From positions 494,394-558,393 of the forward strand of contig JAIVFI010000034.1 of the NCBI GenBank assembly GCA_025558095.1: DNA of 64,000 nucleotides, in the 5' to 3' direction. A model generated the notes under the pieces. That model was given only the letters and a program-made list of their open reading frames with translations, did not search any database and had not been told where the DNA came from. The translations under genes were made by a program, and so were the position numbers. This stretch comes from Hyaloraphidium curvatum SAG 235-1 (taxonomy: Eukaryota > Fungi > Monoblepharomycota). Positions 1 through 64,000 of the stretch are shown in pieces. Positions within the stretch are counted from its first letter, which is position 1; each line of letters opens with the position of its first letter.

Positions 1-1185
1 GTCGGGCAGCGGCTCGTCGAGATGCTCGTCGAGCGCGGCGCGGCGCGCGTGGTGTCCTTCGACCTCGCCGGCCGCCCGCGCGACGCGTCGGACGATCCGC
101 GGATCGAATACGTGCAGGGCGACATCACAAAGTACGAGGACTGCGTCAAGGCATTCAAGGGCTGTACCGCGGTGTGGCACATCGCCGCCGCCGTCGGGCC
201 GTACCACCCGCCCGAGGTGTTCGAAAAGGTCAACTACCACGGTAGCCTCAACGTCCTCGAGGCGTGCAAGGCGCTGGGCATCAAAAAGCTGGTCATGTCG
301 TCGTCGCCCTCGACGCGCTACCCGTACCCGGACCCGAACATGCACGACTGCACCGAGGACGACCTGGAGCGGCTCAACGGCGGCGAGTTCACGAAAAAGT
401 TCCTGAGCTCCTACGCCGAGTGGAAGGCCGCCGGCGAGAAGGCCGTGCGCGAGGCGTGCGACCCGCCCAGGATCTACACCGTGGCCGTGAGCCCGCACCA
501 GGTCTACGGCCCCCGGGACTACCTCTTCCTGGACGCGCTCATGGAGGCCGCCGGCTCCGGCCGGCTGCGCGTGTTCGGCGACGCGACCAACAAGGTCTCG
601 TTCACGCACGTGGACAACTACTCGCACGGCCTGATCCTCGGCGGCGAGGCCCTCTACGACGGCAGCCCTGCGCTGGGCAAGTTCTACATGATCACGGACG
701 GGCCCGCGGCCAACTTCTGGGAGACCGTGGACCGCGTGGCGACGGGCATCGGGTTCGATAGCGTGCTCGCGCGGCGGCCGTGGATTCCCGAGTGGTTCGG
801 CATGTGGCTCGGCTGGGGCGCCGAAAAGGCCGGCCACGTCATCTCGCTGGCCACGGGCGAGCCGTACCACAAGGTCATGCGCCGGGTCAAGCTGTCGCAG
901 TTTTCCATCAAGATGCTCTGCATCAACCGGTCCTTCTCCACGGCCAACGCGCGGCGCGACCTCGGCTACGTGCCTGTGCTCACGTTCGAGGAGGGCATGG
1001 CGCAGACGATCGCGTGGTTCCGGGACGTGTGGCTGGCCCGCAGCCGGTTCGCGGGCAAGGTCGGGAAGGGGAAGGCAGCCAATGGGACGGCGGGGGGCGC
1101 TAAGGCCGCGGGCGGGACGCAGGTTGGTTGGATCGCGGCGCTCGTCGGCGTCGCGCTGCTGTACTGGCTGTTCCTGGCTAACTGA
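1..1185 (+). CDS. 3-beta-hydroxysteroid dehydrogenase/decarboxylase family SDR (NSDHL/ERG26-like), 5'-partial
   Basis: Frame open from base 1 (VGQRLVEML, tail of the Rossmann motif). Motifs GDIT, VWHIAA, VNYHGS, YxxxK (YAEWK) and VYGPRD; C-terminal hydrophobic anchor. Confidence 0.85.
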   Translation, partial: VGQRLVEMLVERGAARVVSFDLAGRPRDASDDPRIEYVQGDITKYEDCVKAFKGCTAVWHIAAAVGPYHPPEVFEKVNYHGSLNVLEACKALGIKKLVMSSSPSTRYPYPDPNMHDCTEDDLERLNGGEFTKKFLSSYAEWKAAGEKAVREACDPPRIYTVAVSPHQVYGPRDYLFLDALMEAAGSGRLRVFGDATNKVSFTHVDNYSHGLILGGEALYDGSPALGKFYMITDGPAANFWETVDRVATGIGFDSVLARRPWIPEWFGMWLGWGAEKAGHVISLATGEPYHKVMRRVKLSQFSIKMLCINRSFSTANARRDLGYVPVLTFEEGMAQTIAWFRDVWLARSRFAGKVGKGKAANGTAGGAKAAGGTQVGWIAALVGVALLYWLFLAN

Positions 1186-1375
1186 AGGCCAGGGGGTGGA
1201 GGCATGACGGACATCCGAGTTTCTAGATGAGATGAATAGACCTGTACGATTCGTTGAACGGGGCTCCTTCGGCTCGTGCCCGGTCTCCAGAGCAGTCTCG
1301 CGATCGTTTCCCTTCCGTGCACATACAAAACCACTGCCACGGGGCCTCCACACCGCCCACCCCTGGTGCCCGCCT

Positions 1376-4300
1376 TCAAAATATGTCCGGCAGATCCTCG
1401 GGCCACCGTCCCTCGGCGCGGCACTCCCAATAACCCCCCTTGTACTCCCACCCCGTCTCCACCCCCACGAACCACCTCGCCCTGGCCTCCCTCCCCTCTC
1501 TCCTCGCGGCCCGCTGCTTCTCTTCCAGCCTCGTCTTCTCCGCCTCGGCGTTGTCAATCCTCCCTTCCTCGAAGAGCCGCTGGTCCGGCCGCAGCCTCGA
1601 ATCCGTCGGCGCCGTCCCGTCCTCGGCCTCGTTGAGCTGCGCCGCGAACGCCGTGAACCCGTACATCCGCTGCGGTGAACCCGGCGGGACGGGCTCCCCG
1701 CGCCAGACCACCTCGAGCACCTCCCTGCCCCCTTGCCCGCCCGGGCCGACCGAGCGCGAGATCACGGAATCCCAGCGCCCAGTCACCTTCCCCACATCCC
1801 TCCCGTCCCCGTCTCTCACGCTACCCGCGACCTCGTTCTTGGCGGCGGAAAAGTACCCCGACTCGCGGAACTGCAGCACGCACGCGTGCCCCGTGTTTTC
1901 GTTGCGCACGAGCAACTCCCCGACGTGCTCGAGGTACCGCGACCCGCCGCCGATGAGGTTGCGCATGCACGTGGTGACGCGGTTGTAGGTGTAGCGCTCC
2001 TCGCGGCCGTTGCCGAGGCGCAGGAGCACGCGCACGGGGGAGCCGACGGGGAGGAACTCCATCGTCTTGCCCTGGAAGGGGGCGGGGGGTCAGCGATCCC
2101 GGCAATGTCCCCGCATGTCCATGTGGGGCAACCAACCCAGAACTTGCTCTTGACCTGGCTGTCCCCCCACACCTTCCACCCCCTCCCCCCCGCGCACCAT
2201 CCCTCCCCCTCGTACGCCAGCACGGGCGGGTGGTGCGACACCTTCTCCGCCAGGAACCTCCACCCCGCTTCCGGCCTCGCGAGCTCGTACGTCTCCCCCA
2301 GCAGCGGGTTGAACGGCTTCCTCCCCGCGCGGTGGACCGTCCCCGCGTACCCCGACACCGCAAATGCCGCGACGAGCACCGTCCTCTCCGCCGCATCCCC
2401 GCTCGCGCACGCCCGCACGAGGAGGTCCGAGTACTCGAACTCCTCCGCCAGCCGCTGCAGCGCGCTCAGCGGCTCGTTGAGCTGGATCGGCATCGAGATG
2501 GTCGAGAGGTCCTTGCCCATGCTGCCGCGGAGGATGGAGAGGATGCTCACGGGGCTCTCGCACGAGCCCGGGGCGGGGAGCACGGCGCGGCGCGGGCGGG
2601 CGGGGGGGAAGAAGGGGGCGCCGGGTTCGGCGGGGGCCGGGGTGGGCGGGGGGAGCTCCGCTGCGGATTCGAAGGCGGGGGGTTCGATGCCCACGGCCGA
2701 CCCTGCGGAGCTCGGCACCCCCTCGCCCTCCATCCCCTCCTCCCCTTCCTCCTCCTCGCCCTCCCCGGGCTCGCTCTCCCCCTCGTACGCATCGAAGAAC
2801 TCGCCCTCGTCGCTGACCCCCGTCGCCGCCGAGAGGATGCTCGCCGCGCGCCCGGCGACCAGCCTCCTCCCCAGGCTCGGGTGGAACATCGCCCCCGGGG
2901 ACGGGTTCCCAAGGAGGAGGCCCTCGGCTGCGCGCTGCAGCCGGGACTGGATGGAGCGCAGGAGCGGGGCGAGGTCGGAGGCGGCGCCGTCGGGGTCCGG
3001 GGGGAGGAGGGAGGCCAGGTGCGCGGCCTCGGCGACGCGCGCGATCTCGCGCTTGAGGATGTCGTAGGGCGATTCCTCGCCCGTGAAGGAGCCGCGCGGG
3101 CCCAGGGGGGAGGGCCGGGCGTCGGCGGGGGTGATGGTGAGGGCTTCCAGGGTCGGCGGGGCCGGGAGCGGCCGCTCGCCGTCCTCGTGTTCGGGCTCGC
3201 CGTCCGGTTCGGCGTCCTCCGGGAGCTCGAAGGAGCGCAGCGCCGAGGACCAGGCGGCAAAGTCGGCGTCGTTGGCGCAGCGCATGTGGAACAGGGCCGA
3301 TCCCGAGTCTTGCACGGAAAGGGGGTCAGCGTCGTCCCAAGGCCGCGGCGCGCCCCCGTGGACGCACCGACGTCGATCCGCAGCCGCTTCGCATCCTCCG
3401 TCACCACCGCCGCCGGCACCCTCGCCGCGCCCCTGATCTCCCCGCCCCTCTTCTCGGCGTACTCGAGCGTGCCGTCCGACAGGAGGCGGAACCAGCGCCG
3501 CGCCCAGCCCTGCATCTTCTTGCTGCGCTTCTTGGAGAGCCAGCCCTCGATGACCACCGCGGGCGCGCCGGGCTGCGGGTCCGCGGGGGGCACGTAGGGG
3601 ACCACGCTGACAAAGTAGGTGAGCTTCTTTGGGGTCGAGACGGAGAAGGTGTTGTCCCAGTAGAGCACGTATTCTGTCCCGTGGCGTCAGAGCGCGAGGG
3701 CGGGCGACGGAGCGCAGATGCTTACCTCCCGGCTCGGTGGCGACCCAGCTGCCCTTGACGGCGAGCTTGCTGCTCTCGTGATGCGCGATCGGCACCAGCT
3801 GCACGAGCCCCGGCTCCTGCAGCAGCGCCGCCGAGGCCGATTTCGCGTGCAGCACGCCCGGCATGGCCAGGGAGGGCAGGTCCGTCGCGGAGCCCGTGCG
3901 GGTGGGCGACGTCGAGGGCGAGGGGAGGGGCGAGACGGGCGACGTGGCCAGCGAGGGTGCCAGGGAGCCGTGGCGCGAGTGGCCGGGCACGGCCGGGGCC
4001 GCCGCGGGGCTGCCGACCTGCGTGTCGGCCAGCGACGCCTCGGAGTTTGCGGACGGCGGCCTGCGCGCCTCGAGCACGCTGACCGACGTCGAGCGGAGGT
4101 GCGACGGCGGCTGCTGCGGCGGGGCCGGCGGCTGCACGGCGGCCGACGGGAACGAGAAGGCGCGCGCGTTGCTGCCGAGCAGCTTGCCGAGCGCGGCCGA
4201 CGGCGGCGTGTTGGAGCGCCGCGCGTCCTTTGCCCCGTTGGCCGCCGCGGCACTCATAGCATTTGCCGCCGGCGCATTTCCGTTAAAAGAGTTCGGCACG

Positions 4301-4476
4301 CCATTTTGGGCGCCCAGCGGGCCGCGGCGGAACACGCCGAAGCGGATGTTCTTCGCCTCGGTGCTGAAAGAGTACAGGATCTCCAGCGGCAGCGCCGCGC
4401 CGTCGGGCACGAGCACCGCGTGGCTGAACGCGGACCGCGCCGCGACAGTCACGCGGTCGAACGTGCCGCGGTCCAT
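1376..4476 (-). CDS. OSH3: Oxysterol-binding protein (GOLD + PH + ORD), OSH3-like, multi-exon
   Basis: GOLD-like YSFSTEAKNIRFGVF and LYWDNTFSVSTPKKLTY; PH EGWLSKKRSKKMQGWARRWF; FFAT EFFDAYE; ORD NEPLSALQR, KPFNPLLGETY, EKVSHHPP, PTDSRLRPDQR. GT-AG introns, e.g. 3674-3725. Confidence 0.88.
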
Positions 4477-4978
4477 GGGGGCGGGGTGCCGCGCGGCGTT
4501 GGGGATTCCTGATTTCGCGTTTCCGGTACTCCGGGCGGGCGGTCAACACCACATTGTTCCACCTCAACACAGAGGGACACGGAACAACGAAGGAGCCATC
4601 CGAACGGATGTACTGGACTAATCTTCTCATCTCACCGGGCTTGGCGGTGTGGAGCCTCGTCGGTCGGAGCGGACCTGGATATGCACCGAACGGAGAATGC
4701 ACGAACCGACTCCACATTACTGGCCTACCGGCCCTGCTTTACAGCCTCGTTGGCCTCCGACGCAGACTTCAACCTTGGTCGCCCCAAGACGATGGCAAAA
4801 CGTGCGCCTGCTGCGCTAGCAGGACGCACCGCATCGCTCTCCGCCCAACGCCCGCTTGGCGGGTATCCCTAGCATGCTTGCGGTATATGTCGCGGCGCAC
4901 AGCGCCCTCCCGTGTCCACTTCGAGCCCTTCCGAAAAAAGCAGGGGGTCCGTTCCTTGCGGCTCCCCCGGCCGGCAGG

Positions 4979-5377
4979 TCACCGCGCCTCGGCGGCCTGC
5001 ATCTCGACCTCGCCCAGGCGCATGCTCGGCACGTGGGCGGGGCCGGGGGTGCGCGGGCGGTCGCCGAGGGGGGAGGCAAAGGCACGGCGCATGCGGAGGA
5101 CCTCCTCGATGTCCTCGCGGGAGAGGGGGGCCACGGGGATCGACTGCGCGTCGGGGGGAGGGGAGGACGGGTCAGCGGGTGGAGACGGCGGGGCGGGCGC
5201 GGGCGGCGCACCGATCTGTCGTATGCCTCGGGGCTGAAAGTCAGCCGCACGCGGACGAGCGGGTGGAAGCGGCTGCGGGAAAAAGGGGGAGGGGTTGCGC
5301 GGGTCAGGGGCGCCTTCTCCGGGGGGAGGCGGCAATGCCACCCACACTCTCGATGCCGCGGACGGCAGCGACTCCAT
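4979..5377 (-). CDS. Small (85 aa) putative PP1 regulatory protein with RVxF...YDR motif, 3 exons
   Basis: Exons 5377-5346, 5272-5212 and 5143-4979 with GT-AG introns splice to MESLPSAASRVRFHPLVRVRLTFSPEAYDRSSIPVAPLSREDIEEVLRMRR... Confidence 0.65.
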   Translation of the reverse strand: MESLPSAASRVWVALPPPPGEGAPDPRNPSPFFPQPLPPARPRAADFQPRGIRQIGAPPAPAPPSPPADPSSPPPDAQSIPVAPLSREDIEEVLRMRRAFASPLGDRPRTPGPAHVPSMRLGEVEMQAAEAR

Positions 5378-6913
5378 TTTGTTTGCGCGGGATGGAGCGA
5401 TCCGCGGGGGCGGGGTGCGGGTGCGGTTGCCCGAGCACCGGGGAGGGGAGGGGGCGGGCGCGCCGGGGCGGCGGCGGGCAGCGCGGCGCGGCGGGTGCGT
5501 GCGCGGCGGCGGGACGTGCGGCTCGCGGCCGTCGCGGAGCGGTGGCCGGACGCGGAGCGGCGGTCGGTGCGGCCGCCCGCTGCCGGTCGCGGAGGGGCGC
5601 GGCGGGCGCGCGGCGGCGACCGTGCGGAACGGCGGGCGAACGGGGCCGCGGGGAGCGCCGGGCCGCGGGAAGGAAGCCGGTCGAACGCGGGAGACGGCGG
5701 CCGCAGGGTAGCTCGCTCGTACGGAAGTGGCGCCTGAACTGGTTTTGCGTTCGGGTCCTGTTGATTTGCAAGGCTGTGCGTCGGGACCCGCTGCATTGCT
5801 CACCCTTGACTCAAGGCACCCTGCGGCACAGCCGGTTGGGCATCCGGGAGCCCCCGATGGTGCCGTGAATGCATCTGCCCCGCACCGGGGCAGCGATCCG
5901 TCCGCGGCTGCCCGATTCGGACCCCGGCTCAGCCACCACCATGCCCTTGCGAAGCCAATCCAGTTTCTCCACCTCTCGCTCTTGCGGCGCGCCCCTCGCA
6001 GGCCGGTCCGTCGCAGGCCAACAGGGACGTTGATGGTGCCGGGATCCGCATCAATGGGCCCGCGGCGGCTTTCGGCCGGATGTCTCCCTCTGTCCCTCCG
6101 TAGCGCGGTCCCCGAACGAATGCGGCTGGAGGGCCGCGACCGCTATGCCGAGAAACCGCACCCGCAGGCGCCTGAAACCGCGGACCGGCCACCCGGCGCA
6201 TGCCCGAAAGCTTCCCGATCGGAGGTACCGCGGCCGCGGGCGATCGTGCGGGGCCGAGGGGCTCCCGGTGCTCGGGCCGCTTTTTTCTTCGTCCCCGCGG
6301 CGGTGCGCTTTCAAGCTGCTTCGGACACTCTCCCTTTCGGCACAGATCCCGGCCGCGGAGCGCAGAGTACCTCCGGCCACCGCCCATCACCCCTCCTTGC
6401 CCACTTTTGGCCCGTGCGCATGCAACCCCATGCACGGCCATGCGCCGCCCGACCCCGCGGCCGCCCTCACGCGGTCGCGGCCCGCACGGCGAGACCGTGC
6501 CATCCGCCCCCGCGGCGGCCCGGGAAAAATGGCCGCGGGGTGGGAGGTGCGGGCGGCGGGGGACGGAAGGCGGGGCGGCTTTCCCGGGAGACGGGGGAAG
6601 GGATGGGGAGAAAGCCGCGGGTTCAGGCGCCGCGGGGGACGGCGGATCGGGGCATTGCGGGCGGGCCGGCGGGTTGGAGTCGGTGCGGGGAAGGGCGGTG
6701 GATCGGGAGAAAGGCGGGCGGGTCGGGGCGGGTGGGTTCCGGGGGGCGCGCGGGGGCGGAGGTGGGAAGCGGGATCGGGAGTGGCGACGGCTTTCCACAC
6801 CGGTGCCGAGGATCTGTGCGTGCCGCTTCTATTGTCCGGATGGTTCGTTGGCGGGGTGCTGGGCGGGCCGTGCGGTCGGAATCTCCAACGAGCGACTCAA
6901 GGCGCCGATCAGG

Positions 6914-8223
6914 TGGGACACAGTTCAGCGGACGAGGAGAATTGGATGTTGGGTATAGGTCTCTCATTATCTCAATTCATGCCCATCAGGCGATCGCGGG
7001 ATGCGTCGAGTTGGCCGGGCACCCCGGGATCTCGCACGCCTGCGGCAGGCTGTACTCGTACGCCTGGGCGACCACGTAGTACCCGTCCGCGCACCGGGGC
7101 AGCACCTTGCCCGCATCCGACGACGAGATGGTGTACGAGTACTCGTCGGTGCACGCGTCGTACGTGCGCGTCACCGTCTCCCCCTTGCGGATGTCATCCC
7201 ACGATTCGGGCTTGTCGCACGACCACCACAGGCCCATCGACCTGACGCGGCCGACAACGGGCCCCGACGCGAGCGGGTTGTACACGGCCGAGATGGCCGA
7301 GCTGCCCACCGTCAGCCACAGCTGGCCCGACTGGGTGCCGCACGCGCCGCCGTAGCCGGGCTCGGGGCAGCCGTGCGTCGAGTTCGAGGAGAAAGACGAG
7401 AGGTTGCTGGCCATGACGCCGTAGTACGAGCCCGGCGTGATGGGGCCGAGCACGATGCCGGGCGCGTTGACCGGGGAGGGCGACCACGGCACGTTGTTGG
7501 GCAGGCCGAAGGCCGTGTCGGCGGCGCACTGGATCGGCGCGGGCGGCGTGGGGAAAATGTCCTGCGCGTTCGCGGGGGAGGCCATCGAGGCGAGGATGGA
7601 GGCGGCGAGGGCGAGGAGAGCGGCGGGGAGGCGGGCCATGTTTCGGTGTCTTTGGTTCAAGTTGGGTATGGGAATCGCGTTTGGTTTGCCGTCGATCGAC
7701 TTTGATGCCGAGCTGGCATCGTGCTGCGCGTCTTATATCGCCCCGCGGCGGGGTTCTGGCGGGTGGAAGTTTCCGCGGCGCAGGGTTGGCGGGGTGCGGG
7801 GCGCGGTCGCACAGCCGGACTACGCCCAGTTCTGGAAAAACCCCGCCCTGGACGGCGAGAATCCGGCCCTTGGAGCATGAGGAACCAGGAATCTTGGCGC
7901 GGATCTGGCGTGAAAGCTATCGCCGCAGGGCGTTTGAGGTGGCACCAACGAAAGTGCGGCGACAGGCCGTGGACGTTTCAGCCCGAGCAGGCATCAGGGC
8001 CAAGAGTGCCCATGGACCGTTAGCGCAATGCCGTTACCAACTTCAGCTCCCGTGCACGATGGCCAAGATGGCAGCACGGGCGCGGATGGCGGGCAGGGAA
8101 GCGGTGGCGACGAGGAAGGGGTGCCCCAAGCCCCGGGAGGTGGGACGCGCAGCTTCGGGAAGGCAATGCCGGTCCTAGAGGGCGTCGTTTGTCGACCGTA
8201 GCTCAGTTGGTTAGATCGTGGGT
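6914..8223. repeat. Left arm of ~1.3 kb near-identical inverted duplication (partner 13452-14761)
   Basis: ORF translations mirror those of the right arm and paired coordinates sum to 21675. Weaker similarity extends out to about 6868/14812. Confidence 0.95.
6986..7639 (-). CDS. Secreted cysteine-rich protein of unknown function, copy 1 (217 aa)
   Basis: Signal peptide MARLPAALLALAASILASMASPANA, several Cys, intronless. TATA-like element upstream; identical to 14036-14689. Confidence 0.8.
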   Translation of the reverse strand: MARLPAALLALAASILASMASPANAQDIFPTPPAPIQCAADTAFGLPNNVPWSPSPVNAPGIVLGPITPGSYYGVMASNLSSFSSNSTHGCPEPGYGGACGTQSGQLWLTVGSSAISAVYNPLASGPVVGRVRSMGLWWSCDKPESWDDIRKGETVTRTYDACTDEYSYTISSSDAGKVLPRCADGYYVVAQAYEYSLPQACEIPGCPANSTHPAIA

Positions 8224-8224
8224 C
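8192..8224 (+). pseudogene. 5' half of tRNA-Met, truncated at the anticodon loop
   Basis: TCGACCGTAGCTCAGTTGGTTAGATCGTGGGTC matches the 5' exon of the tRNA at 12961-13075 with 3 differences. No 3' half follows. Confidence 0.8.
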
Positions 8225-8395
8225 CAGGGAGTTGTGATTTCCGGGGTCCGCGGAGTTCTTCGAGGGATCGGGAAAGGACCAGGCGCCACACAAGAAAACG
8301 GAGTTCAGCCTGGAGATCTAATCGAATCGCGGTGTCGCTCTCCCGACGCTATGTATCCATGGTCCCTCTCGCAACCTGTCGAAGTGTCGGCTAGT

Positions 8396-9472
8396 CTAGT
8401 CCTCCATCGCCCTCGCGACCTCGTCGACGACCGCCCGGTCAAGCTTGTCGACCTTCCAGCCCTCGAGCGTGAGTACCCTGCAGATCGCCGTGCGGAGGTT
8501 GATGTCGAGCACCGCGAAGCTCTCCCAGAGCTGGAGCACCGGGGGCAGCCCGCCTTCCAGCGCACGGCCGCAGGTTGCCGATGCGACCTTGTCGCCCGCA
8601 CGAGCGAACAGAGGCGCTTCGTCGGGGCAGCTGAAGAGCAGGCTGCACGCCGACATGGTGTAGAGCGACGACTTGGGCATGCGCGCGGGGATCGGGGCAG
8701 GCTCGACGGCTCGGGTGAAGTCTCCGTCCGACGCCTTCCGGAGCTTCGCCTTGCAGCCGACCCTCCGGCACAGCCTGTCTCCCGAGTGCGCGCCGGGGAA
8801 GAAGGGCCAGGGCTTGGACGCGAGGAAGGGGCTGGCGGTGACGAGGAGGGCTTCGATGCCGAGGATCTTGCTGACGTGGCGAGCTTTGGCCGACGATCCA
8901 GGGGGCGGCAGGGACTCGTCGCAGCGGTCGGTCAGAGCCTCTTCGTCGCACGCGCCAGATTCGTTCTCGGAAGCGTCGCAGCCGAGCCGGTTGTGCTCGC
9001 AGCCGCCGTCGACGAACCACATCACGTCGCCGTCGCCCAGATCCACGAAAACGGCAGCGTCAGGCTCATCCCCGGCGACCTTGAAGTTGCTGAGCCTCAA
9101 GGCGACTCCTTTCTTTGCCGACTTGAACGCGATGAGGGCGAACATGGAGCAGCCGCGCGGGCGGTTGTGGCCGAGGTCCAGCTTCTGCCCGAAGGAGAAG
9201 GCGAGGTCGGTGAAGTACTTGGCGCCCACGCAGACGAGGCTGTGCGACGGATGGTCTTTCTTCTGGCATTCGGCGCTGCAGTAGGCGGCGGATTTGCACT
9301 GCGTGCAGGTCTTGAGCTTCCCGCCCGGCTTCGCCCCCGTCTTGGCGCGCTCGGCCCGGCAGCCGGGTTCGTGGCACTCTTCCAGCACGCGCAGCTCGCG
9401 GAGCCCGATGCACAGCTCGAAGAGGGCGGCCCGGTCGTACATGGCGGCGGCGTTCGACCGGGAGTGGGTCAC
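8396..9472 (-). CDS. MYND zinc-finger protein
   Basis: CHEPGC...LKTCTQCKSAAYCSAECQKKDHPSHSLVC. Confidence 0.8.
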   Translation of the reverse strand: MTHSRSNAAAMYDRAALFELCIGLRELRVLEECHEPGCRAERAKTGAKPGGKLKTCTQCKSAAYCSAECQKKDHPSHSLVCVGAKYFTDLAFSFGQKLDLGHNRPRGCSMFALIAFKSAKKGVALRLSNFKVAGDEPDAAVFVDLGDGDVMWFVDGGCEHNRLGCDASENESGACDEEALTDRCDESLPPPGSSAKARHVSKILGIEALLVTASPFLASKPWPFFPGAHSGDRLCRRVGCKAKLRKASDGDFTRAVEPAPIPARMPKSSLYTMSACSLLFSCPDEAPLFARAGDKVASATCGRALEGGLPPVLQLWESFAVLDINLRTAICRVLTLEGWKVDKLDRAVVDEVARAMED

Positions 9473-9575
9473 GGTGCGGTTTCGGTTGGGGCTGCTGTCC
9501 CATCACTCTTGCCGCTTTGATTCGGCGGGCGCTCGATGTCACTTCAACTGCTGGTTATGCAGATTCTTTAGCAAT

Positions 9576-10676
9576 TTACAAGGATGATGTCTTCCTGATC
9601 ATCCTGCCCACCCCGGCAGCAGTCAGGGCCTCCGCCACGAAGCCCTCTGGATCTTCGGGTGTTCCCTCCGGCACGGCCAGGACGGCCGCGTGCACCGGGC
9701 CCCTGTCCCCGTCGTCGACCGCAATCATCGTCCAGGAGAAGGTCAAGCCGTCGACGACGGCCTCGGGCGGCAGGAGCAGGAGCAGGAACGACGGCGGCGA
9801 GACCAGGGAAGGCGAGAGCGAGGTCAGCAGCGCGAGGCGCGGAACTTTGCCTTCCGCCGTGGCGCGGATCCCCGAGAACAGGCTCCGCTGTAGGTCTTCC
9901 GATAGCTGAGAGAGTTGCGCGTGGGTGAACCTCTCCACGGCAACGGCATCCTCTGCTGGGCCCGAAATGGTCACAGAAACCAGCGCCGACAGTGTTCGTG
10001 CTTCCAAATCCGTCATGGGCGATTCAACGATGCCGGATGCCGCCGGAGTCCTTCGGAAAGCCTCTGCACGAACGCCTCTGCCGGCGATCCCCGCGCCCAT
10101 CCACTCCAAGTCCTGCTGGGCAACGAAACCCTCCCCGCCTGCTTCCCCCGGCGGCGGATCAAACACAACGACGCGCTCCCACTCGACCGAGAGAGCACGG
10201 AACACATCCGGAAGGCGGAGGAGCGGCCATTCGGGGTCCGAGTCCTGCAGAGATGCGGGAGGGGCAAACACGCAGCGCACGGGGCCGATTGCGCGCAACG
10301 CGTGCAAAATGGCCGGATAGATGTCCGGCCGCCGTCCGTCGGTTGTTGCCGGCGCGTCCAACCGCACGATGCAGGGCACCATGCTCGCGAGCATGACGCC
10401 GTGGACCGCCGCGGCCAGCCGGAGGTACGATGTCGCGCGAGGAACGAGCAGCGCCACGGCATCGCCCGGACGCAGGTCCCCGTAGACCGACAGCGTGGCC
10501 GCGAGCCGCGATGCCGCGTGGAAGTGGGATTCGTGAGTCGCGGCAAGGAGGCGGCGCGCGGGCGGCGCCCCCGGCGACAGCGCGGCAAGCAGCGGCCGCG
10601 GTAAAGGCGGGCCCGGAGAACGCCAGTAGCGCTCCGGGAACCACGGGGAAGGCGGATTCGCGGGGTTGTTCGTCAT
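9576..10676 (-). CDS. Degenerate, truncated adenylate-forming (AMP-binding, 4CL-like) domain protein
   Basis: LRPGDAVALLVP resembles the ANL N-terminus. The P-loop region is degenerate (VTISGPAEDAVAVERFTH) and the C-terminal catalytic motifs are absent. Confidence 0.45.
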   Translation of the reverse strand: MTNNPANPPSPWFPERYWRSPGPPLPRPLLAALSPGAPPARRLLAATHESHFHAASRLAATLSVYGDLRPGDAVALLVPRATSYLRLAAAVHGVMLASMVPCIVRLDAPATTDGRRPDIYPAILHALRAIGPVRCVFAPPASLQDSDPEWPLLRLPDVFRALSVEWERVVVFDPPPGEAGGEGFVAQQDLEWMGAGIAGRGVRAEAFRRTPAASGIVESPMTDLEARTLSALVSVTISGPAEDAVAVERFTHAQLSQLSEDLQRSLFSGIRATAEGKVPRLALLTSLSPSLVSPPSFLLLLLPPEAVVDGLTFSWTMIAVDDGDRGPVHAAVLAVPEGTPEDPEGFVAEALTAAGVGRMIRKTSSL

Positions 10677-10891
10677 TGTAGTCGGCTAGTCGCGTCGCGT
10701 CGATCGGTGGCGTCGTATATCGGACTGCGAAGCTAGAGCAGGCCGGGAAGAGTTACAAACTCCGTCCAATCGTACAACCCCAGCAGTGCTTATCTTGATG
10801 ATCAGCAAATCAAGTTACAATGAGACAATATAGATCCAACGTGGCCGTCGTGGCCGTAGCTACTGGCGAGGGAGCCCTTCAGGCGCGGTCT

Positions 10892-12330
10892 TCAGATGCT
10901 ACCCGGCACGGCGCTGCGCCAGACTTCGAGGAACCCGTTCTTCTTCCAGCCCGCCTCGATTCTCTCGCGGCCCGCGTGCCCCTCGTAATCCTTCAGCCCA
11001 TCCTTAAGCATTCCTCGCAGGTCGTCCTCCGAGAGCGGACCGGCCTCGCCGTCGGCCTTGACAAAGTAGGCGGTCTTGGGCTTCTTGCCCTCCAGGACGC
11101 CGTCGGCCCACGCGGCAAGCCGCTCGTGGAGGATCCTGACGGCGGGGAGGAATGCCATCCCCGCGAAGAGGTGCGTGGCGCCCTCGTAGATCTCGAGCTC
11201 GGCGGGGATGCCGGCGCCCGCGGCGCGGAGGTAGAAGAGGGTCGAGTCGTCGCGGAGGCGGTCGATCGCGCCTGTCTGCATCCAGCACGGGGGGAAGGGC
11301 AGCTTGGCGAGCTCGGTGGGGTCGGCGTAGAGCGGCGAGACGGCGGGGTCGACGAGGTTGTCGGCGTACGGCGAGACGTACTCCTTGTCGCCGACGACGC
11401 TGCTGGGGTGGACGCCGGCGACGACGGCGCCGGGCAGGGGGCAGAGGTCGATCACGCGCGAGGCAGGGGTCGAGGCGGAGAGGTCGAGCCAGGGGGTGAA
11501 GCCCGTGACGCCCGCGGGCGCAGGGTGGCCCTCGCGGATGACAAAGAAGGCCGTGGCGAAGGACATGTTGCCGCCGGCCGACATGCCCCCGAAGAAAACG
11601 TTGGACGGCTTGAAGCCCTGCTCAAGCAGCCAGAGGTAGGCCGAGGCGCCGTCGTGGAGGGCGCCGGGGAAGCGTTCGGCGGGTGCGAGGCGGTAGGTGG
11701 GTGCGAGGCAGTAGAAGCCCTTGGAGGCCAGGGCGATGGCGGAGCCGCGGATCTGGGTGGGGTCACCGATCACTGGGTGGGAGGGGATCAGCGAATCCGG
11801 GCCACCAGCATTGCGAAGGGAGGGATCCCACCGTAGCCGCCCCCGTGCCACAGAATAAAGGCCTTTTGCTCCGCCGGCGCCTTGCCGTCCGCCGGGGCGA
11901 TGATCTCGGCCTCGACCGGGTCGGCATCTCCCGAAATCGGGTCGTCCGGGAAAGCGCGCCGCGGAATTTTGACGGTCGAGTACGTCAGGCCGTCGGGCAG
12001 CTTTGGCGCTGCGCCGCCGGCGATGCGGGCGCGGACCTTGGCCGTCGCCGGGTGCGGGGCGACTGGGAGGCATCGGCGCGGAGGCACAGCGAGCTGTCAG
12101 ACCGCCGAGAAACATCGAGAATCGCAGCAGAATGACCCACGGATGGCACCCCAGTAGAGGACCGAGCGGGCAAACGTCTCGAGGAGCTCGCGGCCCGTCG
12201 ACCAGGTCGAAATCCTCGGATCGGTCGACAAAAGGCCGATGGCCGCCAGCGCGCGGCGGCCGACGACGCGGGCCACCGTGGGCCCGATAAGGACGAGCGC
12301 GATGAGCGCCGTCTTTGCTGCAGCCGCCAT
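10892..12330 (-). CDS. Alpha/beta hydrolase, HSL-family esterase/lipase, multi-exon
   Basis: WHGGGY, YRLAPAERFPGALHD, nucleophile GMSAGG, DRLRDD, YEGATH. Confidence 0.88.
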
Positions 12331-12960
12331 TTTCGGTGCGGCGGGAGACGAGGGAGAGAAAGTGAGTCGCGGCTAAACTGAAACGTTGCGCGGGCGGCTC
12401 GCCGGCAAGATAGTCAGGGGCATGCTAAGACCCCTGCACCTCTTGCAGGAATCCACTGGCCTTGAAGCTCCACAACGAGATGCTATGCAGCTAGGGTCCG
12501 ACGTACCCAGAATGGCAGTCTCTAGGGCGGCGGACGGTGAAGGCGGGGGACTACGTACTCCTCCTCACGGACCACCGTTGCGATCGCAACAAGCAGGCGA
12601 ATCACAGGAGGGAGCATCAATCCATCGTCTTGATAAGAATCGTAGACTGCTCTGATGCGAGATAGATTCAAACCCTGTCCGCAATGTCCTGGCGGAGGAG
12701 CCGAGCCAGCCCAGTAGAGCCTTCACCTTCCCGATATCGGCCCACGCACCAAATCGACGCCGAACACACGAGCTCGTGGGTCCTACGCGGTGTAGAGACA
12801 TCTAGAACACTCAGTTTTGGTGCTTTTGCCCAGCCTAGGCATCGTTAGGGTTTGAAACATGCCCGACGCTCCCCCACGCACAAATTCCCGTCCGAATGCC
12901 TCCAAACTTGGCCAAGACGCGGATACTTGGTTCGCTTCTGATTGTCGAAATGAAAAAGTT

Positions 12961-13075
12961 TGCGACTGGGCGGGCTCGAACCGCCGGCCTTGGGATTGCA
13001 CATAGAGCCGTCAAGCACCATAGCTTGCAAGCCTATATATGAGACCCACGATCTAACCAGCTGAGCTACAGTCGT
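12961..13075 (-). tRNA. Elongator tRNA-Met(CAT) with 41-nt intron (12997-13037)
   Basis: Cloverleaf with A box TAGCTCAGCTGG, anticodon arm TGGGT-CT-CAT-A/A-TCCCA (U31:U39 pair typical of eukaryotic elongator Met) and T arm GGCGG-TTCGAGC-CCGCC. Intron after position 37; TTTTT Pol III terminator at 12953-12957. A1:C72 and one D-stem position are mismatched. Confidence 0.9.
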
Positions 13076-13261
13076 GTACACAACTGCTTAAGGGTGGTCT
13101 GGAGCGTCCTGACCGGTGGTGCCCACTCTCCGGCACTCCGAGTCGCCCAGCCCCACTTCTGCCCACCACCTCATCCAGTACCGGCGCAGCCAGCCTAGGC
13201 GACGTGCAACAGAGTGATTGCTCGGCAAGTGCGGGAGCGGGCCGGGGCGGTCGACGATGAC

Positions 13262-13316
13262 GATCTTGGTCCACGGCAGCGAGCTTGGTCCACGGGCGGT
13301 GAGCTTGGTCCATGGG
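13262..13316. repeat. Three imperfect 19-20 bp tandem repeats, core CTTGGTCCA
   Basis: Core at 13265, 13284 and 13304. Confidence 0.75.
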
Positions 13317-13325
13317 TCGTCGCGG

Positions 13326-13428
13326 CGACGCCCTCTAGGGCCGGCATTGCTTTCCCGAAGCTGCGCGACCCGCCTTCCGGGGCTTGGGCATCCTTTCCCT
13401 GCCCCGCCGCTTTCCTGCCCACCATCCG
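13326..13428. repeat. Diverged direct copy of 13488-13591, the flank upstream of the tRNA half
   Basis: CGACGCCCTCTAGGGCCGGCATTGC.TTCCCGAAGCTGCGCG present at both positions. Confidence 0.8.
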
Positions 13429-13451
13429 GCAAGCGCGCAGCCTGTCTGGGA

Positions 13452-14761
13452 ACCCACGATCTAACCAACTGAGCTACGGTCGACAAACGACGCCCTCTAG
13501 GGCCGGCATTGCCTTCCCGAAGCTGCGCGTCCCACCTCCCGGGGCTTGGGGCACCCCTTCCTCGTCGCCACCGCTTCCCTGCCCGCCATCCGCGCCCGTG
13601 CTGCCATCTTGGCCATCGTGCACGGGAGCTGAAGTTGGTAACGGCATTGCGCTAACGGTCCATGGGCACTCTTGGCCCTGATGCCTGCTCGGGCTGAAAC
13701 GTCCACGGCCTGTCGCCGCACTTTCGTTGGTGCCACCTCAAACGCCCTGCGGCGATAGCTTTCACGCCAGATCCGCGCCAAGATTCCTGGTTCCTCATGC
13801 TCCAAGGGCCGGATTCTCGCCGTCCAGGGCGGGGTTTTTCCAGAACTGGGCGTAGTCCGGCTGTGCGACCGCGCCCCGCACCCCGCCAACCCTGCGCCGC
13901 GGAAACTTCCACCCGCCAGAACCCCGCCGCGGGGCGATATAAGACGCGCAGCACGATGCCAGCTCGGCATCAAAGTCGATCGACGGCAAACCAAACGCGA
14001 TTCCCATACCCAACTTGAACCAAAGACACCGAAACATGGCCCGCCTCCCCGCCGCTCTCCTCGCCCTCGCCGCCTCCATCCTCGCCTCGATGGCCTCCCC
14101 CGCGAACGCGCAGGACATTTTCCCCACGCCGCCCGCGCCGATCCAGTGCGCCGCCGACACGGCCTTCGGCCTGCCCAACAACGTGCCGTGGTCGCCCTCC
14201 CCGGTCAACGCGCCCGGCATCGTGCTCGGCCCCATCACGCCGGGCTCGTACTACGGCGTCATGGCCAGCAACCTCTCGTCTTTCTCCTCGAACTCGACGC
14301 ACGGCTGCCCCGAGCCCGGCTACGGCGGCGCGTGCGGCACCCAGTCGGGCCAGCTGTGGCTGACGGTGGGCAGCTCGGCCATCTCGGCCGTGTACAACCC
14401 GCTCGCGTCGGGGCCCGTTGTCGGCCGCGTCAGGTCGATGGGCCTGTGGTGGTCGTGCGACAAGCCCGAATCGTGGGATGACATCCGCAAGGGGGAGACG
14501 GTGACGCGCACGTACGACGCGTGCACCGACGAGTACTCGTACACCATCTCGTCGTCGGATGCGGGCAAGGTGCTGCCCCGGTGCGCGGACGGGTACTACG
14601 TGGTCGCCCAGGCGTACGAGTACAGCCTGCCGCAGGCGTGCGAGATCCCGGGGTGCCCGGCCAACTCGACGCATCCCGCGATCGCCTGATGGGCATGAAT
14701 TGAGATAATGAGAGACCTATACCCAGCATCCAATTCTCCTCGTCCGCTGAACTGTGTCCCA
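13452..14761. repeat. Right arm of the inverted duplication; inner end is a tRNA-Met 5' half (13452-13483, minus strand)
   Basis: Reverse complement of 6914-8223. Confidence 0.95.
14036..14689 (+). CDS. Secreted cysteine-rich protein of unknown function, copy 2
   Basis: Translation identical to copy 1; GATATAAG at about 13936. Confidence 0.8.
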   Translation: MARLPAALLALAASILASMASPANAQDIFPTPPAPIQCAADTAFGLPNNVPWSPSPVNAPGIVLGPITPGSYYGVMASNLSSFSSNSTHGCPEPGYGGACGTQSGQLWLTVGSSAISAVYNPLASGPVVGRVRSMGLWWSCDKPESWDDIRKGETVTRTYDACTDEYSYTISSSDAGKVLPRCADGYYVVAQAYEYSLPQACEIPGCPANSTHPAIA

Positions 14762-14858
14762 TTAGCAATTGATCGGCGCCTTGAGTCACCCGGAGTTGGG
14801 AGTTCCGCACGGTCTCCCAGCCTCGCAGACTCCGCCTCCGCCCCCCCTCTCCGGCGCC

Positions 14859-16883
14859 ATGGCGAGCCCGTACCTCTCGCAGCGCATCGTGATCGTCGGC
14901 GCGGGCGTGTCGGGCCTCGTGTGGGTGGCGGGCCGTGCGGGGAGGAGCCGCCGCGACGCGCCTGACTCGGTGTCCCGCGCGCGCCAGCACGGCCAAGGTG
15001 CTCCTGCAGGACGGCTTCACCGACGTCACGCTGCTCGAGTCGTACGCGCACCTCGGCGGCGTGTGGGCAAAGGGCCGCGGGTACCCGCGGCTGTCGACAA
15101 ACTCGGTGCGCGGCAACTACTCGCTGTCGGACGCGCTGCTGTACCGCTCGCCCGAGGAATGGAAGGCGATCGGCGGGAAGGACGGCGGGTACTGGGTGTA
15201 CGGCGACGAGATCAGGGAGGGCCTGGAGAAGTATGCCGACGAGTGGCACGTCAGGGAGAGGTGGGCGGACCGGAAGCGGACTCCACCCCAGCTTCCCGGG
15301 CTGAAGGAGCGCGCCGCAACAGGATCAAGTTCAACTGCCAGGTGCTCGACATCTCCGAGGTCCCCGAGACGGCGCCGCGGTACAAGTGGAACGTGCTGTA
15401 CCGCGACGCGTCCTTGGGCGCCGAGACAACGGTCGTCGCGGACCTCCTTGTCGTCTGCACCGGACTCTTCTCGCGCCCCAACGTGCCCCGCATCCCGGGC
15501 CAGCTTCCGACCGACGAAAACGCCTTCAAGGGGCTGCAGCTCCACTCGAACGACGTGGCCAAGGAGGGCAACGTGGAGAAACTCCTGGCCTGCAAGGACG
15601 TGGCCATCATCGGCTTCGGCAAGTCCTCCCTGGACCTGTGCGAGTGGCTCGGCCTGGAGCGCCGCGCGCGCCGGGCCCGCGGGGTGCCCGAGGCGGAGCT
15701 CAACCGCGTGCGGCTGGTGTACAGGCAGCCGCACTGGTTCGTGCCCATGCAGTTCTTTGCCAAGCTCGACTTCATGCGGCGCAGCGGGCAGGCCGGGGGT
15801 TGGTGGCGCAAGGTATGGGTGCCGGGGGAGCCGGATCCCGACGCGCCGCCGGGGACGCTGGCAAAGAAGGTGGAGAAGCAGGGGCGGTCGCAGTCGAGCA
15901 TCGAGAGGGAGAAGATGCTCGGGAGGAAGGTGACGATCGAGGAGGCGATCCGGCTGGGGCACGGGATACCGGAGGGGCACGTGCTCGTGCCCAACCACAA
16001 GTTTGCCGTGGACAGCTCGCTTGGCGTGGTACGTGTCCGGCGATGCGTCGCGCGGGGCCCTTGAGAGCTCACCGCCCCGCTTCTGCCCAGGCCTCGGAGC
16101 ACTTCTACCCCCTCGCTCTCGCGGGCGACGTCGGCCTGGACATGGTCGATGCCATCCACGCCATCGGCACCGACCCGGCCACGGGCCAGGGCTACATCCT
16201 CGCGCGCCCCAAGTCGCGCGACGGCACCCTCGGCCCCCCGACCCGCATCCCCTGCGACGCCATCATCTACGGCACGGGCTTCCACTTCCACTACCCGTTT
16301 TTCTCCCCCGCCATGCAGGCCAAGCTGCAGATCCCGCGGGACAACCTCGCCGGCGCCCCGCGGTTCTTCCGAACCCTGCTGCCCCTCGCCTACCGCGAGG
16401 GGGGCACGATCCTGTTCAACGGCGTGTTCAACTCGTCCTCGTGCGCGTGCAACATCGAGGTCAACGCGCACTGGATCAGCGAGATGTTCCTGCAGGGAGG
16501 GCCGGCGGCGGGCGACAGGGGCGAGGGGATACTGCGGGTGCCGCCGGCGGCAGAGATGGACAGGCAGGTGACGGCGTTCGAGTGGGTTTCCCGCGCGGCG
16601 CGAGATGTGCGATACTGGCTGAACACCGCCGCCTGGTAGCGCGCTGGACAAGATCTTCGAGTCGGGCGGCGGCGCCAAGGAGGGCAAGGTGCACGTGTTC
16701 GGGCGCTTCATCGACTTTGCCGACGACGTGCTGATGGACATGGGCCTCAAGACGGCGCGCAACGCGGCGACGCGGGAGGAGGACTGGGACACGGTGTACA
16801 TGGCGCGGAGCTGGGGCGGGCTGCTCGAGGAGCGCAGGCGGAGGAGGAGGGAGCTGGCGGCGGGGCGGACGGCGAGCCTGTAG
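14859..16883 (+). CDS. Flavin-containing monooxygenase (FMO-like), multi-exon
   Basis: IVIVGAGVSGL, LGGVW, VVCTG, FMO motif FKGLQLHSND, IIGFGKSSLD, DAIIYGTG. Confidence 0.88.
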
Positions 16884-17100
16884 GCGGCGCAGCGGGACGG
16901 GGTATCCGTATCTGCCGGCAAATAGTAAAATGGACACCAAGGAACATTCCTGCGCCGTTCATGGATGCCCGGCCCGGCAGATCCTGGTTCGCTGTGCGGT
17001 GTTCGAATGGAACCCGCCCGGGGGGGCTGGAAGCTGCGCCGCATCCTAGATCCTTCATAGTCCTTAGCGCTGACGGCCGCCGGACACCACACAGACCACG

Positions 17101-20100
17101 ATGCGCTCAGCACTGCTTCCCATCATCATCCTTCTGCTATTGACCGGCGCCTCGGCTGCTCCGCTGAGGCGGCAGACCGGTCCGCCGGCGGCCGCGGGCA
17201 CCACCGGGCTGCGTGCCACGGCGTGCGGCGGCACCTCGCTGCAGCTCTCCTGCAACGGAGGCGTCGTCGTCATCGCCGACGCGTTCTACGGCCGCGACAT
17301 TCCCGGCGAGGCGGCGCTGGATTTCTCGTGCCAGACGCCGGCCAACAACACGCAAGTCGACGACTGCAGCCTGTCTCCGGCGCTGTCAGCCGCCCTCGCC
17401 GTCGACGTCGCCCGCGCCTGCGATGGGCAACAAAGCTGCAGCTACCTTCTGGACGCCAACTTCGAGGCGATGTGGGGCGACCCGTGCCCCGGCGTGCACA
17501 AGTTCCTGCGCGTGTCGTACGACTGCATGGCGCCCGCGCTGTTCGCGCCCGTGCCGCCCGCGCCCGAGCCGCCAAAGTACCCGACGCTGGGGACGCGCAG
17601 GCCGTCGACGTTCGCCGCGGCAAAGTGCCCGCTGGTCGCCGCCGCCGCGGCAAACGTGTCGGCGTCGGCCGCGAACTGGGCGCTGCGCGTCGAGCCCAAC
17701 CCGGGCCCGTTCGGCGCCTACACCGTCGACGCAGTCGATCTGGACATGTCGGAGCTGGACGCGCTGCTGTCGGCCTGGACCAGCGGCCGGGCTTCGATAC
17801 ACACGGCATACAGCCTCAAAGTGCGCGCGGTCAACGTGATTTTCCCCGGCAACACCGTGTCGGTCGGCCACGGGAACACAGCCAACATGACCCGCGTGCT
17901 CATCGAGGCCGCCAACATCGTCGCCCTGCCCGGCAGCGCGCTCGCGGTCTACTCGACAGCGCCGGACCCGGCCACGGGCGAGCGGGGGCCCGACGTTAAG
18001 ATCAGGGCGGGCAGGGTGTTTGGCCGGCTGGACGTGTTGTTCAACGGGATGAAGGCGGGGAGCCCGCTGGTGCAGAGCGTGTCGGGGACCTACAACCGTG
18101 GGTGCCTCCTCAGGCGAGCCTGAACTCGACCTGACCCTACTCCACCCACGACCAGTCGGCCTCTCGGCCTCTACCATCCCCCCCTCCGGCATCCAGTGCA
18201 CGACGTGGGCGATCCAAGGCAGCGACGTCGCCTTCCCCTACGCAGCGATCCCCACCTGCGCGCCCCTCCCCCTCTCGCAGTCCTTTGCCCCCATCTGCGT
18301 CAGCCAGATGGACACCTCCAACCCCGGCAGCCCAGTCGGCCTCAACCTGAACCCCTACTACGGCGCCAGCTGGGCGACCGCCCCGGGCCAGGATGGGCTG
18401 CCCTTCAACACGGACCGGTTCACGTGGGACAGCAAAGCCAACCCGAACGGCGCCTTTGCCCTGGACGCCCGCGTGTTCTACGACGCCGAGGGCACCCCCG
18501 GCAACACATCCACCTCGACCACCGCCTACGCCGGCATCGCCTCGACCGCGGACTACTCGATCTCGCTGTACAACAACCCGCGCGCCGACGGCAGCCTGGC
18601 CCTCATCAGCCAGTGGAGCGCCGCCTTCGACCCGAGCAACCCCCTGCCCAACATGCAGCAGCTGCAGAACGCGACATGCGGCGGCGGATGGCAGGTCGGC
18701 TGGAAAGCCGCGGCGTTCGGAGAGCTCGCGCAGACCCCCGGCGCTGGCATGGCCGACCCATCCTCGTTCCCCGCGCTCCCCTCGCAGATCGCCGCCCTCG
18801 CCTCGGCCTGCGCCGACGAGATGGTCGGCTCCGGCCGGTACGCCGAGGCTTTTGCCTTTGCCCTGGACCTCGGCGAGCTGCTCTCGCTCGGCGCAGCGCG
18901 GGGGGACTACGCTGCCTCGGCCAGCCTGGGCGGCATGTTCGCATCGCAGTCGTCCCTGCGCGCCGACCGGCGCGACCTCGCCATCCAGCCCGTGCCGTTC
19001 CTCTCGCAGTCGAGCATCGACCAGCTCGCCGCCCTGGAGGTGCAGAACCTCGAGGCGCTGGCGGCGCAGGTGGATGCCGTGCGGGACTCGACGCAGCCAA
19101 TCTCCAGCGCGCTGCAGGTAGCCAGGGGTGCGGCGCAGGTGGCCGCCGCGCAGGCGCAGGTCTACCGGGACTCGCTCGGGCTCGACAGGAGCTACGTGCA
19201 GTCGCTCGGCCTTGCCGTGCAACAGCTCAATGCCTCGTTCGCCGAGGCGCACGCCAACCTCAACGCCACTGGCAAGGCATTCATGGATGCCGTGTACAAG
19301 AAGGTGGAGGAGAACGTGTTCGAGGCCGCGTTCGAGCTCGTCTTTGCCATCCTGTCGGCGCTCGTGGGCGGCATCGGCGAGGGGGCGGCAATCGCCAAGA
19401 TCGGCAAGGACGCGGGGTCGCTGGGGAAGCTGTTCCAGGACCTGGAAAAGGTGGCCAACATGCTGAAGGAGATCGGCACGCTGCTGGCAGGGATCAATTC
19501 CATCATTGCGGTAAGCTTTGTGGGCAGCAGCTCGTCTGACACGGCCCGATCTCACCTCTTCCCATGCCAGGCCTCGGTGACGCTCAACAACGCCATCGTC
19601 AGCAACCCGGTCGGCAACACGGACCTCAGCGGGGCTATTGCCTCGGCGCTGGCGGGCAACCTGAGCACCGGCAACCTCGCCTCGCTCGCCTCGTCGGCCC
19701 TCGCGTTCCAGAACCTCCACGACGAAGCCTACATCACCGTCGGCCCCGCCATCAACCAAGGCATCACGGGCGCGTCCGAATACGCCGAAGCCCTGGCCAA
19801 GACCGCCAACGCGGGCGGCGACCTCGTCAAGGCGCAGATCAACTACCTCGCAGCGCAGAACAAGGAGCTCGTGGCGGCGCTCAAGTACCAGGCCGCGCAG
19901 GCCGAGGCAAATGCGCTGCAGGCACGGGCGAACCAGCTCGCCAACGACGAGACGGCTGTGGTGGAGGCGGTGATCGAGATGGAGTTTTCGCTCATGAAGC
20001 AGAAGCTGAGGTCGCTCGGGCTGATCTGGGAGGGTGAGTTTGGCGGCATGGTCTTGTGGCTTCTGGCGATGCTGAAGATCGGCTCCCGTCCAGCCTGCTC

Positions 20101-20827
20101 CGCCTACGAGTTTGCCAAGACCCTCCCCTGCCCGCTCAACTCGAGCTTCTCCTACCCGAACCTGGCGAGCCCGACAAAGTACTTTGCCTACCAGCTGGAC
20201 GCGGCGCTCGCCAGTGTCACCGAGGTGGCCGACCTCGAACAGTGCTTCTGCAACATCTCCTGGGTCATCACCGAGCCCTCCTTCATTGGCAACCTCTCCG
20301 CCAACGGCTCGGCGGTGCTGGACCTCTCGGACCCATGGAGCGACAACGTGCGCGACCTCCGCCCTGTGGACAACTTCCACGTGCTGCGGATGGCGCTCAA
20401 GCCGTACGGCATCCGCCCCGCGGGCACCAACCCCGACCCGATCCTCGCGCTCACCGTCACCTCCAACGGCGAGTACCGCAGCCTGACCACCGACCCGGCC
20501 TCGGGGCAGCGGCTCGTGCAGTCGTTCGTTGCGCCGACCTTCCCCGTGGGGCTGACGCTGCAGCCCACGGACGGGTGGAAAGTGGTCGAGTTTGCCGACC
20601 TGATCAGCGCCGAGACGGGCAAAAACTACGTGCCGACGCCGTACACGCGGTTCCTGATCGAGGACAACCCGCTCGGCTCGCGGTGGGACTGGTCGGGGGT
20701 GTGGGGCGTCCAGATCGAGCTGTGGGGCTTCGGACGCAACTCGTACGGCGGGACGGGCGGGGCGGCGGGGTCGTGCAACGTCTGCCAGACCATCAGCGTC
20801 GGCGGGAGCAGGCCTGGGCGGCGGTGA
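17101..20827 (+). CDS. Large secreted protein: SUEL/rhamnose-binding lectin domain, long helical region and beta-rich C-terminal domain
   Basis: Signal peptide; SUEL pattern AC...LSC...IADAFYGR...CDGQQSC...GDPCPGVHKFLRVSYDC. Introns near 18098-18156, 19511-19570 and 20035-20093. Confidence 0.8.
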
Positions 20828-20983
20828 TCGGGAGCGGTGGAGGCATCTCATGCAAGGTTGCTTGTGTGCAGCTTGACCTGGCATCGGCTTGTGGGCAAGA
20901 AGCTGGTGAGGCGTCAGGATGGGGAGTAGAAGGCGGACATGGACATTCCCGAAGCGTGGGGCGAGTTGAATTCACTTCCATTC

Positions 20984-22213
20984 TCAATACGAGGTTTCCG
21001 GCCATGAACGAAGGATCCGATTTAGCTCCCGCACGACCTCGGCCATGACCGGCCTGTCCTCAGGATCCTGCGCCCACATCCGCTGCATGAGCGCCCGCAG
21101 GTCGTCGCGAAGGTCTTCTGGCCTGTCTGGCCGCCCTCCATCACCGACGAATTTCTCCATGCTAGATAGCTCCCACAGCATCAAATCTGTGAAAGGGTAG
21201 TCTCCGTCGCTCGCGACTTGCCAGCAGGTCATTGCGAAGGTGTACACGTCTGCAGGAAGCCCGATTGGGCCATCGGAGCTCCACAGTTCCGGTGCCATGA
21301 ATGGAGGGGTCCCACCCCGTTGGTTTTTGTGGTAGGAATCATCATCCATCAGTTGCGCTAGACAGAATCCTGATATCTTCGCTGTTTTGCCGCCTGCAAA
21401 CGCATGTCAAGCAGCGGGTGAGAACGGAATGGTCCACAAAGCGCGTGCTTTCCCACTCACAGATCAAAATGTTCGTGCTCTTAATGTCACCATGCCTAAT
21501 GGACCTTGCATGAAGAAACGCCAACCCATTTGCCGCATCCAGCAGGTACCGCCATGCTTGGTACCGCTCCTTATCAATAGCGTCGAGCAGATTCCCATCG
21601 TGCAGCTCAGTCGCAATCATCGGAGGGTCATCACAGTACGCCAAAAATGCAACAATATTATGGTGGCGAAGCGGGGCCCAAACGGAAACCTCGTTGCGGA
21701 GCATCGCCAGTGTTCTGTCCGCAAGGTACTGTCGATGGTCCCGTTGAAACTCGAAGATGCACACTGGTTCTGAGCCGTTGAGGAACCCTTTCCAATACTT
21801 GCCAAAGCCTTCTCCTGAAAGCTCGCTGACCATGTTCAGCTTGTGCGATTCAACTCGCAGGAATTTTAAGCCAGGGTCCGAAGGATTCGCCTCCCGCCGG
21901 CGCTTGCCCTCGGCATCGGCCATTCTCTTGCGCTCGGCCTCCAGAGCAGCACGCTCCTGCGCAATGCGTGCTTCCTCCTCTTTCCGCTTCCGCTCCGGCT
22001 CTTTTCTGCGCTCTTCCTCGATCTGCTGTTCCCGCCGGCGCCTCTCGTCGTCAGCGGCCACCCCCTTGCGTTCCGCCTCCAGAGCAGCCCGTTCCTGAGC
22101 AATCCGTGCCGCTTCTTCTTTTCGCTTCCGTTCGGCCTCCTTTCGGCGCTCCTCCTCGATCTGTTCACGCCGGCGCCTCTCCTCGTCAGCGGCAAGCCTC
22201 TTGCGCTCGGCGG
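20984..22213 (-). pseudogene. TKL-type pseudokinase domain preceded by E/R-rich coiled-coil repeats; no start codon of its own
   Basis: GEGFG loop, VCIFEF (no catalytic Lys), HGDIKSTN, spliced AKISGFCLA (no DFG), GTPPFMAPE, DVYTF, PEDRP. Confidence 0.7.
21890..22213 (-). repeat. About 2.5 imperfect tandem copies of a ~130 bp coding repeat
   Basis: Encodes AERKxxAADxERRRREQIEEERRKExERKRKEExARIAQERAALE. Confidence 0.75.
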
Positions 22214-23541
22214 GGAGCCGGCTGCCTGTCCCGCGGCCAGAAGATGACGACGGAAGAGTAGTACCTGCAGATGATGCCGATCAGCGCGCGATTCGTTTCA
22301 ACATAGTCACGAACGCCTACCACTGCTCCAGCTCCGGGCCCCAGTTGCCCATGTACGGCGTGATCTTCTTGTCCGCCGGGATCCCCACGAACAGCTCCTC
22401 CTGTCCGACCAGCAGGTCCTTCTCGCGGACCACGAACGGGTCCGGCACCCCCGGCCTCCCCTCCTGCCCTACCCATGCCAAGGTGGAGTAGTGCGACTCG
22501 CTGATCTCCTCCATCCTGTGCTGCCACGGGTCCCTCGGGAAGCCGCGCGGGAAGCTGCCCGCGGCGCTTGCCCTCGAACATCCTCGGATCGTGCTCCGGC
22601 TCGCCGACCTCGTGGAGCTCCACGAGGGCGAGGCAGACGTCGAGCGAGGGGACGCCCGAGGGGAGGGCGGCCTCGCGGAGGGCTTCCACGAGTAGGCGGT
22701 CCTTGCCCTTGAGGGCGTCGAAGGAGAGGGATTGGGAGGTGTAGAGGTGGTCGAGCCGGATCGCGAGCCGGGACGGCGCGCTGGGCGAAGCAGTCCAGGC
22801 CGACACTGCGGCAGCCACGTTATCCAGCGCCGAGGCAAGTGGGGCCGGGGGCGAGCCAGACGTGGTGCGAACCAGGTTGTATGCAAGCACGAGGCGCACG
22901 CCAGAGGTCACCGACTCCAAGGTGTGTTCGCAGTCCGCGAAAAAGGCCGCGTACCCCACGCGGTTCGCCCAGGACGACTTAGCCGAGAAGGAGAAAACCT
23001 GGGTCTTTCCGGCATGTTCGACGACCAGGTCGCCGCCCTCGTGCGTGGCCGGGAGCTGCACGATGAGGGTTCCAAACATCCCGGGTTCCTTTTCCGTGTC
23101 GCGGTGCCGGAGGAAATGGCCACCTCGCAGGTACACCAGCATGTTGTGGAGCTGAGCTTCCACTCCCATTTCGTCGGAGCGGATTCCGAGCTCGTCGCAG
23201 CAGAGCTTCACCAGGGACGGCAGGGTGTCGTCCTCCCATTCCTTCCCGAAAGTAACCTTGTCCGCGTCGATCTTCCAGGCGCGCCGCACGTTCGTGTCGA
23301 CGAGCGTCTCGGTACCGCGACCATATGGCGCCACGGTTGCCGCCTTTTGAACGAGACGGACGGCCTGTGCTTTGTCCAAAGGGAAAACGAGGTTCCCGAC
23401 GCCCGCGACGGAAACGGCCGGGGTCATGTCGGCCAGGCGACCGGCCGTCGCGAACGCGGCAGAATCCGCCGAGACAACGGCATCGAGCGCGCCGCGAAGG
23501 TCGTCGAGGAAGCCGGGCTTCGGAGCTGGGTGTCCGAGCAT
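22186..23541 (-). CDS. 2OG-Fe(II) oxygenase family protein with an apparent +1 frameshift near 22559
   Basis: APYGRGTETLVDTNVRR, HFLRHRDTEK (HxD), FFADCEH, SGVRLVLAYNL. C-terminal YMGNWGPELEQW/YYSSVVIFWP lies in another frame; intron 22265-22320. Confidence 0.8.
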   Translation of the reverse strand: MLGHPAPKPGFLDDLRGALDAVVSADSAAFATAGRLADMTPAVSVAGVGNLVFPLDKAQAVRLVQKAATVAPYGRGTETLVDTNVRRAWKIDADKVTFGKEWEDDTLPSLVKLCCDELGIRSDEMGVEAQLHNMLVYLRGGHFLRHRDTEKEPGMFGTLIVQLPATHEGGDLVVEHAGKTQVFSFSAKSSWANRVGYAAFFADCEHTLESVTSGVRLVLAYNLVRTTSGSPPAPLASALDNVAAAVSAWTASPSAPSRLAIRLDHLYTSQSLSFDALKGKDRLLVEALREAALPSGVPSLDVCLALVELHEVGEPEHDPRMFEGKRRGQLPARLPEGPVAAQDGGDQRVALLHLGMGRAGGEAGGAGPVRGPREGPAGRTGGAVRGDPGGQEDHAVHGQLGPGAGAVVGVRDYVETNRALIGIICRYYSSVVIFWPRDRQPAPRRAQEACR

Positions 23542-23824
23542 TTGGGACGCAGGTCGCGTTGCCTGCAGCAGGCCTCGCTCAGAGGCAATCCCGGCGCATC
23601 GCGCTCGCAAAAGGGCCTCACCTCACTGGAAAATGATGGAGCTCGTTTTCAAAGGCGTTTTGCTCAGGAGGAGGGTTCCGGGGCCGCTGGGATGGTCGAA
23701 TCGGAGTGCGGCGGGTGATCCCCTTGAGTCACTCGCCTCCGCACCGCACTCGCCACATTCGTCCCCCGGCGCCACCCAACCCCCCAATCGCGACGGAGCT
23801 CTGCCGCGGGAAGCCGGCGCAAAC

Positions 23825-26305
23825 ATGGTGCTCCAGTCGGTCTACCGATACAGGGCGGCGCACCCCGCCGACTGGGCCAATCCCGGCGTGGACGCCGCCA
23901 AAATCATGGACCGCTACATGAAAGAGCGCGAAATCCGGCTGCGCCCCGACGGCAACGAGCAGTACGAGGACGTGGGCAAGCACCCGGGCTACCTCGCGGA
24001 CCCGTTCGCCGAGCCGTTCGAGAGGGACGCCGTCAAGGAGGACGTCGACGTGCTCATCGTCGGCGGCGGGTTCGCGTCGCAGCTGACGGCCGTCAGGCTG
24101 CAGCAGGCGGGGATCTCCCTCGACCGCGTGCGGATTGTGGAGAAGGCAGGCGACTTTGGGGGCACCTGTGGGTCCGGTGCCCGCGGGTTGGCATCGCCTT
24201 CTCAACGCGTTGTCTCCCGCGTCCCTCGACGGACACCGAATCTCCTATTCAGGGTATTGGAACAGATACCCGGGGGCACAGGTGAGCTGGTCGTGTCTTT
24301 CCTGGTTGGATTGACTAAGCGTCCGTGTTGCCGCAGTGTGATATCGGTGCGAGACCGACTTTCCGCACGCGACGCCCGCAGTTCACTCATTTCCCGGCCT
24401 CCTCGCTCACAGAATCATATATCTACCTGCCGCTTCTCGAAGAATCCGGGTATATTCCGTCAGAGAAGTACGGTGAGACTGGAAGCTCCACTTCAAACCG
24501 ACTCTCGTTCATCCGCTCCCGTTCGAGCCCGCGCCCCTGAGATCCTCGAGTATTGCCAGCTCATGGGCCGCAAGTTCGGCCTGTACGACCGCGCGCTGTT
24601 CCAGACCGAAGTCACGGGCGCGCGGTGGGACGACGCCGCCTCCCGCTGGATCGTCTCGACGGGGCGTGGCGATGAGATCAGGGCGAGGTTCATCTGCCTG
24701 TGCTCGGGGCCGCTGCACAGGATGAAGCTGCCGGGCGTGGAGGGGATCGACTCTTTCAAGGGGAAGGCTTTCGTGGGCTGTCCGAACTGCGATTCGTTGT
24801 CGTGCCCTCTGACGAGCGCTGTTCGCAGCACACTTCCCGTTTTGACTACAACTACACGGGCAAGAACCTCGAGAACCTCAAGGACAAGAGGGTCGGGATC
24901 GTTGGCACGGGCTGCACGGCGGTCCAGGCGATCCCGTACCTCGCCGAGGCTTCGAAGCACCTCTACGTCTTCCGTGAGTCGCGGCTGCCTCCTATTCGCG
25001 ATCTTTCTCGCTGATACACGTGTTCGATCCGCAAAGAGCGCACGCCGTCCGCCATCGACATGCGCGGGAACGTGGCGACCCAGCCTGAGTTTGTCGAGTC
25101 GCTCAAGCCCGGATGGCAGAGGGTGGGTCACTTTCCCGGCGTTTTCGTTCTGGATCTCACGCAACTCGACAGGAACGGATGGTTGCCTTTAACAACATTG
25201 CGTGCGGCCTGCCGTCGAAGGACGATCCCGTGTACGACGGCTGGACTAGGTTCTTCCTGCACCTCAATGGAGCGGCCGCGACGGCGCCGGATCCGGCCTC
25301 GGCCGGAGAAAGGGTGATGCTGGCAAACCACATCCACATGGAGATGCTGAGGTGCGTGTCGGATGGCCGCAGGGTGGGACCATCGCGGCGCCTTACGCGC
25401 CCGGACTTTCAGGAAAGTCGTCGAAGACACCGTCAAGGACAAGGAGACCGCCGAGGCCCTCAAGGCGCAGTACATTGCATTCTGCAAGAGGCCCGGTATG
25501 TGCTTTCTGCCTCAGCTTCCTTGAAACATCGTTGACTCTCTCCCAGTGTTCAATGACGAGTACCTCCCCACTTTCAACCGGCCGAACGTGACCCTGGTCG
25601 ACACCAAGGGCAAGGGCATCGAGCGTGTCACCGAGAAGGGCATCGTCGCCGCCGGCCAGGAGTACGAGCTGGACGTGATCGTGTGGGCGTCCGGATTCGA
25701 GGTTGGCACGAGCTACGCGAGGCGGTGCGGGTTCGAGACGGTGGGCAGGGACGGGGTGACGCTGACCGAGAAGTGGAAGGACGGGGTGATATCCCTCCAC
25801 GGGTGCGTGATTGCCGCGACTGCTTTGCTCTGCGGCTTACGCCATTCTTGCCCAGGATGACGACGGCCGGCTTCCCGAACTGCTTCGTCTACCAGATGCC
25901 CCAGGCCGGCGTCACGGGCAACCAGCCCCATATGCTGGACGAAATGGCTAAGGCCTTCACGTACGTCGTCACCGAAACTCTCAACCGCGGATGCAAGTCG
26001 TTCGAGACGACGCCCGAGGCCGAGGAGGAGTGGCTCGGCGAGTGCATGAAGCTGGCCTACCTCGCAAAGGGGATGTACGAAAACTGCACCCCAGGATAGC
26101 GAGTATTACGCCTCGAGTTGCTCGCGATCATCTATCTAACATCCATTCCAGCTACAACGCGGAGGGGAAGCTGACCAACGAGTCGTTCGTGCTCGGTCGC
26201 AACGGTCCCTACGGCGGCTTTTCTGCCTCGCCGGCCTACTTCGCGATCCTGGATGACTGGAAGAGCGAGGGATCGCTCAAAGGGATGAAGCTGACGCCGG
26301 CATAG
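23825..26305 (+). CDS. Baeyer-Villiger monooxygenase with about 11 introns
   Basis: VLIVGGGF, GDFGGTW/YWNRYPG across an intron, FKGKAF/HTSRF fingerprint, VGTGCTAVQ, CKRP, NVTLVD, ENCTPG/YN. Confidence 0.9.
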
Positions 26306-26473
26306 TCTCGACACGATGACAGACTTCGAGAAGAGTCACGCGCCGCGCCGGGCTCCGTTCCGCGTAACTTGAGTCCAATCTAGACATGATGAGAAGCTTC
26401 GAAGAGAGTCACGCGCCGTGTTGCTTTCCCACAAAGACAATATACACGAAAAGCGAACGTGTGGGGCTCCGCT

Positions 26474-26752
26474 TCAATTGAGTCCAATGTCGAAGCCCGC
26501 CTCCAAGTCCTCCTTGGAGAACCTCCGGAACGCGAGCACGGTCTTCGTGCCCGTCACGCCCGGAACCTTGGCAATGCCTCCCGGCACCGCCTGCTCTAGC
26601 GCTTCGATTTGGGGCGCGCGGAGCGTCGCGATTAAGTCCATGTCGCCCGTGACCGAGTGAACCTCGGAGACGTGGGGTAAGGAGGCGACCACCAGAGCAA
26701 CCTCGTTGATCTTTGACGCCTCGCACGTGATGAAGACGAACGCCGTGAGCAT
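26474..26752 (-). CDS. Stand-alone Lrp/AsnC ligand-binding (RAM) domain protein, 92 aa, bacterial type
   Basis: MLTAFVFI...VSEVHSVTGDMDLIA...IAKVPGVTGTKTVLAFRRFSKEDLEAGFDIG; intronless, no HTH. Confidence 0.85.
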   Translation of the reverse strand: MLTAFVFITCEASKINEVALVVASLPHVSEVHSVTGDMDLIATLRAPQIEALEQAVPGGIAKVPGVTGTKTVLAFRRFSKEDLEAGFDIGLN

Positions 26753-26843
26753 CTCCGTCCAGGACGATAGTCGGCTCGGTGCGGTGCGCGAAACCCCTTG
26801 CCCTTCCCAATTGCTTGACTCGGTCTGTCTCCCCGCAGCCGGA

Positions 26844-28189
26844 ATGGCGGCGCCGGTCCGGAGTGTGCTGCCAGTTGTTCCGTCGGCCCAGCTCGCCGCG
26901 CTGCTGGCCAAGAACAACGAGCAGCACCACATCTACTTCAGAGGCGGGCTCCACAACCACTTCACGCATACTGCGGTGTCGCTGGCGGGACTCGGCGCCC
27001 CGACGGAGCGCCTGGTCAAGGAGTTCGAGGCGGAGCAGAAGTATTTGGACCCCGCCAGGCCCCTTGCCCTGCGCAACGGAACGACGCAGCTGGCCGACGA
27101 TGACTGGACTTCGCCCGAGGTGCTTGGGAACGAGGCCTACTACCCGAACCTCTGCCGCTTCTTCCTGGGGATCTTCCGCCCCGCCAACGGCCCGTACGCC
27201 GACACATCGAGAATGGGCGAGCTCCTGATGCACCCCGCCGTGTTCCCGCGCCTCTTCTCCGGTCTGCTGCACCCCATCATCCACGCCGGCTACGCCTGCG
27301 AGACCCGGTCGCCCGAGGTGTTCGCCGAGGCATTCGCGCTGGCCTGCATCAACAGGCCCAGCTTCGTGCGTCGGCGGGCCCCTTCGGGCAGCGGAGGCGG
27401 CGTGCGGATGGAGGATGCCGTGCGCCGGCTGTGGGGAGACGCCAGGTTCGACGCGCTGCTGGTCAAGGAAGCGAGCGCCGGGGCCAGGATCGCGGCAGTG
27501 ACCAAGGGCGAAGGAGGCAAGGTGCTCGAAGAGTACATGGCCATGGTCGACTTCGGAGGTGGTTGCTTTTCTGTGCCGCCCATACCGGCTTGATTTGACG
27601 ATACTCTTCGATCACTGCAGCATCCGAGGCGGAAGTGTCCCGCGCTCTCGATTCGCTCTCCTACTCGGCGTCGCTCCTCGCCGTCGCCACCGGCTTCCTC
27701 CCCCGCAAGCCTGGCACCCCATCCCTCGACTTCCTCCTCCTCCACGTGCTCACCTCGGTCTTTGCCCTGCACCAGCTCCGCCCCGCCCTCATCGTCGCCG
27801 AGCTCGGTGTCCTCGTCCGCGCGATGCAGGAGGCGGCGTTCGTGTACTACCTCGAGCGCGGCCGCCCCGAGGTGCGCGAGCAGGACCTCCCGGAGCTCCC
27901 CGAGCTGGACTGGCCCGCCATCCTCGCCGCCACCGTCTCCGAAACCTCGACGGACCTGCACGTGCCCAAGGCGATCCGCGCCCTGTACCACTTTGCCCAC
28001 AGCGGGATCGGGGACGGGGAAGTGCTCCGCAAGGGGGCAGCGGTGATCGTGCGGGAGCTGGTGTGGGAGACGGGGAGGGGGGCCAAGGACATCGCGGCGG
28101 AGAGGGCGGGAGGGAGGACCGGGGGAGGGTTCCAGAGGGGCTGGAGGTACGACGCCCGTGGGTTCGTGGAGCGGGAGGCGAAGATGTGA
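26844..28189 (+). CDS. Questin oxidase family (DUF4243/HypA-like) protein
   Basis: HHIYFRGGLHNHFTH, GLLHPIIHAGY, DFLLLHVLTS, DLHVPKAIRAL; one intron near 27559-27620. Confidence 0.85.
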
Positions 28190-28271
28190 AGGGGACTTGT
28201 TTGTATCTTGATGAATCGTCTTTCGGTGTTCAGAATCTTCAATTGAGCAAGTAACACGCAAGAATTGCAAT

Positions 28272-30638
28272 CTATTGTGCCCCAGCAGCCTCGTTGCTGC
28301 GCGGGGGCTCCCCGGCCGTCTCCTCCTTGGCTTCCGCCGCCACCGCCCCGTCCGCAAAGTTCACCTTCTTCGGCGCCGCCTCCAGCCCGCTGGGAACCAC
28401 CTTTGGCCCTCCCGACAGGCTGGACTTGCGCGCCAAGTCCTCCGCCGGGCGCGCCGGCAGCGCCGTCTTCGGCCTGATTGGCGACGACGCCGCCGGCTCG
28501 GGCTGCGGCTCCGCAGGGACCGGTACCGCCGCCGCCTCTTCCCTCGCCCTGGCCGCGTGCGCCTCGAGCACCTGCACCACCCTCGTCCTCCCCGCCCTCC
28601 TCGCCGTGTCCACGGGCGTCTCCCCGTTCCAGTTCTGCACGTCGGTGTCGGCCCCGTGGGCCAGCAAGAGCTCCGCGACCTCGGGTACGATGGCGCAGTG
28701 CAGCGGCGTGTCGCCGAAGCAGTTGCGGAAGCCGAGGTGCCGGTTCGGCGCCCCAGGTGGGGCGTCGGCGGGCTGTCCCGCGCGGAGGAGGAGGCGGAGC
28801 ACCTCGAGCCACTCCCGGAGCTCCTTCTCCAGGTCGCGGTCCAGCGGGGGGGAGGGGCGGAAGGAGCAGCACACGTGCACGGGGGTGTTGCGGTGCGGGT
28901 GGGTGTGGGCGTCGACCTTGGCGCCGGCGCGGACCAGGGATTCGATCACCGCCGGATAGTCGACGACGATCTTGCGGGCGCCGTTCTGCTCGCGGATCGC
29001 GGGCACCGACAGGTCGCCGATCTTGAAGAAGCCCGAGCCGTGCGCGCAGGCGAGGTGCAGCGAGGTGCGGCGGTGCGGCTTGGTCCGCTGGTCGACCTTG
29101 ATCCCCGGGATGGCAATGAAGAAGTCGATCAGGCGCACCAGGCCGCGGGCCGCGGCCCGGTGGAGGGGCGTGAACCCGTCCACGTCGACGGCGTGCAACT
29201 TGGCCCCGTCGGCGAGGAGCAGCTTCGCGACCTCCGGGGTTGTGGCCACGTGGAGAGCGGTGCGGTTCTTGAAGTCGCGCGCGTTGACGTCCAGCTTGCG
29301 CCGGCGGACGCCGTCGGGGCCGACCTCGACCGCGCGGCCGTGCTCGAGGAGCACGCGGACGGCGCTTTCGGCGCCGCCCTCGCAAGCATCGTGGAGCGCC
29401 GTGCCGCCGTCTTCGTCGCGGGCGTCGGCCTCGGCGCCGGATTCTAGGAGCAGGCGGACAGCGTCGGCATGGTCGTGGTACGCCGCGACGTGGAGCGGCG
29501 TGTTGCCTTGCAAAGGCAGGGAGTGAGCTGACGGTAGACGCGTAAAGCAGCCGGAATGCCCACCATGGTTGTCCGTGATCGCGAGCTGTTGCTTTGCCAC
29601 GGCCCGCGGGGTCTTTGTCAGCAGGACGGTGATCACGGCTCCATTTCCGGCGATGCAGGCGCGGTGCAGGGGGGTGAGACCGAACAGATCGCGCAGGAGC
29701 GGGTCGGCGCCAGCCTCGAGGAGGTCCGAGACGGTGAGGCCCGAATTGGCGGGGGAGGTCAGGGGTACCCCGGCGGCGAGGACCGAGATAGGGGATCCGT
29801 CGGGGGTGGAAAAGTGCGGGATGGTCGAGCATGCTTCGTGGAGCGGGGTGGTGCCGACAATTGTTCTGCCGGAGACGCGCGAAGCAAGGTCAAGAGATCA
29901 GAGATCGAGTGATCAGCAGGAAGGCAAGCTAGCCTACCTGGCGTTGATCCCGCTGCTCTCCTTCAACCAGTCGTTGACCTTGCTGCTGGCACTTGGCCGC
30001 GCAATCGGTGCCTTGATTTCGGTAGGGCTCCCCGGTGCTTGCGCGGGCGCGGGGCCCAGCTCACCAGACCCCTGTTCACCCGAGGCCGAAACCGGACCCA
30101 GGACCTCGCTTGCCTCCTCGTCCACCTCGTCGTCGTCCGCACCGGCGGCGGGAACCGGCACAGCCAGTGACTGGGCCTCGAGCGCGGCCTTTGCGCGGCC
30201 CTTCTTGAGCCAGCGGCGGACGACGTCCCACTTGCCCTCCTTGACGCCCCTGTGCAGCCAGGTCTCGCCCAAAATTCCCCTGACCATGGCATAATCGGCC
30301 ACAAGAAAGTCCGAGTCCGCGGACTCGTCGATGTCCTTCCGCTTCGGCCCGTCGCCGCGCTGGATCGCCTTGAGCGACGCGGCGAGGACATCGGCCGACG
30401 CCGCGATGTCCGGCAGGCCAAGCTGCTTCTTCGTCGCGATCAACGCGAGCACCACGGCCGAGATGTGCGGCGGCGGCGGCGGCGTGGGCGGCGGGCGCTC
30501 CGCCGGCGGCCGCGGCGACTTGCGGCCGGAACCCGCCGTCGACCCCTCGGACCGCCCGGACGCCTTGCGCAGGTGCCGCGCGGGCACAGCCGTCGCGCTG
30601 CTAGAGAGGCCCGCGCTCCCGACACTAGGAACTTCCAT
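28272..30638 (-). CDS. Ankyrin-repeat protein, multi-exon
   Basis: Repeated GxTPLH motifs (GETWLH, GLTPLH, GNTPLH, GFTPLH, GDTPLH) across three exons. Confidence 0.85.
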
Positions 30639-30893
30639 CGTGGGATGCGGAATCGATGTGTCGACTCGAGATCGGCGTTTGATCAGCGCGGCGGCAAAGC
30701 TCCTTCCGACGCTCAGGGCCCTGCTACTCCTACCCCTTGGTCGAAAAGACCGATCGATGACTGCCGCTCGGTAGGATTAAATTACTGCAGCAGGGCGAGC
30801 AGATCAGTTTGCCTCCGAAAAAGCAGGGTCTAGGTCCATTGGATGAAGGAGATCATGAGAGGGACAATCAGACACAAGATGGAGCTGCTGAAT

Positions 30894-33858
30894 CTACGCC
30901 CGGAACGCCGCCCTCAGCTCCCCCACGTCGCGGTGGTCCTCGATCATCGACGCGATCACTCGCATGCTCCCTCCTACCCCACCAAACGCACTCGCGGCCA
31001 GCTTGTCGTCCTCGTCGCCCAGGAACAGGAGCACCTTGATGGCGCCGATCACCAGGTGGCCCTCCTCAGGCTGCTTCTTGAGCTCCACCGCCTCCCAAAG
31101 CGCGCGCCATGCCTCGTAGCTCCACACCTCGCCCTCCATCTCGTGCGCGGGGAGCACGATCTCCTCGTCCGGATCCGGCGCCGCGTCGAGGTGCATCATG
31201 AGCATGTGCGAGGCCTTCCACGCGGGGTGGTAGAGCTCCAGCTCGCGGCCCTGGCCAAAGTCCAGCTTGAGCAGCATCTTGGGCGGCTCTTCGCCTTCGG
31301 CCGTGACCGGGCGCGAGGGTGCCCCGTCGACCGGGGCTTCCTCCTTGGGAGCGGGCAGCGGCTTGGCCTTCACGGTCCCGCGCTGCAGCGCGAACCGCTT
31401 GGCGCAAGTATCGCCGTACCCGCGCTTCCCCGCGGCCGCCGAATCCGACAGCTTGGACTTGCAGAACACGCACCGCCGCGCCAGCACGCCGAGCTCCTTG
31501 GACACGTAGTCGAAATCGTAGTTGAGCCGCTCCAGCAGGTCGACCAGCGGCACCGCGCGCTCCTGCACCGACGCCGACCCGTCCGCGCGCACCACCACGC
31601 ACGCGGCCTTGTCGAACCCGGCCTCGGTCGCGTGCTGCATCCGCACCTCGAGCACCTCCGGCCGCGCGTTGAACCGCCTCAGCCCGTCCCGGTTCCAGTA
31701 GTCGTAGCGCCGCTGGGCCTTGGCGGGCTTGTTGGAGGACTCGAGTGCGACCGTGCCGCCCTCGGGCACAGCGGGCGTGAAGGTGATCTCGAACGCCGCC
31801 GCGTGCACGCGGTCCCCGGCGTGCCGGAGCTCGCGCTCGAAGAGCGAGAGGTCCTTGATCCGGAACTCGAACACGTCCCGCATCGCCCACCCCGCGCTCT
31901 TCCACACCGCCGCGTCCTTGGCCTCGGCCTCCTTGCCCACGGGGTCGAACACCGCCTTGACGGGGTCGAACGATTTGGATCCCACCGCCGCGGCCGCCGC
32001 CTCCCACCCGTTCTCGAGGTGCTCCCGGTTCGAGATCCACTGGTCCTTGTCGGCGAGCAGGCCGCGGATGTGCGCCACGTTGGCGCGGTGCTGGGCCTCG
32101 GATGACGCTTCGCGGGCGAGGAAGGCGGAGAAGGCTTCGTCGACCTTGCGCACGGTTTCGGTGAGCTCGCGGAGGCGGATGACGGAGACGCGCGAGTGGA
32201 ACGAGGTGTAGGGGAGGTCGGGGAAGCGGAAGTGCGGCGGGGAGAAGAGGCCGGGGGCGCGGAGCTCCGTTGCGAGGAACGGCGTGGCCGGCTGGTTGGT
32301 CCAGTAATTGACCCTCACGGCATTGTCGCGCCCGTAGTAGGCCACGGCGGCCGCGTCCAGGAGGCGGTTGAAGAAATCGGGGCGCCACTCGGCCACCCAG
32401 GCGCGGTGCGCGTCCAGCTCGGGGTCCTTGGCGGGGATCGAGTTGCGGTGTGCGGCCTCGAAGCGCGAGAGCAGCTCGGAGAAAGTGCCCGGGCCGAACG
32501 ACAGGGCAGGACGGGCACCGTTGCGCGCCTCCTGCAGGTGCGCACGCGCCGCGTCCATCTCCGCCTGGCTGTAGTTCCTGGCCGTCCGGTGCGCCATGCT
32601 GAGCCTAAAGGTGCCGCCGAGCCTGATGATCTCGTCCTCCTCGGCGAACTGCTTCACGAGCTTCCGCCAATACGGGCTGTCGGGCCGGCGGTGGTGCATG
32701 AGGATGTCGACGCTGAGGAACGGCTGCCGGAGCCTGTGCCCCTCCACGAAGCTCTCGGGCGGGGTGATGGTCTGCGGCTTCGCTCCCGAGCCCTTGGCGA
32801 TCCACACGGCCACGCGCCGGGCGGCCGTCCCAGGGGGGTAGTACGAGTAGCGCCGGCTTTCGACCAGCGTGCGATCGGCGATGAGCTCCATGAACTTCTG
32901 CACCTTGGGCTGCACGTCGTAGTCGTACGCGTCCCGCGAGAGCCGGTTCCACGTGTAGCGCCCGTTGTTGTGCACCGTCGCCGTCTCGACCGCGTCGACG
33001 GCCGCGTACCACGATCCGTAGTGTCCCCTGCGGTACGTGTCGAGCTTGCGGGCCTCGAACATGGCAACGAACGGGTCCGGGAACAGCTCGGCGAGGCGCA
33101 TGGCGGCAAAGAGGCCGAGGGAGTTGAAGATGGCGGTGCGGACGGTGGGGGGGCAGCGGTTGTCGAGGAGGAAGTTGAGGATGCCGGGGGCCAGGCGGGG
33201 ATGGGGGATGACACTACGAGGGGCCCCGACGAACTGCGGGCGGGAAGTCATCAGATGATGAGGAGGCGAGACGCAGAATCATGTGTACCTTTGACCTCGG
33301 TACCGCTTCCGTCTCCTCCATGTCCTTTCCCTTGCCCTTCGAGGTCCCCTGCGGAGACGCTTCCACTTTCTCCTTCTCCTTGCCCTTACCCTTCGAGGCC
33401 CTTTGCGGCGACGGAGTCGACGTCTTGCGCTTCTTGGGTGCAGGCTCCTCCCCCTCAGAACTCTCTTCCGGCTCCTCTTCGTCCTCCTGCTCCTCCCCGG
33501 GGCTCGACCCTCCTTCCCATTCCTCTTCACTCGGCATGCCCTCGTCGTCCGAGATGGACTGCTTGCCTGCCTTCCGCTTTGCAACCCCCTTGCGAGCCGG
33601 CGCCTTGCGCTCGGTCGCCGCGGTGGCCCGCCTCGCGGGACCAGCTTCCGGAGCGAACTCGCTGTCGTCTGCTTCGTCATCCTCATCCGACGGCTCGGGA
33701 ACATCGTCTTCGGGGTCCTCCGCCTCCTCCTCCGACTGCGGCGCGCCCTCGTCGGCCTCAAGGGCCAAACGATTGAGAGCGTCCGCGTCGTACCGCCGCC
33801 GGCATCGCGGCGTGGGCGCGCCCGCTCCGCGCTCCATCGGTGTCGCGGAAGCAGACAT
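30894..33858 (-). CDS. Large protein with acidic disordered N-terminus, DUF6011-like zinc finger and C-terminal Skp1/POZ-like domain
   Basis: Exon 1 is acidic with NLS-like PKKRK; intron near 33235-33288. Motifs CVFCKSKLSD...KRGYGDTCAKRF and SHMLMMHLD...DEEIVLP...AIKVLLFLG. Confidence 0.6.
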
Positions 33859-34070
33859 GGCGGGCCAAGGCCGCCTCCGGACGGCCAGAGTCGCGCGACG
33901 GGGGACCAAAGTTTGGTGCGCGCGAGCGAGCAAGGCCTCACGCTGCCGGAGGCATACCCGGTGGACGATCAGCTCCATGACGAAGGGTACGGGGCGATGT
34001 GTACTCCAATTCAAGCACATACCCTACTCCGAATCGCGAGGCTGCCCCTCGCTCCTGGGGCGGCGGAACC

Positions 34071-35260
34071 TCACGCCGCAAGCGGCCGCAGCTTGACCAT
34101 CACCTTGTTCGGCTTGATCGTGCCGCTGGGAGCGCAGAGGTGAGCACACGATCGTGACCGAATGCCGCAAGGCCCACCTGAAGATCTCCTTGAACTGCCA
34201 GGTGTCCGGGCCCTCGGGCACGGGGAGGATATCGAACTTGCGGAGGATTGAGGCGGTAGCGAGGCGGCCCTCAGCGACTGCGGGCACAGGGGACGGTCAG
34301 GCGGGCACGAGCATCACCAGTAGCCAGAGAAAACGCACGCGCGAGACGTTCGCCGACGCAGCGCCTGGCGCCGTTGCCGAACGGCGCGTTGCTCCACAGG
34401 CCAGCCTTGGATCCGCCGTTGGCGTCCTCATAGTAGCGCTCGGGCGTCCAGATCGAGGGGTCCTTGTCCCAGTACCACGGGGCGTTCTGCATCGCGTGGA
34501 TGCCGACAAAGATCAGGTCGTCCTTCTGGAAGTTGACCTTCTTGGGCTTTCCGAAGGCGTCGGTGTAGTTGCACGTGAAGTCCTCGAACGCCGTGCGGAG
34601 CGCGCCGTACGGGGCCGAGGGGTACTTGCGCAGCGTCTCCTTGATGCACGCGTTCAGGACCTTGCACTTCTCCAGCACCTCGAGGTTGTCGAGATCGCCC
34701 TTGCCGTTGACCTCCTCGACCTCGGCGCGGATGGCGGCCTGGAGGTCGGGGCGCTTGGAGAGCTCGTAGGTCATGAGGGAGAGCAGGGCGGCGGTCGTCT
34801 GGGGAAAGAGGTGTCAGCCGGGTCGCGGCATCCGGGCGGCCGAGGCGACGCACGTCGTGTCCGGCAAAGAGAACGTTCTGTAGAGCAGGTCGTCAGGGCA
34901 GCATGTAAGGCTGCGCCGCAAGTACTCACCATCAGGGCGTTCTGGAGGTGCTCCTCGGTCATCCCCTCCTTGATGCCGGTCTGGTAAGTGTCGTCCATGA
35001 TGCAGTTGACCTGCTCGTTCCTCTTGATCCGCGCCGCGTTCTCGGCCACGAGATCGTACAGCATCTTGTGGCTCCGCTTCTGGTCCGCCACCACCCCCGG
35101 CACCAGCACGAACGCCCACTCGCCGAGCAGCATCCTGACGTTCGCCAGCAGCGCGCCGCACTCGAGCCACCGGTCGAAAGCGTGCGACATCTCGGCGCCT
35201 TTCTCGGTCGACATGGCGCGCACTTCGCTGCCGAAAGTGAGGCGGGTGATAACTGCGCCG
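34071..35260 (-). pseudogene. Cytochrome P450, C-terminal half only; 5' part cut at the island boundary
   Basis: VITRLTFG, FAGHDT/T, KETLR, TPERY, heme motif PFGNGARRCVG. The N-terminal half is not found in the window. Confidence 0.88.
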
Positions 35261-35688
35261 CGCCCTGGCGCTGAAGCAGGCCATCCTCTGCCTCGCCGTC
35301 ATCTCCTCCGACTCGTCCATCCCGCAGGCCCTGGACCGCGTGGGGATGCTGGAGGAGGACGTGCGGATCTTTGACACGCTGGACTCGGGGCTCGGAGGGC
35401 TTCTTCCAGCATCAGGCGCGGGTCAAGGCGCTGCACGAGGCCCCACGGCAGGTGCCCTCGCAGCCCGCCGCCCTCGGCGTCGTGATCCTCGGATCCACGG
35501 AGCGATCGGGGCAGCTCTCGCAGGCGGTGGAGCAGGCCCTGCTCGGGCAGACCTTCCCAACGGGGTCGGCGCCCGAGACGTACAACCTGCTGTGCTCGGT
35601 GCTGGCCGAGGCTGCTGATGGCGATGCGGCGCGGCTGGAGCAGGGTTCCCCAAAACCCCGTGGAATCGAAGCTGGCCAAGGACGATGA
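35259..35688 (+). pseudogene. Start-less C-terminal coding fragment, probably the 3' end of the gene cut at 55364
   Basis: Codon-biased RALALKQAILCLAVISSDSS...EAGQGR* with one extra G near 35394. An in-frame TAA at 35250 lies in P450 sequence. Confidence 0.55.
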
Positions 35689-35856
35689 TCGGGCCGATTG
35701 CGGATGAACGAGATATGTATCTACAGATACAGTGATACAATACAGGATGAAATAGCAGCTCGTGAACGAGTGCCAGGCAGGCGATTGCGAGCCGCATCGT
35801 CGCCTGCTTCAAAAGTCAATACGATCCGAAGAGTGGATCGAGGCGTCGCACCCACA

Positions 35857-36752
35857 TTACATGTTGCCGAACTTCTTGCCCTTTCCAATCTCACCGGTGG
35901 CCCACTGCTCCTTGGTGACCTCGGCGTGGCAGATAGGGTGGAGGATCTCGTATTTGGTGTACTCGATCATGCCCTTGCGGTGCTGGTGCCTGAGGAAGAA
36001 GTCGGCAGCGTGGCCGGCTTTCTTGGAAAGGGAGACCAATCAGTGGCAAAGGCGGGGATCTGGGCGACGGGCGCACCGCTCCCCAGGCGTGATTGCGGTG
36101 GTAAAGGAGGTTCCTGATCTTGCCCTTGCACTTGGTGCACCGGAAGTTCTGTTTCTTGAGCTTCGAAGCACTGCGTGATCAGATGCGAAGCCCCCATCGC
36201 CGACCAAAAGACTCACGATCCAGACATCCAGGTAGTGGATCGCCAGGCGGCCCTCGGTGTCCGTGTTGATGTTGTACGCCTTCTTCATCTCGAGTGGAGT
36301 CAGACCGGCCTCGTTGGTCTGCGAAAGCGGCGATCTGAGCAGCGAGCATGCGTCGATCGAGACTCACGCACGTGCTTGGTCTCCCAGTCGGGATTTTCCT
36401 CCCTCCACTTCTTGGTAATCGCAGCCTTCTTGGCTTTCTGCTCCGCCGTGAGCGCGTCGTTGGTGGACATGTTCTGCGCCGCGAGCGCCTGCCGCTTTGC
36501 CTCGACGACGGCGTTCCTCTTCTCGCGCTTCTTCGCCAGCGCCGCCGCGTGCTTGGCGTCCCTCGGGACGGTGCGGCGGCGTCCACCCTTGCCGGGAGGA
36601 GGTCCCCGCGCCTGTACGCGCCTGGGCTTGGCGGGGGCGGCGGCGGTCGGGGCGGCGTCGGAAGGCTCGGGTTCGTCGTCGCCGAAGGCGTAAGGCACGA
36701 AATAGGGGGCGGGGCGCGGGGGGGAGAGGGAGGGGGCGCGGATCTTGGGCAT
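35857..36752 (-). CDS. HNH-like zinc-binding endonuclease with basic N-terminus, 4 exons
   Basis: Spliced FRCTKCKGKIRNLLYHRNHAWGA/KAGHAADFF...IEYTKYEILHPICHAEVT resembles CxxC...DH...K...ExxKCxxLCxxCHxxxT. One splice phase conflict near 36175-36215. Confidence 0.55.
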
Positions 36753-37020
36753 GGTGCGGCGGAGCGGCGGTCGCGCGCGTGCGGGAAGGTGGAAGGGGGC
36801 GGAAGCGGCGGGCGGGGGTGCGCCGCGACGGAGAGCGTGACCCGTCCGGGGGGAGGGGCAGTTGCGGGGCGGGCATTATATATCGACTCCGGGGTTCTGG
36901 TTCGCGCTATCCGAAGCGCGAACGAATGTGATCTGTGACGGTTTGTCGCGTAAACGGAGCGCGAACCAGCCCAGCGCACCACCCCATCGGACCGATTACT
37001 CATCACCCACTTCATCCACC

Positions 37021-38660
37021 ATGGCGGAGCTGGCGACGATCCGGGCGGTGCTGGTCGACGACTATTGCAAGCTCAATGGTCTTCCTCGCGGCGCCATGCC
37101 CGCGCTGCCCCCGGGCGCCGACCTCGGCCTCGCGCACCTGTTGCGGCCTTCTTGCTCCGCGGGAACCACGACCTCCCCGAAGGCTTCCTTTACGAGTTCT
37201 ACCAGAAGAAGAAGGGACCCGTTATGGCGGACCAGTTGGAGCGCGCGTATCGTCACCACGGCGACGTCGGCATCGGTTGCGTGGTCGCGGCTCGCGGGGA
37301 TCCCTGCGTCTCGCTCCTCGAGCCGGAGATGTGGGAGCACCCGGACCCGCGGGTATCTCTTGAGCTGCACGTCAGGAAGCTCGTCAATAGGACGATCATC
37401 CAGGGAGATCACATGATCGTAGGTGCTTTGCCTGTCGGTGCGTCATAATCCGCTGACCACGCAACTCGAAGCCATCGCTCAAGACCACCGAACCGATCTA
37501 CATCCGGCCTGGGTCCGAGATGAATGCCGCCGCCCAAGCCAGGTACAAGAAGCTGTTCTGGGACGACGAGTCGGCCAACGCGGAGTTCGAAGATATTCAG
37601 TGGATCTGCACCGCAGATCACCAGCTGGAAACTGCGCGGGATATCGGCAAGGACGTTGAACTGGTGCGGGGAGACGCGCTCGTTGCTCTTGCGGACGCTG
37701 CAGAAGAGCTGCCGCGCCACGTCATACTCGAGGTGCGTCATCCTGTTGGCTCGATCCGGCGCACCTGACACCCTTTTCCCAGCACTTCATACCGGAGCTT
37801 TTCGAACAGAGGCCCGATTTGGACCGAGCAAGTCTTCCCCGGATCGCAGAGGGCCCCGTCATCGGCAACATGGTCTTCATGCCGTCGATCGACCCGGGAT
37901 ACCGCAAACGCAAAGGCCTTGGGACCGGACTCGACGTGCCGCGCGTCGTGCCCAAGTTTCCGGACACGCCCGCGGGCAAGGTCGCCGCTGCTTTGGAAGC
38001 GCTGGCGACCGTTCATTGTAGGTTTCTTCCGGCCCTCTTTTTGCGTTGGCTGACGTGATGGGGCTTCCTCGCAGTCGAGACAGGATCCGACGAGTCTGGT
38101 GCGTCTAACTGCGACGATGCTCGAGTTCTCCCTCATGCATTAGTTTTGCAGTGGAGGACACCGCCGCCGAGTACGTCCCGTCGTCCTCGCCCCTCGACAT
38201 CCCGATGCCCGTCGGAGCGTCGTCGACCATGGCGCCTCCGCCGATCCCCCTCTTCTCCGTCAACACCAAGCCAGCCTCGAGCTCCGGCGGGTCTTTCCCC
38301 AAGTTCAGCTTCACGGCCGGGCTTTCCGCGACGCCGTTCCCAGCGTACGGTCAAGCGGCGCAGCAGCCCCTCTCGGCCTTCGGCGCTCCGCCCCCTCGTC
38401 CCCTCTTCGTCTCCAACTCGCCGTCGCTGGGAGGCCCGGCGGACGCCGAAGGTCCCGCTGGATCGCAGGCGCAGCGCCCCTCCGCGGCCGGCTTGCTGGG
38501 CCGGCGCAAGGTCAATTCGTCGCGCGCCGCTGCGACGCGATCGAAGGAGGCTGAGGCGGCGGAGATGGCTGCCATCGCGGCGGCGCCAAACAAGAGCAAG
38601 GAAGAGGAGGAGGAGGAGGAATACAAGAAGGAGCTCATCGACGAGTTCGGCATCTATTAG
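37021..38660 (+). CDS. Hypothetical multi-exon protein; apparent frameshift near 37140
   Basis: Codon-biased exons separated by intron-like segments; no family recognised. Divergent from the HNH gene with TTATATAT at about 36876. Confidence 0.5.
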
Positions 38661-38759
38661 GGTACGTTCTCGGCATGATCATCCACACCACTTGCCGGAT
38701 TTGACTCTACGTACCGCAGTCCAACGCATTTTCCGTTGGGGTTCTGGTTGCTGGTGGTG

Positions 38760-41285
38760 GTCTGACGGAGGGCCGGGGCGGGCACCTGCACGTCACGGGC
38801 GAGCAGACGGCGGCGCTGGCTGGAGGCCGACTGCTGGTCGAAGCAGATGCGGAAGGTGGCGTAGAAGGTGTAGTCCTGATAGGGAGAAGGGGGTCAGCGG
38901 CCGATCCAAAGCAGCCCGTGCATCCGCTACTCACGGTGATCAAGGCAAAGTCGTCGGTGGTCAGGAACGAGTTGTCTTTGAAGTCGACGCCGGCCTGCTT
39001 GGGCAGCATGTTGGGCGCGACCTTCATCTCCACGACGTTGGGGTCCGCGGTCGGGAGGTAGGTGAAGTTGGTGTTGACGGCCAGGGTCGAGAGGGCGCCG
39101 ACGGCCGAGTCGACCATGTGGTGGTGTTGACGTTGCGGGTCACGGTGGTGGCGGCGCCGATGTTGGGCGTGCGCTCGACTTTGTTGCGGCCGAGGATCGT
39201 CTTGGTCAGGCGGGCCTCGAGACGGGCAGGTCGGGCGAAGGTGAAGGTGGCCATGATCCTCGTGAAAATGAGCGGGAACATCCCGCAGACCGTGCAAGAA
39301 GGGCCTCTTCCGGGCCAACGGAGTAGGGCGACCCAGTGTAATCGCCCAAAATGACAGACGCCCTCGAAAAGGGCGCTACCGGCGTGGCTTGCCTGTCCGT
39401 GCTGCGCGTCACCATTCGAGGTCCACTGCCGCGCGCGATTGGCCACGGCCGCACTGCCGCCTCGCAGTTAAAGCGGCTGCGACCGCCCTTCATTGGCATT
39501 GCCCTGGCACCACGCCCCGGTCCCTTGGGCGGCCGAGCGCCGGCGGTCGGGTGCGGCGTCCTAATGTCGGATATGTGATACACCTCCTGGATGAGGCGGG
39601 CGAGTCGCCGGGGCTCCATGACGAACAAAGTGCCCCGAGCGGACGCGCCGCGTCGGCATGGCGCGCGCCGGAGTCCCGGTGACAACAACCAGGGCATTGC
39701 CTAGAGAAAGTTTGCCGATGGGAGCTTGCCGCATCCGGCGTCGGCGCCATTCCATCTCGCGCTTTGGAAAAGTCGGGTGTTTATTGTTGAACTGTTTATC
39801 ACGCGCACCATCATCGCTCGTCCACCGCGCGCATCGGACTAAGAGCAGAAAAGCCAGGATCAGCACCATGCTGCGCGTCAGGGTCCAGATTGACTACCCG
39901 TCCGGTTGGAGCGCCCGCCAAAGGTGTCGGGCCCATCGCAAGCTCACATTTGGCGGGTTCTTTAGTCGACGATGCGTGGAAGTCCAACGTCGGCGGACCG
40001 ACGTCGGTCGAGCTCGACGGCTTCGGCGACCTCATGGTCTCGGGGCAGAAGGGCGGCGACCCCCAGCTGCGGGAGATCGGGGCCATCAGGGACAAGGATG
40101 CCGAGCCACTCGTTCCCCTGGTCAGAAAGGGGCAGATCGAGATCACCGGTATGGCTACGTGGTCGTCACTGGGGACCTACCTAATGTGAAACTTCAGGCG
40201 GGATCGTATCCAAGGTTCTGACGGGAGGGGAGGTTGGGGACAACTACACCGAGGAGTACACGTTTGAGATCCTCTTGGACGTCAGGGTCCAGGAAGGTCA
40301 TTTGGACGCCGTCCGAACGACTTTGGAGGACATGCTGGCCTGACAAAGTGAGTGTCACATCGATTCTAAGGCCGATGCCTAGCTTATCCTCCGTCTTCCA
40401 GACGGCTAGCGCGCAGCTAATGATTCGCAAGAGGGTAGCAACTAGCTTCATTCGCGATTGTACAGCAAGCTCTTCTTCAATGCCAACGGCGAGCGTTATC
40501 GGCGCCAATCCGCCTGCTCCCCGTCGCATGTCCCGCCAGGCAAGGAGGCGTCGGCGGTGCTGCTAAGGCCCCCGCTTAAAGCTCCAGGAGCGCGGCGGCA
40601 ACGTCAGCGAGCCTTAAGCCAGGGGGAGCGACGTGCTCCACCACATGCAAGAGCGTCACGCTGGTGACCGACGCCACGTTGCAGAGGTCGAGCTCGAGGG
40701 CACCCGAGGCGTTGGGCGTGCCGATGAGGGCGTTGGCCGTGAGGACCTTGCCCGTGCAGGTGTTGGTGTTGGCGGCGCCGAGAAGCAGTTGGTGTCGAAG
40801 TTGAAGGCGTAGGTGCCGACGACGTTGCAGACGTCGCCGATGGCAATCTTCAGCTGGCCGTTCTGGTACGACGAGCCGTCGGTCTTAACACAGGTGGGCA
40901 GGGTATACGAGACGGCCTCGACCGAGCCGGCGTAGCCGGGCAGGCTGATGTAGCCCGAGTCGGCATCAAGGGTGAGGTTGTTGGGCCACCTGGAGGGAGG
41001 GGGGATCCGGTCGGTTCAGGAACCCGCCGCCCGCATAGCCCACCTCGACAACATGGTAAAGTCGACAATCAGGAAGCGCTGCCCGTCGGTGATGTCGTAC
41101 GACAGCCCCGTCAGGTTGGAGTTCTTGATGTCCGCCTTGATGTCGGTCTCCACGTTCACGGTGGTGGACAGGGCGATCGACACCGGGTAGGCGTAGCGCG
41201 AGGCCCGGCGGTTGCCGCCGGGGAACACGTCCTGCCACTCGAAGTAGACCGTGTTGTTGCGGACCTCGTAGCCGGTGCGGCTCAT
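38760..41285 (-). pseudogene. Fragmented gene for a secreted Cys/Thr/Asn-rich beta protein, interrupted by about 39350-40625
   Basis: Codon-biased pieces VYFEWQD..., WPNNLTLD...DVCNVVGTYAFNFDTNC and DYTFYATFRICFD...RRRLLARD. Frameshifts near 40779 and 39118; no start or signal peptide seen. Confidence 0.5.
39960..40189 (+). pseudogene. Possible HIRAN-domain fragment
   Basis: EIGAIRDKDAEPLVPLVRKGQIEITG resembles the HIRAN C-terminal IGxIPxxxAxxLxPLxxxG; stops follow. Confidence 0.3.
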
Positions 41286-41786
41286 GGCGGCCGGGTTGAC
41301 GGCCTGCGGAACCCGGCGAGCTCACGCCGCAGAGCGCGACGGTTCAGACGCGCGGCAGCAGCCGACTGCGCCAACCACGCTCGCCGTGTCGCGCCAAGTT
41401 CGGACCCCCGCGACAGAAGACGGGCGGCGAGCCGACCGCGCGGCGTACGTGGCACGCGGACCGTCGGGCTTCTCGCGGAGGAGGAGGAGGGCGCAGGGGA
41501 TGGGGGCTCGGTATCGGGCGGCGCTCCGGGCCACCGCAGGGCAAGCGGCGTGGCCTGAAGCGCCCGCCATGGCTCCGCCGCGCGCCGCGGCCGACCCATG
41601 CAGCCGAGACAAAGAAAAGGGCGGGCACCCCTGGGCGCTTCGACGTGTGAGATGGCACCGGCAGCCGCGATCTTTTGCAAGCTCTCAGGCCCTTCAATGT
41701 TAAGTCGGGATAAGTCGGGATATCGAATATCGCGGGCCGAACTTCGTCGTCTGCCGTGGGGGCAAGGTGTGCCCGAGGACCAGGAA

Positions 41787-42210
41787 CGGGGGCTGGCCGG
41801 GCCCCGGTGGGAGGCGGCTGCGGGCCCATCGAGTGGCCCTGCGAGTTGGATAGCGACCGGTGTTCCGGGATATTGAACAGGGAGCAGGGATACTCGGTGT
41901 GGACGGGGCCGTGCGATGGGCAAGCGTGATACTGGGCCGGGGCGGCCGGCGGAGAGCGACGCGCACGCGGTGGCGCACCGGACCTCCCGCAGCAACTCAC
42001 GGCATGAGGCCGGGATATGGGCAATCCACGATGACGCGCTATTGTGACGCGGGATATCGGGCGGAAGGCGGTGGTGGGTGCAGCTGGCCCCGGCGAACAA
42101 ACCCCTCGGGACCAAACGCGCGCGGAGATCTTGCCGGCTATCAGGTCACTCGATGGAAGGCCCGGATATTGAGTATCGGCAGCGGAGACTCGCCGGCCGC
42201 CGTGATATGA
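41787..42210 (+). repeat. Diverged long direct repeat, copy A, rich in CGGGATAT motifs (partner about 50651-51090)
   Basis: Collinear shared blocks GGGCCCCGGT, GCTGCGGGCC, CTGCGAG.TGGA, CGGGATATT and GTGGA.GGGGCCGTGCGA. Confidence 0.75.
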
Positions 42211-42262
42211 GGTCCCACCGGCGGCTGTTGGGGGGCGTGATATGGATCTGTTTACTAGACCA

Positions 42263-42330
42263 AAACCCTTCAACCCGGTTCAACCCTCCTTCAACCCTCT
42301 TCAACCCTCTTTCAACCCTCCCCAACCCTC
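42263..42330 (+). repeat. Tandem array of about 10 bp TTCAACCCT-like units
   Basis: Six CAACCC cores between 42271 and 42328. Confidence 0.85.
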
Positions 42331-42645
42331 CCCCACCGGGCAAAACCCCCTGAGAGGCCACCTGCGCGCCGGTCCCGTCCCAGACACGCGTCGGCGTAGC
42401 CTTCTCTGCCCTCGAATCAACGCTACCGTCGCGAGGAGCCTCGCCTTCCCGCGTGTCGCGACGGTTTATAGCTTCCTGTCCCCGGGAGGAGACGAGGCCT
42501 CTGTTGAAGAACCCCTGGGGACATTCTGCACGAGAATGACTCCAAGCAGGGCAGTCTGAGCTCTAGGAAGGACTGTGGCGCCGAGGACGAGGCCAACTGA
42601 TCCGAACCGTCGCGTCTCGACGCGACTTCTCGGGCCAGCGGAGGC

Positions 42646-45600
42646 ATGGGTCGGAACCGGAACACGGGCGGCGCGAAGAAGGTCTCTGGCGGCGTGAAGA
42701 AGGCTAAGGTCCCCGCGACGAAGGCTTCGGACGCACCAAAGCAGACGAAGAAGCGCGGGCGCCCGCCAAAGACCGCAGCGCCGCCGGCCGGGCAGCCGGA
42801 AAGCGGAGGGGAGCCCGCCGGACAGCAGCCACAAGCTTCGGCGGGTGAGGCACCTGCAGAAGGCCGTCCTCAGCACGGAACGGTCTTCCAGCTCGAGTTC
42901 TCGGCCGCCCAAAAGAGGAGGTTGCCGGGGAAGAAGGTTACCCCGTTCACCCATGGTCTCCAGCCTTTTCCCTTCGACCTACGACGTCATCCGGAGCGCT
43001 TCGTCCTCCGGGATGGAGGGGATCCGATTTTCAAGGTCCTCAACGGGCCGGGAACCCCGGAAATGGATTCTCTCGTGACGCTTCGGCCGACCTTCATCCT
43101 TTCCCCCTGGGAGGGCTACCCGGACTTGGCGCGGCTCATTTGTCCGACGTGCGGCTTGAAGCTGAAGCCCAGTGCTTGGGTTCAAGATCTCTTCCTCATG
43201 CGTGGGCCCCATGGAGAGTTGGAACTTCTTTGCCCCCGGCGATACGTTTGCGAGAACTTTGGGGAAGCCAAGGCGGGGAAGTGCACCTTCCAAATTGGTG
43301 CCCACAACCTGCTCGATAAAATTTCCGCGGACCTGCGCTACGTCGGTAGGAACCGCTCCCCGATCGATCTTGTCGACCTCGCTCATCATTCGTCGGCAGT
43401 GTTCCCTTACGAACGGGTCGGCCACTCGTACGTGCACATGTCGTTCCTCTCGAAGGTCTATAACCTGGTGAACGAGTGCGGGGCGGGCATGACGGCTAAG
43501 ATCCTGAACGGTACGGCTCTTTCTGAACTGGTTCTTGCCCTTTCGTGACATGTCGGTTCCAGCCGACCTGGAAGCCGAACATCACGTCGTTGCGCTGCAC
43601 CTTCAACACCACGGGATGCCGGGCCCCATGCCGGATGCGGAGACGACCAGCGCATTCTTCTCTTCAGGTAACCTTTTGTGTGGCATCGTGAGGACACGCT
43701 GTGACTCCGTTCCCATAGACTCTTCGGGATCCAAGCAAACGAGCATAGATTCCTTTGTCGTGAGATCAGACTCGGCTGAAAACGACTCGGCACCTTCTCA
43801 GGCGGGGCCCTCCGACGGCACGACCGTACCGACGTTCGCCGGCCTCTTCCGGCAGAGCAGGAAGAAGCCGCAGTCGATCCAGGAGTCAATGGAGGACGAA
43901 TTCTCGTGAGTTGGGCCGCGATTCGGGCTGAGCCTTCGCCTGTGTGTTGACTTGGCGTCAGAATGGCCGGGGATGTGATCGACGCTGCTTTTGTGACTCG
44001 TCTACACGACGCAGTTTGGAACCGATACGGCGACCATCTTTTCCACTCATATCAGTACCAGGCTGACTGTGGGTTCTGGCGGAACGGATTTGGTTTCGCT
44101 AATTGGCTCATCTCCGCCGCGCAGGCCGGAACATTGCGCAGGACGGACTGGAAAAGACCGCACTGCACCAAGCTTACGTGCACGACGAGGAGAATGGGGG
44201 CCACAAGGCCCTCAACTCCAGCAAGCATGCTGACGGCGGTGCTGCCGCGGATGCCGAGAAGGATGCGGCTGCAAAGGTGAACGGCGGCCGCGTGGCGGCC
44301 GAGTCCATGAGCAGCAAACCTCAGCTGATCAAGTACATCACCGTGACTGGTACTCCTCTTGGCGCGGTGAGCCGCTCCGCGCTGCCCATGCAGCGGAGCT
44401 TCTGACGACGTTCGCAGTACATGGCCCGGAACAAGGGTGACGACGCAGCCAAGCACGGCCTAGAGGTTCTTCGTAACTCTTTGCGGGCTCAGAAAGCTGC
44501 GGGCCGTGGAATCGACGGAAAGAAGCTTGATTCGGGGAAATCTGTCGGCGCCTTTGAGGAGCCGGGGACTCCGGTCATCGTGCTCCAAGTGGACCGGTGC
44601 TGTGGCTCGCCGGGCTCTTTAGCCCCACTCGTGAAGGCTGTGTTTGGCGATCTCGAGGTCGTACGTCTCGACCATTTCCACTGGGTGCAACGGATTTGCG
44701 AGGACGTCGGGGTCACGGATTTTGTCAAGGACAAGATCATCGGCATCGTTTGGAGTTCCATTCAGTTCCCGGGAGTTGAGCTCCCCAGCGGGGAGAAGAC
44801 GCCGCAGCCGATGCTGCCACGCGAGGAAGCCATCAAGGCCTTCGACGCCGCTAAGAACGAAGCTCTTCGGTACCACGGCGGTCTTCCTCCAAAGAAGGTC
44901 GAGGTGTTTGAGAAGAACTGGGCAAACGCTCGAGTGCACCTGGAAAAGGGGTGTTTGGACGATCCAGAGATTTTGTTCTACATCGCGGCAGACGGCTCAG
45001 TGATGGTTGCTAGGGGAAGCAATCGTCTCGAGGGCTATTTTCGGCTTCTGCAGGACTGGCTCGGCCGCCACGCGAAACTCGAGGACACCATCCTGCAGGA
45101 GATTGACCATTTCGATCTCGATTACATGCTGACCGTGTTGCGCATCAAATTCGGCGACTTTTGCGCCCAGCAGTTGGGCAGGAATCCGGCTCTTTGCCAG
45201 GTGCTGGAAGCTCGGAACCGCTTGGCTCGCCAGAATGGTCACCCTGCACAATGCAACCCGCTTCTGGAGGATCACGAGTGTTTTGAGATTCGTGCCGTCA
45301 CCTCGGCGGAAGCACGGCAAGCCGGGAAGGCGATCCGGGACCAGCAGGCCCACGTCGCCGAAAGGGAAAAGGATCCGGCTGTCCCGAAGGCGCGGCCCGC
45401 CTCGCCTCGCGGATTCACTCCGAAAAGTCGTCCTTCGCACAAGCCGTCGCCGTCTCCGAAAGCTCGTGGTAGAGCCGCGCCGAACTACGGCATCAAGGCC
45501 GAGTTTCAGCGCACTGTGGCCCAGGTAAATGATTGCGATGGAGTGGATTCATGGTCTACTCAACATGTCTGCGTTCATTAGCTCGGGTCCGCCGTTGTAG

Positions 45601-46662
45601 CCACCTCAGGCTTGTTCTCGCCGGTCATTTCGTCTCCAACCGGGCCTTCGAGCCAAATGTCGCCGAAGGCTGCCTCTACTGCCGCTGCAAGCCAGCCTCT
45701 TTCGTTTCCTATGGAGGAAGACACGCTGGAGGTTCCCGTCGTTCCTTCTCTCTCTTCCGCGCCCGTGCAGGCTCTAAACCGGCCTGTGGAGCCTGTATTG
45801 GAGTGGGTGGACGCCATTTTCGGATCTCGGCTTCTGGGCTCATCCCTCGTCTTTTGCAGGACGCCGGCGCCCTTGCCCGTCGCCTTTCAGCCGTCAAGCG
45901 GTGCAATGGCCTTGAGCGGCAAGCGGAAACGTGAGGATTCGGTTCAGGGACGGGCAGATTCGCCGGCGGCACCGCGGCCGGCCTCGACGTCGGTTCCGGC
46001 GGCTAAGAAGCGGGCCATGCCGCCGGCGCCTGGGACAACATCGTCTCTGGCTCTACCCGATGCTTCCACATTGGCAGCTGGGCCCGCTTTGCTCGAGCAC
46101 GTGCCGAGGCCCCTGCACTTGCCGCCCGAGATCTCGAAAGAGGCTTGGGCCGAGGCCCTCCTCGCTGCCTTCGCTCATGTGGCCCAGAAGCTCGTCCAAG
46201 GTGCTTCGACTGTGTCGGTGAGCGGCATACCGGCTTCTCTCTGCCGTCGCGCTGGTGGTTTAACGTCAGTTGGACCGACAGGTCGCTCCTTCGTTGACCC
46301 TGCCGGAAGTTGCTGTTTCGGCCATGGAACCCGCGAAGCCCAAGGTGCGAGGGCATGCCCCAAAGGATGAAGCTCAGCTATGTCGGCGCTGCGGGCAGCT
46401 CAAGGAGGAGACATCCCGGGCTGCTCATGTCCATCGGCTGGGCCTTTGCGATGATGGATTTCGCCGTAGCGACGACACGCAGCGCAAGATTACCATCCCC
46501 GCTTACGGCACGCGCCGCGCGGAAGATGGAGGTCCCGACTGGGCCTACCTGGAGGGAGAGTTTCTCGACCTCCTTGATGCCAAGGATGCCACGCTGCGTG
46601 GCCCCCGTCTGACGGCCTACGAGGCGTTGAAGGTGGTTCTTGTGACGGAATTCCCGAAGTAG
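42646..46662 (+). CDS. DDE transposase, DUF6729-containing Mutator/ISL3-like type, multi-exon
   Basis: AT-hook KRGRPPK; Cys domain CPTCG...RRYVC...LLDKISADLR/VFP. Catalytic candidates NIAQDG, LQVDRCC, RLDHFH, GCLDDP and RGSNRLEGYF; C-terminal CRRCG...H...C knuckle. Confidence 0.75.
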
Positions 46663-47880
46663 TAGATCGGTTTCATGTATATCATTGTGGAATTCAAGCA
46701 GGGCAACTCATCTGAAGTCCCCATTGACCGTCCTGGTGAACACGGACCCGGAAGGCGATCGTATGTGCTCGGATGCGGCCATAGAAGTGATTGAATCGGC
46801 TCCAGCGGCCATGGTAGAGGTAATGCGATGCACAGAAAGGCATGTGCTTGATGACAGGATTGAGGAGCTCGACACACCGGCGCAAAGTGGCACTACATCG
46901 GGGGAGGGCGTCGGACCTGCTAGTCTTGACCTGCTGGACCACCTACACCAAGCGAAAATCGATGGCCGGTAGCCGTTCTAGCTTCTGCGCACTTATTTAC
47001 ATCGAGTCAGCGTATTGCGCGGAGCAGACCGGGTTTGGTGCGTGGTTGCGCGCCATCGGCGTCAATTTCCACTGACGAGGGGGGGGGTCTGGGTCCCCGA
47101 GGTGCTGCGGACCTAAATTGAGATGCAGGCCGAATTCGACGCTTTCATACTACTACTTGAGGAATCGGCACGCCTCGCAGTGCTGCATTGCGTTTTGTGA
47201 GCGGGATGGCTCCGGAACGGCTCAAAATCGGCCAAAATGGGTCCGCGCCGACCGCCCGCGTTCACGCACAGGCGATTCAATCGACGCGGCTTTTCGACAA
47301 ATCGCGTATTTATATGCATTTCTAACGCCTCATAGCTGTGGACAACTTCACGTCCTCATGCGGGGGCTCCGCGAGGTCCCAAACTTGAGCATGCCGTGCA
47401 TGGAGCTCTGGGAGCGCTCGCTGACCAGTAGAGGATGGAAGAAAGCCATCATCCATCGGAATGACTTTATTGAACCATGTATGGTACATTAGAACGCTCG
47501 AGCATCTTGCTGCTCGGCATTGACGAGATGCCGGACGTCCATTCAAGTGTGCAGCTGTCAAGCCCGGCCCAGAGTGAATAAGACCTGCGGAGCTCTTCTT
47601 GCGCTCCCAAACCACGCATGTAAATGTGATTAGCTCTTGTCGGGATTTAGGCGTTTCCTCCATATCGTCCCTTCCCCACCAGGCTCGACGGGACGTGAAT
47701 TCGGGACGCTCGCTCACATTCGGCGGTCCTGCGACCTGAATAGCAAATGACTGGCCTTGAGTTCCCCAGGGAGGGAAGTACAACATCTCTTCTATCCTAG
47801 TTGGTCTCGGGGAGGAGAACCGAGCACTAGCATAGCGTGTAGTGAAGTTCCAAGATCGCGGTTCGGCGGCGGGTCTCAGA

Positions 47881-47912
47881 GAGTCTATCCAAGGGAGCCC
47901 TTGGATAGACTC
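47881..47912. repeat. Perfect palindrome: 15 bp arms with 2 bp spacer AG
   Basis: GAGTCTATCCAAGGG-AG-CCCTTGGATAGACTC. Confidence 0.95.
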
Positions 47913-48480
47913 CCCCGAACTCCGCTCGGTTTCCGATAGCGATGGCTGGAGACCCGACCGGTGCCACGAGAGAGCACCAAGCCGGACGTCCAGCGGCCTT
48001 GTCGTCTGCTTCCTACTGCCTCTGGACGGCGGCGCATCGGAACATTCCTTCCCCCTCGGTTCGTGCTCCGCCGTTTCGTGGCACGAATCCTGACCAACGG
48101 CCGTGTTCTCCCCCATTCTCGCTCCTATCTGGACCGGAAAAAGATCCTCGGTGCCTCCGTTGGGGCAGCCAACGGCTGTACAGTGCTTGGGGGCCTCGCG
48201 ATGTAGGTGCCGCGAAGCTCCTTTTCGACACCCTTGTCTGACGTCTTTGAACCCCTTCCTCCTCACTTTCCGGCCCGTCTATGGTCGCTCGCGCTCATGT
48301 TCAAGCCGGTTGCGGGCTCAGTTCGTGTGTGTGACGCTCTGGTACCCCTGTCTCTCGGCGGAACGTCTGTCGCGCTTCAGGGACCGAAACCGACCCGCCA
48401 CCGCCTCCTCATCCCGATCGAGCTTGCATTTGGCCCTCTCCTGCTTCATTGCGGGCCGCTGATTGTCCTTCTGGGCGGAG

Positions 48481-49534
48481 ATGGAGCCCCAGCATGCTTC
48501 CAGCGCGCTGGACGTGTCCCACCTCGTTTCGCTCGTTGGAAAGTTCGGAACCTATGCCTCGGCGGCCCAGCTCGGATCTGGGCGAGGCCTGCGCTGGATT
48601 GCCTACGTCAGAAAGTCGCTGGACGACGGGAGCGACAATCTGTCGCTCGTGGATCAGATCGGGATCATCCGGGACTGGGCAACCGCGCGCGGGGACATTG
48701 TCGTCGCGGTGCACGAAGAACTGGCCAGCGGGGCACTGCCCAAGGGGCCTGGGGCGTTCGAACGGAAGGAATTGCATGCTGCATTCGTCTCCTTGCTCGC
48801 CTCGAACGACTACGCCGGCCTGGTCGTCGTCCGGCTGGACCGGTTGTCTCGCGACATGGTTGCGACCCACAGCTACATTCAGGAGCTCACCCAGGCCCGA
48901 AAATCCTTCGTTTGCGTCAACCAGCCCGAGCTGACCTTCTTCTGGAGCGGCTCGGCGCCGTCGGCTACTTCGTGGCTGTCACTCGCAATGAACTCGCTCA
49001 TGGCACAGTTTGAGCGCGAACAGGCGAGCTTTCCCCGTCTTTTGAAGGCGTAGCACCTCTAATCATTGTTCATTTTAGGTTCGCGAACGGACCAAGACAT
49101 CCGTTGCTCAGCGAGTGCGCCGCGGCATCGGTGTCTCGCTCCACTCCCCGTTCGGGACGCAGTTCGAGGCGACCATGCCTGACGGCACGCGACGCCTTTC
49201 GTTCAGCTCCAGTGACCTCGTCGGACGCGCCCGTTCGAACGGGAAAGCTTCACCGTTGAATATCGTGGACCATCCGGCTGAGAGAGAGCAGTTCCTCTTG
49301 CTTGCCGCCTTCCACCTGTCAGCTCTTCGGAAAGGCCAGAAACGGGAGCCGCGGGAGTACGCGGATCTGCTTTCCAAGCACTCCGTGAACGTCAATCATC
49401 GGAACCCAGGAAAGCTGAGAACCAACGGGAACTTGGTCAAGGCGACGATCAAGTCGATCAAGTTCTTCTCCTCCAGGGACGGCGGTAGCTTCGAAGCGGC
49501 GGTTGCGGAGCAAATGGCAAGACTGGAAACGTGA
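48481..49534 (+). CDS. Serine recombinase (resolvase catalytic domain plus recombinase-like C-terminus), 332 aa, one GC-AG intron 49024-49078
   Basis: YVRKS nucleophile motif, SLVDQ, EELASG, ERKEL, VVRLDRLSRD. Splicing restores helix E AQFEREQ/VRERTK...RRG...SPFG; branch point CTAAT and acceptor TTTTAG. Confidence 0.88.
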
Positions 49535-49989
49535 ACGGGGCGTTCACGATCTGTGCCAGGGGTGGGGAGGCGCGGAGGACGGGGCAGATGCCAAGATAGA
49601 CCATATCCTCTTGTAATCCTTTCCTCGACATTACTGCATCCTTATCTGTGTTTCAAGCAGTCATTTCCATTCATTTGATTCCGTCTTTGATGCCAAGCCC
49701 GCGAAATCTAGATGGTCTTGCCGGAAACGTACACGAGGAGGCAGACAGGTCACCATCGGCCACGGAGCTGCTCGTCGACATGGCATCGGCAATCCTGCAT
49801 GTTGTGTTCTCCATCTTCGGCAACCAGCCGCTTCTCGGGAGGGGTTCTGAAGTGTGGGCGAAAAGTTGGCCACATCTGAGGTGACCAGGGGACCAAGCGT
49901 CCCTCGCGTGAAGCCCCAAACAAGAGCAATCAAAAACGACATTTGCTCTCTTCACCAAAGAACCCGTTGCGCTTGATTCCAACAGGTAG

Positions 49990-50370
49990 ATCGCGCCAAC
50001 GGCGCGCAGCGCGTCTCGAGCGTCGACAGTCCGTGAGCAGCGAGCCCGCCATAAGATCCACGTGACACGCTGAAAGAGCTCCCTCCAACGAACATCCGAC
50101 GGAGCGAAGAGCCAAGAAATGAGCACATTCGAAGGGCGAGCGCGACAAACTTCGAGCCGGCCAAATCCTGCAGCACACGAGCGACGCGGCCCATTCCGCC
50201 CGTGCCTGAGGTTTCTAAAGGTTCCCAAAAGTGCTCTCGGCGCGCGGTGCTCGAAGGCACCCGCGTCGCGTCACAGCGAGGAGATGTGCATGGTTTTCCG
50301 TGCCCCAAGAGTCCGGAAACGCGTTGCTTCAGGTTCCACTGGCCAACTGCTCCATAGAAAAGATAAAATC
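49990..50370 (-). pseudogene. Possible decayed C-terminus of an L1/Tx1-like non-LTR retroelement ORF2
   Basis: PCTSPRC...EHFW followed, in another frame, by WRELFQRVTWILWRARC. Confidence 0.3.
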
Positions 50371-50650
50371 ATCGGATAACCGTGTTTCCAGGAGGACTGC
50401 AGCCCGCGAGGCGACTCCGCGCAAGGTCCGGGAAGAGCACCATGTCCTGGACCCCGGCGCCGCAGAACTCCACATCGAGCACCAGGGAGGCAATCGGGAG
50501 GTCTCGAGACGCGCCAGGAGAGCCGGGAATGGGCCAGAATCGCGCAAAATGGCGTGGAAACGGGCTCCGGATTCGGGTCAGTAAACATTATTTTCCTTAA
50601 TAGATTTTTCAATCTCCAGGTAATCAAAAACAAAAATCGCCGCTCCGGGG

Positions 50651-51090
50651 CGGGGTTGGTGGGGCCCCGGTAAGAGGCCGCTGCGGGCCAACCGCGTGCT
50701 CTGCGAGCTGGACGGTGGTGGATCTTCGGGATATTAAGCCGGGAGCTCGGGTGCGTGGCGTGGATGGGGCCGTGCGACGTGCCGCGACATGCTGAGTCGC
50801 GGGGGCCCAAACCGCCCAGAAAAGCACCGTATGTAGCGGCCCATCGGACCCGTCCTAGTAATTCGGACACGAAGCGGCGTCGGGATATTGGATATGAACG
50901 CGGATGCGCTGCTGCGAGCTGTGATTTGGGCCGCGAGGGGGGTGACCTCGGAGATCACCACGGTCGGCTCGGGCGCGGAACGCTGCGGTGGCCCGAGACT
51001 GCACCCGGCCGGGGCGGCGGCCCTCAGGCAGAAACCTGCATCGGGATACGGGCCGCCGCCAGGATCTGCGGCTCTGCGGCGTGGTATGTG
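50651..51090 (+). repeat. Diverged long direct repeat, copy B
   Basis: Aligns by eye to 41787-42210 at an offset of about 8865 bp. Confidence 0.75.
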
Positions 51091-51244
51091 AGACAGCGCG
51101 CGGGACGCCGAGCGCCCGGCGGTAGATAGGCGGAATGGGTCGGGAAGCGGTAGACTGCAAAACCATGGTGGCAGCACGGCGAGCATGGTCCCCGATCGAG
51201 CGCCGGACAGTGGGTTGAGAGGTGGAGGTTGTGGTGGCGAAAAG

Positions 51245-51292
51245 GTGGACGGCTCAAAAGGACCGACCCCCGTGGACGGCTCAAAAGGACCG
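51245..51292 (+). repeat. Two exact 21 bp direct repeats, period 27
   Basis: GTGGACGGCTCAAAAGGACCG at 51245 and 51272. Confidence 0.9.
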
Positions 51293-51362
51293 CGCCCCCG
51301 GGGGCCCCACCTCTAGACCCTGATCTTCAGGCACCACCAACCACCGCCCCAACCGAACCGCC

Positions 51363-54300
51363 ATGGGCTCGGCGACCCCTGGAGATCGTCGGCGATTGGC
51401 CCGCCTCTTCGTCGCGGCCGTCTCGCCGTTCTTCGTCCTCCTCGTGGCCGTAGTCTTCGACCATCGGCTGATCCAGGCAATCCAACCATGGCAGACCGCC
51501 CGGGCGCGGCCTGGTATCGCGCATCCCGACTGCGCCGGTTACGGTGCTTCCGTCGCGCTGGCGTGCTTCGAAGCGACCGGGATTGGCATCGCGCGGGTCC
51601 CGGACCCGTGTTTCTCCGCGACCCCGTTCGTTACCTCCGCAGACACTTCGCCTCTTTTCCGGCCGACGGACACCACCCTCCTCGGCGCACATATCGACAT
51701 ACTCTTCTTTTGGCCCCGTACGGTCGCGGCGCTCGCCTTCATCGCCGCCCTGCGAGTTGTGATCCCCCTCGCCGCCGCCGCGCTTTTCCCCACGATCGTC
51801 TGCACCCCGTTGCTCGCCTCCGCGGCGCTTGCATTCCTTGCAGTCTCATGTATCCTGTCACCTCTGTCTGCCGCCGGGCTCGTCCGCCTCGCGCGGCGCC
51901 GTGCCAGTGGACCGTTGCTGGGCCGCCGCCGCCGCTCGCCTCGTCGGCGCATGACCCCCCGCCCGCGCTGCCGTCCGCGTTGCAGCCCGTTGACGCCGAC
52001 GGTACGGGTGAAAGCCGGCGGAGCGCCGCGTCTCGCGACAACCAAGATCCGGGCGCCCGTGCTGTGGCGTATTGCCGCGGCTGTGGTGGAATGGCTGTCG
52101 CGGGCTCGGGCATCAGCGGCCCAAAGGTTGCGCCTGTGCGTCGTGAAAGCCCTGGCTCACACGCCGCCCGTGGACCGGCCTCGGGGGCCGACGCCACGAC
52201 TCCCCCGCCGCAGCGCCGTAGCCCCCATGCCTCTCCTCGCAATGTTGCTGGCTCTCCTCGCCCTCTTCCCCCTGCCCACGGCCGCCACGGACTCGCAGCA
52301 GGCTACTGCGGGTGTCGGCTGGATGCATGGTGCAGCGTTGGCGGCGCTGTTGGCGGCGGCATCCGCCCAGTTTGGTGCGAGTTCAGATGGCCCGAGCAAC
52401 CCCCCGGTGAGTTCTCGCTCGCTCGGAAGAAGGGTCAATCGTATGACCGACGGATGCATCCCCAAGCTGCTTTGGACGCTCGCCAAGATGGGCAAGCTCA
52501 TGCCCTGGGACCAGCCCATCCCTGCGAACCCCCCGCTTACCGAGGACCCGGAAGACCCCGAGGACATCGATCCGGCTGCGGAGGACGATGCCGGTTCCGC
52601 CGCCGGGGCCGGGATCCCGGCAACGCACGCGACGGCGACGACCGGCGAGACCCCGCTGCCTCTGCCCTCACCCGATCCCACGCCCACTCCCGCCGAGGAG
52701 CAGGACGCCGCCTCAGCCCTCGGACCCGCGCCCGGGCATGCAGTTGAGCACGCGGAGACGCCCGATCCTGCTCTGGCATCTGCAGCCCCCGACAGCCTGG
52801 CGGCGGCGCAGCCCACCCTCCCCGCGCTCCGGCCAGACATCCCCCTCATCAGGCAGCCGCCAGAGGTGGTCTACGCGACGGGCAGCGTACGCCGACCCAA
52901 GGACGCCTTCGTGCGCGTGCATCGCGTGACGTACGCGAACGTTGATCGGGTGACAACTGTGGAGGTGGCCGAGAAGGCCAAGAAGAAGCACGAGGCGGCG
53001 TTCAAGAACGGTGAGCTATCCCGCGAAATCGTCGTCCTCCGCGCGCTGACGTCGACCTGGCAGCCGGCCGCGACGAGTACGAGGCCGCGTCCACCGAGGC
53101 GGTCGAGGCCGAGGGCATCGGCCAGCCCCCGCCCAAGACCACGTCCGACACGGGGATGGTCTACACGGAGAACGGCGAGATCAAGGTCGAGCGCGCCGAC
53201 AGGCGGCTCCAGCGGCTGCTCGACCTGTTCCGCGTGACTTTCACGGGGACGCAGGCGCTGAAGCGTTTCGAGCTCAAGAAGGTCGGCGACGCCGACATCG
53301 TCAAGTTCGCCCTCCTGCACAACGCGGACTTCGTCTCCGAGTCGGACGCCTCCATCCACTCTCTTACAGCCGCCGTCAGGGCCGCGGAGAAGGCGTTCGA
53401 GGACGAGGTGGAGGCCCGCCGCGCAGAGCAGGACGCCGCTCGCCGTGCCGCTTCCGGGCCGGCCGCGGACGGCGCGGAGGGCGAGGACGCCGGCGGGGAG
53501 GGTGGCGAGGGAGCCAACGGCGAGGGGGATGGTGGCGGTGGCGGCGGCACGGTGCCGACCAAGCGGAAGCTGCAGGTGGGCTTGAGTCGTTTTGAGGGTC
53601 GGGTTGGGGACTCACCGTCAGCCAGACCGCAGCCGACAAGCTCCCCCACCCCTCCCCCGCCGACCACCCTCACCGAAAGTCCGAAAGGGCGAAGAAGCAG
53701 CGCAAGGCGGCACAGAGCGACGGCACCAACCCCGCTCCGCCGAAACCCAGCCACGGCAGGCCCCGGCGGCCCAAGGCTCCCGGCCCCGCCGCCACGCGCG
53801 TCCCTCCCCCGACGGATGCGCTGCTCCGCGACCCCGCCTGGGCCGCAGCCGGGCGCGCGTTCCTTTCGGCTCTTTTAAATGCCGTGGAGAGCCGCCTGAA
53901 GGATGAATGGGCGGCAGCTTGGTCGCTCCGCAGCACGGAGACGGACGTCTTCGACGCGGTGGAGCTGCGGATCAAGGCGTGGCCTGGCGCCCCCGACGCG
54001 CCCCTGATCCCCGCTGCCGAGCTGGAGGGGAGCCGCGCGCGCCCCGCGGACGAGGACGACGGCGAGTACGAGGAGGACATCGAGTGGCCGCCGGGCTTGG
54101 GCCCTGAAAGCAACGCCGCCGACCGCGCGGACTCGGAGAGCGAACGCAGCGACGAGGAGTGCGAGTTCGACCCCATGGATGTCGACGAGGACGCCATGGA
54201 TTTGGACGACGATGCCTCCTCGGAAGGCTCCGCGCCCGGCGGCCCGACCTTGCGGTCCTCCGGCTCCCCGCTTTTCAAGATGGCCAAGGGGGAGGCCGAG

Positions 54301-55364
54301 GCGCTGCTCGCTGCGGTTCGCGCCGAGAGCATTGCGGCGCGGAACCATCTACTCGCGCTAATCCCGCGCCTGGTCGTGGCGTCGGGATTGACGGGCATGA
54401 TCGAGAGCGACATCTTCCTCGGATTCACGCGGGGCTTCCACACCTGGGAGCAGGCCTACCAGGCCAAACAAGACGGGGCCCTCACCCGCAAGGGGATGGC
54501 AGAGCTGCAGAATGCCCTCAAGGGCAAGGAGAAGATCACGAACCGCATGGGGGTGGCGGACGTCATCTACCGCTACCTGAAGGCGGTGGGGCTGTGGAGT
54601 CCGGAGATGAATGCCTGTGGGAGACTGACAACGCCGTGGTCGCGGTTCCGGTCGAGCTGATGGCGCCACCCTATTGCAGGCACGGGCACCTTTGCTGACG
54701 GTGCAAGCGCCGGGCGGAAAAGGGCGTGCGACGAGAAGGAGCGCTTCGCGACCGCGTTCGGGCGCTCGAGGCGGATCGGGCGCTTCTGCGAGGATAAGGG
54801 ATCCGTGTTCCACCTCGCGTTCGCCGCTCTGGTCGCCCGCGATGGTGCCGACAAGCTCGACGACCCCGACATGTGGAAGGGCCTCTGGGCCCACGCAGCA
54901 TTGGAGCCGCAGCTCGTCGAGGCAGCCCGGCTCCGGCTTGCCGACCTCGTGCGTCTCTACCTGGACGAGTCGGCCATCCGTCAGCGCTTGCTGGAACCTC
55001 CCAGGCCCAAGCCGCGTGACCCTATAGCGGGGCCCACTGCTACACCCGCTGCTGGCCCCGCCCTTGCGCATGCCCCCGCTGCACCTGCACCTGCCTCCGC
55101 GGCCACGATCCCGTCGACGGCGTCGCCCTCCCCGTCGCTGCCGGCACCCGTGCCACCTCCCGCTGGCGCGCCCACGCCCGCCCCCGCATCCGCATTGACT
55201 TGGCGCGCGACTATCGACAACGCGATCGCGCGCCTGCGCGGCGTCTACCCCCTCCCCGCGATGCAGGACGCCGCCTTGAGGGAGCGTAGCTGGGTGTCGG
55301 CCGCGGCCGGCACCCTCGCCCACTTCCGCGGGCAGGACGACCACCTTCCCCTCCTCATTAACCG
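51363..55364 (+). CDS. Large hypothetical multi-exon protein, 3'-truncated at the island boundary
   Basis: Codon-biased exons (about 52450-53010, 53065-53576, 53880-54616, 54680-55364) with acidic and Pro-rich linkers. Runs without a stop into the antisense of the next gene; start uncertain. Confidence 0.55.
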
Positions 55365-56840
55365 GCGTCCGTGCTGGAGAGCGTCTTCGACGTGGTGGAG
55401 AGAGTCTTCCGAGGTGGAGCTCGGCGTTTCCGTGGTGAGCGTCTCCGACGTCGAGCTCGGCGTTGCCGACTCGGACGTCTGGGGCCCCGAAAGCATCAGC
55501 GCTGCCACGGGCTCGCAGCCGGGCAACGTGCAACGTACCGTCGATGGCGTGGAGGACTCGGAGGTCGTGCTCGAAGTGGCGGTCTCGGTGGTCTGCGGGC
55601 ATCCTTTCTGCTCAGCACCCTTTCTCCAAACGGCAAGGAAGGACTGTACGAACCTGCGTTTCCGTCGTGAGCGAAACGGTGACAGAGGTCGACGAGATGA
55701 GGGACTCGGAGGTCGTTGCCGTTGCGGAAGCAGATTCGCTGGTCGTCGCCGTCAGGCTCTGCGACTCCGAAGTCGTTGCAGTCAAGCTCTGCGACTCGCT
55801 GGTCGCTGCGGTCAAGCTCTGGCTTTCGATGGTCGTCGCAGTCAAACTCTGCGTCTCGCTGGTCGTTGCGGTCAAGCTCTGGCTGGATGCCGCAACCGAC
55901 GTCACACCGCCCAGGGCGACAGTCGTCGTGCCGCCCGCCGCCGCCGTCGTCTCCCCCGCCCGCTGCGCCAGCTCGAACGTCGACGGCACGGGCCTGCGCC
56001 CCTGGATCACGAACGTCCCCAGCGTCCCGTTCGGCCCCGCGATCGCCATCCTCGTGCCCTCCCCCGGCAGCCGGAAGCTGATGACGAAGCGGCCGTCGGG
56101 GCCGGTGGAGTAGTCCCCCGCGGCGCCGGCGGCGCGGGCGAGGGTGACGACGGAGAGGGGGACGGAGGGGGAGGGGAGGTCGGGGGGTTGGGAGAAGGTG
56201 CCGGAGCCGTCGAGGTCCCGGAAGAGGCGGCCGCTGACGGTGACATTGAGACGTCGGGAGGGGGTGAGGATCAGCACGGCCGAATGACGGCGGGAGCACA
56301 CGTAGATCGACACACCGGGGCGGCGGTGGTCGCGGGCCGGCCGGGGACCTGTCTGAGCACGGTCCGCGTGGCGGTGCGGGTGCGGGTGACGGTGCGGAGG
56401 CGGAGGACGGGCCCGGGGCAGCAGAAGGCGGCGTTGCCGGGGGCGTTCTGCCGCGGGACGACGCCGGCGGGGCACGCGGGGCACAGGTTGCGGGCAAACA
56501 GGCTGCCGGCGGCGGGGAACTCGACGTCAAAGGTTCCCCGCCCATCGGAGCCCTTCCCGTCGCCGATGGCGCGATCGTCGGCCGGCGGATCGGCTGCCGA
56601 CGGCGCATCGGCGGCGGCCCGCGCGGCCCGCCGCGTCGCCGTCACCGTGCGCGTCCGCACGACGGTCTTTGTGCGCGTTCGCAGCACGGTGCGGCGGTGC
56701 CCGCAGCAGCACGGCGCCGCGTAGACGCAGCCGCGGCAGCACAGCGGCGCGGCGCGGAAGGCCGGCACCGTCGCGGCGGCCGGCGCCCGCAACGCCAGGA
56801 GGAGCGCCGCCGCGGCGAAAAACACCGCAGAAGCCCGCAT
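55365..56840 (-). CDS. Secreted protein with Cys-rich N-terminus, SdrD-B/Cna-B-like domain and S/T-rich repeats; 3'-truncated
   Basis: Signal peptide MRASAVFFAAAALLLAL, LFARNLCPACP...CC, VSGRLFRDLDGSG, and 30-bp repeats encoding SQSLTATTSE (about 55700-55885). Confidence 0.7.
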
Positions 56841-57378
56841 CGCGATCGGCGGTCGCGGGCAGGTTCGATGTGCTGCGGGTAGCTCGCGGGTGATGACCGG
56901 GTCCAGCGCACTCAAACGCACGGCCGCGGGGCGGAGCCCGCCCCACCAGCCATAAGGTCCCTCCCGCCCGGCCCGCCGGCCAGCTCGCAGATGCATAGAG
57001 CGGGCACTAAAGCATCCGTGAGGGTGGAAAATATATGGAGCCAACGCTCGTGGCCCTGCGGCCGGCCCAAGCCCTGGCTCGGTGTGGTGTATCTCGCGGC
57101 CAAATCAACTTGCCGCAACGTCTGCAATGCCAGTTTGCGAAAGCGGACCGTGGCGAAGCGTCCGGAAATTAGAACGGCGTAACAGCCGGAACAGAAGATC
57201 CGCCGCCCCGGAACCCGCAGCTCGTCGTGCGGAGGAGGAAAAGCGGCACAAACGCCTCGGCTGGCGGCGGCGAAGCCCCCGCAAGCCCGCCCACGAGCAT
57301 CTCGAAGGAAAAAGGGACCGCCGGAACGAACGCAGGTCGCGACCGATAAATCTTCGATGGAGGCACCCGACACCGGCC

Positions 57379-58279
57379 TCACTGCACCTTCCCCGCCTGC
57401 TGCTTGACCCACAGCACCTCCACCGCCTGCCTCAGGCTGTCCCTCTCCAGCCTGGCCTCCTGCGCCCTCGTCGCCGCCGCCAGCAGGAGCAGCACCCCGA
57501 ACACGCCCCAGATCATCAGGAAGAACCAGGGGGATTTGGCAAAGTTCACGAACGAGCGCGCGGGGGGGGTCCGGTTCCGGCGGGGGGGTGACGGTCGGGC
57601 GCGGGGGGAGTTGGGTGGGGGGCGTCGTGGCGGTGCCGTAGGGGATGGAGACGGGGAGGGGGACGTACCAGTCCCGGGTGGTGACGACGACGATGGCCTG
57701 CGGTTGATCGAGGTTGGGAGGGGAAAGGAGGGTGGTCGGTCAGAGTTCTGTCCAGACGGCGCGGCAGCCGCCCACCTCGAAGGTGATTGTCGTGTTTGGC
57801 TGGATTCCCGATCCGCGCCAGGTGACGGTCAGCGAGGGGCTCTTCAGGTCGGGGTTCTGCGGGCCGAAAGGGGATCAGGCGGCCACACGAGGACGCTCCT
57901 GGTTCCCGGACGGTCCCACGTTGTGCTGCAATACCGACCCCGGCGCCCCCTCGCACCGCTCCTGCGGCTCCAGGTAGCCCGGATACCCCGCGAAAGCCCC
58001 CACGCGTGCCCCGCCCGCATCCCTCGCCGCGAGCACCAGGCCGCGGTAGGGAACCCCACCGAGCGCGACCGTGACCTCGGCCCCCGTGGGTGAGTAGGCG
58101 GAGAGGACGAAGGCGCCCTGCAGCCCGGAGCCGGGGCCGTGGCGCGTCGACACCATGCGCTCGAGGGAGGCGGGGGAGGCATCGCAGATGCCGCCGGCGT
58201 TCGTGCGGAAGCAGGATGCCGGCGCGACGACGGCGGAGAGCAGCGCAAGCAGGGCGGGAACCGCACAGAGCCGCGGCAT
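57379..58279 (-). CDS. Reeler-domain membrane protein
   Basis: Signal peptide, F...C...H, YRGLVLAARD...VGAF, C...LQHN, LTVTW; Pro-rich linker and C-terminal TM helix; two introns. Confidence 0.7.
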
Positions 58280-58484
58280 TTCGGAGCGGTCCGCGGGGAA
58301 GGCACGTGGGGTCCTGCGGGCGGCGGCCGTCGCCGAAGCGAGGCGCCGAAGCGAAGCTCCGCATTGCCGATCCCCCACCGCCTTTCTCCATCCGTCGCCG
58401 GTCGCGCGCCACCGGAGACCCGCGTGCCACCGTGTGGACGCGTTCCCCGCCCGCCCGGCGCGCCCCGTGCATCCCCGCCGCGGC

Positions 58485-60547
58485 ATGGCCTCCAACTTCA
58501 GCAGCCTCGCCGACAGCCCGGCCCTGGCCAACGGCGCGGTCTACGTGCTCGTGCTGACCGGCGTGCTGGCCGTGCAGTCGCTGATCGAGCGGCTGCGCGA
58601 CGTGTGGCGCCTCGAGCGCAAGAAGAACCACCTGGCCGCCGCCACCGCCGACGCGGCGGCGAGCACGGCCCCCAAGGTGCTATGCGCGTTCCCGAACAGC
58701 AAATCCGGTGCTTGACCCGTGCTCCCTTTTTGCTGCACGGCCCAGCACCCGGAGCTGTTCCTGAAGTACCACCGCCTGCGCATGGACCACGCCCCCATGC
58801 CTCCGCCCTCGGATTTCGGCACCTCGTTCGGCACCATCGAGCTGGTCCAGCTCGTGGCGCTGCTGGTCCTCAACGCGCTGCTCATGGTCCTGCCCGTGGA
58901 ATGGCCCGAGGACGGCGATTCGGCGTGGGACCTTGCGGCGGTGGCCAACCGCATCGGCTGGGTCGGCCTGGGGAACGCCTTCTTCATCATGATCAGTGGG
59001 CCTCGGCGTCCGGATCCGCCTTACCGTGTAGCCTTACCGCCCATTGGCAGCCGCCACGCGCACCTCGATCCTCACCCCGCTCATCGGCCTGCCCTTCGAG
59101 CGCAACCTGCTCTACCACCGCTGGTTCGGCTACCTGATCGGACTCCAGATCACCCTCCACGCCATCCTGCACTTCGTCTACTTCTCCCAGTTCGGCGTCC
59201 TGGTGCAGCAGATGGCCGTCAAGACCAACGTCTACGGCGCCGTCGGCTGGTCTGCCTTGCTCGTGCTCGTGGGGTTCAGCTTCCCCGCGGTGCGCCGCAG
59301 GATCTACCAACTGTTCAAATTCACGCACTTCCTCTTCATTCTCTTCGTGATCTTCGGCTGCCTGCACGTGCCCGCCATGGCGTGGTTCATAGGCCTCGGC
59401 GCGGGGCTGTGGCTGGTCGACAGGGCGGTGCGGTTCTGGCGGAGCAGGCAGCGCGTCGAGGTGCTGGACCTGGTGCCCCTCCGGGCCGAGGGCAAGAGCG
59501 CGGCGGTCAAGGTGACGCTCAAGGTCGGACACGGGAAGCCGAGACACTTTGAGGCTGGGCACTGTACGTACATCGTTCCGCGGGGCCGTGGGATCGGGCG
59601 CTGACGTTCACGTTCCCGCCGTTGCTCCAGATGCCTTCCTCAGCGTGCCGCGTATATCCACGTACCTAAACTACCACCCAATCACCGCCATGGCGGCCCC
59701 CGACCTCGTCGGAAGCTCCGGGATGGCGCACCTGCTCGAGGACAACTTCACGGCACCGTGCCTCCTCCCCGACGGATCCGTCCCGGACGGCACGGTCGTC
59801 TCTTTTGCCATCAAGGTGTTTGGCGGCTTCACGGGGTCGCTCTTCGACGCCGCCGCAAGCGGAACCGCCAAGGCCGGCGCCGCGCAAACCGACCTCGAGC
59901 TCGCCGTCCCCGCCGGCAAGGGAGCCGACGGCGGCGCATCCCCCCCGATCCCGCGGGACCTGCAGCTCTGGTCCGTCGACGGGTTCTACGGCGCCTCCCT
60001 CGTCGACTTCTGCGACCACGCCGCCTGCGTGCTCCTCGGCGGCGGCATCGGGATCACCCCCATGGTCGCCATCGGCCTGGACATGGGCCACAGGATGTGC
60101 ATGCCGCTGCGCGTGCCCAGGGCCGACGGCCGCGCGGTGCCGACGCTGGCGATGGCGGCGCGGGATGTGTATTTCGTGTGGTGGACCAAGTCGCTGGCCG
60201 AGTACGGGTGGCTGCGCGGGGAGCTGGGGAGGATGATGGGGCTGGCGAGGAGGGCGGCGGAGCTGGGCAACGGGCTCCACATCCGGGTGTTCGTCACCCA
60301 CGAGCCCGAAGCGGACCTCGCTGCGCTGGGATACTCGGAGGACGAGCGCGAGGCGATCCGGTTCGCGATGGAACCGCAGGCCGCGGTGATGAAGGGGGTG
60401 AGGGAGGCTCACCCGCAGGGGGACGTGGCGGTGGCCGTGTGCGGGCCGGCGATGATGATCCGCGAGACCAGGAACCTCTGCGCGGGGAGGGAGCTCAGCA
60501 ACGCGGACGGGATATTCGACGTGCACTGGGAGTCGTTCGAGTACTGA
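58485..60547 (+). CDS. Ferric reductase (FRE/NOX-like) transmembrane protein
   Basis: YHRWFG...LHAILH, YQLFKFTH...LHV, YHPIT, VDGFYG, LLGGGIGITP, CGP, HWESFEY. Confidence 0.92.
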
Positions 60548-60994
60548 GGCAAGAGTCTGATGTGATGGAAGAAGACTCGTGAGGCGCCGATCGGCCATCG
60601 TGCCATGACTCGAACTTTCCACTGCGGACGCCATGTTGTGAACTGGACAGCTGCCGCGGCCGCGGTCGAGGTCGCGTGGCCGAACGATCTGAGGTGGCCG
60701 TGTCGAGAGATCGAGGTCGGGAGACGGGGCAACGGCCGACCAGTCCCGCAACCATCCGTGCTTCGACGTCCGGATGTGATAAATAAGCTTCCTGTGGGTC
60801 TGTTCAAGTCCTCGAAGGCGGATTCGCGGATGTCGATTTCGGGAGCGCCCCGGTTGGCCGGTCAGGGCCCGCCCAGCCCCGGGGCGCCGCCACGCCGCCG
60901 GACCCGCGAAACTGCCGACGGACGCGTTTTCCGCCATCTGTCCCCTCCCTCCGGCCCCGGGGCCCGCCCGAGTGCCCGCGCCGCGCCGCTCCCG

Positions 60995-63622
60995 ATGATC
61001 CGCGCCTCGAGCGGGCGCGTCCGCCGCGATGCGCTGCTCCTCGCCGCGCTGCTCGCGCTGCTCCTCCTCCCCTCCGCGCTCGCCATGGAGCGCCGGCCCG
61101 GCCGCCGGCCCAAGCCCAACGTGGACCGCTTCGCCGCGACGGTGCAGAAGTACACGGCCCAGTTCATCGAGCCCAACGCCGTGCGCGTGCTCAAGGAGGA
61201 GAACCTGGACCTGACCAAGTGGGACTTCAAGCTGCTGGCCACCAGCGGGCAGGCCTTCATCCAGCGCGGGCCGTTCAAAGGCCGCGTGGCCGGCATGGGC
61301 GTGAGGAAGCAGCCCGTGGTGGTGCTCAAGGACGCAAAGGTCTGCCGCCTCTCCTCGTAGTCCGACTGCCCCCAGCCTGGAACCGAACTTGCCCCCGCCC
61401 ACAGTTCCACCACGACGAGGACATGAAGAAGGAAGACGACGCCTCTTTCGAGGCGCTCAAGTACGAGATCGAGGGTGGGATCCGCCGCACCCCGTACCTG
61501 TGCCTGCTAACCCATTGCTCCTCGTCCAGTCATGAAGGAGGTCAACGGGTTGCCCTTCATGGTCCGCTACCTCGGCTCCAAGGTAGCCCCGCTCGACATC
61601 AAGATCTTCCTGTCCAACGCCCAGGCTGGGTCCATCGAGAACATGATGAAGATTAGCGTCAAAGACGAGGAGGAGTTTGCGCCCTTCTCGCTCGACGACG
61701 TGAACGTGCGGAAGCTCATGGCCGAGATGCTGATGGCCGTCGGCATACTGCACAACAAGGGTTTCCTCCACCGCGACATCAAGGTGAGAAGGAGGAGGGA
61801 CCATGAGATGCCGTGTGCCTGACTTTTCCGGCAGATGGAGCAATTCCTCATCGGCAACGACGGGCACGTCCGTGGGGGTCTCCTTGCGAACCCGCCCTGA
61901 GCGCACTCGCAGAAGCAGCTGACCACCCCCAACCCACCCCCCCTTTCCCGTTCCCCCGCCCTCCTTCCCAGGCCTCACGGACTTCGGCCTGGCGATCCGC
62001 AACGACCCCAAGGTCATCTTCACCGACATGATGAAGAGCACCAGCTCCATCTTCCTCCGCAAGCCCACCGGGTTCAAGCGCGACGAGATGCTCCTCGAGG
62101 GCGCGGGCATCCACATGATGCTGCAGAACCTGCAGTACAGGGCGCCGGAGCTGCATGAAGCGGTACGCCTTTCCCGCTTTCACCGCTGGTGCACGATTTG
62201 GGAGCTCACGCGTCGCGTGCAACCCACAGGGCCAGATCTCGACAATCCAAAGCGATATTGTTACGGCCATCTACGAGAAGAAGGTCGAGGCACTAAAGGC
62301 CAAGAAGCGAGCGGCGTCGGCGGCTGCGACGGGCAAGCAGAAGGAGAGGCTCGGCGACCCGGAGCGGCTCACCAACCCCGAGATCGACAAGCTCCTGGAG
62401 GAGACCAAGCTCGAGGCGGCGCCGGTGCTCAAAAAGCTGCAGGATCAATTCCTGAACAGGCTTGGAGAGAGCTTCGTCTACGGGAAAGGCGTGGACGTAT
62501 ACGCGCTCGCTATGACCTTCTACGAGTGCGCGTTACTTTTGTTGTGTTGCTCCTGATCCCGGCCTGACACATGCGCCGCCAACCCCTTTCTCCACCCGAC
62601 AGAATGGCATCGGGCTACGCCTGCGCCTCCAAGTTGAAGGGTCCCTACCCGCTGAGCGATCGAGCCGGCCGCTCCTACATCCCGGACTTTGACAAGGAGC
62701 TCGACTTCAGCTACCTGCGTTCCGTCCTGCAGATCATGGGCACCAGCGACCAGGTCGAGAACGACTTCGTCGACCTGCTTAGCAAGATGCTCGCCAAGAG
62801 CCAGCGCGACCGCGTCACGGGCGTGCAGACCCTCCTCGCGCACCGCTTCTTCTCCTCCGCCGGCATCACCTTCGATACCGTCATCAAGGCCGGCATCGCC
62901 TCGGCCAAGTACGACAACACGGAGCTCCCCTCCTCGCTGACCACCACCGCGCAGCCGGTCCAGCGCCGCAACGGCTTCCCCGCGCCGCCGCTGCTGGACC
63001 TGCTCAACCAGCTGGACGACCTCCTGAAGGACACGACGCTGTGGGCCGTGGACCAGATCAGCCTCGACGGGGACGCGGACGGGCCGCTGGTGGAGATCGA
63101 GAGGGAGGCGGAGAAGGGGACGATGGTGCCCCGGACGCGCACGTGGAGCCAGCGGATGCCCCAGGAGGCGATCAGGATCAGGGACAGCAAGGTGATGGAG
63201 GCGCTCAACGCCGTCGGCGAGGGTGGCGAGGGCGGCGACGAGGGATACGAGGGGGAGGGGGACGAGGGCGGAGAGGGCGGGGAGCAGGACGACGGGTTCG
63301 GTTCGCCGGACGATGTCATCCCTCTGCCGAAGCCGAGCGGAGGCAGGAACTCGGGCAGCACCGGACCGAACAATTCCAACAACAACCGGAACAACGGACC
63401 TACCACCAACCGGAACAATGGGGGAGGCTCCAACAACAGAAACAACGCGGGAACAACAGGTGGACCGTCGATGCCCAGGAGGGCGACAACGAGCCGGTGG
63501 ACACGCCGCCGGTGGAGGCGGAGAAGAACAGGAACAGGGCGAACGCGAAGGGGTCCGGCGGGACGGGCGGCGGGCGCAACGGAGGCGGCACAGGGAGAAA
63601 CGGCAGGAACGGGGACCAGTGA
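60995..63622 (+). CDS. Signal-peptide-bearing protein kinase-like protein, multi-exon
   Basis: LLLAALLALLLLPSALA; VVLK, LKYEIE, HRDIK/MEQF, LTDFGLA, YRAPE, DVYALA. A probable frameshift near 63447 gives stop 63622; the uncorrected frame stops at 63689. Confidence 0.8.
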
Positions 63623-63757
63623 ACCTCGGGGAGCATTCGGTTTCCGTGATCTGGTGCATGTCTCATTGAAACGCAATGCATTACGATAGTTCCGGTTACA
63701 AATGTAGACACGAAAGGGAAAGCTCGTGGATGCTGGCCGATCGGCTCGGATGCAGAT

Positions 63758-64000
63758 TCAGCTCGGCACGAGCACCCGCCAACCCTTGGTTCCTCCGGCG
63801 TCGATTTCGCGGTGCGCCTCGGTCACCTCGTCAAACCCAATCTTTCGCTCCACTTGCACCGTCAGCACGCCACGGCGTACTGCATCGATCAGCTGCCCCA
63901 GATCCTCGCGGAAGTCCCCGGCAGCTTGGCCCGGCGCCATGATGCTGTAGAAGCTCACATAAGGCCCCCAGGGCAGCACGTTCCGAGCACCATCGCCCTG
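63758..64000 (-). CDS. C-terminus of an MDR-family NADPH:quinone oxidoreductase, partial
   Basis: DLGQLIDAVRRGVLTVQVERKIGFDEVTEAHREIDAGGTKGWRVL. Confidence 0.7.
   Translation of the reverse strand, partial: QGDGARNVLPWGPYVSFYSIMAPGQAAGDFREDLGQLIDAVRRGVLTVQVERKIGFDEVTEAHREIDAGGTKGWRVLVPS

Follow-up and report, generated by a model that had tools for sequence, protein, structure and literature searches.

At this locus of Hyaloraphidium curvatum, a chytrid-grade fungus, a serine recombinase gene lies close to a large transposase-like gene, and the question is what, if anything, moves as a unit. The window that we analyzed is a 64-kb stretch at the end of contig JAIVFI010000034.1. The initial annotation had proposed that a 20-kb island in it (35258-55364) was a giant mobile element that had circularized and re-integrated. 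We find instead that the island is an 8.4-kb transposon with ordinary host DNA on either side, and that the island's breakpoints are not element ends. The combination of a large transposase-like gene and a serine recombinase is typical of bacterial Tn3 elements. We found no description in the literature of a eukaryotic element that pairs a serine recombinase with a transposase-like gene.

The extent of the mobile unit can be read from its other copies. Three genomic loci (L001, L002 and L004) share only 42229-50641 with the window, at 97.5-100% identity, and homology ends at the same bases in every copy. The copy at L001 (3748-12161) is 97.5% identical across 8416 bp, that at L002 (4001-12168) is 99.96% and 98.9% identical and has one 278-bp deletion, and the match at L004 begins at position 3749. 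In L001 and L002 the unit sits within unrelated flanks, with perfect 7-bp target duplications exactly at its ends (CGTGGGC and GGTCCGG, respectively), each with a chance probability of about 1e-4 at the local GC content. Looking for other copies and mapping their ends, a check suggested with the initial annotation, fixed the ends at 42229 and 50641 and not at the borders of the island. The proposed pairing of recombinase and transposase holds, with the transposase identity inferred; the proposed size, ends and content do not. On balance, 42229-50641 is probably one intact copy of a recently active DNA transposon (Table 1).

Table 1. Positions of features in the 64-kb window
Feature	Position	Strand	Remarks
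Cytochrome P450 gene without N-terminal part	34271-35259	-	cut at left breakpoint
Start-less coding fragment	35262-35688	+	opens ALALKQAILCLAV...; stop at 35686-35688, then AT-rich DNA
159-bp direct repeat, copy 1	41789-41947	+	copy 2 at 50652-50807, 73% identical
Left flanking 7-mer of window copy	42222-42228		GTTGGGG
Repeated mobile unit E	42229-50641	+	8.4 kb: transposase-like gene, palindromic site, serine recombinase gene
Left subterminal array	42267-42331	+	about six TTCAACCCT(C) repeats; Tandem Repeats Finder and pattern search
Multi-exon gene, large transposase-like protein	42646-46662	+	from gene tables; 1171-1172 aa annotated in L001 and L002
Largest exon ORF, putative catalytic core	44421-45581	+	386 aa; motifs shared with resolvase-adjacent genes elsewhere
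Last exon of large gene	46270-46662	+	zinc-finger-like CxxC...H...CxDGF motif
Extra half-site-like motif TCTATCCTAGT	47791-47801	+	90 bp upstream of palindrome; one mismatch to arm core
Perfect palindrome, 15+2+15	47881-47912		GAGTCTATCCAAGGG-AG-CCCTTGGATAGACTC; candidate recombinase site
Serine recombinase exon 1, catalytic domain	48481-49023	+	Pfam Resolvase, E 2.9e-13; identical to annotated P0055
Serine recombinase exon 2, C-terminal ~150 aa	49079-49534	+	SPFGT motif; P0055 exon mapping; conserved in relatives
Right flanking 7-mer of window copy	50642-50648		GCTCCGG; also right flank in L004
Host-like gene	53015-55364	+	GC3 0.82-0.86; frame stop-free until 56721; part is P0059
Ser/Thr-rich repeat coding region	55365-56526	-	30-nt repeats; ORF translations; runs into right junction

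Both genes of the unit share one orientation, and their GC3 is below that of host genes. The parts of the island outside the unit (35258-42228 and 50642-55364) are not repeated along with it and look like ordinary host DNA; they had been described as decayed cargo, but their GC and GC3 are host-like. The H. curvatum unit has no terminal inverted repeat past GGCG, which is unusual for the transposase type that we propose below. The left subterminal array is kept in all copies and is a possible binding site for the transposase. The second copy of a 159-bp direct repeat adjoins the right end of the unit on the outside, and this repeat was not found flanking the other copies.

The 7-mers that flank the window copy do not match, being equal at only 4 of 7 positions, and because they differ, this copy has either recombined or been mis-assembled. 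The left flank of L004 is that of L001 and its right flank is that of the window. The unmatched 7-mers show that the window copy has swapped a flank with that of another copy, whether in the cell or during assembly. An assembly artefact, in which the left flank, element and right flank of contig 34 were mis-joined through the near-identical 8.4-kb repeat, and contig 46 likewise, is the most serious alternative to weigh, and we consider it rather unlikely. In that case, some of what looks odd about the region would have no biological basis. Contig 34 terminates with the window. In contig 46 (L004) the element and the right flank recur with a single indel over 8.9 kb, joined to a left flank that is 100% identical to that of contig 9; L004 also has one clean switch within the element (43621-43735) plus many 1-nt indels. 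The window and L002 copies are nearly identical, differing by a few substitutions, the 278-bp deletion and a 29-bp insertion. However, a mis-join of this kind accounts only for the unmatched 7-mers and for L004. It leaves unexplained the breakpoints at 35258 and ~55364, which are in unique sequence, and the intact insertions at L001 and L002 are internally consistent.

The left junction of the island, at ~35258-35261, is a sharp discontinuity and a clear rearrangement breakpoint. To its left is a P450 gene, one exon of which (34271-34813) matches Pfam p450 (E 7e-28, profile positions 276-418); beyond 55364, no tested ORF gave a p450 signal. Third-position GC in the minus-strand P450 frame is 0.73-1.0 until 35259 and 0.40 past it, and in the plus-strand frame it is at most 0.6 and then 1.0 from 35262. 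A TAA (35250-35252) directly precedes the opening of the start-less frame, and the fragment that follows has a frameshift near 35390 and no match in a Pfam search. The right junction, at ~55364, is probably also a rearrangement breakpoint, although its position cannot be fixed independently, since the frames on the two strands have coinciding third positions at this point.

The junction bases and frames had been quoted correctly, with CCG at 35258-35260 and at 55362-55364 and a plus-strand frame reading ...DDHLPLLIN that reaches 55362. The significance given to the common CCG and codon phase is lost, however: there are six in-frame 3-nt microhomology pairs within ~35 nt, so the match is not beyond chance. 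Nor is 51363-55364 a single gene. It is spread over at least three reading frames with stops, and the host-like coding signal covers only ~53015-55364. The sole homologue of this right-hand piece, in a search blind above ~1118 aa, is P0059, the locus's own annotated protein, and in its C-terminal part the P0059 model reads the Ser/Thr-rich repeats antisense. In L004 a Reeler-domain gene is called upstream, and the Ser/Thr-rich region is probably the stalk of that gene.

A circle of a different kind might have produced these junctions. A host segment (50642-55364, then 35262-42228) could have lain between two direct copies of the 8.4-kb unit, and these could have recombined, through the resolvase at the palindromes or by homologous exchange, to give a 20.1-kb circle with one hybrid element. 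This circle, broken in the host gene, would have been re-inserted by end joining between the P450 and Ser/Thr-rich genes, with loss of target DNA. Such a history predicts one element with unmatched left and right 7-mers, as seen, in a block bordered by truncated genes, and two pieces of a gene whose order is permuted and whose phases are compatible. It would also fit the established activity of resolvases (Tn3, gamma-delta), which as a rule delete the DNA between directly repeated sites. We nevertheless regard it as improbable. Neither an intact copy of the host gene nor the reciprocal locus was found in a search that was hardly able to detect them, and any ectopic exchange or assembly mis-join would explain the unmatched 7-mers equally well. 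In addition, the match in CCG and phase is not significant, and the right breakpoint has no placement of its own.

The serine recombinase within the transposon is real, as had been claimed. ORF 48463-49053 contains the Pfam Resolvase match, and mapping P0055 onto the window gives a protein of 332 aa interrupted by a spliceosomal GC-AG intron of 55 nt (49024-49078). The catalytic residues Y42, R44, S46, Q59, R95, D120, R121, R124 and E178 are invariant in an alignment of the recombinase family, and a family profile matched serine recombinases among solved structures down to E 3e-25. The best NCBIfam matches, all weak, are XisF, IS607 (E 0.004) and CcrA.

The recombinase ATG is 569 bp downstream of the palindrome. 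The initial annotation had described this palindrome, centered at 47896/47897, correctly, including its distances to both genes, and had taken it as the terminus at which the island could be re-linearized. It is internal and collinear in every copy of the unit and is therefore not an element terminus. In L002 its right arm is present in three tandem copies. A palindrome with an equal CAAGGG..CCCTTG core lies 90 bp upstream of a resolvase in Chytridium lagenaria (L009:9876-9911). The additional half-site-like motif, by itself, does not occur above chance expectation.

The partner gene is annotated in the window as its first exon only (282 aa), but it differs from the L002 gene by a single substitution, at 44656, so the window copy is equally intact. 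Across the gene the conserved motifs form the string D..CC..LDxFH..N..E. The largest exon contains VLQVD-R-CC, VFG, LDHFH (D58, D84, H87), F.K.W..H.E.GC and GSNRLEG, with the first catalytic aspartate tentative, and these motifs recur in resolvase-adjacent genes of Obelidium, Chytridium and Amoeboaphelidium. By BLASTP this exon matches the Amoeboaphelidium exon at E 2e-6; the Obelidium protein aligned to the profile at E 0.062 only. Homologous exons from two species weakly match DDE_Tnp_ISL3 (E 3.6e-4) and IS256 (E 0.047), both below threshold. Every H. curvatum exon tested against Pfam and curated families was without a match, and the large protein reached the threshold of no curated family in any species. 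Two length-limited searches over billions of proteins were empty, and two AlphaFold models had pLDDT values (38.7 and 44.6) too low for use. The zinc-finger-like motif in the last exon, which has no Pfam match, is also C-terminal in, or adjoins, the partner genes of L008, L011 and L012. It may be what had been termed an HNH-like gene, for which no ORF tested gave a Pfam match. The ~1172-aa protein is likely a DDE transposase, divergent but of the IS256/ISL3/Mutator type, that would make 7-bp staggered cuts and integrate the element.

We postulate a division of labor between the two proteins. The transposase-like protein would cut with a 7-bp stagger and integrate the 8.4-kb unit, and the serine recombinase would act on the internal palindrome to separate transposition products that contain two copies, cointegrate-type or other, which is the role of TnpR at res in the Tn3 family. 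The assignment as a resolvase, and of the palindrome as its site, is suggested by position and analogy and is tentative. Alternatively, the serine recombinase could be the integrase or transposase, as in IS607 or large-serine-recombinase elements, with the large protein in an accessory role or in one of host interaction. In favor of this reading, the recombinase is intact and has been conserved together with the unit, its weak NCBIfam matches are to excising or integrating enzymes, and the large protein has no family assignment. However, strand exchange by serine recombinases takes place over a 2-bp overlap and leaves no duplication, whereas this element has duplicated 7-mers on its flanks that vary from insertion to insertion, and the large protein has the D..D(2)H..N..E motifs typical of DDE transposases. 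We therefore give this alternative little credence. The original proposal, a giant cargo element (35258-55364) with the palindrome arms as termini that circularized and re-integrated by opening in its own gene at CCG, is highly improbable: its junction sequences and frames are as described, its left breakpoint is sharp and the palindrome does resemble two abutted inverted ends, but the other copies share just the 8.4-kb unit, collinear through the palindrome, the target duplications in two copies are at the ends of that unit, the outer 11.7 kb resembles host DNA and does not recur with it, the coincidence of CCG and phase is no more than chance predicts, and the supposed single gene occupies several frames.

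The transposon that we favor resembles the Tn3 family (Tn3 and gamma-delta, with the DDE transposase TnpA, the serine resolvase TnpR and res) in having a large transposase gene (~1000-1200 aa) and a serine recombinase gene, a short inverted-repeat site between them and just upstream of the recombinase, short target duplications and no cargo. In contrast to Tn3 elements, the H. curvatum element is eukaryotic, has an annotated intron in the resolvase gene, and both gene spans exceed the coding lengths. Its large protein gave no match to Tn3 transposase models, its recombinase (332 aa) has a different C-terminal domain, and its target duplication is 7 bp rather than 5 bp. The 38-bp terminal repeats of the family are absent, and a res with three subsites is not evident.

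Starships are also mobile in fungal hosts, hence the comparison drawn in the initial annotation. They rely on a tyrosine recombinase (the DUF3435 'Captain') and are cargo carriers with lengths of tens to hundreds of kb, unlike the cargo-free 8.4-kb unit with its serine recombinase and transposase-like gene. The large protein shares with IS256, ISL3 and Mutator-like transposases an aspartate followed, after ~25 residues, by [C/D]xxH and, after ~120 more, by [S/T]NxxE. The 7-bp duplication is near their 8-9 bp, and the model matches of the homologous exons, all sub-threshold, point the same way. However, the large protein is two to three times longer than those transposases and has extra N- and C-terminal zinc-finger-like regions, and we know of no member of these families with a serine recombinase in eukaryotes. 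Among transposable elements of eukaryotes, we found a serine recombinase described only for those of the IS607 type, which also encode Fanzor2/TnpB (Bao and Jurka 2013, PMC3627910). In H. curvatum the partner of the recombinase is neither Fanzor nor TnpB, and the recombinase scores far under the threshold of the IS607 model (16.6 bits vs 110). In IS607 TnpA the DNA-binding domain, of MerR type, is N-terminal and the catalytic domain C-terminal, whereas the H. curvatum recombinase is catalytic first; IS607 makes no target duplication.

Related resolvases are present in at least six other zoosporic fungi, with family members in Obelidium, Chytridium, Phlyctochytrium, Quaeritorhiza and Amoeboaphelidium, among others. 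A Pfam-negative large gene adjoins the recombinase in three of them (Obelidium, Chytridium and Amoeboaphelidium). In Obelidium the gene pair is a repeated 6.8-kb unit in its own right. At the ends of the L008 copy are imperfect inverted repeats of ~36 bp, a likeness to IS256/ISL3/Mutator-like elements that is absent from H. curvatum.

The mobile unit at this locus is an 8.4-kb element with two genes. The initial annotation had taken a 20-kb block (35258-55364) for a re-integrated circle opened inside its own gene. Its observations and its interpretation both hold in part, and the object is smaller, with other ends and other content. A search of 1.84 billion representative proteins returned a 332-aa H. 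curvatum protein 99% identical to the recombinase ORF, and the loci of this protein led to three further copies of the element (L001, L002 and L004; see table). These copies cover only 8.4 kb of the supposed 20-kb unit, carry just its two genes, and resemble the window only over 42229-50641, with homology ending at identical bases in every copy. CGTGGGC stands on either side of L001 and GGTCCGG on either side of L002, and the gene neighbourhoods are unrelated. These 7-mers are target-site duplications that vary by site, and thus point to a staggered-cut transposase and not to a serine recombinase acting site-specifically. The copies belong to a compact transposon of two genes, which recently inserted at several sites and left 7-bp duplications. 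Its family, with near-identical copies bearing target duplications, is recently active.

An array of about six TTCAACCCT repeats is found at the left end of the element, and the two ends have only GGCG in common, in inverted orientation (a 4-bp inverted repeat). Only the first exon of gene 1 is annotated in the window copy. One substitution separates this gene from that of L002, and it is thus equally intact. The intron of the recombinase gene (49024-49078, 55 nt), as annotated, has a GC-AG boundary instead of GT-AG.

Features of the element, its copies, its relatives in other species, and two genes elsewhere in the window (positions refer to the window)
Feature	Position	Strand or orientation	Details
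Gene 1, large protein	42646-46662		1171-1172 aa as annotated in L001 and L002
Recombinase gene	exons 48481-49023 and 49079-49534		identical to annotated P0055
L001 copy (contig 9)			97.5% identity over 8416 bp vs window
L002 copy			99.96% and 98.9% identity vs window; 278-bp deletion
L004 copy (contig 46)			99.7% identity vs window
Obelidium partner gene		same strand as recombinase	1121 aa
Chytridium partner gene		convergent to recombinase	
Amoeboaphelidium partner gene		convergent to recombinase	830 aa
MYND-finger gene	8396-9502	minus	within stretch bracketed by the 1336-bp inverted duplication
tRNA gene with intron	12961-13075	minus	

The smaller of the two genes encodes a member of the serine recombinase superfamily, whose catalytic domain has a nucleophilic serine and a conserved cluster of Arg, Asp and Arg. 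As initially annotated, the island does contain a serine recombinase: ORF 48463-49053 is its catalytic domain (Pfam Resolvase, PF00239, E 2.9e-13, 50.6 bits; cut-off 23.3). Resolvase is the sole Pfam family recorded for the whole product, exon 2 having none, and the NCBIfam matches over the catalytic domain, XisF and CcrA, were weak. This domain starts at about residue 38 and is followed by a C-terminal domain of about 150 aa. In an alignment of 13 family members, Y42, R44, S46, Q59, R95, D120, R121, R124 and E178 are invariant, and the family profile matches the solved serine recombinases 3guv, Gin, TP901-1 and gamma-delta resolvase (E 3e-25 to 1e-15). Named relatives occur in Phlyctochytrium bullatum, Amoeboaphelidium occidentale, Obelidium mucronatum, Chytridium lagenaria and Quaeritorhiza haematococci, and the relatives are spread over Monoblepharidomycetes, Chytridiomycetes and aphelids. 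This wide distribution and the annotated introns are signs of a long residence of the family in eukaryotes. Relatives also come from several metagenome contigs and, as a second and divergent set, from H. curvatum itself; a scan of viral and metagenome contigs for recombinase relatives found none. On H. curvatum contig 9 (L007:8565-11079), a divergent resolvase-family pair of 294 and 239 aa is arranged head to head, and no large partner gene is close by. Thus, the recombinase family exists outside the two-gene unit as well.

The position of a palindrome upstream of the recombinase gene suggests a candidate site for the enzyme. The palindrome (47881-47912) is perfect (15+2+15), occurs once in the window, and sits 1.2 kb downstream of gene 1 and 569 bp upstream of the recombinase gene. 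It had been proposed as the true terminus of the element, with re-linearisation at 47896/47897. This proposal is contradicted by the other copies, in all of which the palindrome is internal and collinear. In L002 the right arm is tripled in tandem, and comparison of L002:9260-9420 with window 47491-47912 shows that 278 bp upstream of the palindrome are missing; together, the loss and the tripling indicate that the site region is structurally unstable. There is possibly an extra half-site near the palindrome in the window element. Chytridium has a 36-bp palindrome 90 bp upstream of its recombinase gene, with a CAAGGG..CCCTTG core common to the H. curvatum palindrome, which supports the assignment of a candidate site without proving it. 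For genome engineering, the interest lies in a serine recombinase that is naturally eukaryotic and has a candidate cognate site.

The large protein is probably a divergent DDE transposase, judging from the order of its motifs and from the 7-bp duplications. A large gene without Pfam matches adjoins the recombinase gene in three other species (Obelidium, Chytridium and Amoeboaphelidium), and the large proteins of all four species have in common the motifs hydrophobic-D-x-CC, VFG, LD-x-[FW]-H, F.K.W..H.E.GC and [ST]N..E, and a C-terminal CxxC..H..CxDG[FV]. IS256/ISL3/Mutator-type DDE transposases have their motifs in this order. Pairwise similarity is detectable between H. curvatum and Amoeboaphelidium (BLASTP, E 2e-6 over 134 residues) and between Chytridium and Amoeboaphelidium (E 0.007); the Obelidium protein can be aligned with the profile in register, at E 0.062 only. 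This homology surfaced only through the motifs and targeted pairwise comparison. In tblastn and BLASTP searches of the element ORFs against the loci of other species, the recombinase was matched and the large protein was not. Searches with the large gene were done exon by exon. Exon and profile searches with the H. curvatum protein gave no Pfam or NCBIfam match, nothing meaningful among solved structures, and no match of the H. curvatum exon itself to a DDE model. The 386-aa exon and the four-species profile had no match among 5.8 billion proteins, in searches that reach only 0.55-1.75 times the query length and thus leave full proteins of 1100-1200 aa outside their range. AlphaFold models of the exon (pLDDT 38.7 alone, 44.6 with four sequences) were too poor to use.

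The two-gene unit is also repeated in Obelidium. L008:4693-11452 and L013:4722-11453 are 79-93% identical over a match that takes in the large gene and the recombinase, and their flanks differ. Inverted ends, imperfect and about 36 bp long, are present in the L008 copy. In Chytridium lagenaria (L012:10001-12230), a 539-aa "resolvase" model includes the CxxC..H..CxDG zinc-finger motif, which elsewhere ends the large partner protein and which recurs 8.5 kb downstream (about 18976) at this locus. L012 may be a fused or rearranged copy of the element.

Known systems with serine recombinases or DDE transposases resemble the element in part. The bacterial Tn3 family is the closest analogue in organisation: the element has a resolvase-type gene with a conserved palindrome 569 bp upstream as its candidate site, at which recombination would occur. 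Tn3-family elements have a DDE transposase of family PF01526, 38-bp terminal inverted repeats and 5-bp duplications. Membership of H. curvatum's element in this family fails on the transposase model (no Pfam match), on the terminal repeats (GGCG only) and on the duplication (7 bp). IS256/ISL3/Mutator-like transposases have a DDE triad with [C/D]xxH after the second aspartate and NxxE at the glutamate, and their elements have terminal inverted repeats and 8-9 bp duplications. These motifs are kept in the four species, but the models reach only E 3.6e-4 (Pfam DDE_Tnp_ISL3 with the Chytridium exon, 20.8 bits against a gathering score of 23) and E 0.047 (IS256 with the Amoeboaphelidium exon). At the ends, H. 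curvatum has a 7-bp duplication and an inverted repeat of only 4 bp, and Obelidium L008 has the longer imperfect repeat. Phage-type large serine recombinases are about 450-700 aa long and have PF07508 and a zinc-ribbon after the catalytic domain, whereas the H. curvatum recombinase, at 332 aa, is too short and lacks these domains. Starships have a tyrosine recombinase (DUF3435) at one end of a large cargo-carrying body. In contrast, no DUF3435 was present among the ORFs scanned across 35258-55364, and the element differs from Starships in enzyme class, size (8.4 kb) and cargo (two genes only).

The element differs from IS607 as well. In IS607 TnpA, a MerR-like domain at the N-terminus precedes the catalytic domain; IS607 elements have a TnpB/Fanzor partner, and they make no target duplication. 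In the H. curvatum protein the catalytic domain comes first and the domain of about 150 aa after it, and the match to the IS607 model (E 0.004, 16.6 bits) is far below the cut-off of 110. Two H. curvatum copies have 7-bp duplications, unlike IS607/Fanzor elements. We rejected a Fanzor/TnpB identity for the large gene: none of the exons matched an OrfB or TnpB family. The only eukaryotic elements with a serine recombinase that we found described are of the IS607/Fanzor type (PMC3627910). We found no description of a transposon pairing a DDE-type transposase with a resolvase in the eukaryotic literature searched, and nothing relevant on chytrid resolvases or serine recombinases or on transposable elements of H. 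curvatum. We therefore see here a known kind of element, a putative DDE transposon with a resolvase, whose occurrence in eukaryotes and whose divergent enzymes are new.

We postulate that the large protein carries out integration of the element and that the serine recombinase might resolve two-copy products at the palindrome. In Tn3-family elements, TnpR does resolve at res. By analogy, action of the H. curvatum enzyme as a resolvase at its palindrome is possible, and we propose it tentatively. A role of the recombinase itself as the integrase of the element fits poorly with 7-bp duplications that vary by site. The element offers a test of replicative, cointegrate-forming transposition in eukaryotic nuclei.

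The flanks of two copies have been exchanged, either in the genome or in the assembly. L004 has the left flank of L001 (no substitutions in 3.7 kb) and the right flank of the window (one indel in 8.9 kb). The change from one to the other is a single clean switch inside the element at window 43621-43735, and there are many scattered 1-nt indels. At 100% identity, window 38481-59534 equals locus L003 of contig JAIVFI010000034.1 (contig 34), whose last 64 kb are the window. Contig 34 ends 13 kb past the element and contig 46 repeats that stretch, so that an assembly mis-join through the 8.4-kb repeat, with L004 as the chimera, is a serious possibility. A real and very recent ectopic exchange between copies is the alternative. 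We rejected a resolvase-made mosaic because the switch is at 43.6 kb and not at the palindrome; the recombinase did not make L004. In chytrid genomes, the element probably drives rearrangements, or else assembly errors.

A circle excised between two direct copies of the element could also explain the permuted gene pieces at the edges of the 20-kb block, but we consider it unlikely. The 7-mers flanking the window copy (GTTGGGG and GCTCCGG) do not match, which is exactly what such a circle would carry, and the order seen (left host segment, element, right host segment) is the one expected. This explanation presupposes that both gene pieces are contiguous somewhere. The sole homologue found for the right piece was P0059 itself, the annotated protein at that place (search reach up to about 1118 aa), and the joined junction sequence had no match in metagenome contigs and fetched loci, a negative that carries no information because these collections do not contain the H. 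curvatum genome. A broader scheme, to which we give equally little credence as a whole, is a Tn3-type counterpart in zoosporic fungi with the 20.1-kb block as its by-product. Transposition by the DDE enzyme would pass through two-copy (cointegrate-like) intermediates, the intron-bearing serine resolvase would resolve these at the internal palindrome, and the block would stem from a circle that was excised between direct copies and inserted again at another place with 11.7 kb of host genes.

The junctions of the block differ in how well they can be placed. The left junction is a real discontinuity: the GC3 of the minus-strand P450 frame is 0.73-1.0 to 35259 and then 0.40, and the third-position GC of the plus frame leaps to 1.0 at 35262. 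A host gene, the P450, is truncated there, as the initial annotation held; exon 34271-34813 spans only Pfam p450 positions 276-418, and the missing N-terminal part was not among the ORFs tested right of 55364. The start-less plus frame does begin at 35262, directly after TAA, and is frameshifted near 35390. There is less certainty about the right junction. The plus-strand frame does reach it as ...DDHLPLLIN, but the plus gene and a minus-strand Ser/Thr-rich repeat gene overlap here with coincident third positions, so that composition is unable to place the break. Oddly, the plus frame has no in-frame stop before 56721. The C-terminal part of the P0059 model (54175-56113) is the antisense translation of minus-strand Ser/Thr-rich 30-nt repeats (55705-55881), and thus the public model is probably wrong. 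The single gene proposed at 51363-55364 is spread over at least three frames, with stops. The CCG common to both junctions is present as quoted (35258-35260 and 55362-55364) and in phase; this match carries little weight because six in-frame 3-nt microhomologies are available if the right break moves by about 35 nt.

The rest of the block appears to be host DNA. No Pfam family was matched by the remaining long ORFs of 35258-55364, and the Pfam scan found no HNH-like gene. The outer segments of the block (35258-42228 and 50642-55364) have host-like GC, and host-like GC3 where coding, and do not travel with the element in other copies. In tblastx, these segments matched each other and the rest of the window only as low-complexity noise. 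A neighbouring 785-aa ORF had no record on exact protein look-up. Just outside the element there is a direct repeat of 159 bp (73% identical), copy 1 (41789-41947) ending 281 bp before the left end and copy 2 (50652-50807) beginning 11 bp past the right end; the flanks of the other element copies lack it.

The host, H. curvatum, is a zoosporic fungus. Across the window GC is 58-73%, and the genes split into exons include those for an ankyrin protein, a P450, a ferric reductase, a 3-beta-HSD, a questin oxidase-like protein and a SUEL lectin. There is a tandem duplication of about 140-185 bp (80% identity) at 21892-22211. A 1336-bp inverted duplication (6894-8223 and 13452-14787, 99.25% identity) brackets about 5.2 kb, including the intron-containing tRNA gene, and smaller related repeats occur at 13326-13428, 13488-13592 and 8083-8187.

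Follow-up and report, generated by a model that had tools for sequence, protein, structure and literature searches.

The locus and its features

The window, the whole stretch of 64,000 nucleotides of Hyaloraphidium curvatum DNA that was analysed, contains an intact, intron-bearing serine recombinase gene, the spliced form of which was seen in transcript-like contigs. We found that this is not a lone nuclear gene: it belongs to a recently active 8.4-kb DNA transposon that carries two genes. Both the identity of the gene and its membership of the transposon are held with high confidence. The following features were located in the window (positions are counted from its first letter):

42227-42233, no strand: left flanking 7-mer of the window copy, GTTGGGG
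42234-50641, forward strand: whole mobile element, 8408 bp
42267-42331, forward strand: subterminal TTCAACCC repeat array, five to six repeats at a spacing of 10-11 nt
42646-46662, forward strand: DDE-transposase-like gene, here called gene T, multi-exon, with open frames and putative 5' exon joins within 43546-44405
47881-47912, no strand: perfect palindrome, two 15-nt arms around a 2-nt centre, GAGTCTATC-CAAGGG-AG-CCCTTG-GATAGACTC
48058-48142, forward strand: 5'-UTR intron 1 of the recombinase mRNA, 85 nt, GT..AG, joint in a run X1 contig
48203-48305, forward strand: 5'-UTR intron 2 of the recombinase mRNA, 103 nt, GT..AG, joint in a run X1 contig
48481-49023, forward strand: recombinase coding exon 1, 181 codons (35-residue leader, catalytic domain, first half of helix E)
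49024-49078, forward strand: GC-AG spliceosomal intron, 55 nt, phase 0, inside helix E (GCGAGC...CTCTAAT...TTTTAG)
49079-49534, forward strand: recombinase coding exon 2, 151 codons plus stop (remainder of helix E and C-terminal domain)

A preliminary description of this DNA had given the coordinates and sequence of the gene and its 55-nt intron, and both were borne out. Its context, the 8.4-kb transposon, was missed there. The gene is already public as 'Resolvase' with the same splice.

The recombinase gene is spliced

Splicing was followed in contigs of run X1. No other public run was found, and we infer the RNA nature of X1 from splice-like joints in these contigs. In one contig, positions 48306-49021 were joined to 49077-49636, so that 55 nt were skipped with a placement freedom of 3 nt. 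The splice was placed at 49024/49078 because only the GC..AG pair there gives spliceosomal ends. Six canonical joints were found among the contigs, three of them in the recombinase mRNA. A public protein named "Resolvase [Hyaloraphidium curvatum]" (P0001, 332 aa), which derives from the copy on contig C9 and is 99% identical, corresponds to exon 1 plus exon 2 joined at ...FEREQ/VRERTK..., the same junction as in run X1. Exon 1 is identical to P0001 at 180 of 181 residues, and exon 2 matches its residues 182-332 at 150 of 151. Analyses of the full-length protein were run on this public paralogue, standing in for the joined exons of the window. The GC-AG intron that had been proposed to split helix E is thus skipped in a run X1 contig and marks the same junction in P0001.

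The intron, together with its GC, is kept in all four genomic copies of the element, indicating that the assembled DNA lacks the joined form. The recombinase frames are also open in all four, and the C34 and C9 copies differ by five synonymous and two non-synonymous changes. A second recombinase family in this genome, 38% identical to the first, has an intron at the matching position. The idea that the helix-E intron is a sign of deep vertical descent across chytrids was dropped; the homologues in Chytridium lagenaria and Obelidium are without it.

The protein is related to large serine recombinases

Exon 1 alone matched PF00239 at 6e-13 (49.5 bits, profile positions 2-126 of 145), as an earlier suggestion to search this profile had anticipated, and P0001 matched it with 63.8 bits over positions 2-143 of 145 (gathering score, 23.3 bits). 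The match reaches the end of the domain in the spliced P0001, which indicates that removal of the intron completes helix E. It also confirms that the catalytic domain comes first in the protein. The YxRxS, SG and DRLSR motifs noticed earlier were found as Y42-x-R44-x-S46, A-S-G at 82-84, and LDRLSRD at 119-125. When 13 relatives were aligned with the protein, Y42, R44, S46, Q59, G84, R95, D120, R121, R124 and E178 were invariant in the 14 members.

In the recombinase, the catalytic domain starts at residue 38, after a leader that an AlphaFold model (pLDDT 73) predicts with low confidence. The catalytic domain of the model aligned with TP901-1 (Z 16.6) and with gamma-delta resolvase (Z 15.1, rmsd 2.8 Å), and model residues 37-329 aligned with Bxb1 residues 1-280. 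Fold alignments to the Bxb1, phiC31 and SPbeta-type integrases ran through model residue 307-329 and covered the catalytic and recombinase domains, and the integrase chain ranges aligned to the model ended at about residue 280-294. No PF07508 match was obtained with the C-terminal half or with P0001, the C-terminal half alone matched nothing in Pfam or NCBIfam, and PF13408 (zinc ribbon with coiled coil) found no match in a protein that stops at residue 332. The predicted fold thus appears to combine a catalytic domain with a recombinase domain of the kind seen in large serine recombinases, while zinc ribbon and coiled coil are missing. The recombinase-like C-terminus of the preliminary description is supported by the fold, which aligns with that recombinase domain, and not by PF07508, the profile with which it was to be checked.

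The recombinase is not of the IS607 type. The NF033518 profile gave 18.3 bits against a cut-off of 110, in line with the earlier remark that the N-terminal helix-turn-helix (HTH) of IS607-type enzymes is missing, and a search of solved structures with the P0001 sequence returned just one marginal IS607-like match (E=0.44). Among the 27 nearest non-fungal relatives, 12 contain PF07508, and a Pfam tally of the same 27 revealed no HTH_7 or MerR-type HTH. We conclude that the lineage is related to large serine recombinases, unlike the IS607-type cases in eukaryotes. The family is rare: a search of 1.8 billion proteins gave only 49 representatives at E<=1e-3. Homologues occur in at least seven zoosporic fungi.

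The element and its target duplications

The limits of the element are the positions at which the 97.5-100% identity between copies starts and stops. Its first letters are GGCGTGATAT and its last are AAAAATCGCC, and the inverted match of the termini is just 4 bp (GGCG/CGCC). We found four full assembled copies with sharp common ends, on contigs C34, C46, C4 and C9, and two truncated ones, on C37 and C39, that have distinct flanks and are telomere-capped. These broken copies suggest that the element marks or causes chromosome breaks. The copies sit on large nuclear contigs, some with telomere repeats at their ends, and the contig of the window is 558 kb long.

The C9 copy is bounded on both sides by an exact 7-bp duplication, CGTGGGC, and the C4 copy by another, GGTCCGG. 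Kyakuja elements also make 7-bp duplications and have no terminal inverted repeats (PMC12730594), and transposons that use serine or tyrosine recombinases make no target duplications (PMC3627910). The duplications thus point to insertion of the DDE type and not by a serine recombinase, and we consider DDE-type insertion of the element probable. In the window copy, the left 7-mer differs from the right one, GCTCCGG at 50642-50648. This indicates that the copy underwent rearrangement once inserted, or else that it is a recombinant or an unresolved product.

The TTCAACCC repeat array is confined to the left end of the element and holds five exact copies, compared with 1.35 expected by chance over the whole window. 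The C46 copy is a mosaic with its breakpoint at 43621-43735, away from the palindrome, so that this rearrangement was not made at the site proposed below. The flanks of the element have in common only a 159-nt repeat of 73% identity, and no Rfam families were found in 42000-51000. Reading the locus as a 20-kb 'reintegrated circle' was ruled out, as the comparison of copies sets the limits at 42234-50641.

A putative DDE transposase gene

Three introns of gene T were skipped in run X1 contigs (45525-45581, 45803-45859 and 46218-46281). The protein has an AT-hook and a cysteine cluster at its N-terminus, and its core motifs, VDRCC...LDHFHW and GSNRLEGYF, are collinear with those of homologues that also have DETF. 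DDE transposases like Mutator and ISL3 have a D...D...E triad, with (C/D)xxH after the second Asp and (S/T)NxxE. The first catalytic Asp was looked for in gene T and was not located. Look-alikes in the ESM Atlas came from the MULE, Mutator, ISL3, DUF6729 and KDZ CxC families (CxC4 and CxC5). The gene T protein is a putative DDE enzyme.

Profile searches added little. The open frames and exons of gene T gave nothing useful in Pfam up to E=10 and did not match PF01526 (Tn3). PF18758 (KDZ) had no match genome-wide even at E<=10, nor in 14 prokaryotic control genomes, and PF20499 matched nowhere in the genome. A profile of five transposase-like segments found chance matches only among the sequences of solved structures, and a word-indexed search with the 367-aa exon returned no homologue at E<=0.01. 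A single-sequence AlphaFold model of the 373-aa exon was unusable (pLDDT 39).

Transposase-like genes neighbour recombinase genes in other fungi

Transposase-like genes neighbour homologous recombinase genes in at least four other zoosporic fungi, and the linkage was found in five species and two different gene orders. The neighbours of the recombinases in Amoeboaphelidium (E=4.9e-4) and Chytridium lagenaria (E=2.8e-5) match gene T and have collinear D and E motifs. The C. lagenaria homologue was the only one with a PF01610 hit (E=1.3e-4, 22.3 bits), which lies under the cut-off of 23. In Obelidium, an open reading frame (ORF) adjoining the recombinase has LDETF and LDIWH motifs and matches the ORF in the corresponding position in Rhizoclosmatium at 5e-18. 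Furthermore, in leave-out HMM tests the top non-training matches were genes that neighbour recombinases. The likeness of the transposase-like genes across species is weak, mostly E 1e-3 to 1e-5 over short motifs.

In this genome, the second recombinase family forms 2.3-kb units on C9, C22 and C2. No transposase-like gene was found beside these other paralogues (C9b, C22 and C2).

A palindrome between the genes is a candidate recombinase site

The palindrome sits in the space that separates the two genes, 585 nt ahead of the recombinase ATG. In full it occurs once per copy of the element, where it is always intact and internal, and it is absent elsewhere in the 31.9-Mb genome. We found its 12-base core, CAAGGG-NN-CCCTTG, upstream of homologous recombinase genes at five independent loci (L038, L039, L042, L043 and L045) that are chytrid or metagenomic. 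At four of these the core lies 100-230 nt upstream of the recombinase start, and at L039 it is upstream of the recombinase domain. By our own arithmetic, chance alone would give about 0.009 of these matches over about 147 kb. The recombinase proteins of the loci with the core are just about 30-40% identical. The centre dinucleotide varies (AG, AT, GT, TA, TT, GA), and the outer arms are different yet symmetric in four of six loci and partly symmetric in the two metagenomic ones.

Genome-wide, the core matched at seven sites in 31.9 Mb, four of them in the element (a control pattern matched three), which indicates that it is not a general promoter motif. The extra matches, on C3, C11 and C26, were set aside as chance; they lack symmetric arms and are unrelated to the element. 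No match to the core turned up in the loci of Obelidium and Rhizoclosmatium or beside the second recombinase family. Dyad symmetry with a variable 2-bp centre is what one would expect if a serine recombinase uses the site, and not what an ordinary promoter should look like. On this sequence evidence, the palindrome is a candidate binding and crossover site, and we put the chances that the recombinase acts there at about even. Otherwise it could serve as a promoter or operator, or form an RNA hairpin within the 5'-UTR.

Comparison with known systems

Like the large serine recombinases (Bxb1, phiC31, TP901-1, the SPbeta type and TnpX/TndX), the protein has its catalytic domain, in which no catalytic residue is missing, on the N-terminal side of a long helix E, after which comes a domain that can be aligned with their 'recombinase domain'. 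It differs from them in being just 332 aa long, without the zinc ribbon and coiled coil and without a scoring PF07508, and in being encoded by a nuclear eukaryotic gene with three introns, in an element with DDE-type duplications.

The layout resembles that of the Tn3 family (TnpA, res, TnpR), in which a large transposase gene is likewise followed by a dyad-symmetric site, here a candidate one, directly upstream of a serine recombinase gene. Short target duplications are common to both, and a logic of transposition followed by resolution is proposed here as well. However, gene T shows no detectable similarity to PF01526, the element is without 38-bp terminal inverted repeats, and its duplication is 7 bp and not 5 bp. 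One 32-bp palindrome was found, whereas Tn3 res has three subsites, and the recombinase belongs to the large-serine-recombinase lineage, not to the small HTH resolvases. The chromosomes of the host, a eukaryote, are linear, and replicative transposition on them is only proposed.

Among eukaryotic transposons, the Kyakuja/KDZ elements of fungi share the 7-bp duplications, the lack of terminal inverted repeats, and a large transposase with an N-terminal cysteine cluster that is accompanied by an accessory enzyme gene (PMC12730594). The present element differs in having no PF18758, in its termini (GG..CC versus CA..TG) and in its accessory enzyme, a serine recombinase versus TET/JBP. Fungal elements of the KDZ, hAT and Harbinger groups contain TET/JBP genes. 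The IS607-type enzymes of eukaryotes and giant viruses (Saccharomyces kluyveri, Fanzor2) are also eukaryote-encoded, multi-copy catalytic domains (PMC2715888, PMC3627910). In IS607 TnpA a MerR-like HTH precedes the catalytic domain, and its insertions leave no target duplications; in the present protein the catalytic domain is first, and the element has duplications of 7 bp.

Proposed mechanism

The reading we favour, with somewhat better than even confidence, is a two-enzyme transposon family in which the recombinase would act at the palindrome in a resolvase-like way. The order along the element is gene T, the single perfect palindrome, the recombinase gene. The gene T protein most likely moves the element, because 7-bp duplications are a signature of DDE transposases. 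The recombinase most likely binds as a dimer to the palindrome, the half-sites of which enclose a 2-bp centre like those of hix, gix and res site I. It would then recombine two copies of the palindrome, and this two-site reaction would separate fused products, such as cointegrates or translocations, that arise from replicative or aberrant transposition. Alternatively, it may resolve or rearrange copies of the element in some other manner, and when bound upstream of its own gene it could autoregulate. We give a role of the recombinase in resolution less than even odds. With similar reserve, we suggest that zoosporic fungi may harbour an undescribed Tn3-like superfamily of eukaryotic DNA transposons, in which DDE insertion would be followed by resolution of fused chromosomes at CAAGGG-NN-CCCTTG. 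Its hosts would be chytrids, monoblepharids and aphelids, its insertion possibly replicative, and its resolver a trimmed-down relative of the large serine recombinases.

Serine recombinases are standard tools of genome engineering and are regarded as prokaryotic or viral enzymes. To our knowledge, the described eukaryotic ones are few and of the IS607 type. In the literature, we found no description of a eukaryotic element with a DDE transposase and a serine recombinase, nor of chytrid serine recombinases. The present gene represents a distinct recombinase lineage that is spliced and multi-copy in a fungal nucleus and, in several early-diverging fungi, is tied to a transposase-like gene and a conserved candidate site. 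If the recombinase acts on the palindrome, the element would be a new class of eukaryotic mobile element with a two-enzyme, Tn3-like logic, a natural test of how replicative-type transposition could be tolerated on linear chromosomes, and a source of a compact recombinase/site pair already working in a eukaryotic nucleus. If the Tn3-like superfamily is real, it would provide the first serine-recombinase resolution system native to eukaryotic nuclei, with short (332 aa), eukaryote-adapted recombinases and a defined site of about 30 bp.

Alternative explanations

The two-enzyme reading was weighed against three others. The recombinase might be a captured passenger or accessory gene that takes no part in the chemistry of transposition and is regulatory, host-directed or merely hitch-hiking, with the palindrome serving as promoter or operator. 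Such an arrangement would have company, since in fungi several superfamilies of DNA transposons contain accessory enzyme genes (PMC12730594). A transposase-like gene is also present in the element itself, together with 7-bp duplications of the DDE type. The second recombinase family on C9, C22 and C2, which has no transposase-like neighbour, further indicates that a recombinase of this kind can exist apart from one. However, the linkage of the two genes recurs in five species and in two gene orders, and a dyad site with a variable 2-bp centre is kept beside recombinases that are about 30-40% identical. We therefore regard a passenger role as rather unlikely. Much less probable is that the recombinase is the element's own transposase or integrase, as in IS607, Tn4451/Tn5397 and phage integrases, with gene T as cargo and a circular form that inserts through the palindrome as an attP-like site. 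The nearest prokaryotic relatives are indeed of large-serine-recombinase types that integrate and excise elements, and in several metagenomic or draft contigs the palindrome lies 30-450 nt from the contig end, which could mark a junction. Yet every copy has the palindrome whole and in its interior; had integration gone through the palindrome, its halves would be parted between the ends. The zinc-ribbon and coiled-coil domain gives large serine recombinases their attP/attB selectivity, and the protein is without it. Two copies have exact 7-bp duplications, the common ends are unrelated to the palindrome, and serine-recombinase transposons give no target duplications (PMC3627910).

The remaining explanation, that the gene is a contaminant or the decaying relic of a bacterial or viral transfer with no present function, is refuted as far as sequence and transcript evidence reach, and we give it a negligible chance. 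It would fit the mostly prokaryotic or viral occurrence of serine recombinases and the rarity of the family noted above. Against it, the frames are open in all four copies with mostly synonymous changes, all catalytic residues are present, and the copies sit on large nuclear contigs, some of them telomere-ended, with homologues in at least seven zoosporic fungi. The preliminary description had argued from the intron that the gene is no contamination, and this argument has gained strength: three spliceosomal introns are removed from the mRNA in run X1 contigs, the gene lies on a 558-kb nuclear contig with several other nuclear copies in the genome, and the position of the helix-E intron is common to the 38% identical second recombinase family.

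Recombinase gene and its helix-E intron

The serine recombinase gene with a spliceosomal GC-AG intron, proposed in the preliminary description at 48481-49534, was confirmed as described. Its parts, with the introns seen in contigs of the public sequencing run X1, are as follows.

48058-48142 (+): 5' UTR intron, GT..AG, run X1
48203-48305 (+): 5' UTR intron, GT..AG, run X1
48481-49023 (+): exon 1, 181 residues, ending ...AQFEREQ
49024-49078 (+): helix-E intron, 55 nt, GC..AG, skipped in a run X1 contig
49079-49534 (+): exon 2, starting VRERTK..., 151 codons and then a stop

By itself, exon 1 scored 6e-13 against PF00239 and reached only profile position 126 of 145, and exon 2 gave no Pfam match. 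The sole near-identical public protein is 'Resolvase [Hyaloraphidium curvatum]' (P0001), and the gene model is already public. This protein (332 aa, from the copy on contig C9, 99% identical) was used for all full-length analyses. P0001 consists of exon 1 and exon 2 joined exactly between FEREQ and VRERTK, and it matched PF00239 at 63.8 bits from profile position 2 to 143 of 145. Compared with the match of exon 1 to position 126, this indicates that removing the 55 nt makes helix E whole, as had been proposed, and completes the catalytic domain. The expected motifs, Y42-x-R44-x-S46, SG and LDRLSRD, were all present, and 10 catalytic or structural residues were invariant in an alignment with 13 relatives.

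The locus was found in one public run, X1 (2018, contigs), whose status as RNA is only a guess; its cDNA character is read from splice-like joints. Over 44650-50649 the contigs skipped six short segments, 6/6 with spliceosomal ends, and left intergenic 46850-47849 uncovered, and they therefore behave as cDNA. The predicted junction 49023/49079 was borne out by a 1378-nt contig covering 48306-49021 and 49077-49636 with 55 nt skipped; the placement of the skip has 3 nt of freedom, and spliceosomal ends occur only at 49024-49078 (GC..AG). The intron and its GC donor are kept in 4/4 genomic copies.

A second recombinase family in the same genome (38% identical; C9:338-340k, C22 and C2) carries a GT-AG intron of 73-76 nt between TERSS and IAARTA, the codon position that corresponds to FEREQ/VRERTK. 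In the Chytridium lagenaria and Obelidium mucronatum homologues, the helix-E position is uninterrupted. The second-family units are ~2.3 kb long and have no transposase-like neighbour (G000:C9:336635-341291, loci L029/L030; C22:421397-423732; C2:639743-641905, where G000 is the H. curvatum genome). On C9, two of them lie head-to-head as a 4.66-kb inverted duplication, and the public second-family model P0005 appears to be mis-spliced past helix E.

Class of the recombinase

The enzyme was found not to be IS607-type, in agreement with the preliminary description: its NF033518 score, 18 bits, falls short of the cut-off of 110, and the catalytic domain comes first. For P0001, AlphaFold run with 13 relatives gave a model of pLDDT 73, in which the catalytic domain matched TP901-1 integrase with Z 16.6 and gamma-delta resolvase with Z 15.1 (rmsd 2.8 A). 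The longest fold alignments were to large serine recombinases, namely Bxb1 (model 37-329 to chain 1-280), phiC31 (model 35-307 to chain 1-283) and an SPbeta-type integrase; they take in the catalytic domain and helix E as well as the 'recombinase domain'. Unlike large serine recombinases, the protein ends where their zinc-ribbon and coiled-coil domain would start. The Pfam families PF07508 and PF13408 gave no score on the recombinase.

Among 1.8 billion representative proteins, all of them searched, only 49 reached E<=1e-3. The nearest named relatives come from zoosporic fungi (Phlyctochytrium bullatum, Amoeboaphelidium occidentale, Obelidium mucronatum, Chytridium lagenaria, Quaeritorhiza haematococci and Rhizoclosmatium), and the remaining close relatives are metagenome contigs without a name. 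PF07508 was present in 12/27 of the next homologue hits; HTH_7 and MerR-type HTH families were absent from the Pfam tally of these 27.

The repeated element and its upstream gene

Hyaloraphidium curvatum is a monoblepharid, chytrid-like fungus. Its genome assembly comprises 31.9 Mb in 55 contigs (~66% G+C), and the window forms the final 64 kb of contig C34, which is 558 kb long. The 1054-bp recombinase gene occurs four times in the genome at 99-100% identity. When the 20 kb around each copy were compared, the copies proved to share a sharply bounded block of 8408 bp, at 42234-50641 in the window; the C4 copy measures 8159 bp owing to a 278-bp internal deletion. The block starts with GGCGTGATAT and ends with AAAAATCGCC, and the terminal inverted match is thus only 4 bp. 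Exact 7-bp matches flank the C9 copy (CGTGGGC) and the C4 copy (GGTCCGG). These are target-site duplications, since two exact matches at independently defined ends exclude chance. The flanking 7-mers of the C34 copy are unequal (GTTGGGG vs GCTCCGG).

Upstream of the recombinase lies a second gene.

42646-46662 (+): transposase-like gene, open frames joined across three introns in run X1
45525-45581, 45803-45859, 46218-46281 (+): its introns, skipped in run X1

No exon of this gene matched Pfam, and it is outside every Pfam family; PF18758 and PF20499 had no match in this genome. ESM Atlas look-alikes of two separate exons were MULE, Mutator, ISL3, DUF6729 and KDZ cysteine-cluster domains, which serve as leads only. 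In the 373-aa exon, VDRCC...LDHFHW is followed ~130 residues on by GSNRLEGYF, and recombinase-adjoining genes in other species have these motifs in the same order. The Amoeboaphelidium neighbour matched at E=4.9e-4 over 134 residues. That of C. lagenaria matched at E=2.8e-5 over the E motif and an LDIFH block, with AFDETF upstream, and its D block scored 22.3 bits against PF01610 (ISL3 transposase; cut-off 23). An Obelidium neighbour ORF reads LDETF...SSDN...LDIWH and matches a Rhizoclosmatium sequence in the same position at 5e-18. In leave-out HMM tests, the top non-training matches fell, weakly, in these recombinase-adjoining genes. We read the upstream gene as a divergent DDE transposase with Mutator/ISL3/KDZ-like motifs.

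DDE transposases make target duplications. Serine- and tyrosine-recombinase transposons have none (PMC3627910), and fungal Kyakuja elements have 7-bp duplications without terminal inverted repeats (PMC12730594). We consider it likely that the element inserts by means of a DDE-type enzyme from the upstream gene. With greater assurance, the recombinase can be taken as a functional-looking spliced gene, present in mRNA form in run X1 and carried on a recently active DNA transposon. The recombinase of the C34 copy differs from that of the C9 copy by 5 synonymous and 2 non-synonymous changes, and the transposase-like exons differ by 23 and 29, respectively. Furthermore, the transposase-like gene is frameshifted in C46, and the recombinase frame is open in 4/4 copies. 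These sequence comparisons offer thin but consistent selection data.

In Obelidium mucronatum, two contigs (L036 and L040) carry 310-aa recombinase genes of one 90%-identity protein cluster and share an upstream transposase-like motif at a matching relative position, and the element is thus multi-copy there as well.

A palindrome with a conserved core

A palindrome lies between the two genes; each element copy has one, and the rest of the genome has none. A scan of the sequence upstream of homologous recombinase genes in other loci revealed strong palindromes that share its inner 6+6 bases, CAAGGG-NN-CCCTTG.

47881-47912: perfect 15-2-15 palindrome, 585 nt 5' of the recombinase ATG
C. lagenaria L038: core, centre AT, 17-18-nt arms, ~100 nt upstream of the gene
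C. lagenaria L039: core, centre GT
P. bullatum L042: core, centre TA, perfect 33-nt arms, ~125 nt upstream
Metagenomic L043: core, centre TT
Metagenomic L045: core, centre GA
Amoeboaphelidium: core with two mismatches, 70 nt upstream

The five independent exact matches are all 5' of the recombinase domain, against ~0.009 expected by chance, by our own arithmetic, for the ~147 kb of foreign loci examined; the loci of Obelidium and Rhizoclosmatium gave no match to the core. The H. curvatum genome has 7 sites of the 12-base core (control pattern, 3), 4 in the element and 3 elsewhere without symmetric arms. The half-sites are conserved and symmetric, and the central dinucleotide varies freely. The outer arms differ between elements yet are symmetric in 4/6 loci, and partly so in the two metagenomic ones.

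Serine-recombinase crossover sites (hix, gix, res site I) have symmetric half-sites and a 2-bp centre, and the palindrome has the pattern expected of such a site. We see an even chance that the recombinase acts on this candidate site. More tentatively, its role might be to resolve fused transposition products in the manner of Tn3. A literature search of incomplete coverage found no paper describing chytrid serine recombinases and no eukaryotic element combining a DDE transposase with a serine recombinase.

In the C4 copy, the 278 bp missing are intergenic (window 47491-47768), and the right arm of the palindrome is tandemly triplicated by a 29-nt insertion at its centre (47897). At L039 (10001-12230), the called gene P0012 encodes 539 aa with the resolvase domain only from ~residue 275; its 'coding' span includes the palindrome core (10833-10846), and it is probably a fused or mis-called model.

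Broken and rearranged copies

Telomere repeats of a TTAGG-like type, (TTAGG)n, were found at 24 contig ends across the genome, and this is therefore nuclear chromosomal DNA. All 24 are at the high-coordinate end of a contig and none at a contig start. Two more element copies are truncated, with telomere repeats directly at the broken end. The C37 fragment (G000:C37:528953-531647; L035 7304-10000) keeps the left 2.5 kb and breaks at window-equivalent 44736, and the C39 fragment (G000:C39:485039-485554; L053 2040-2501) keeps the last 351 bp and breaks at 50291, which accounts for the 'loose end' with telomere repeats that run X1 shows at 50291. Two telomere-healed breaks against only three or four full copies suggest that the element is break-prone or itself causes breaks.

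The C46 copy (G000:C46:167224-175631) is a mosaic, C9-like in its left flank and first 1.4 kb and identical to C34 from ~43.7 kb onward, with >8 kb of the right flank included. Either this is a genuine ectopic recombinant, or it arose in the assembly as an overlap or chimera. A 20-kb reintegrated circle in the window was contradicted by the comparison of element copies. Finally, the C34 copy lies between the two diverged units of a ~159-nt direct repeat (73% identity), one at 41789-41947, 290 nt from the left end, and the other at 50652-50807, 11 nt past the right end. This direct repeat may belong to a different repeat that received insertions of the element, and could be related to the unequal 7-mers of the C34 copy.
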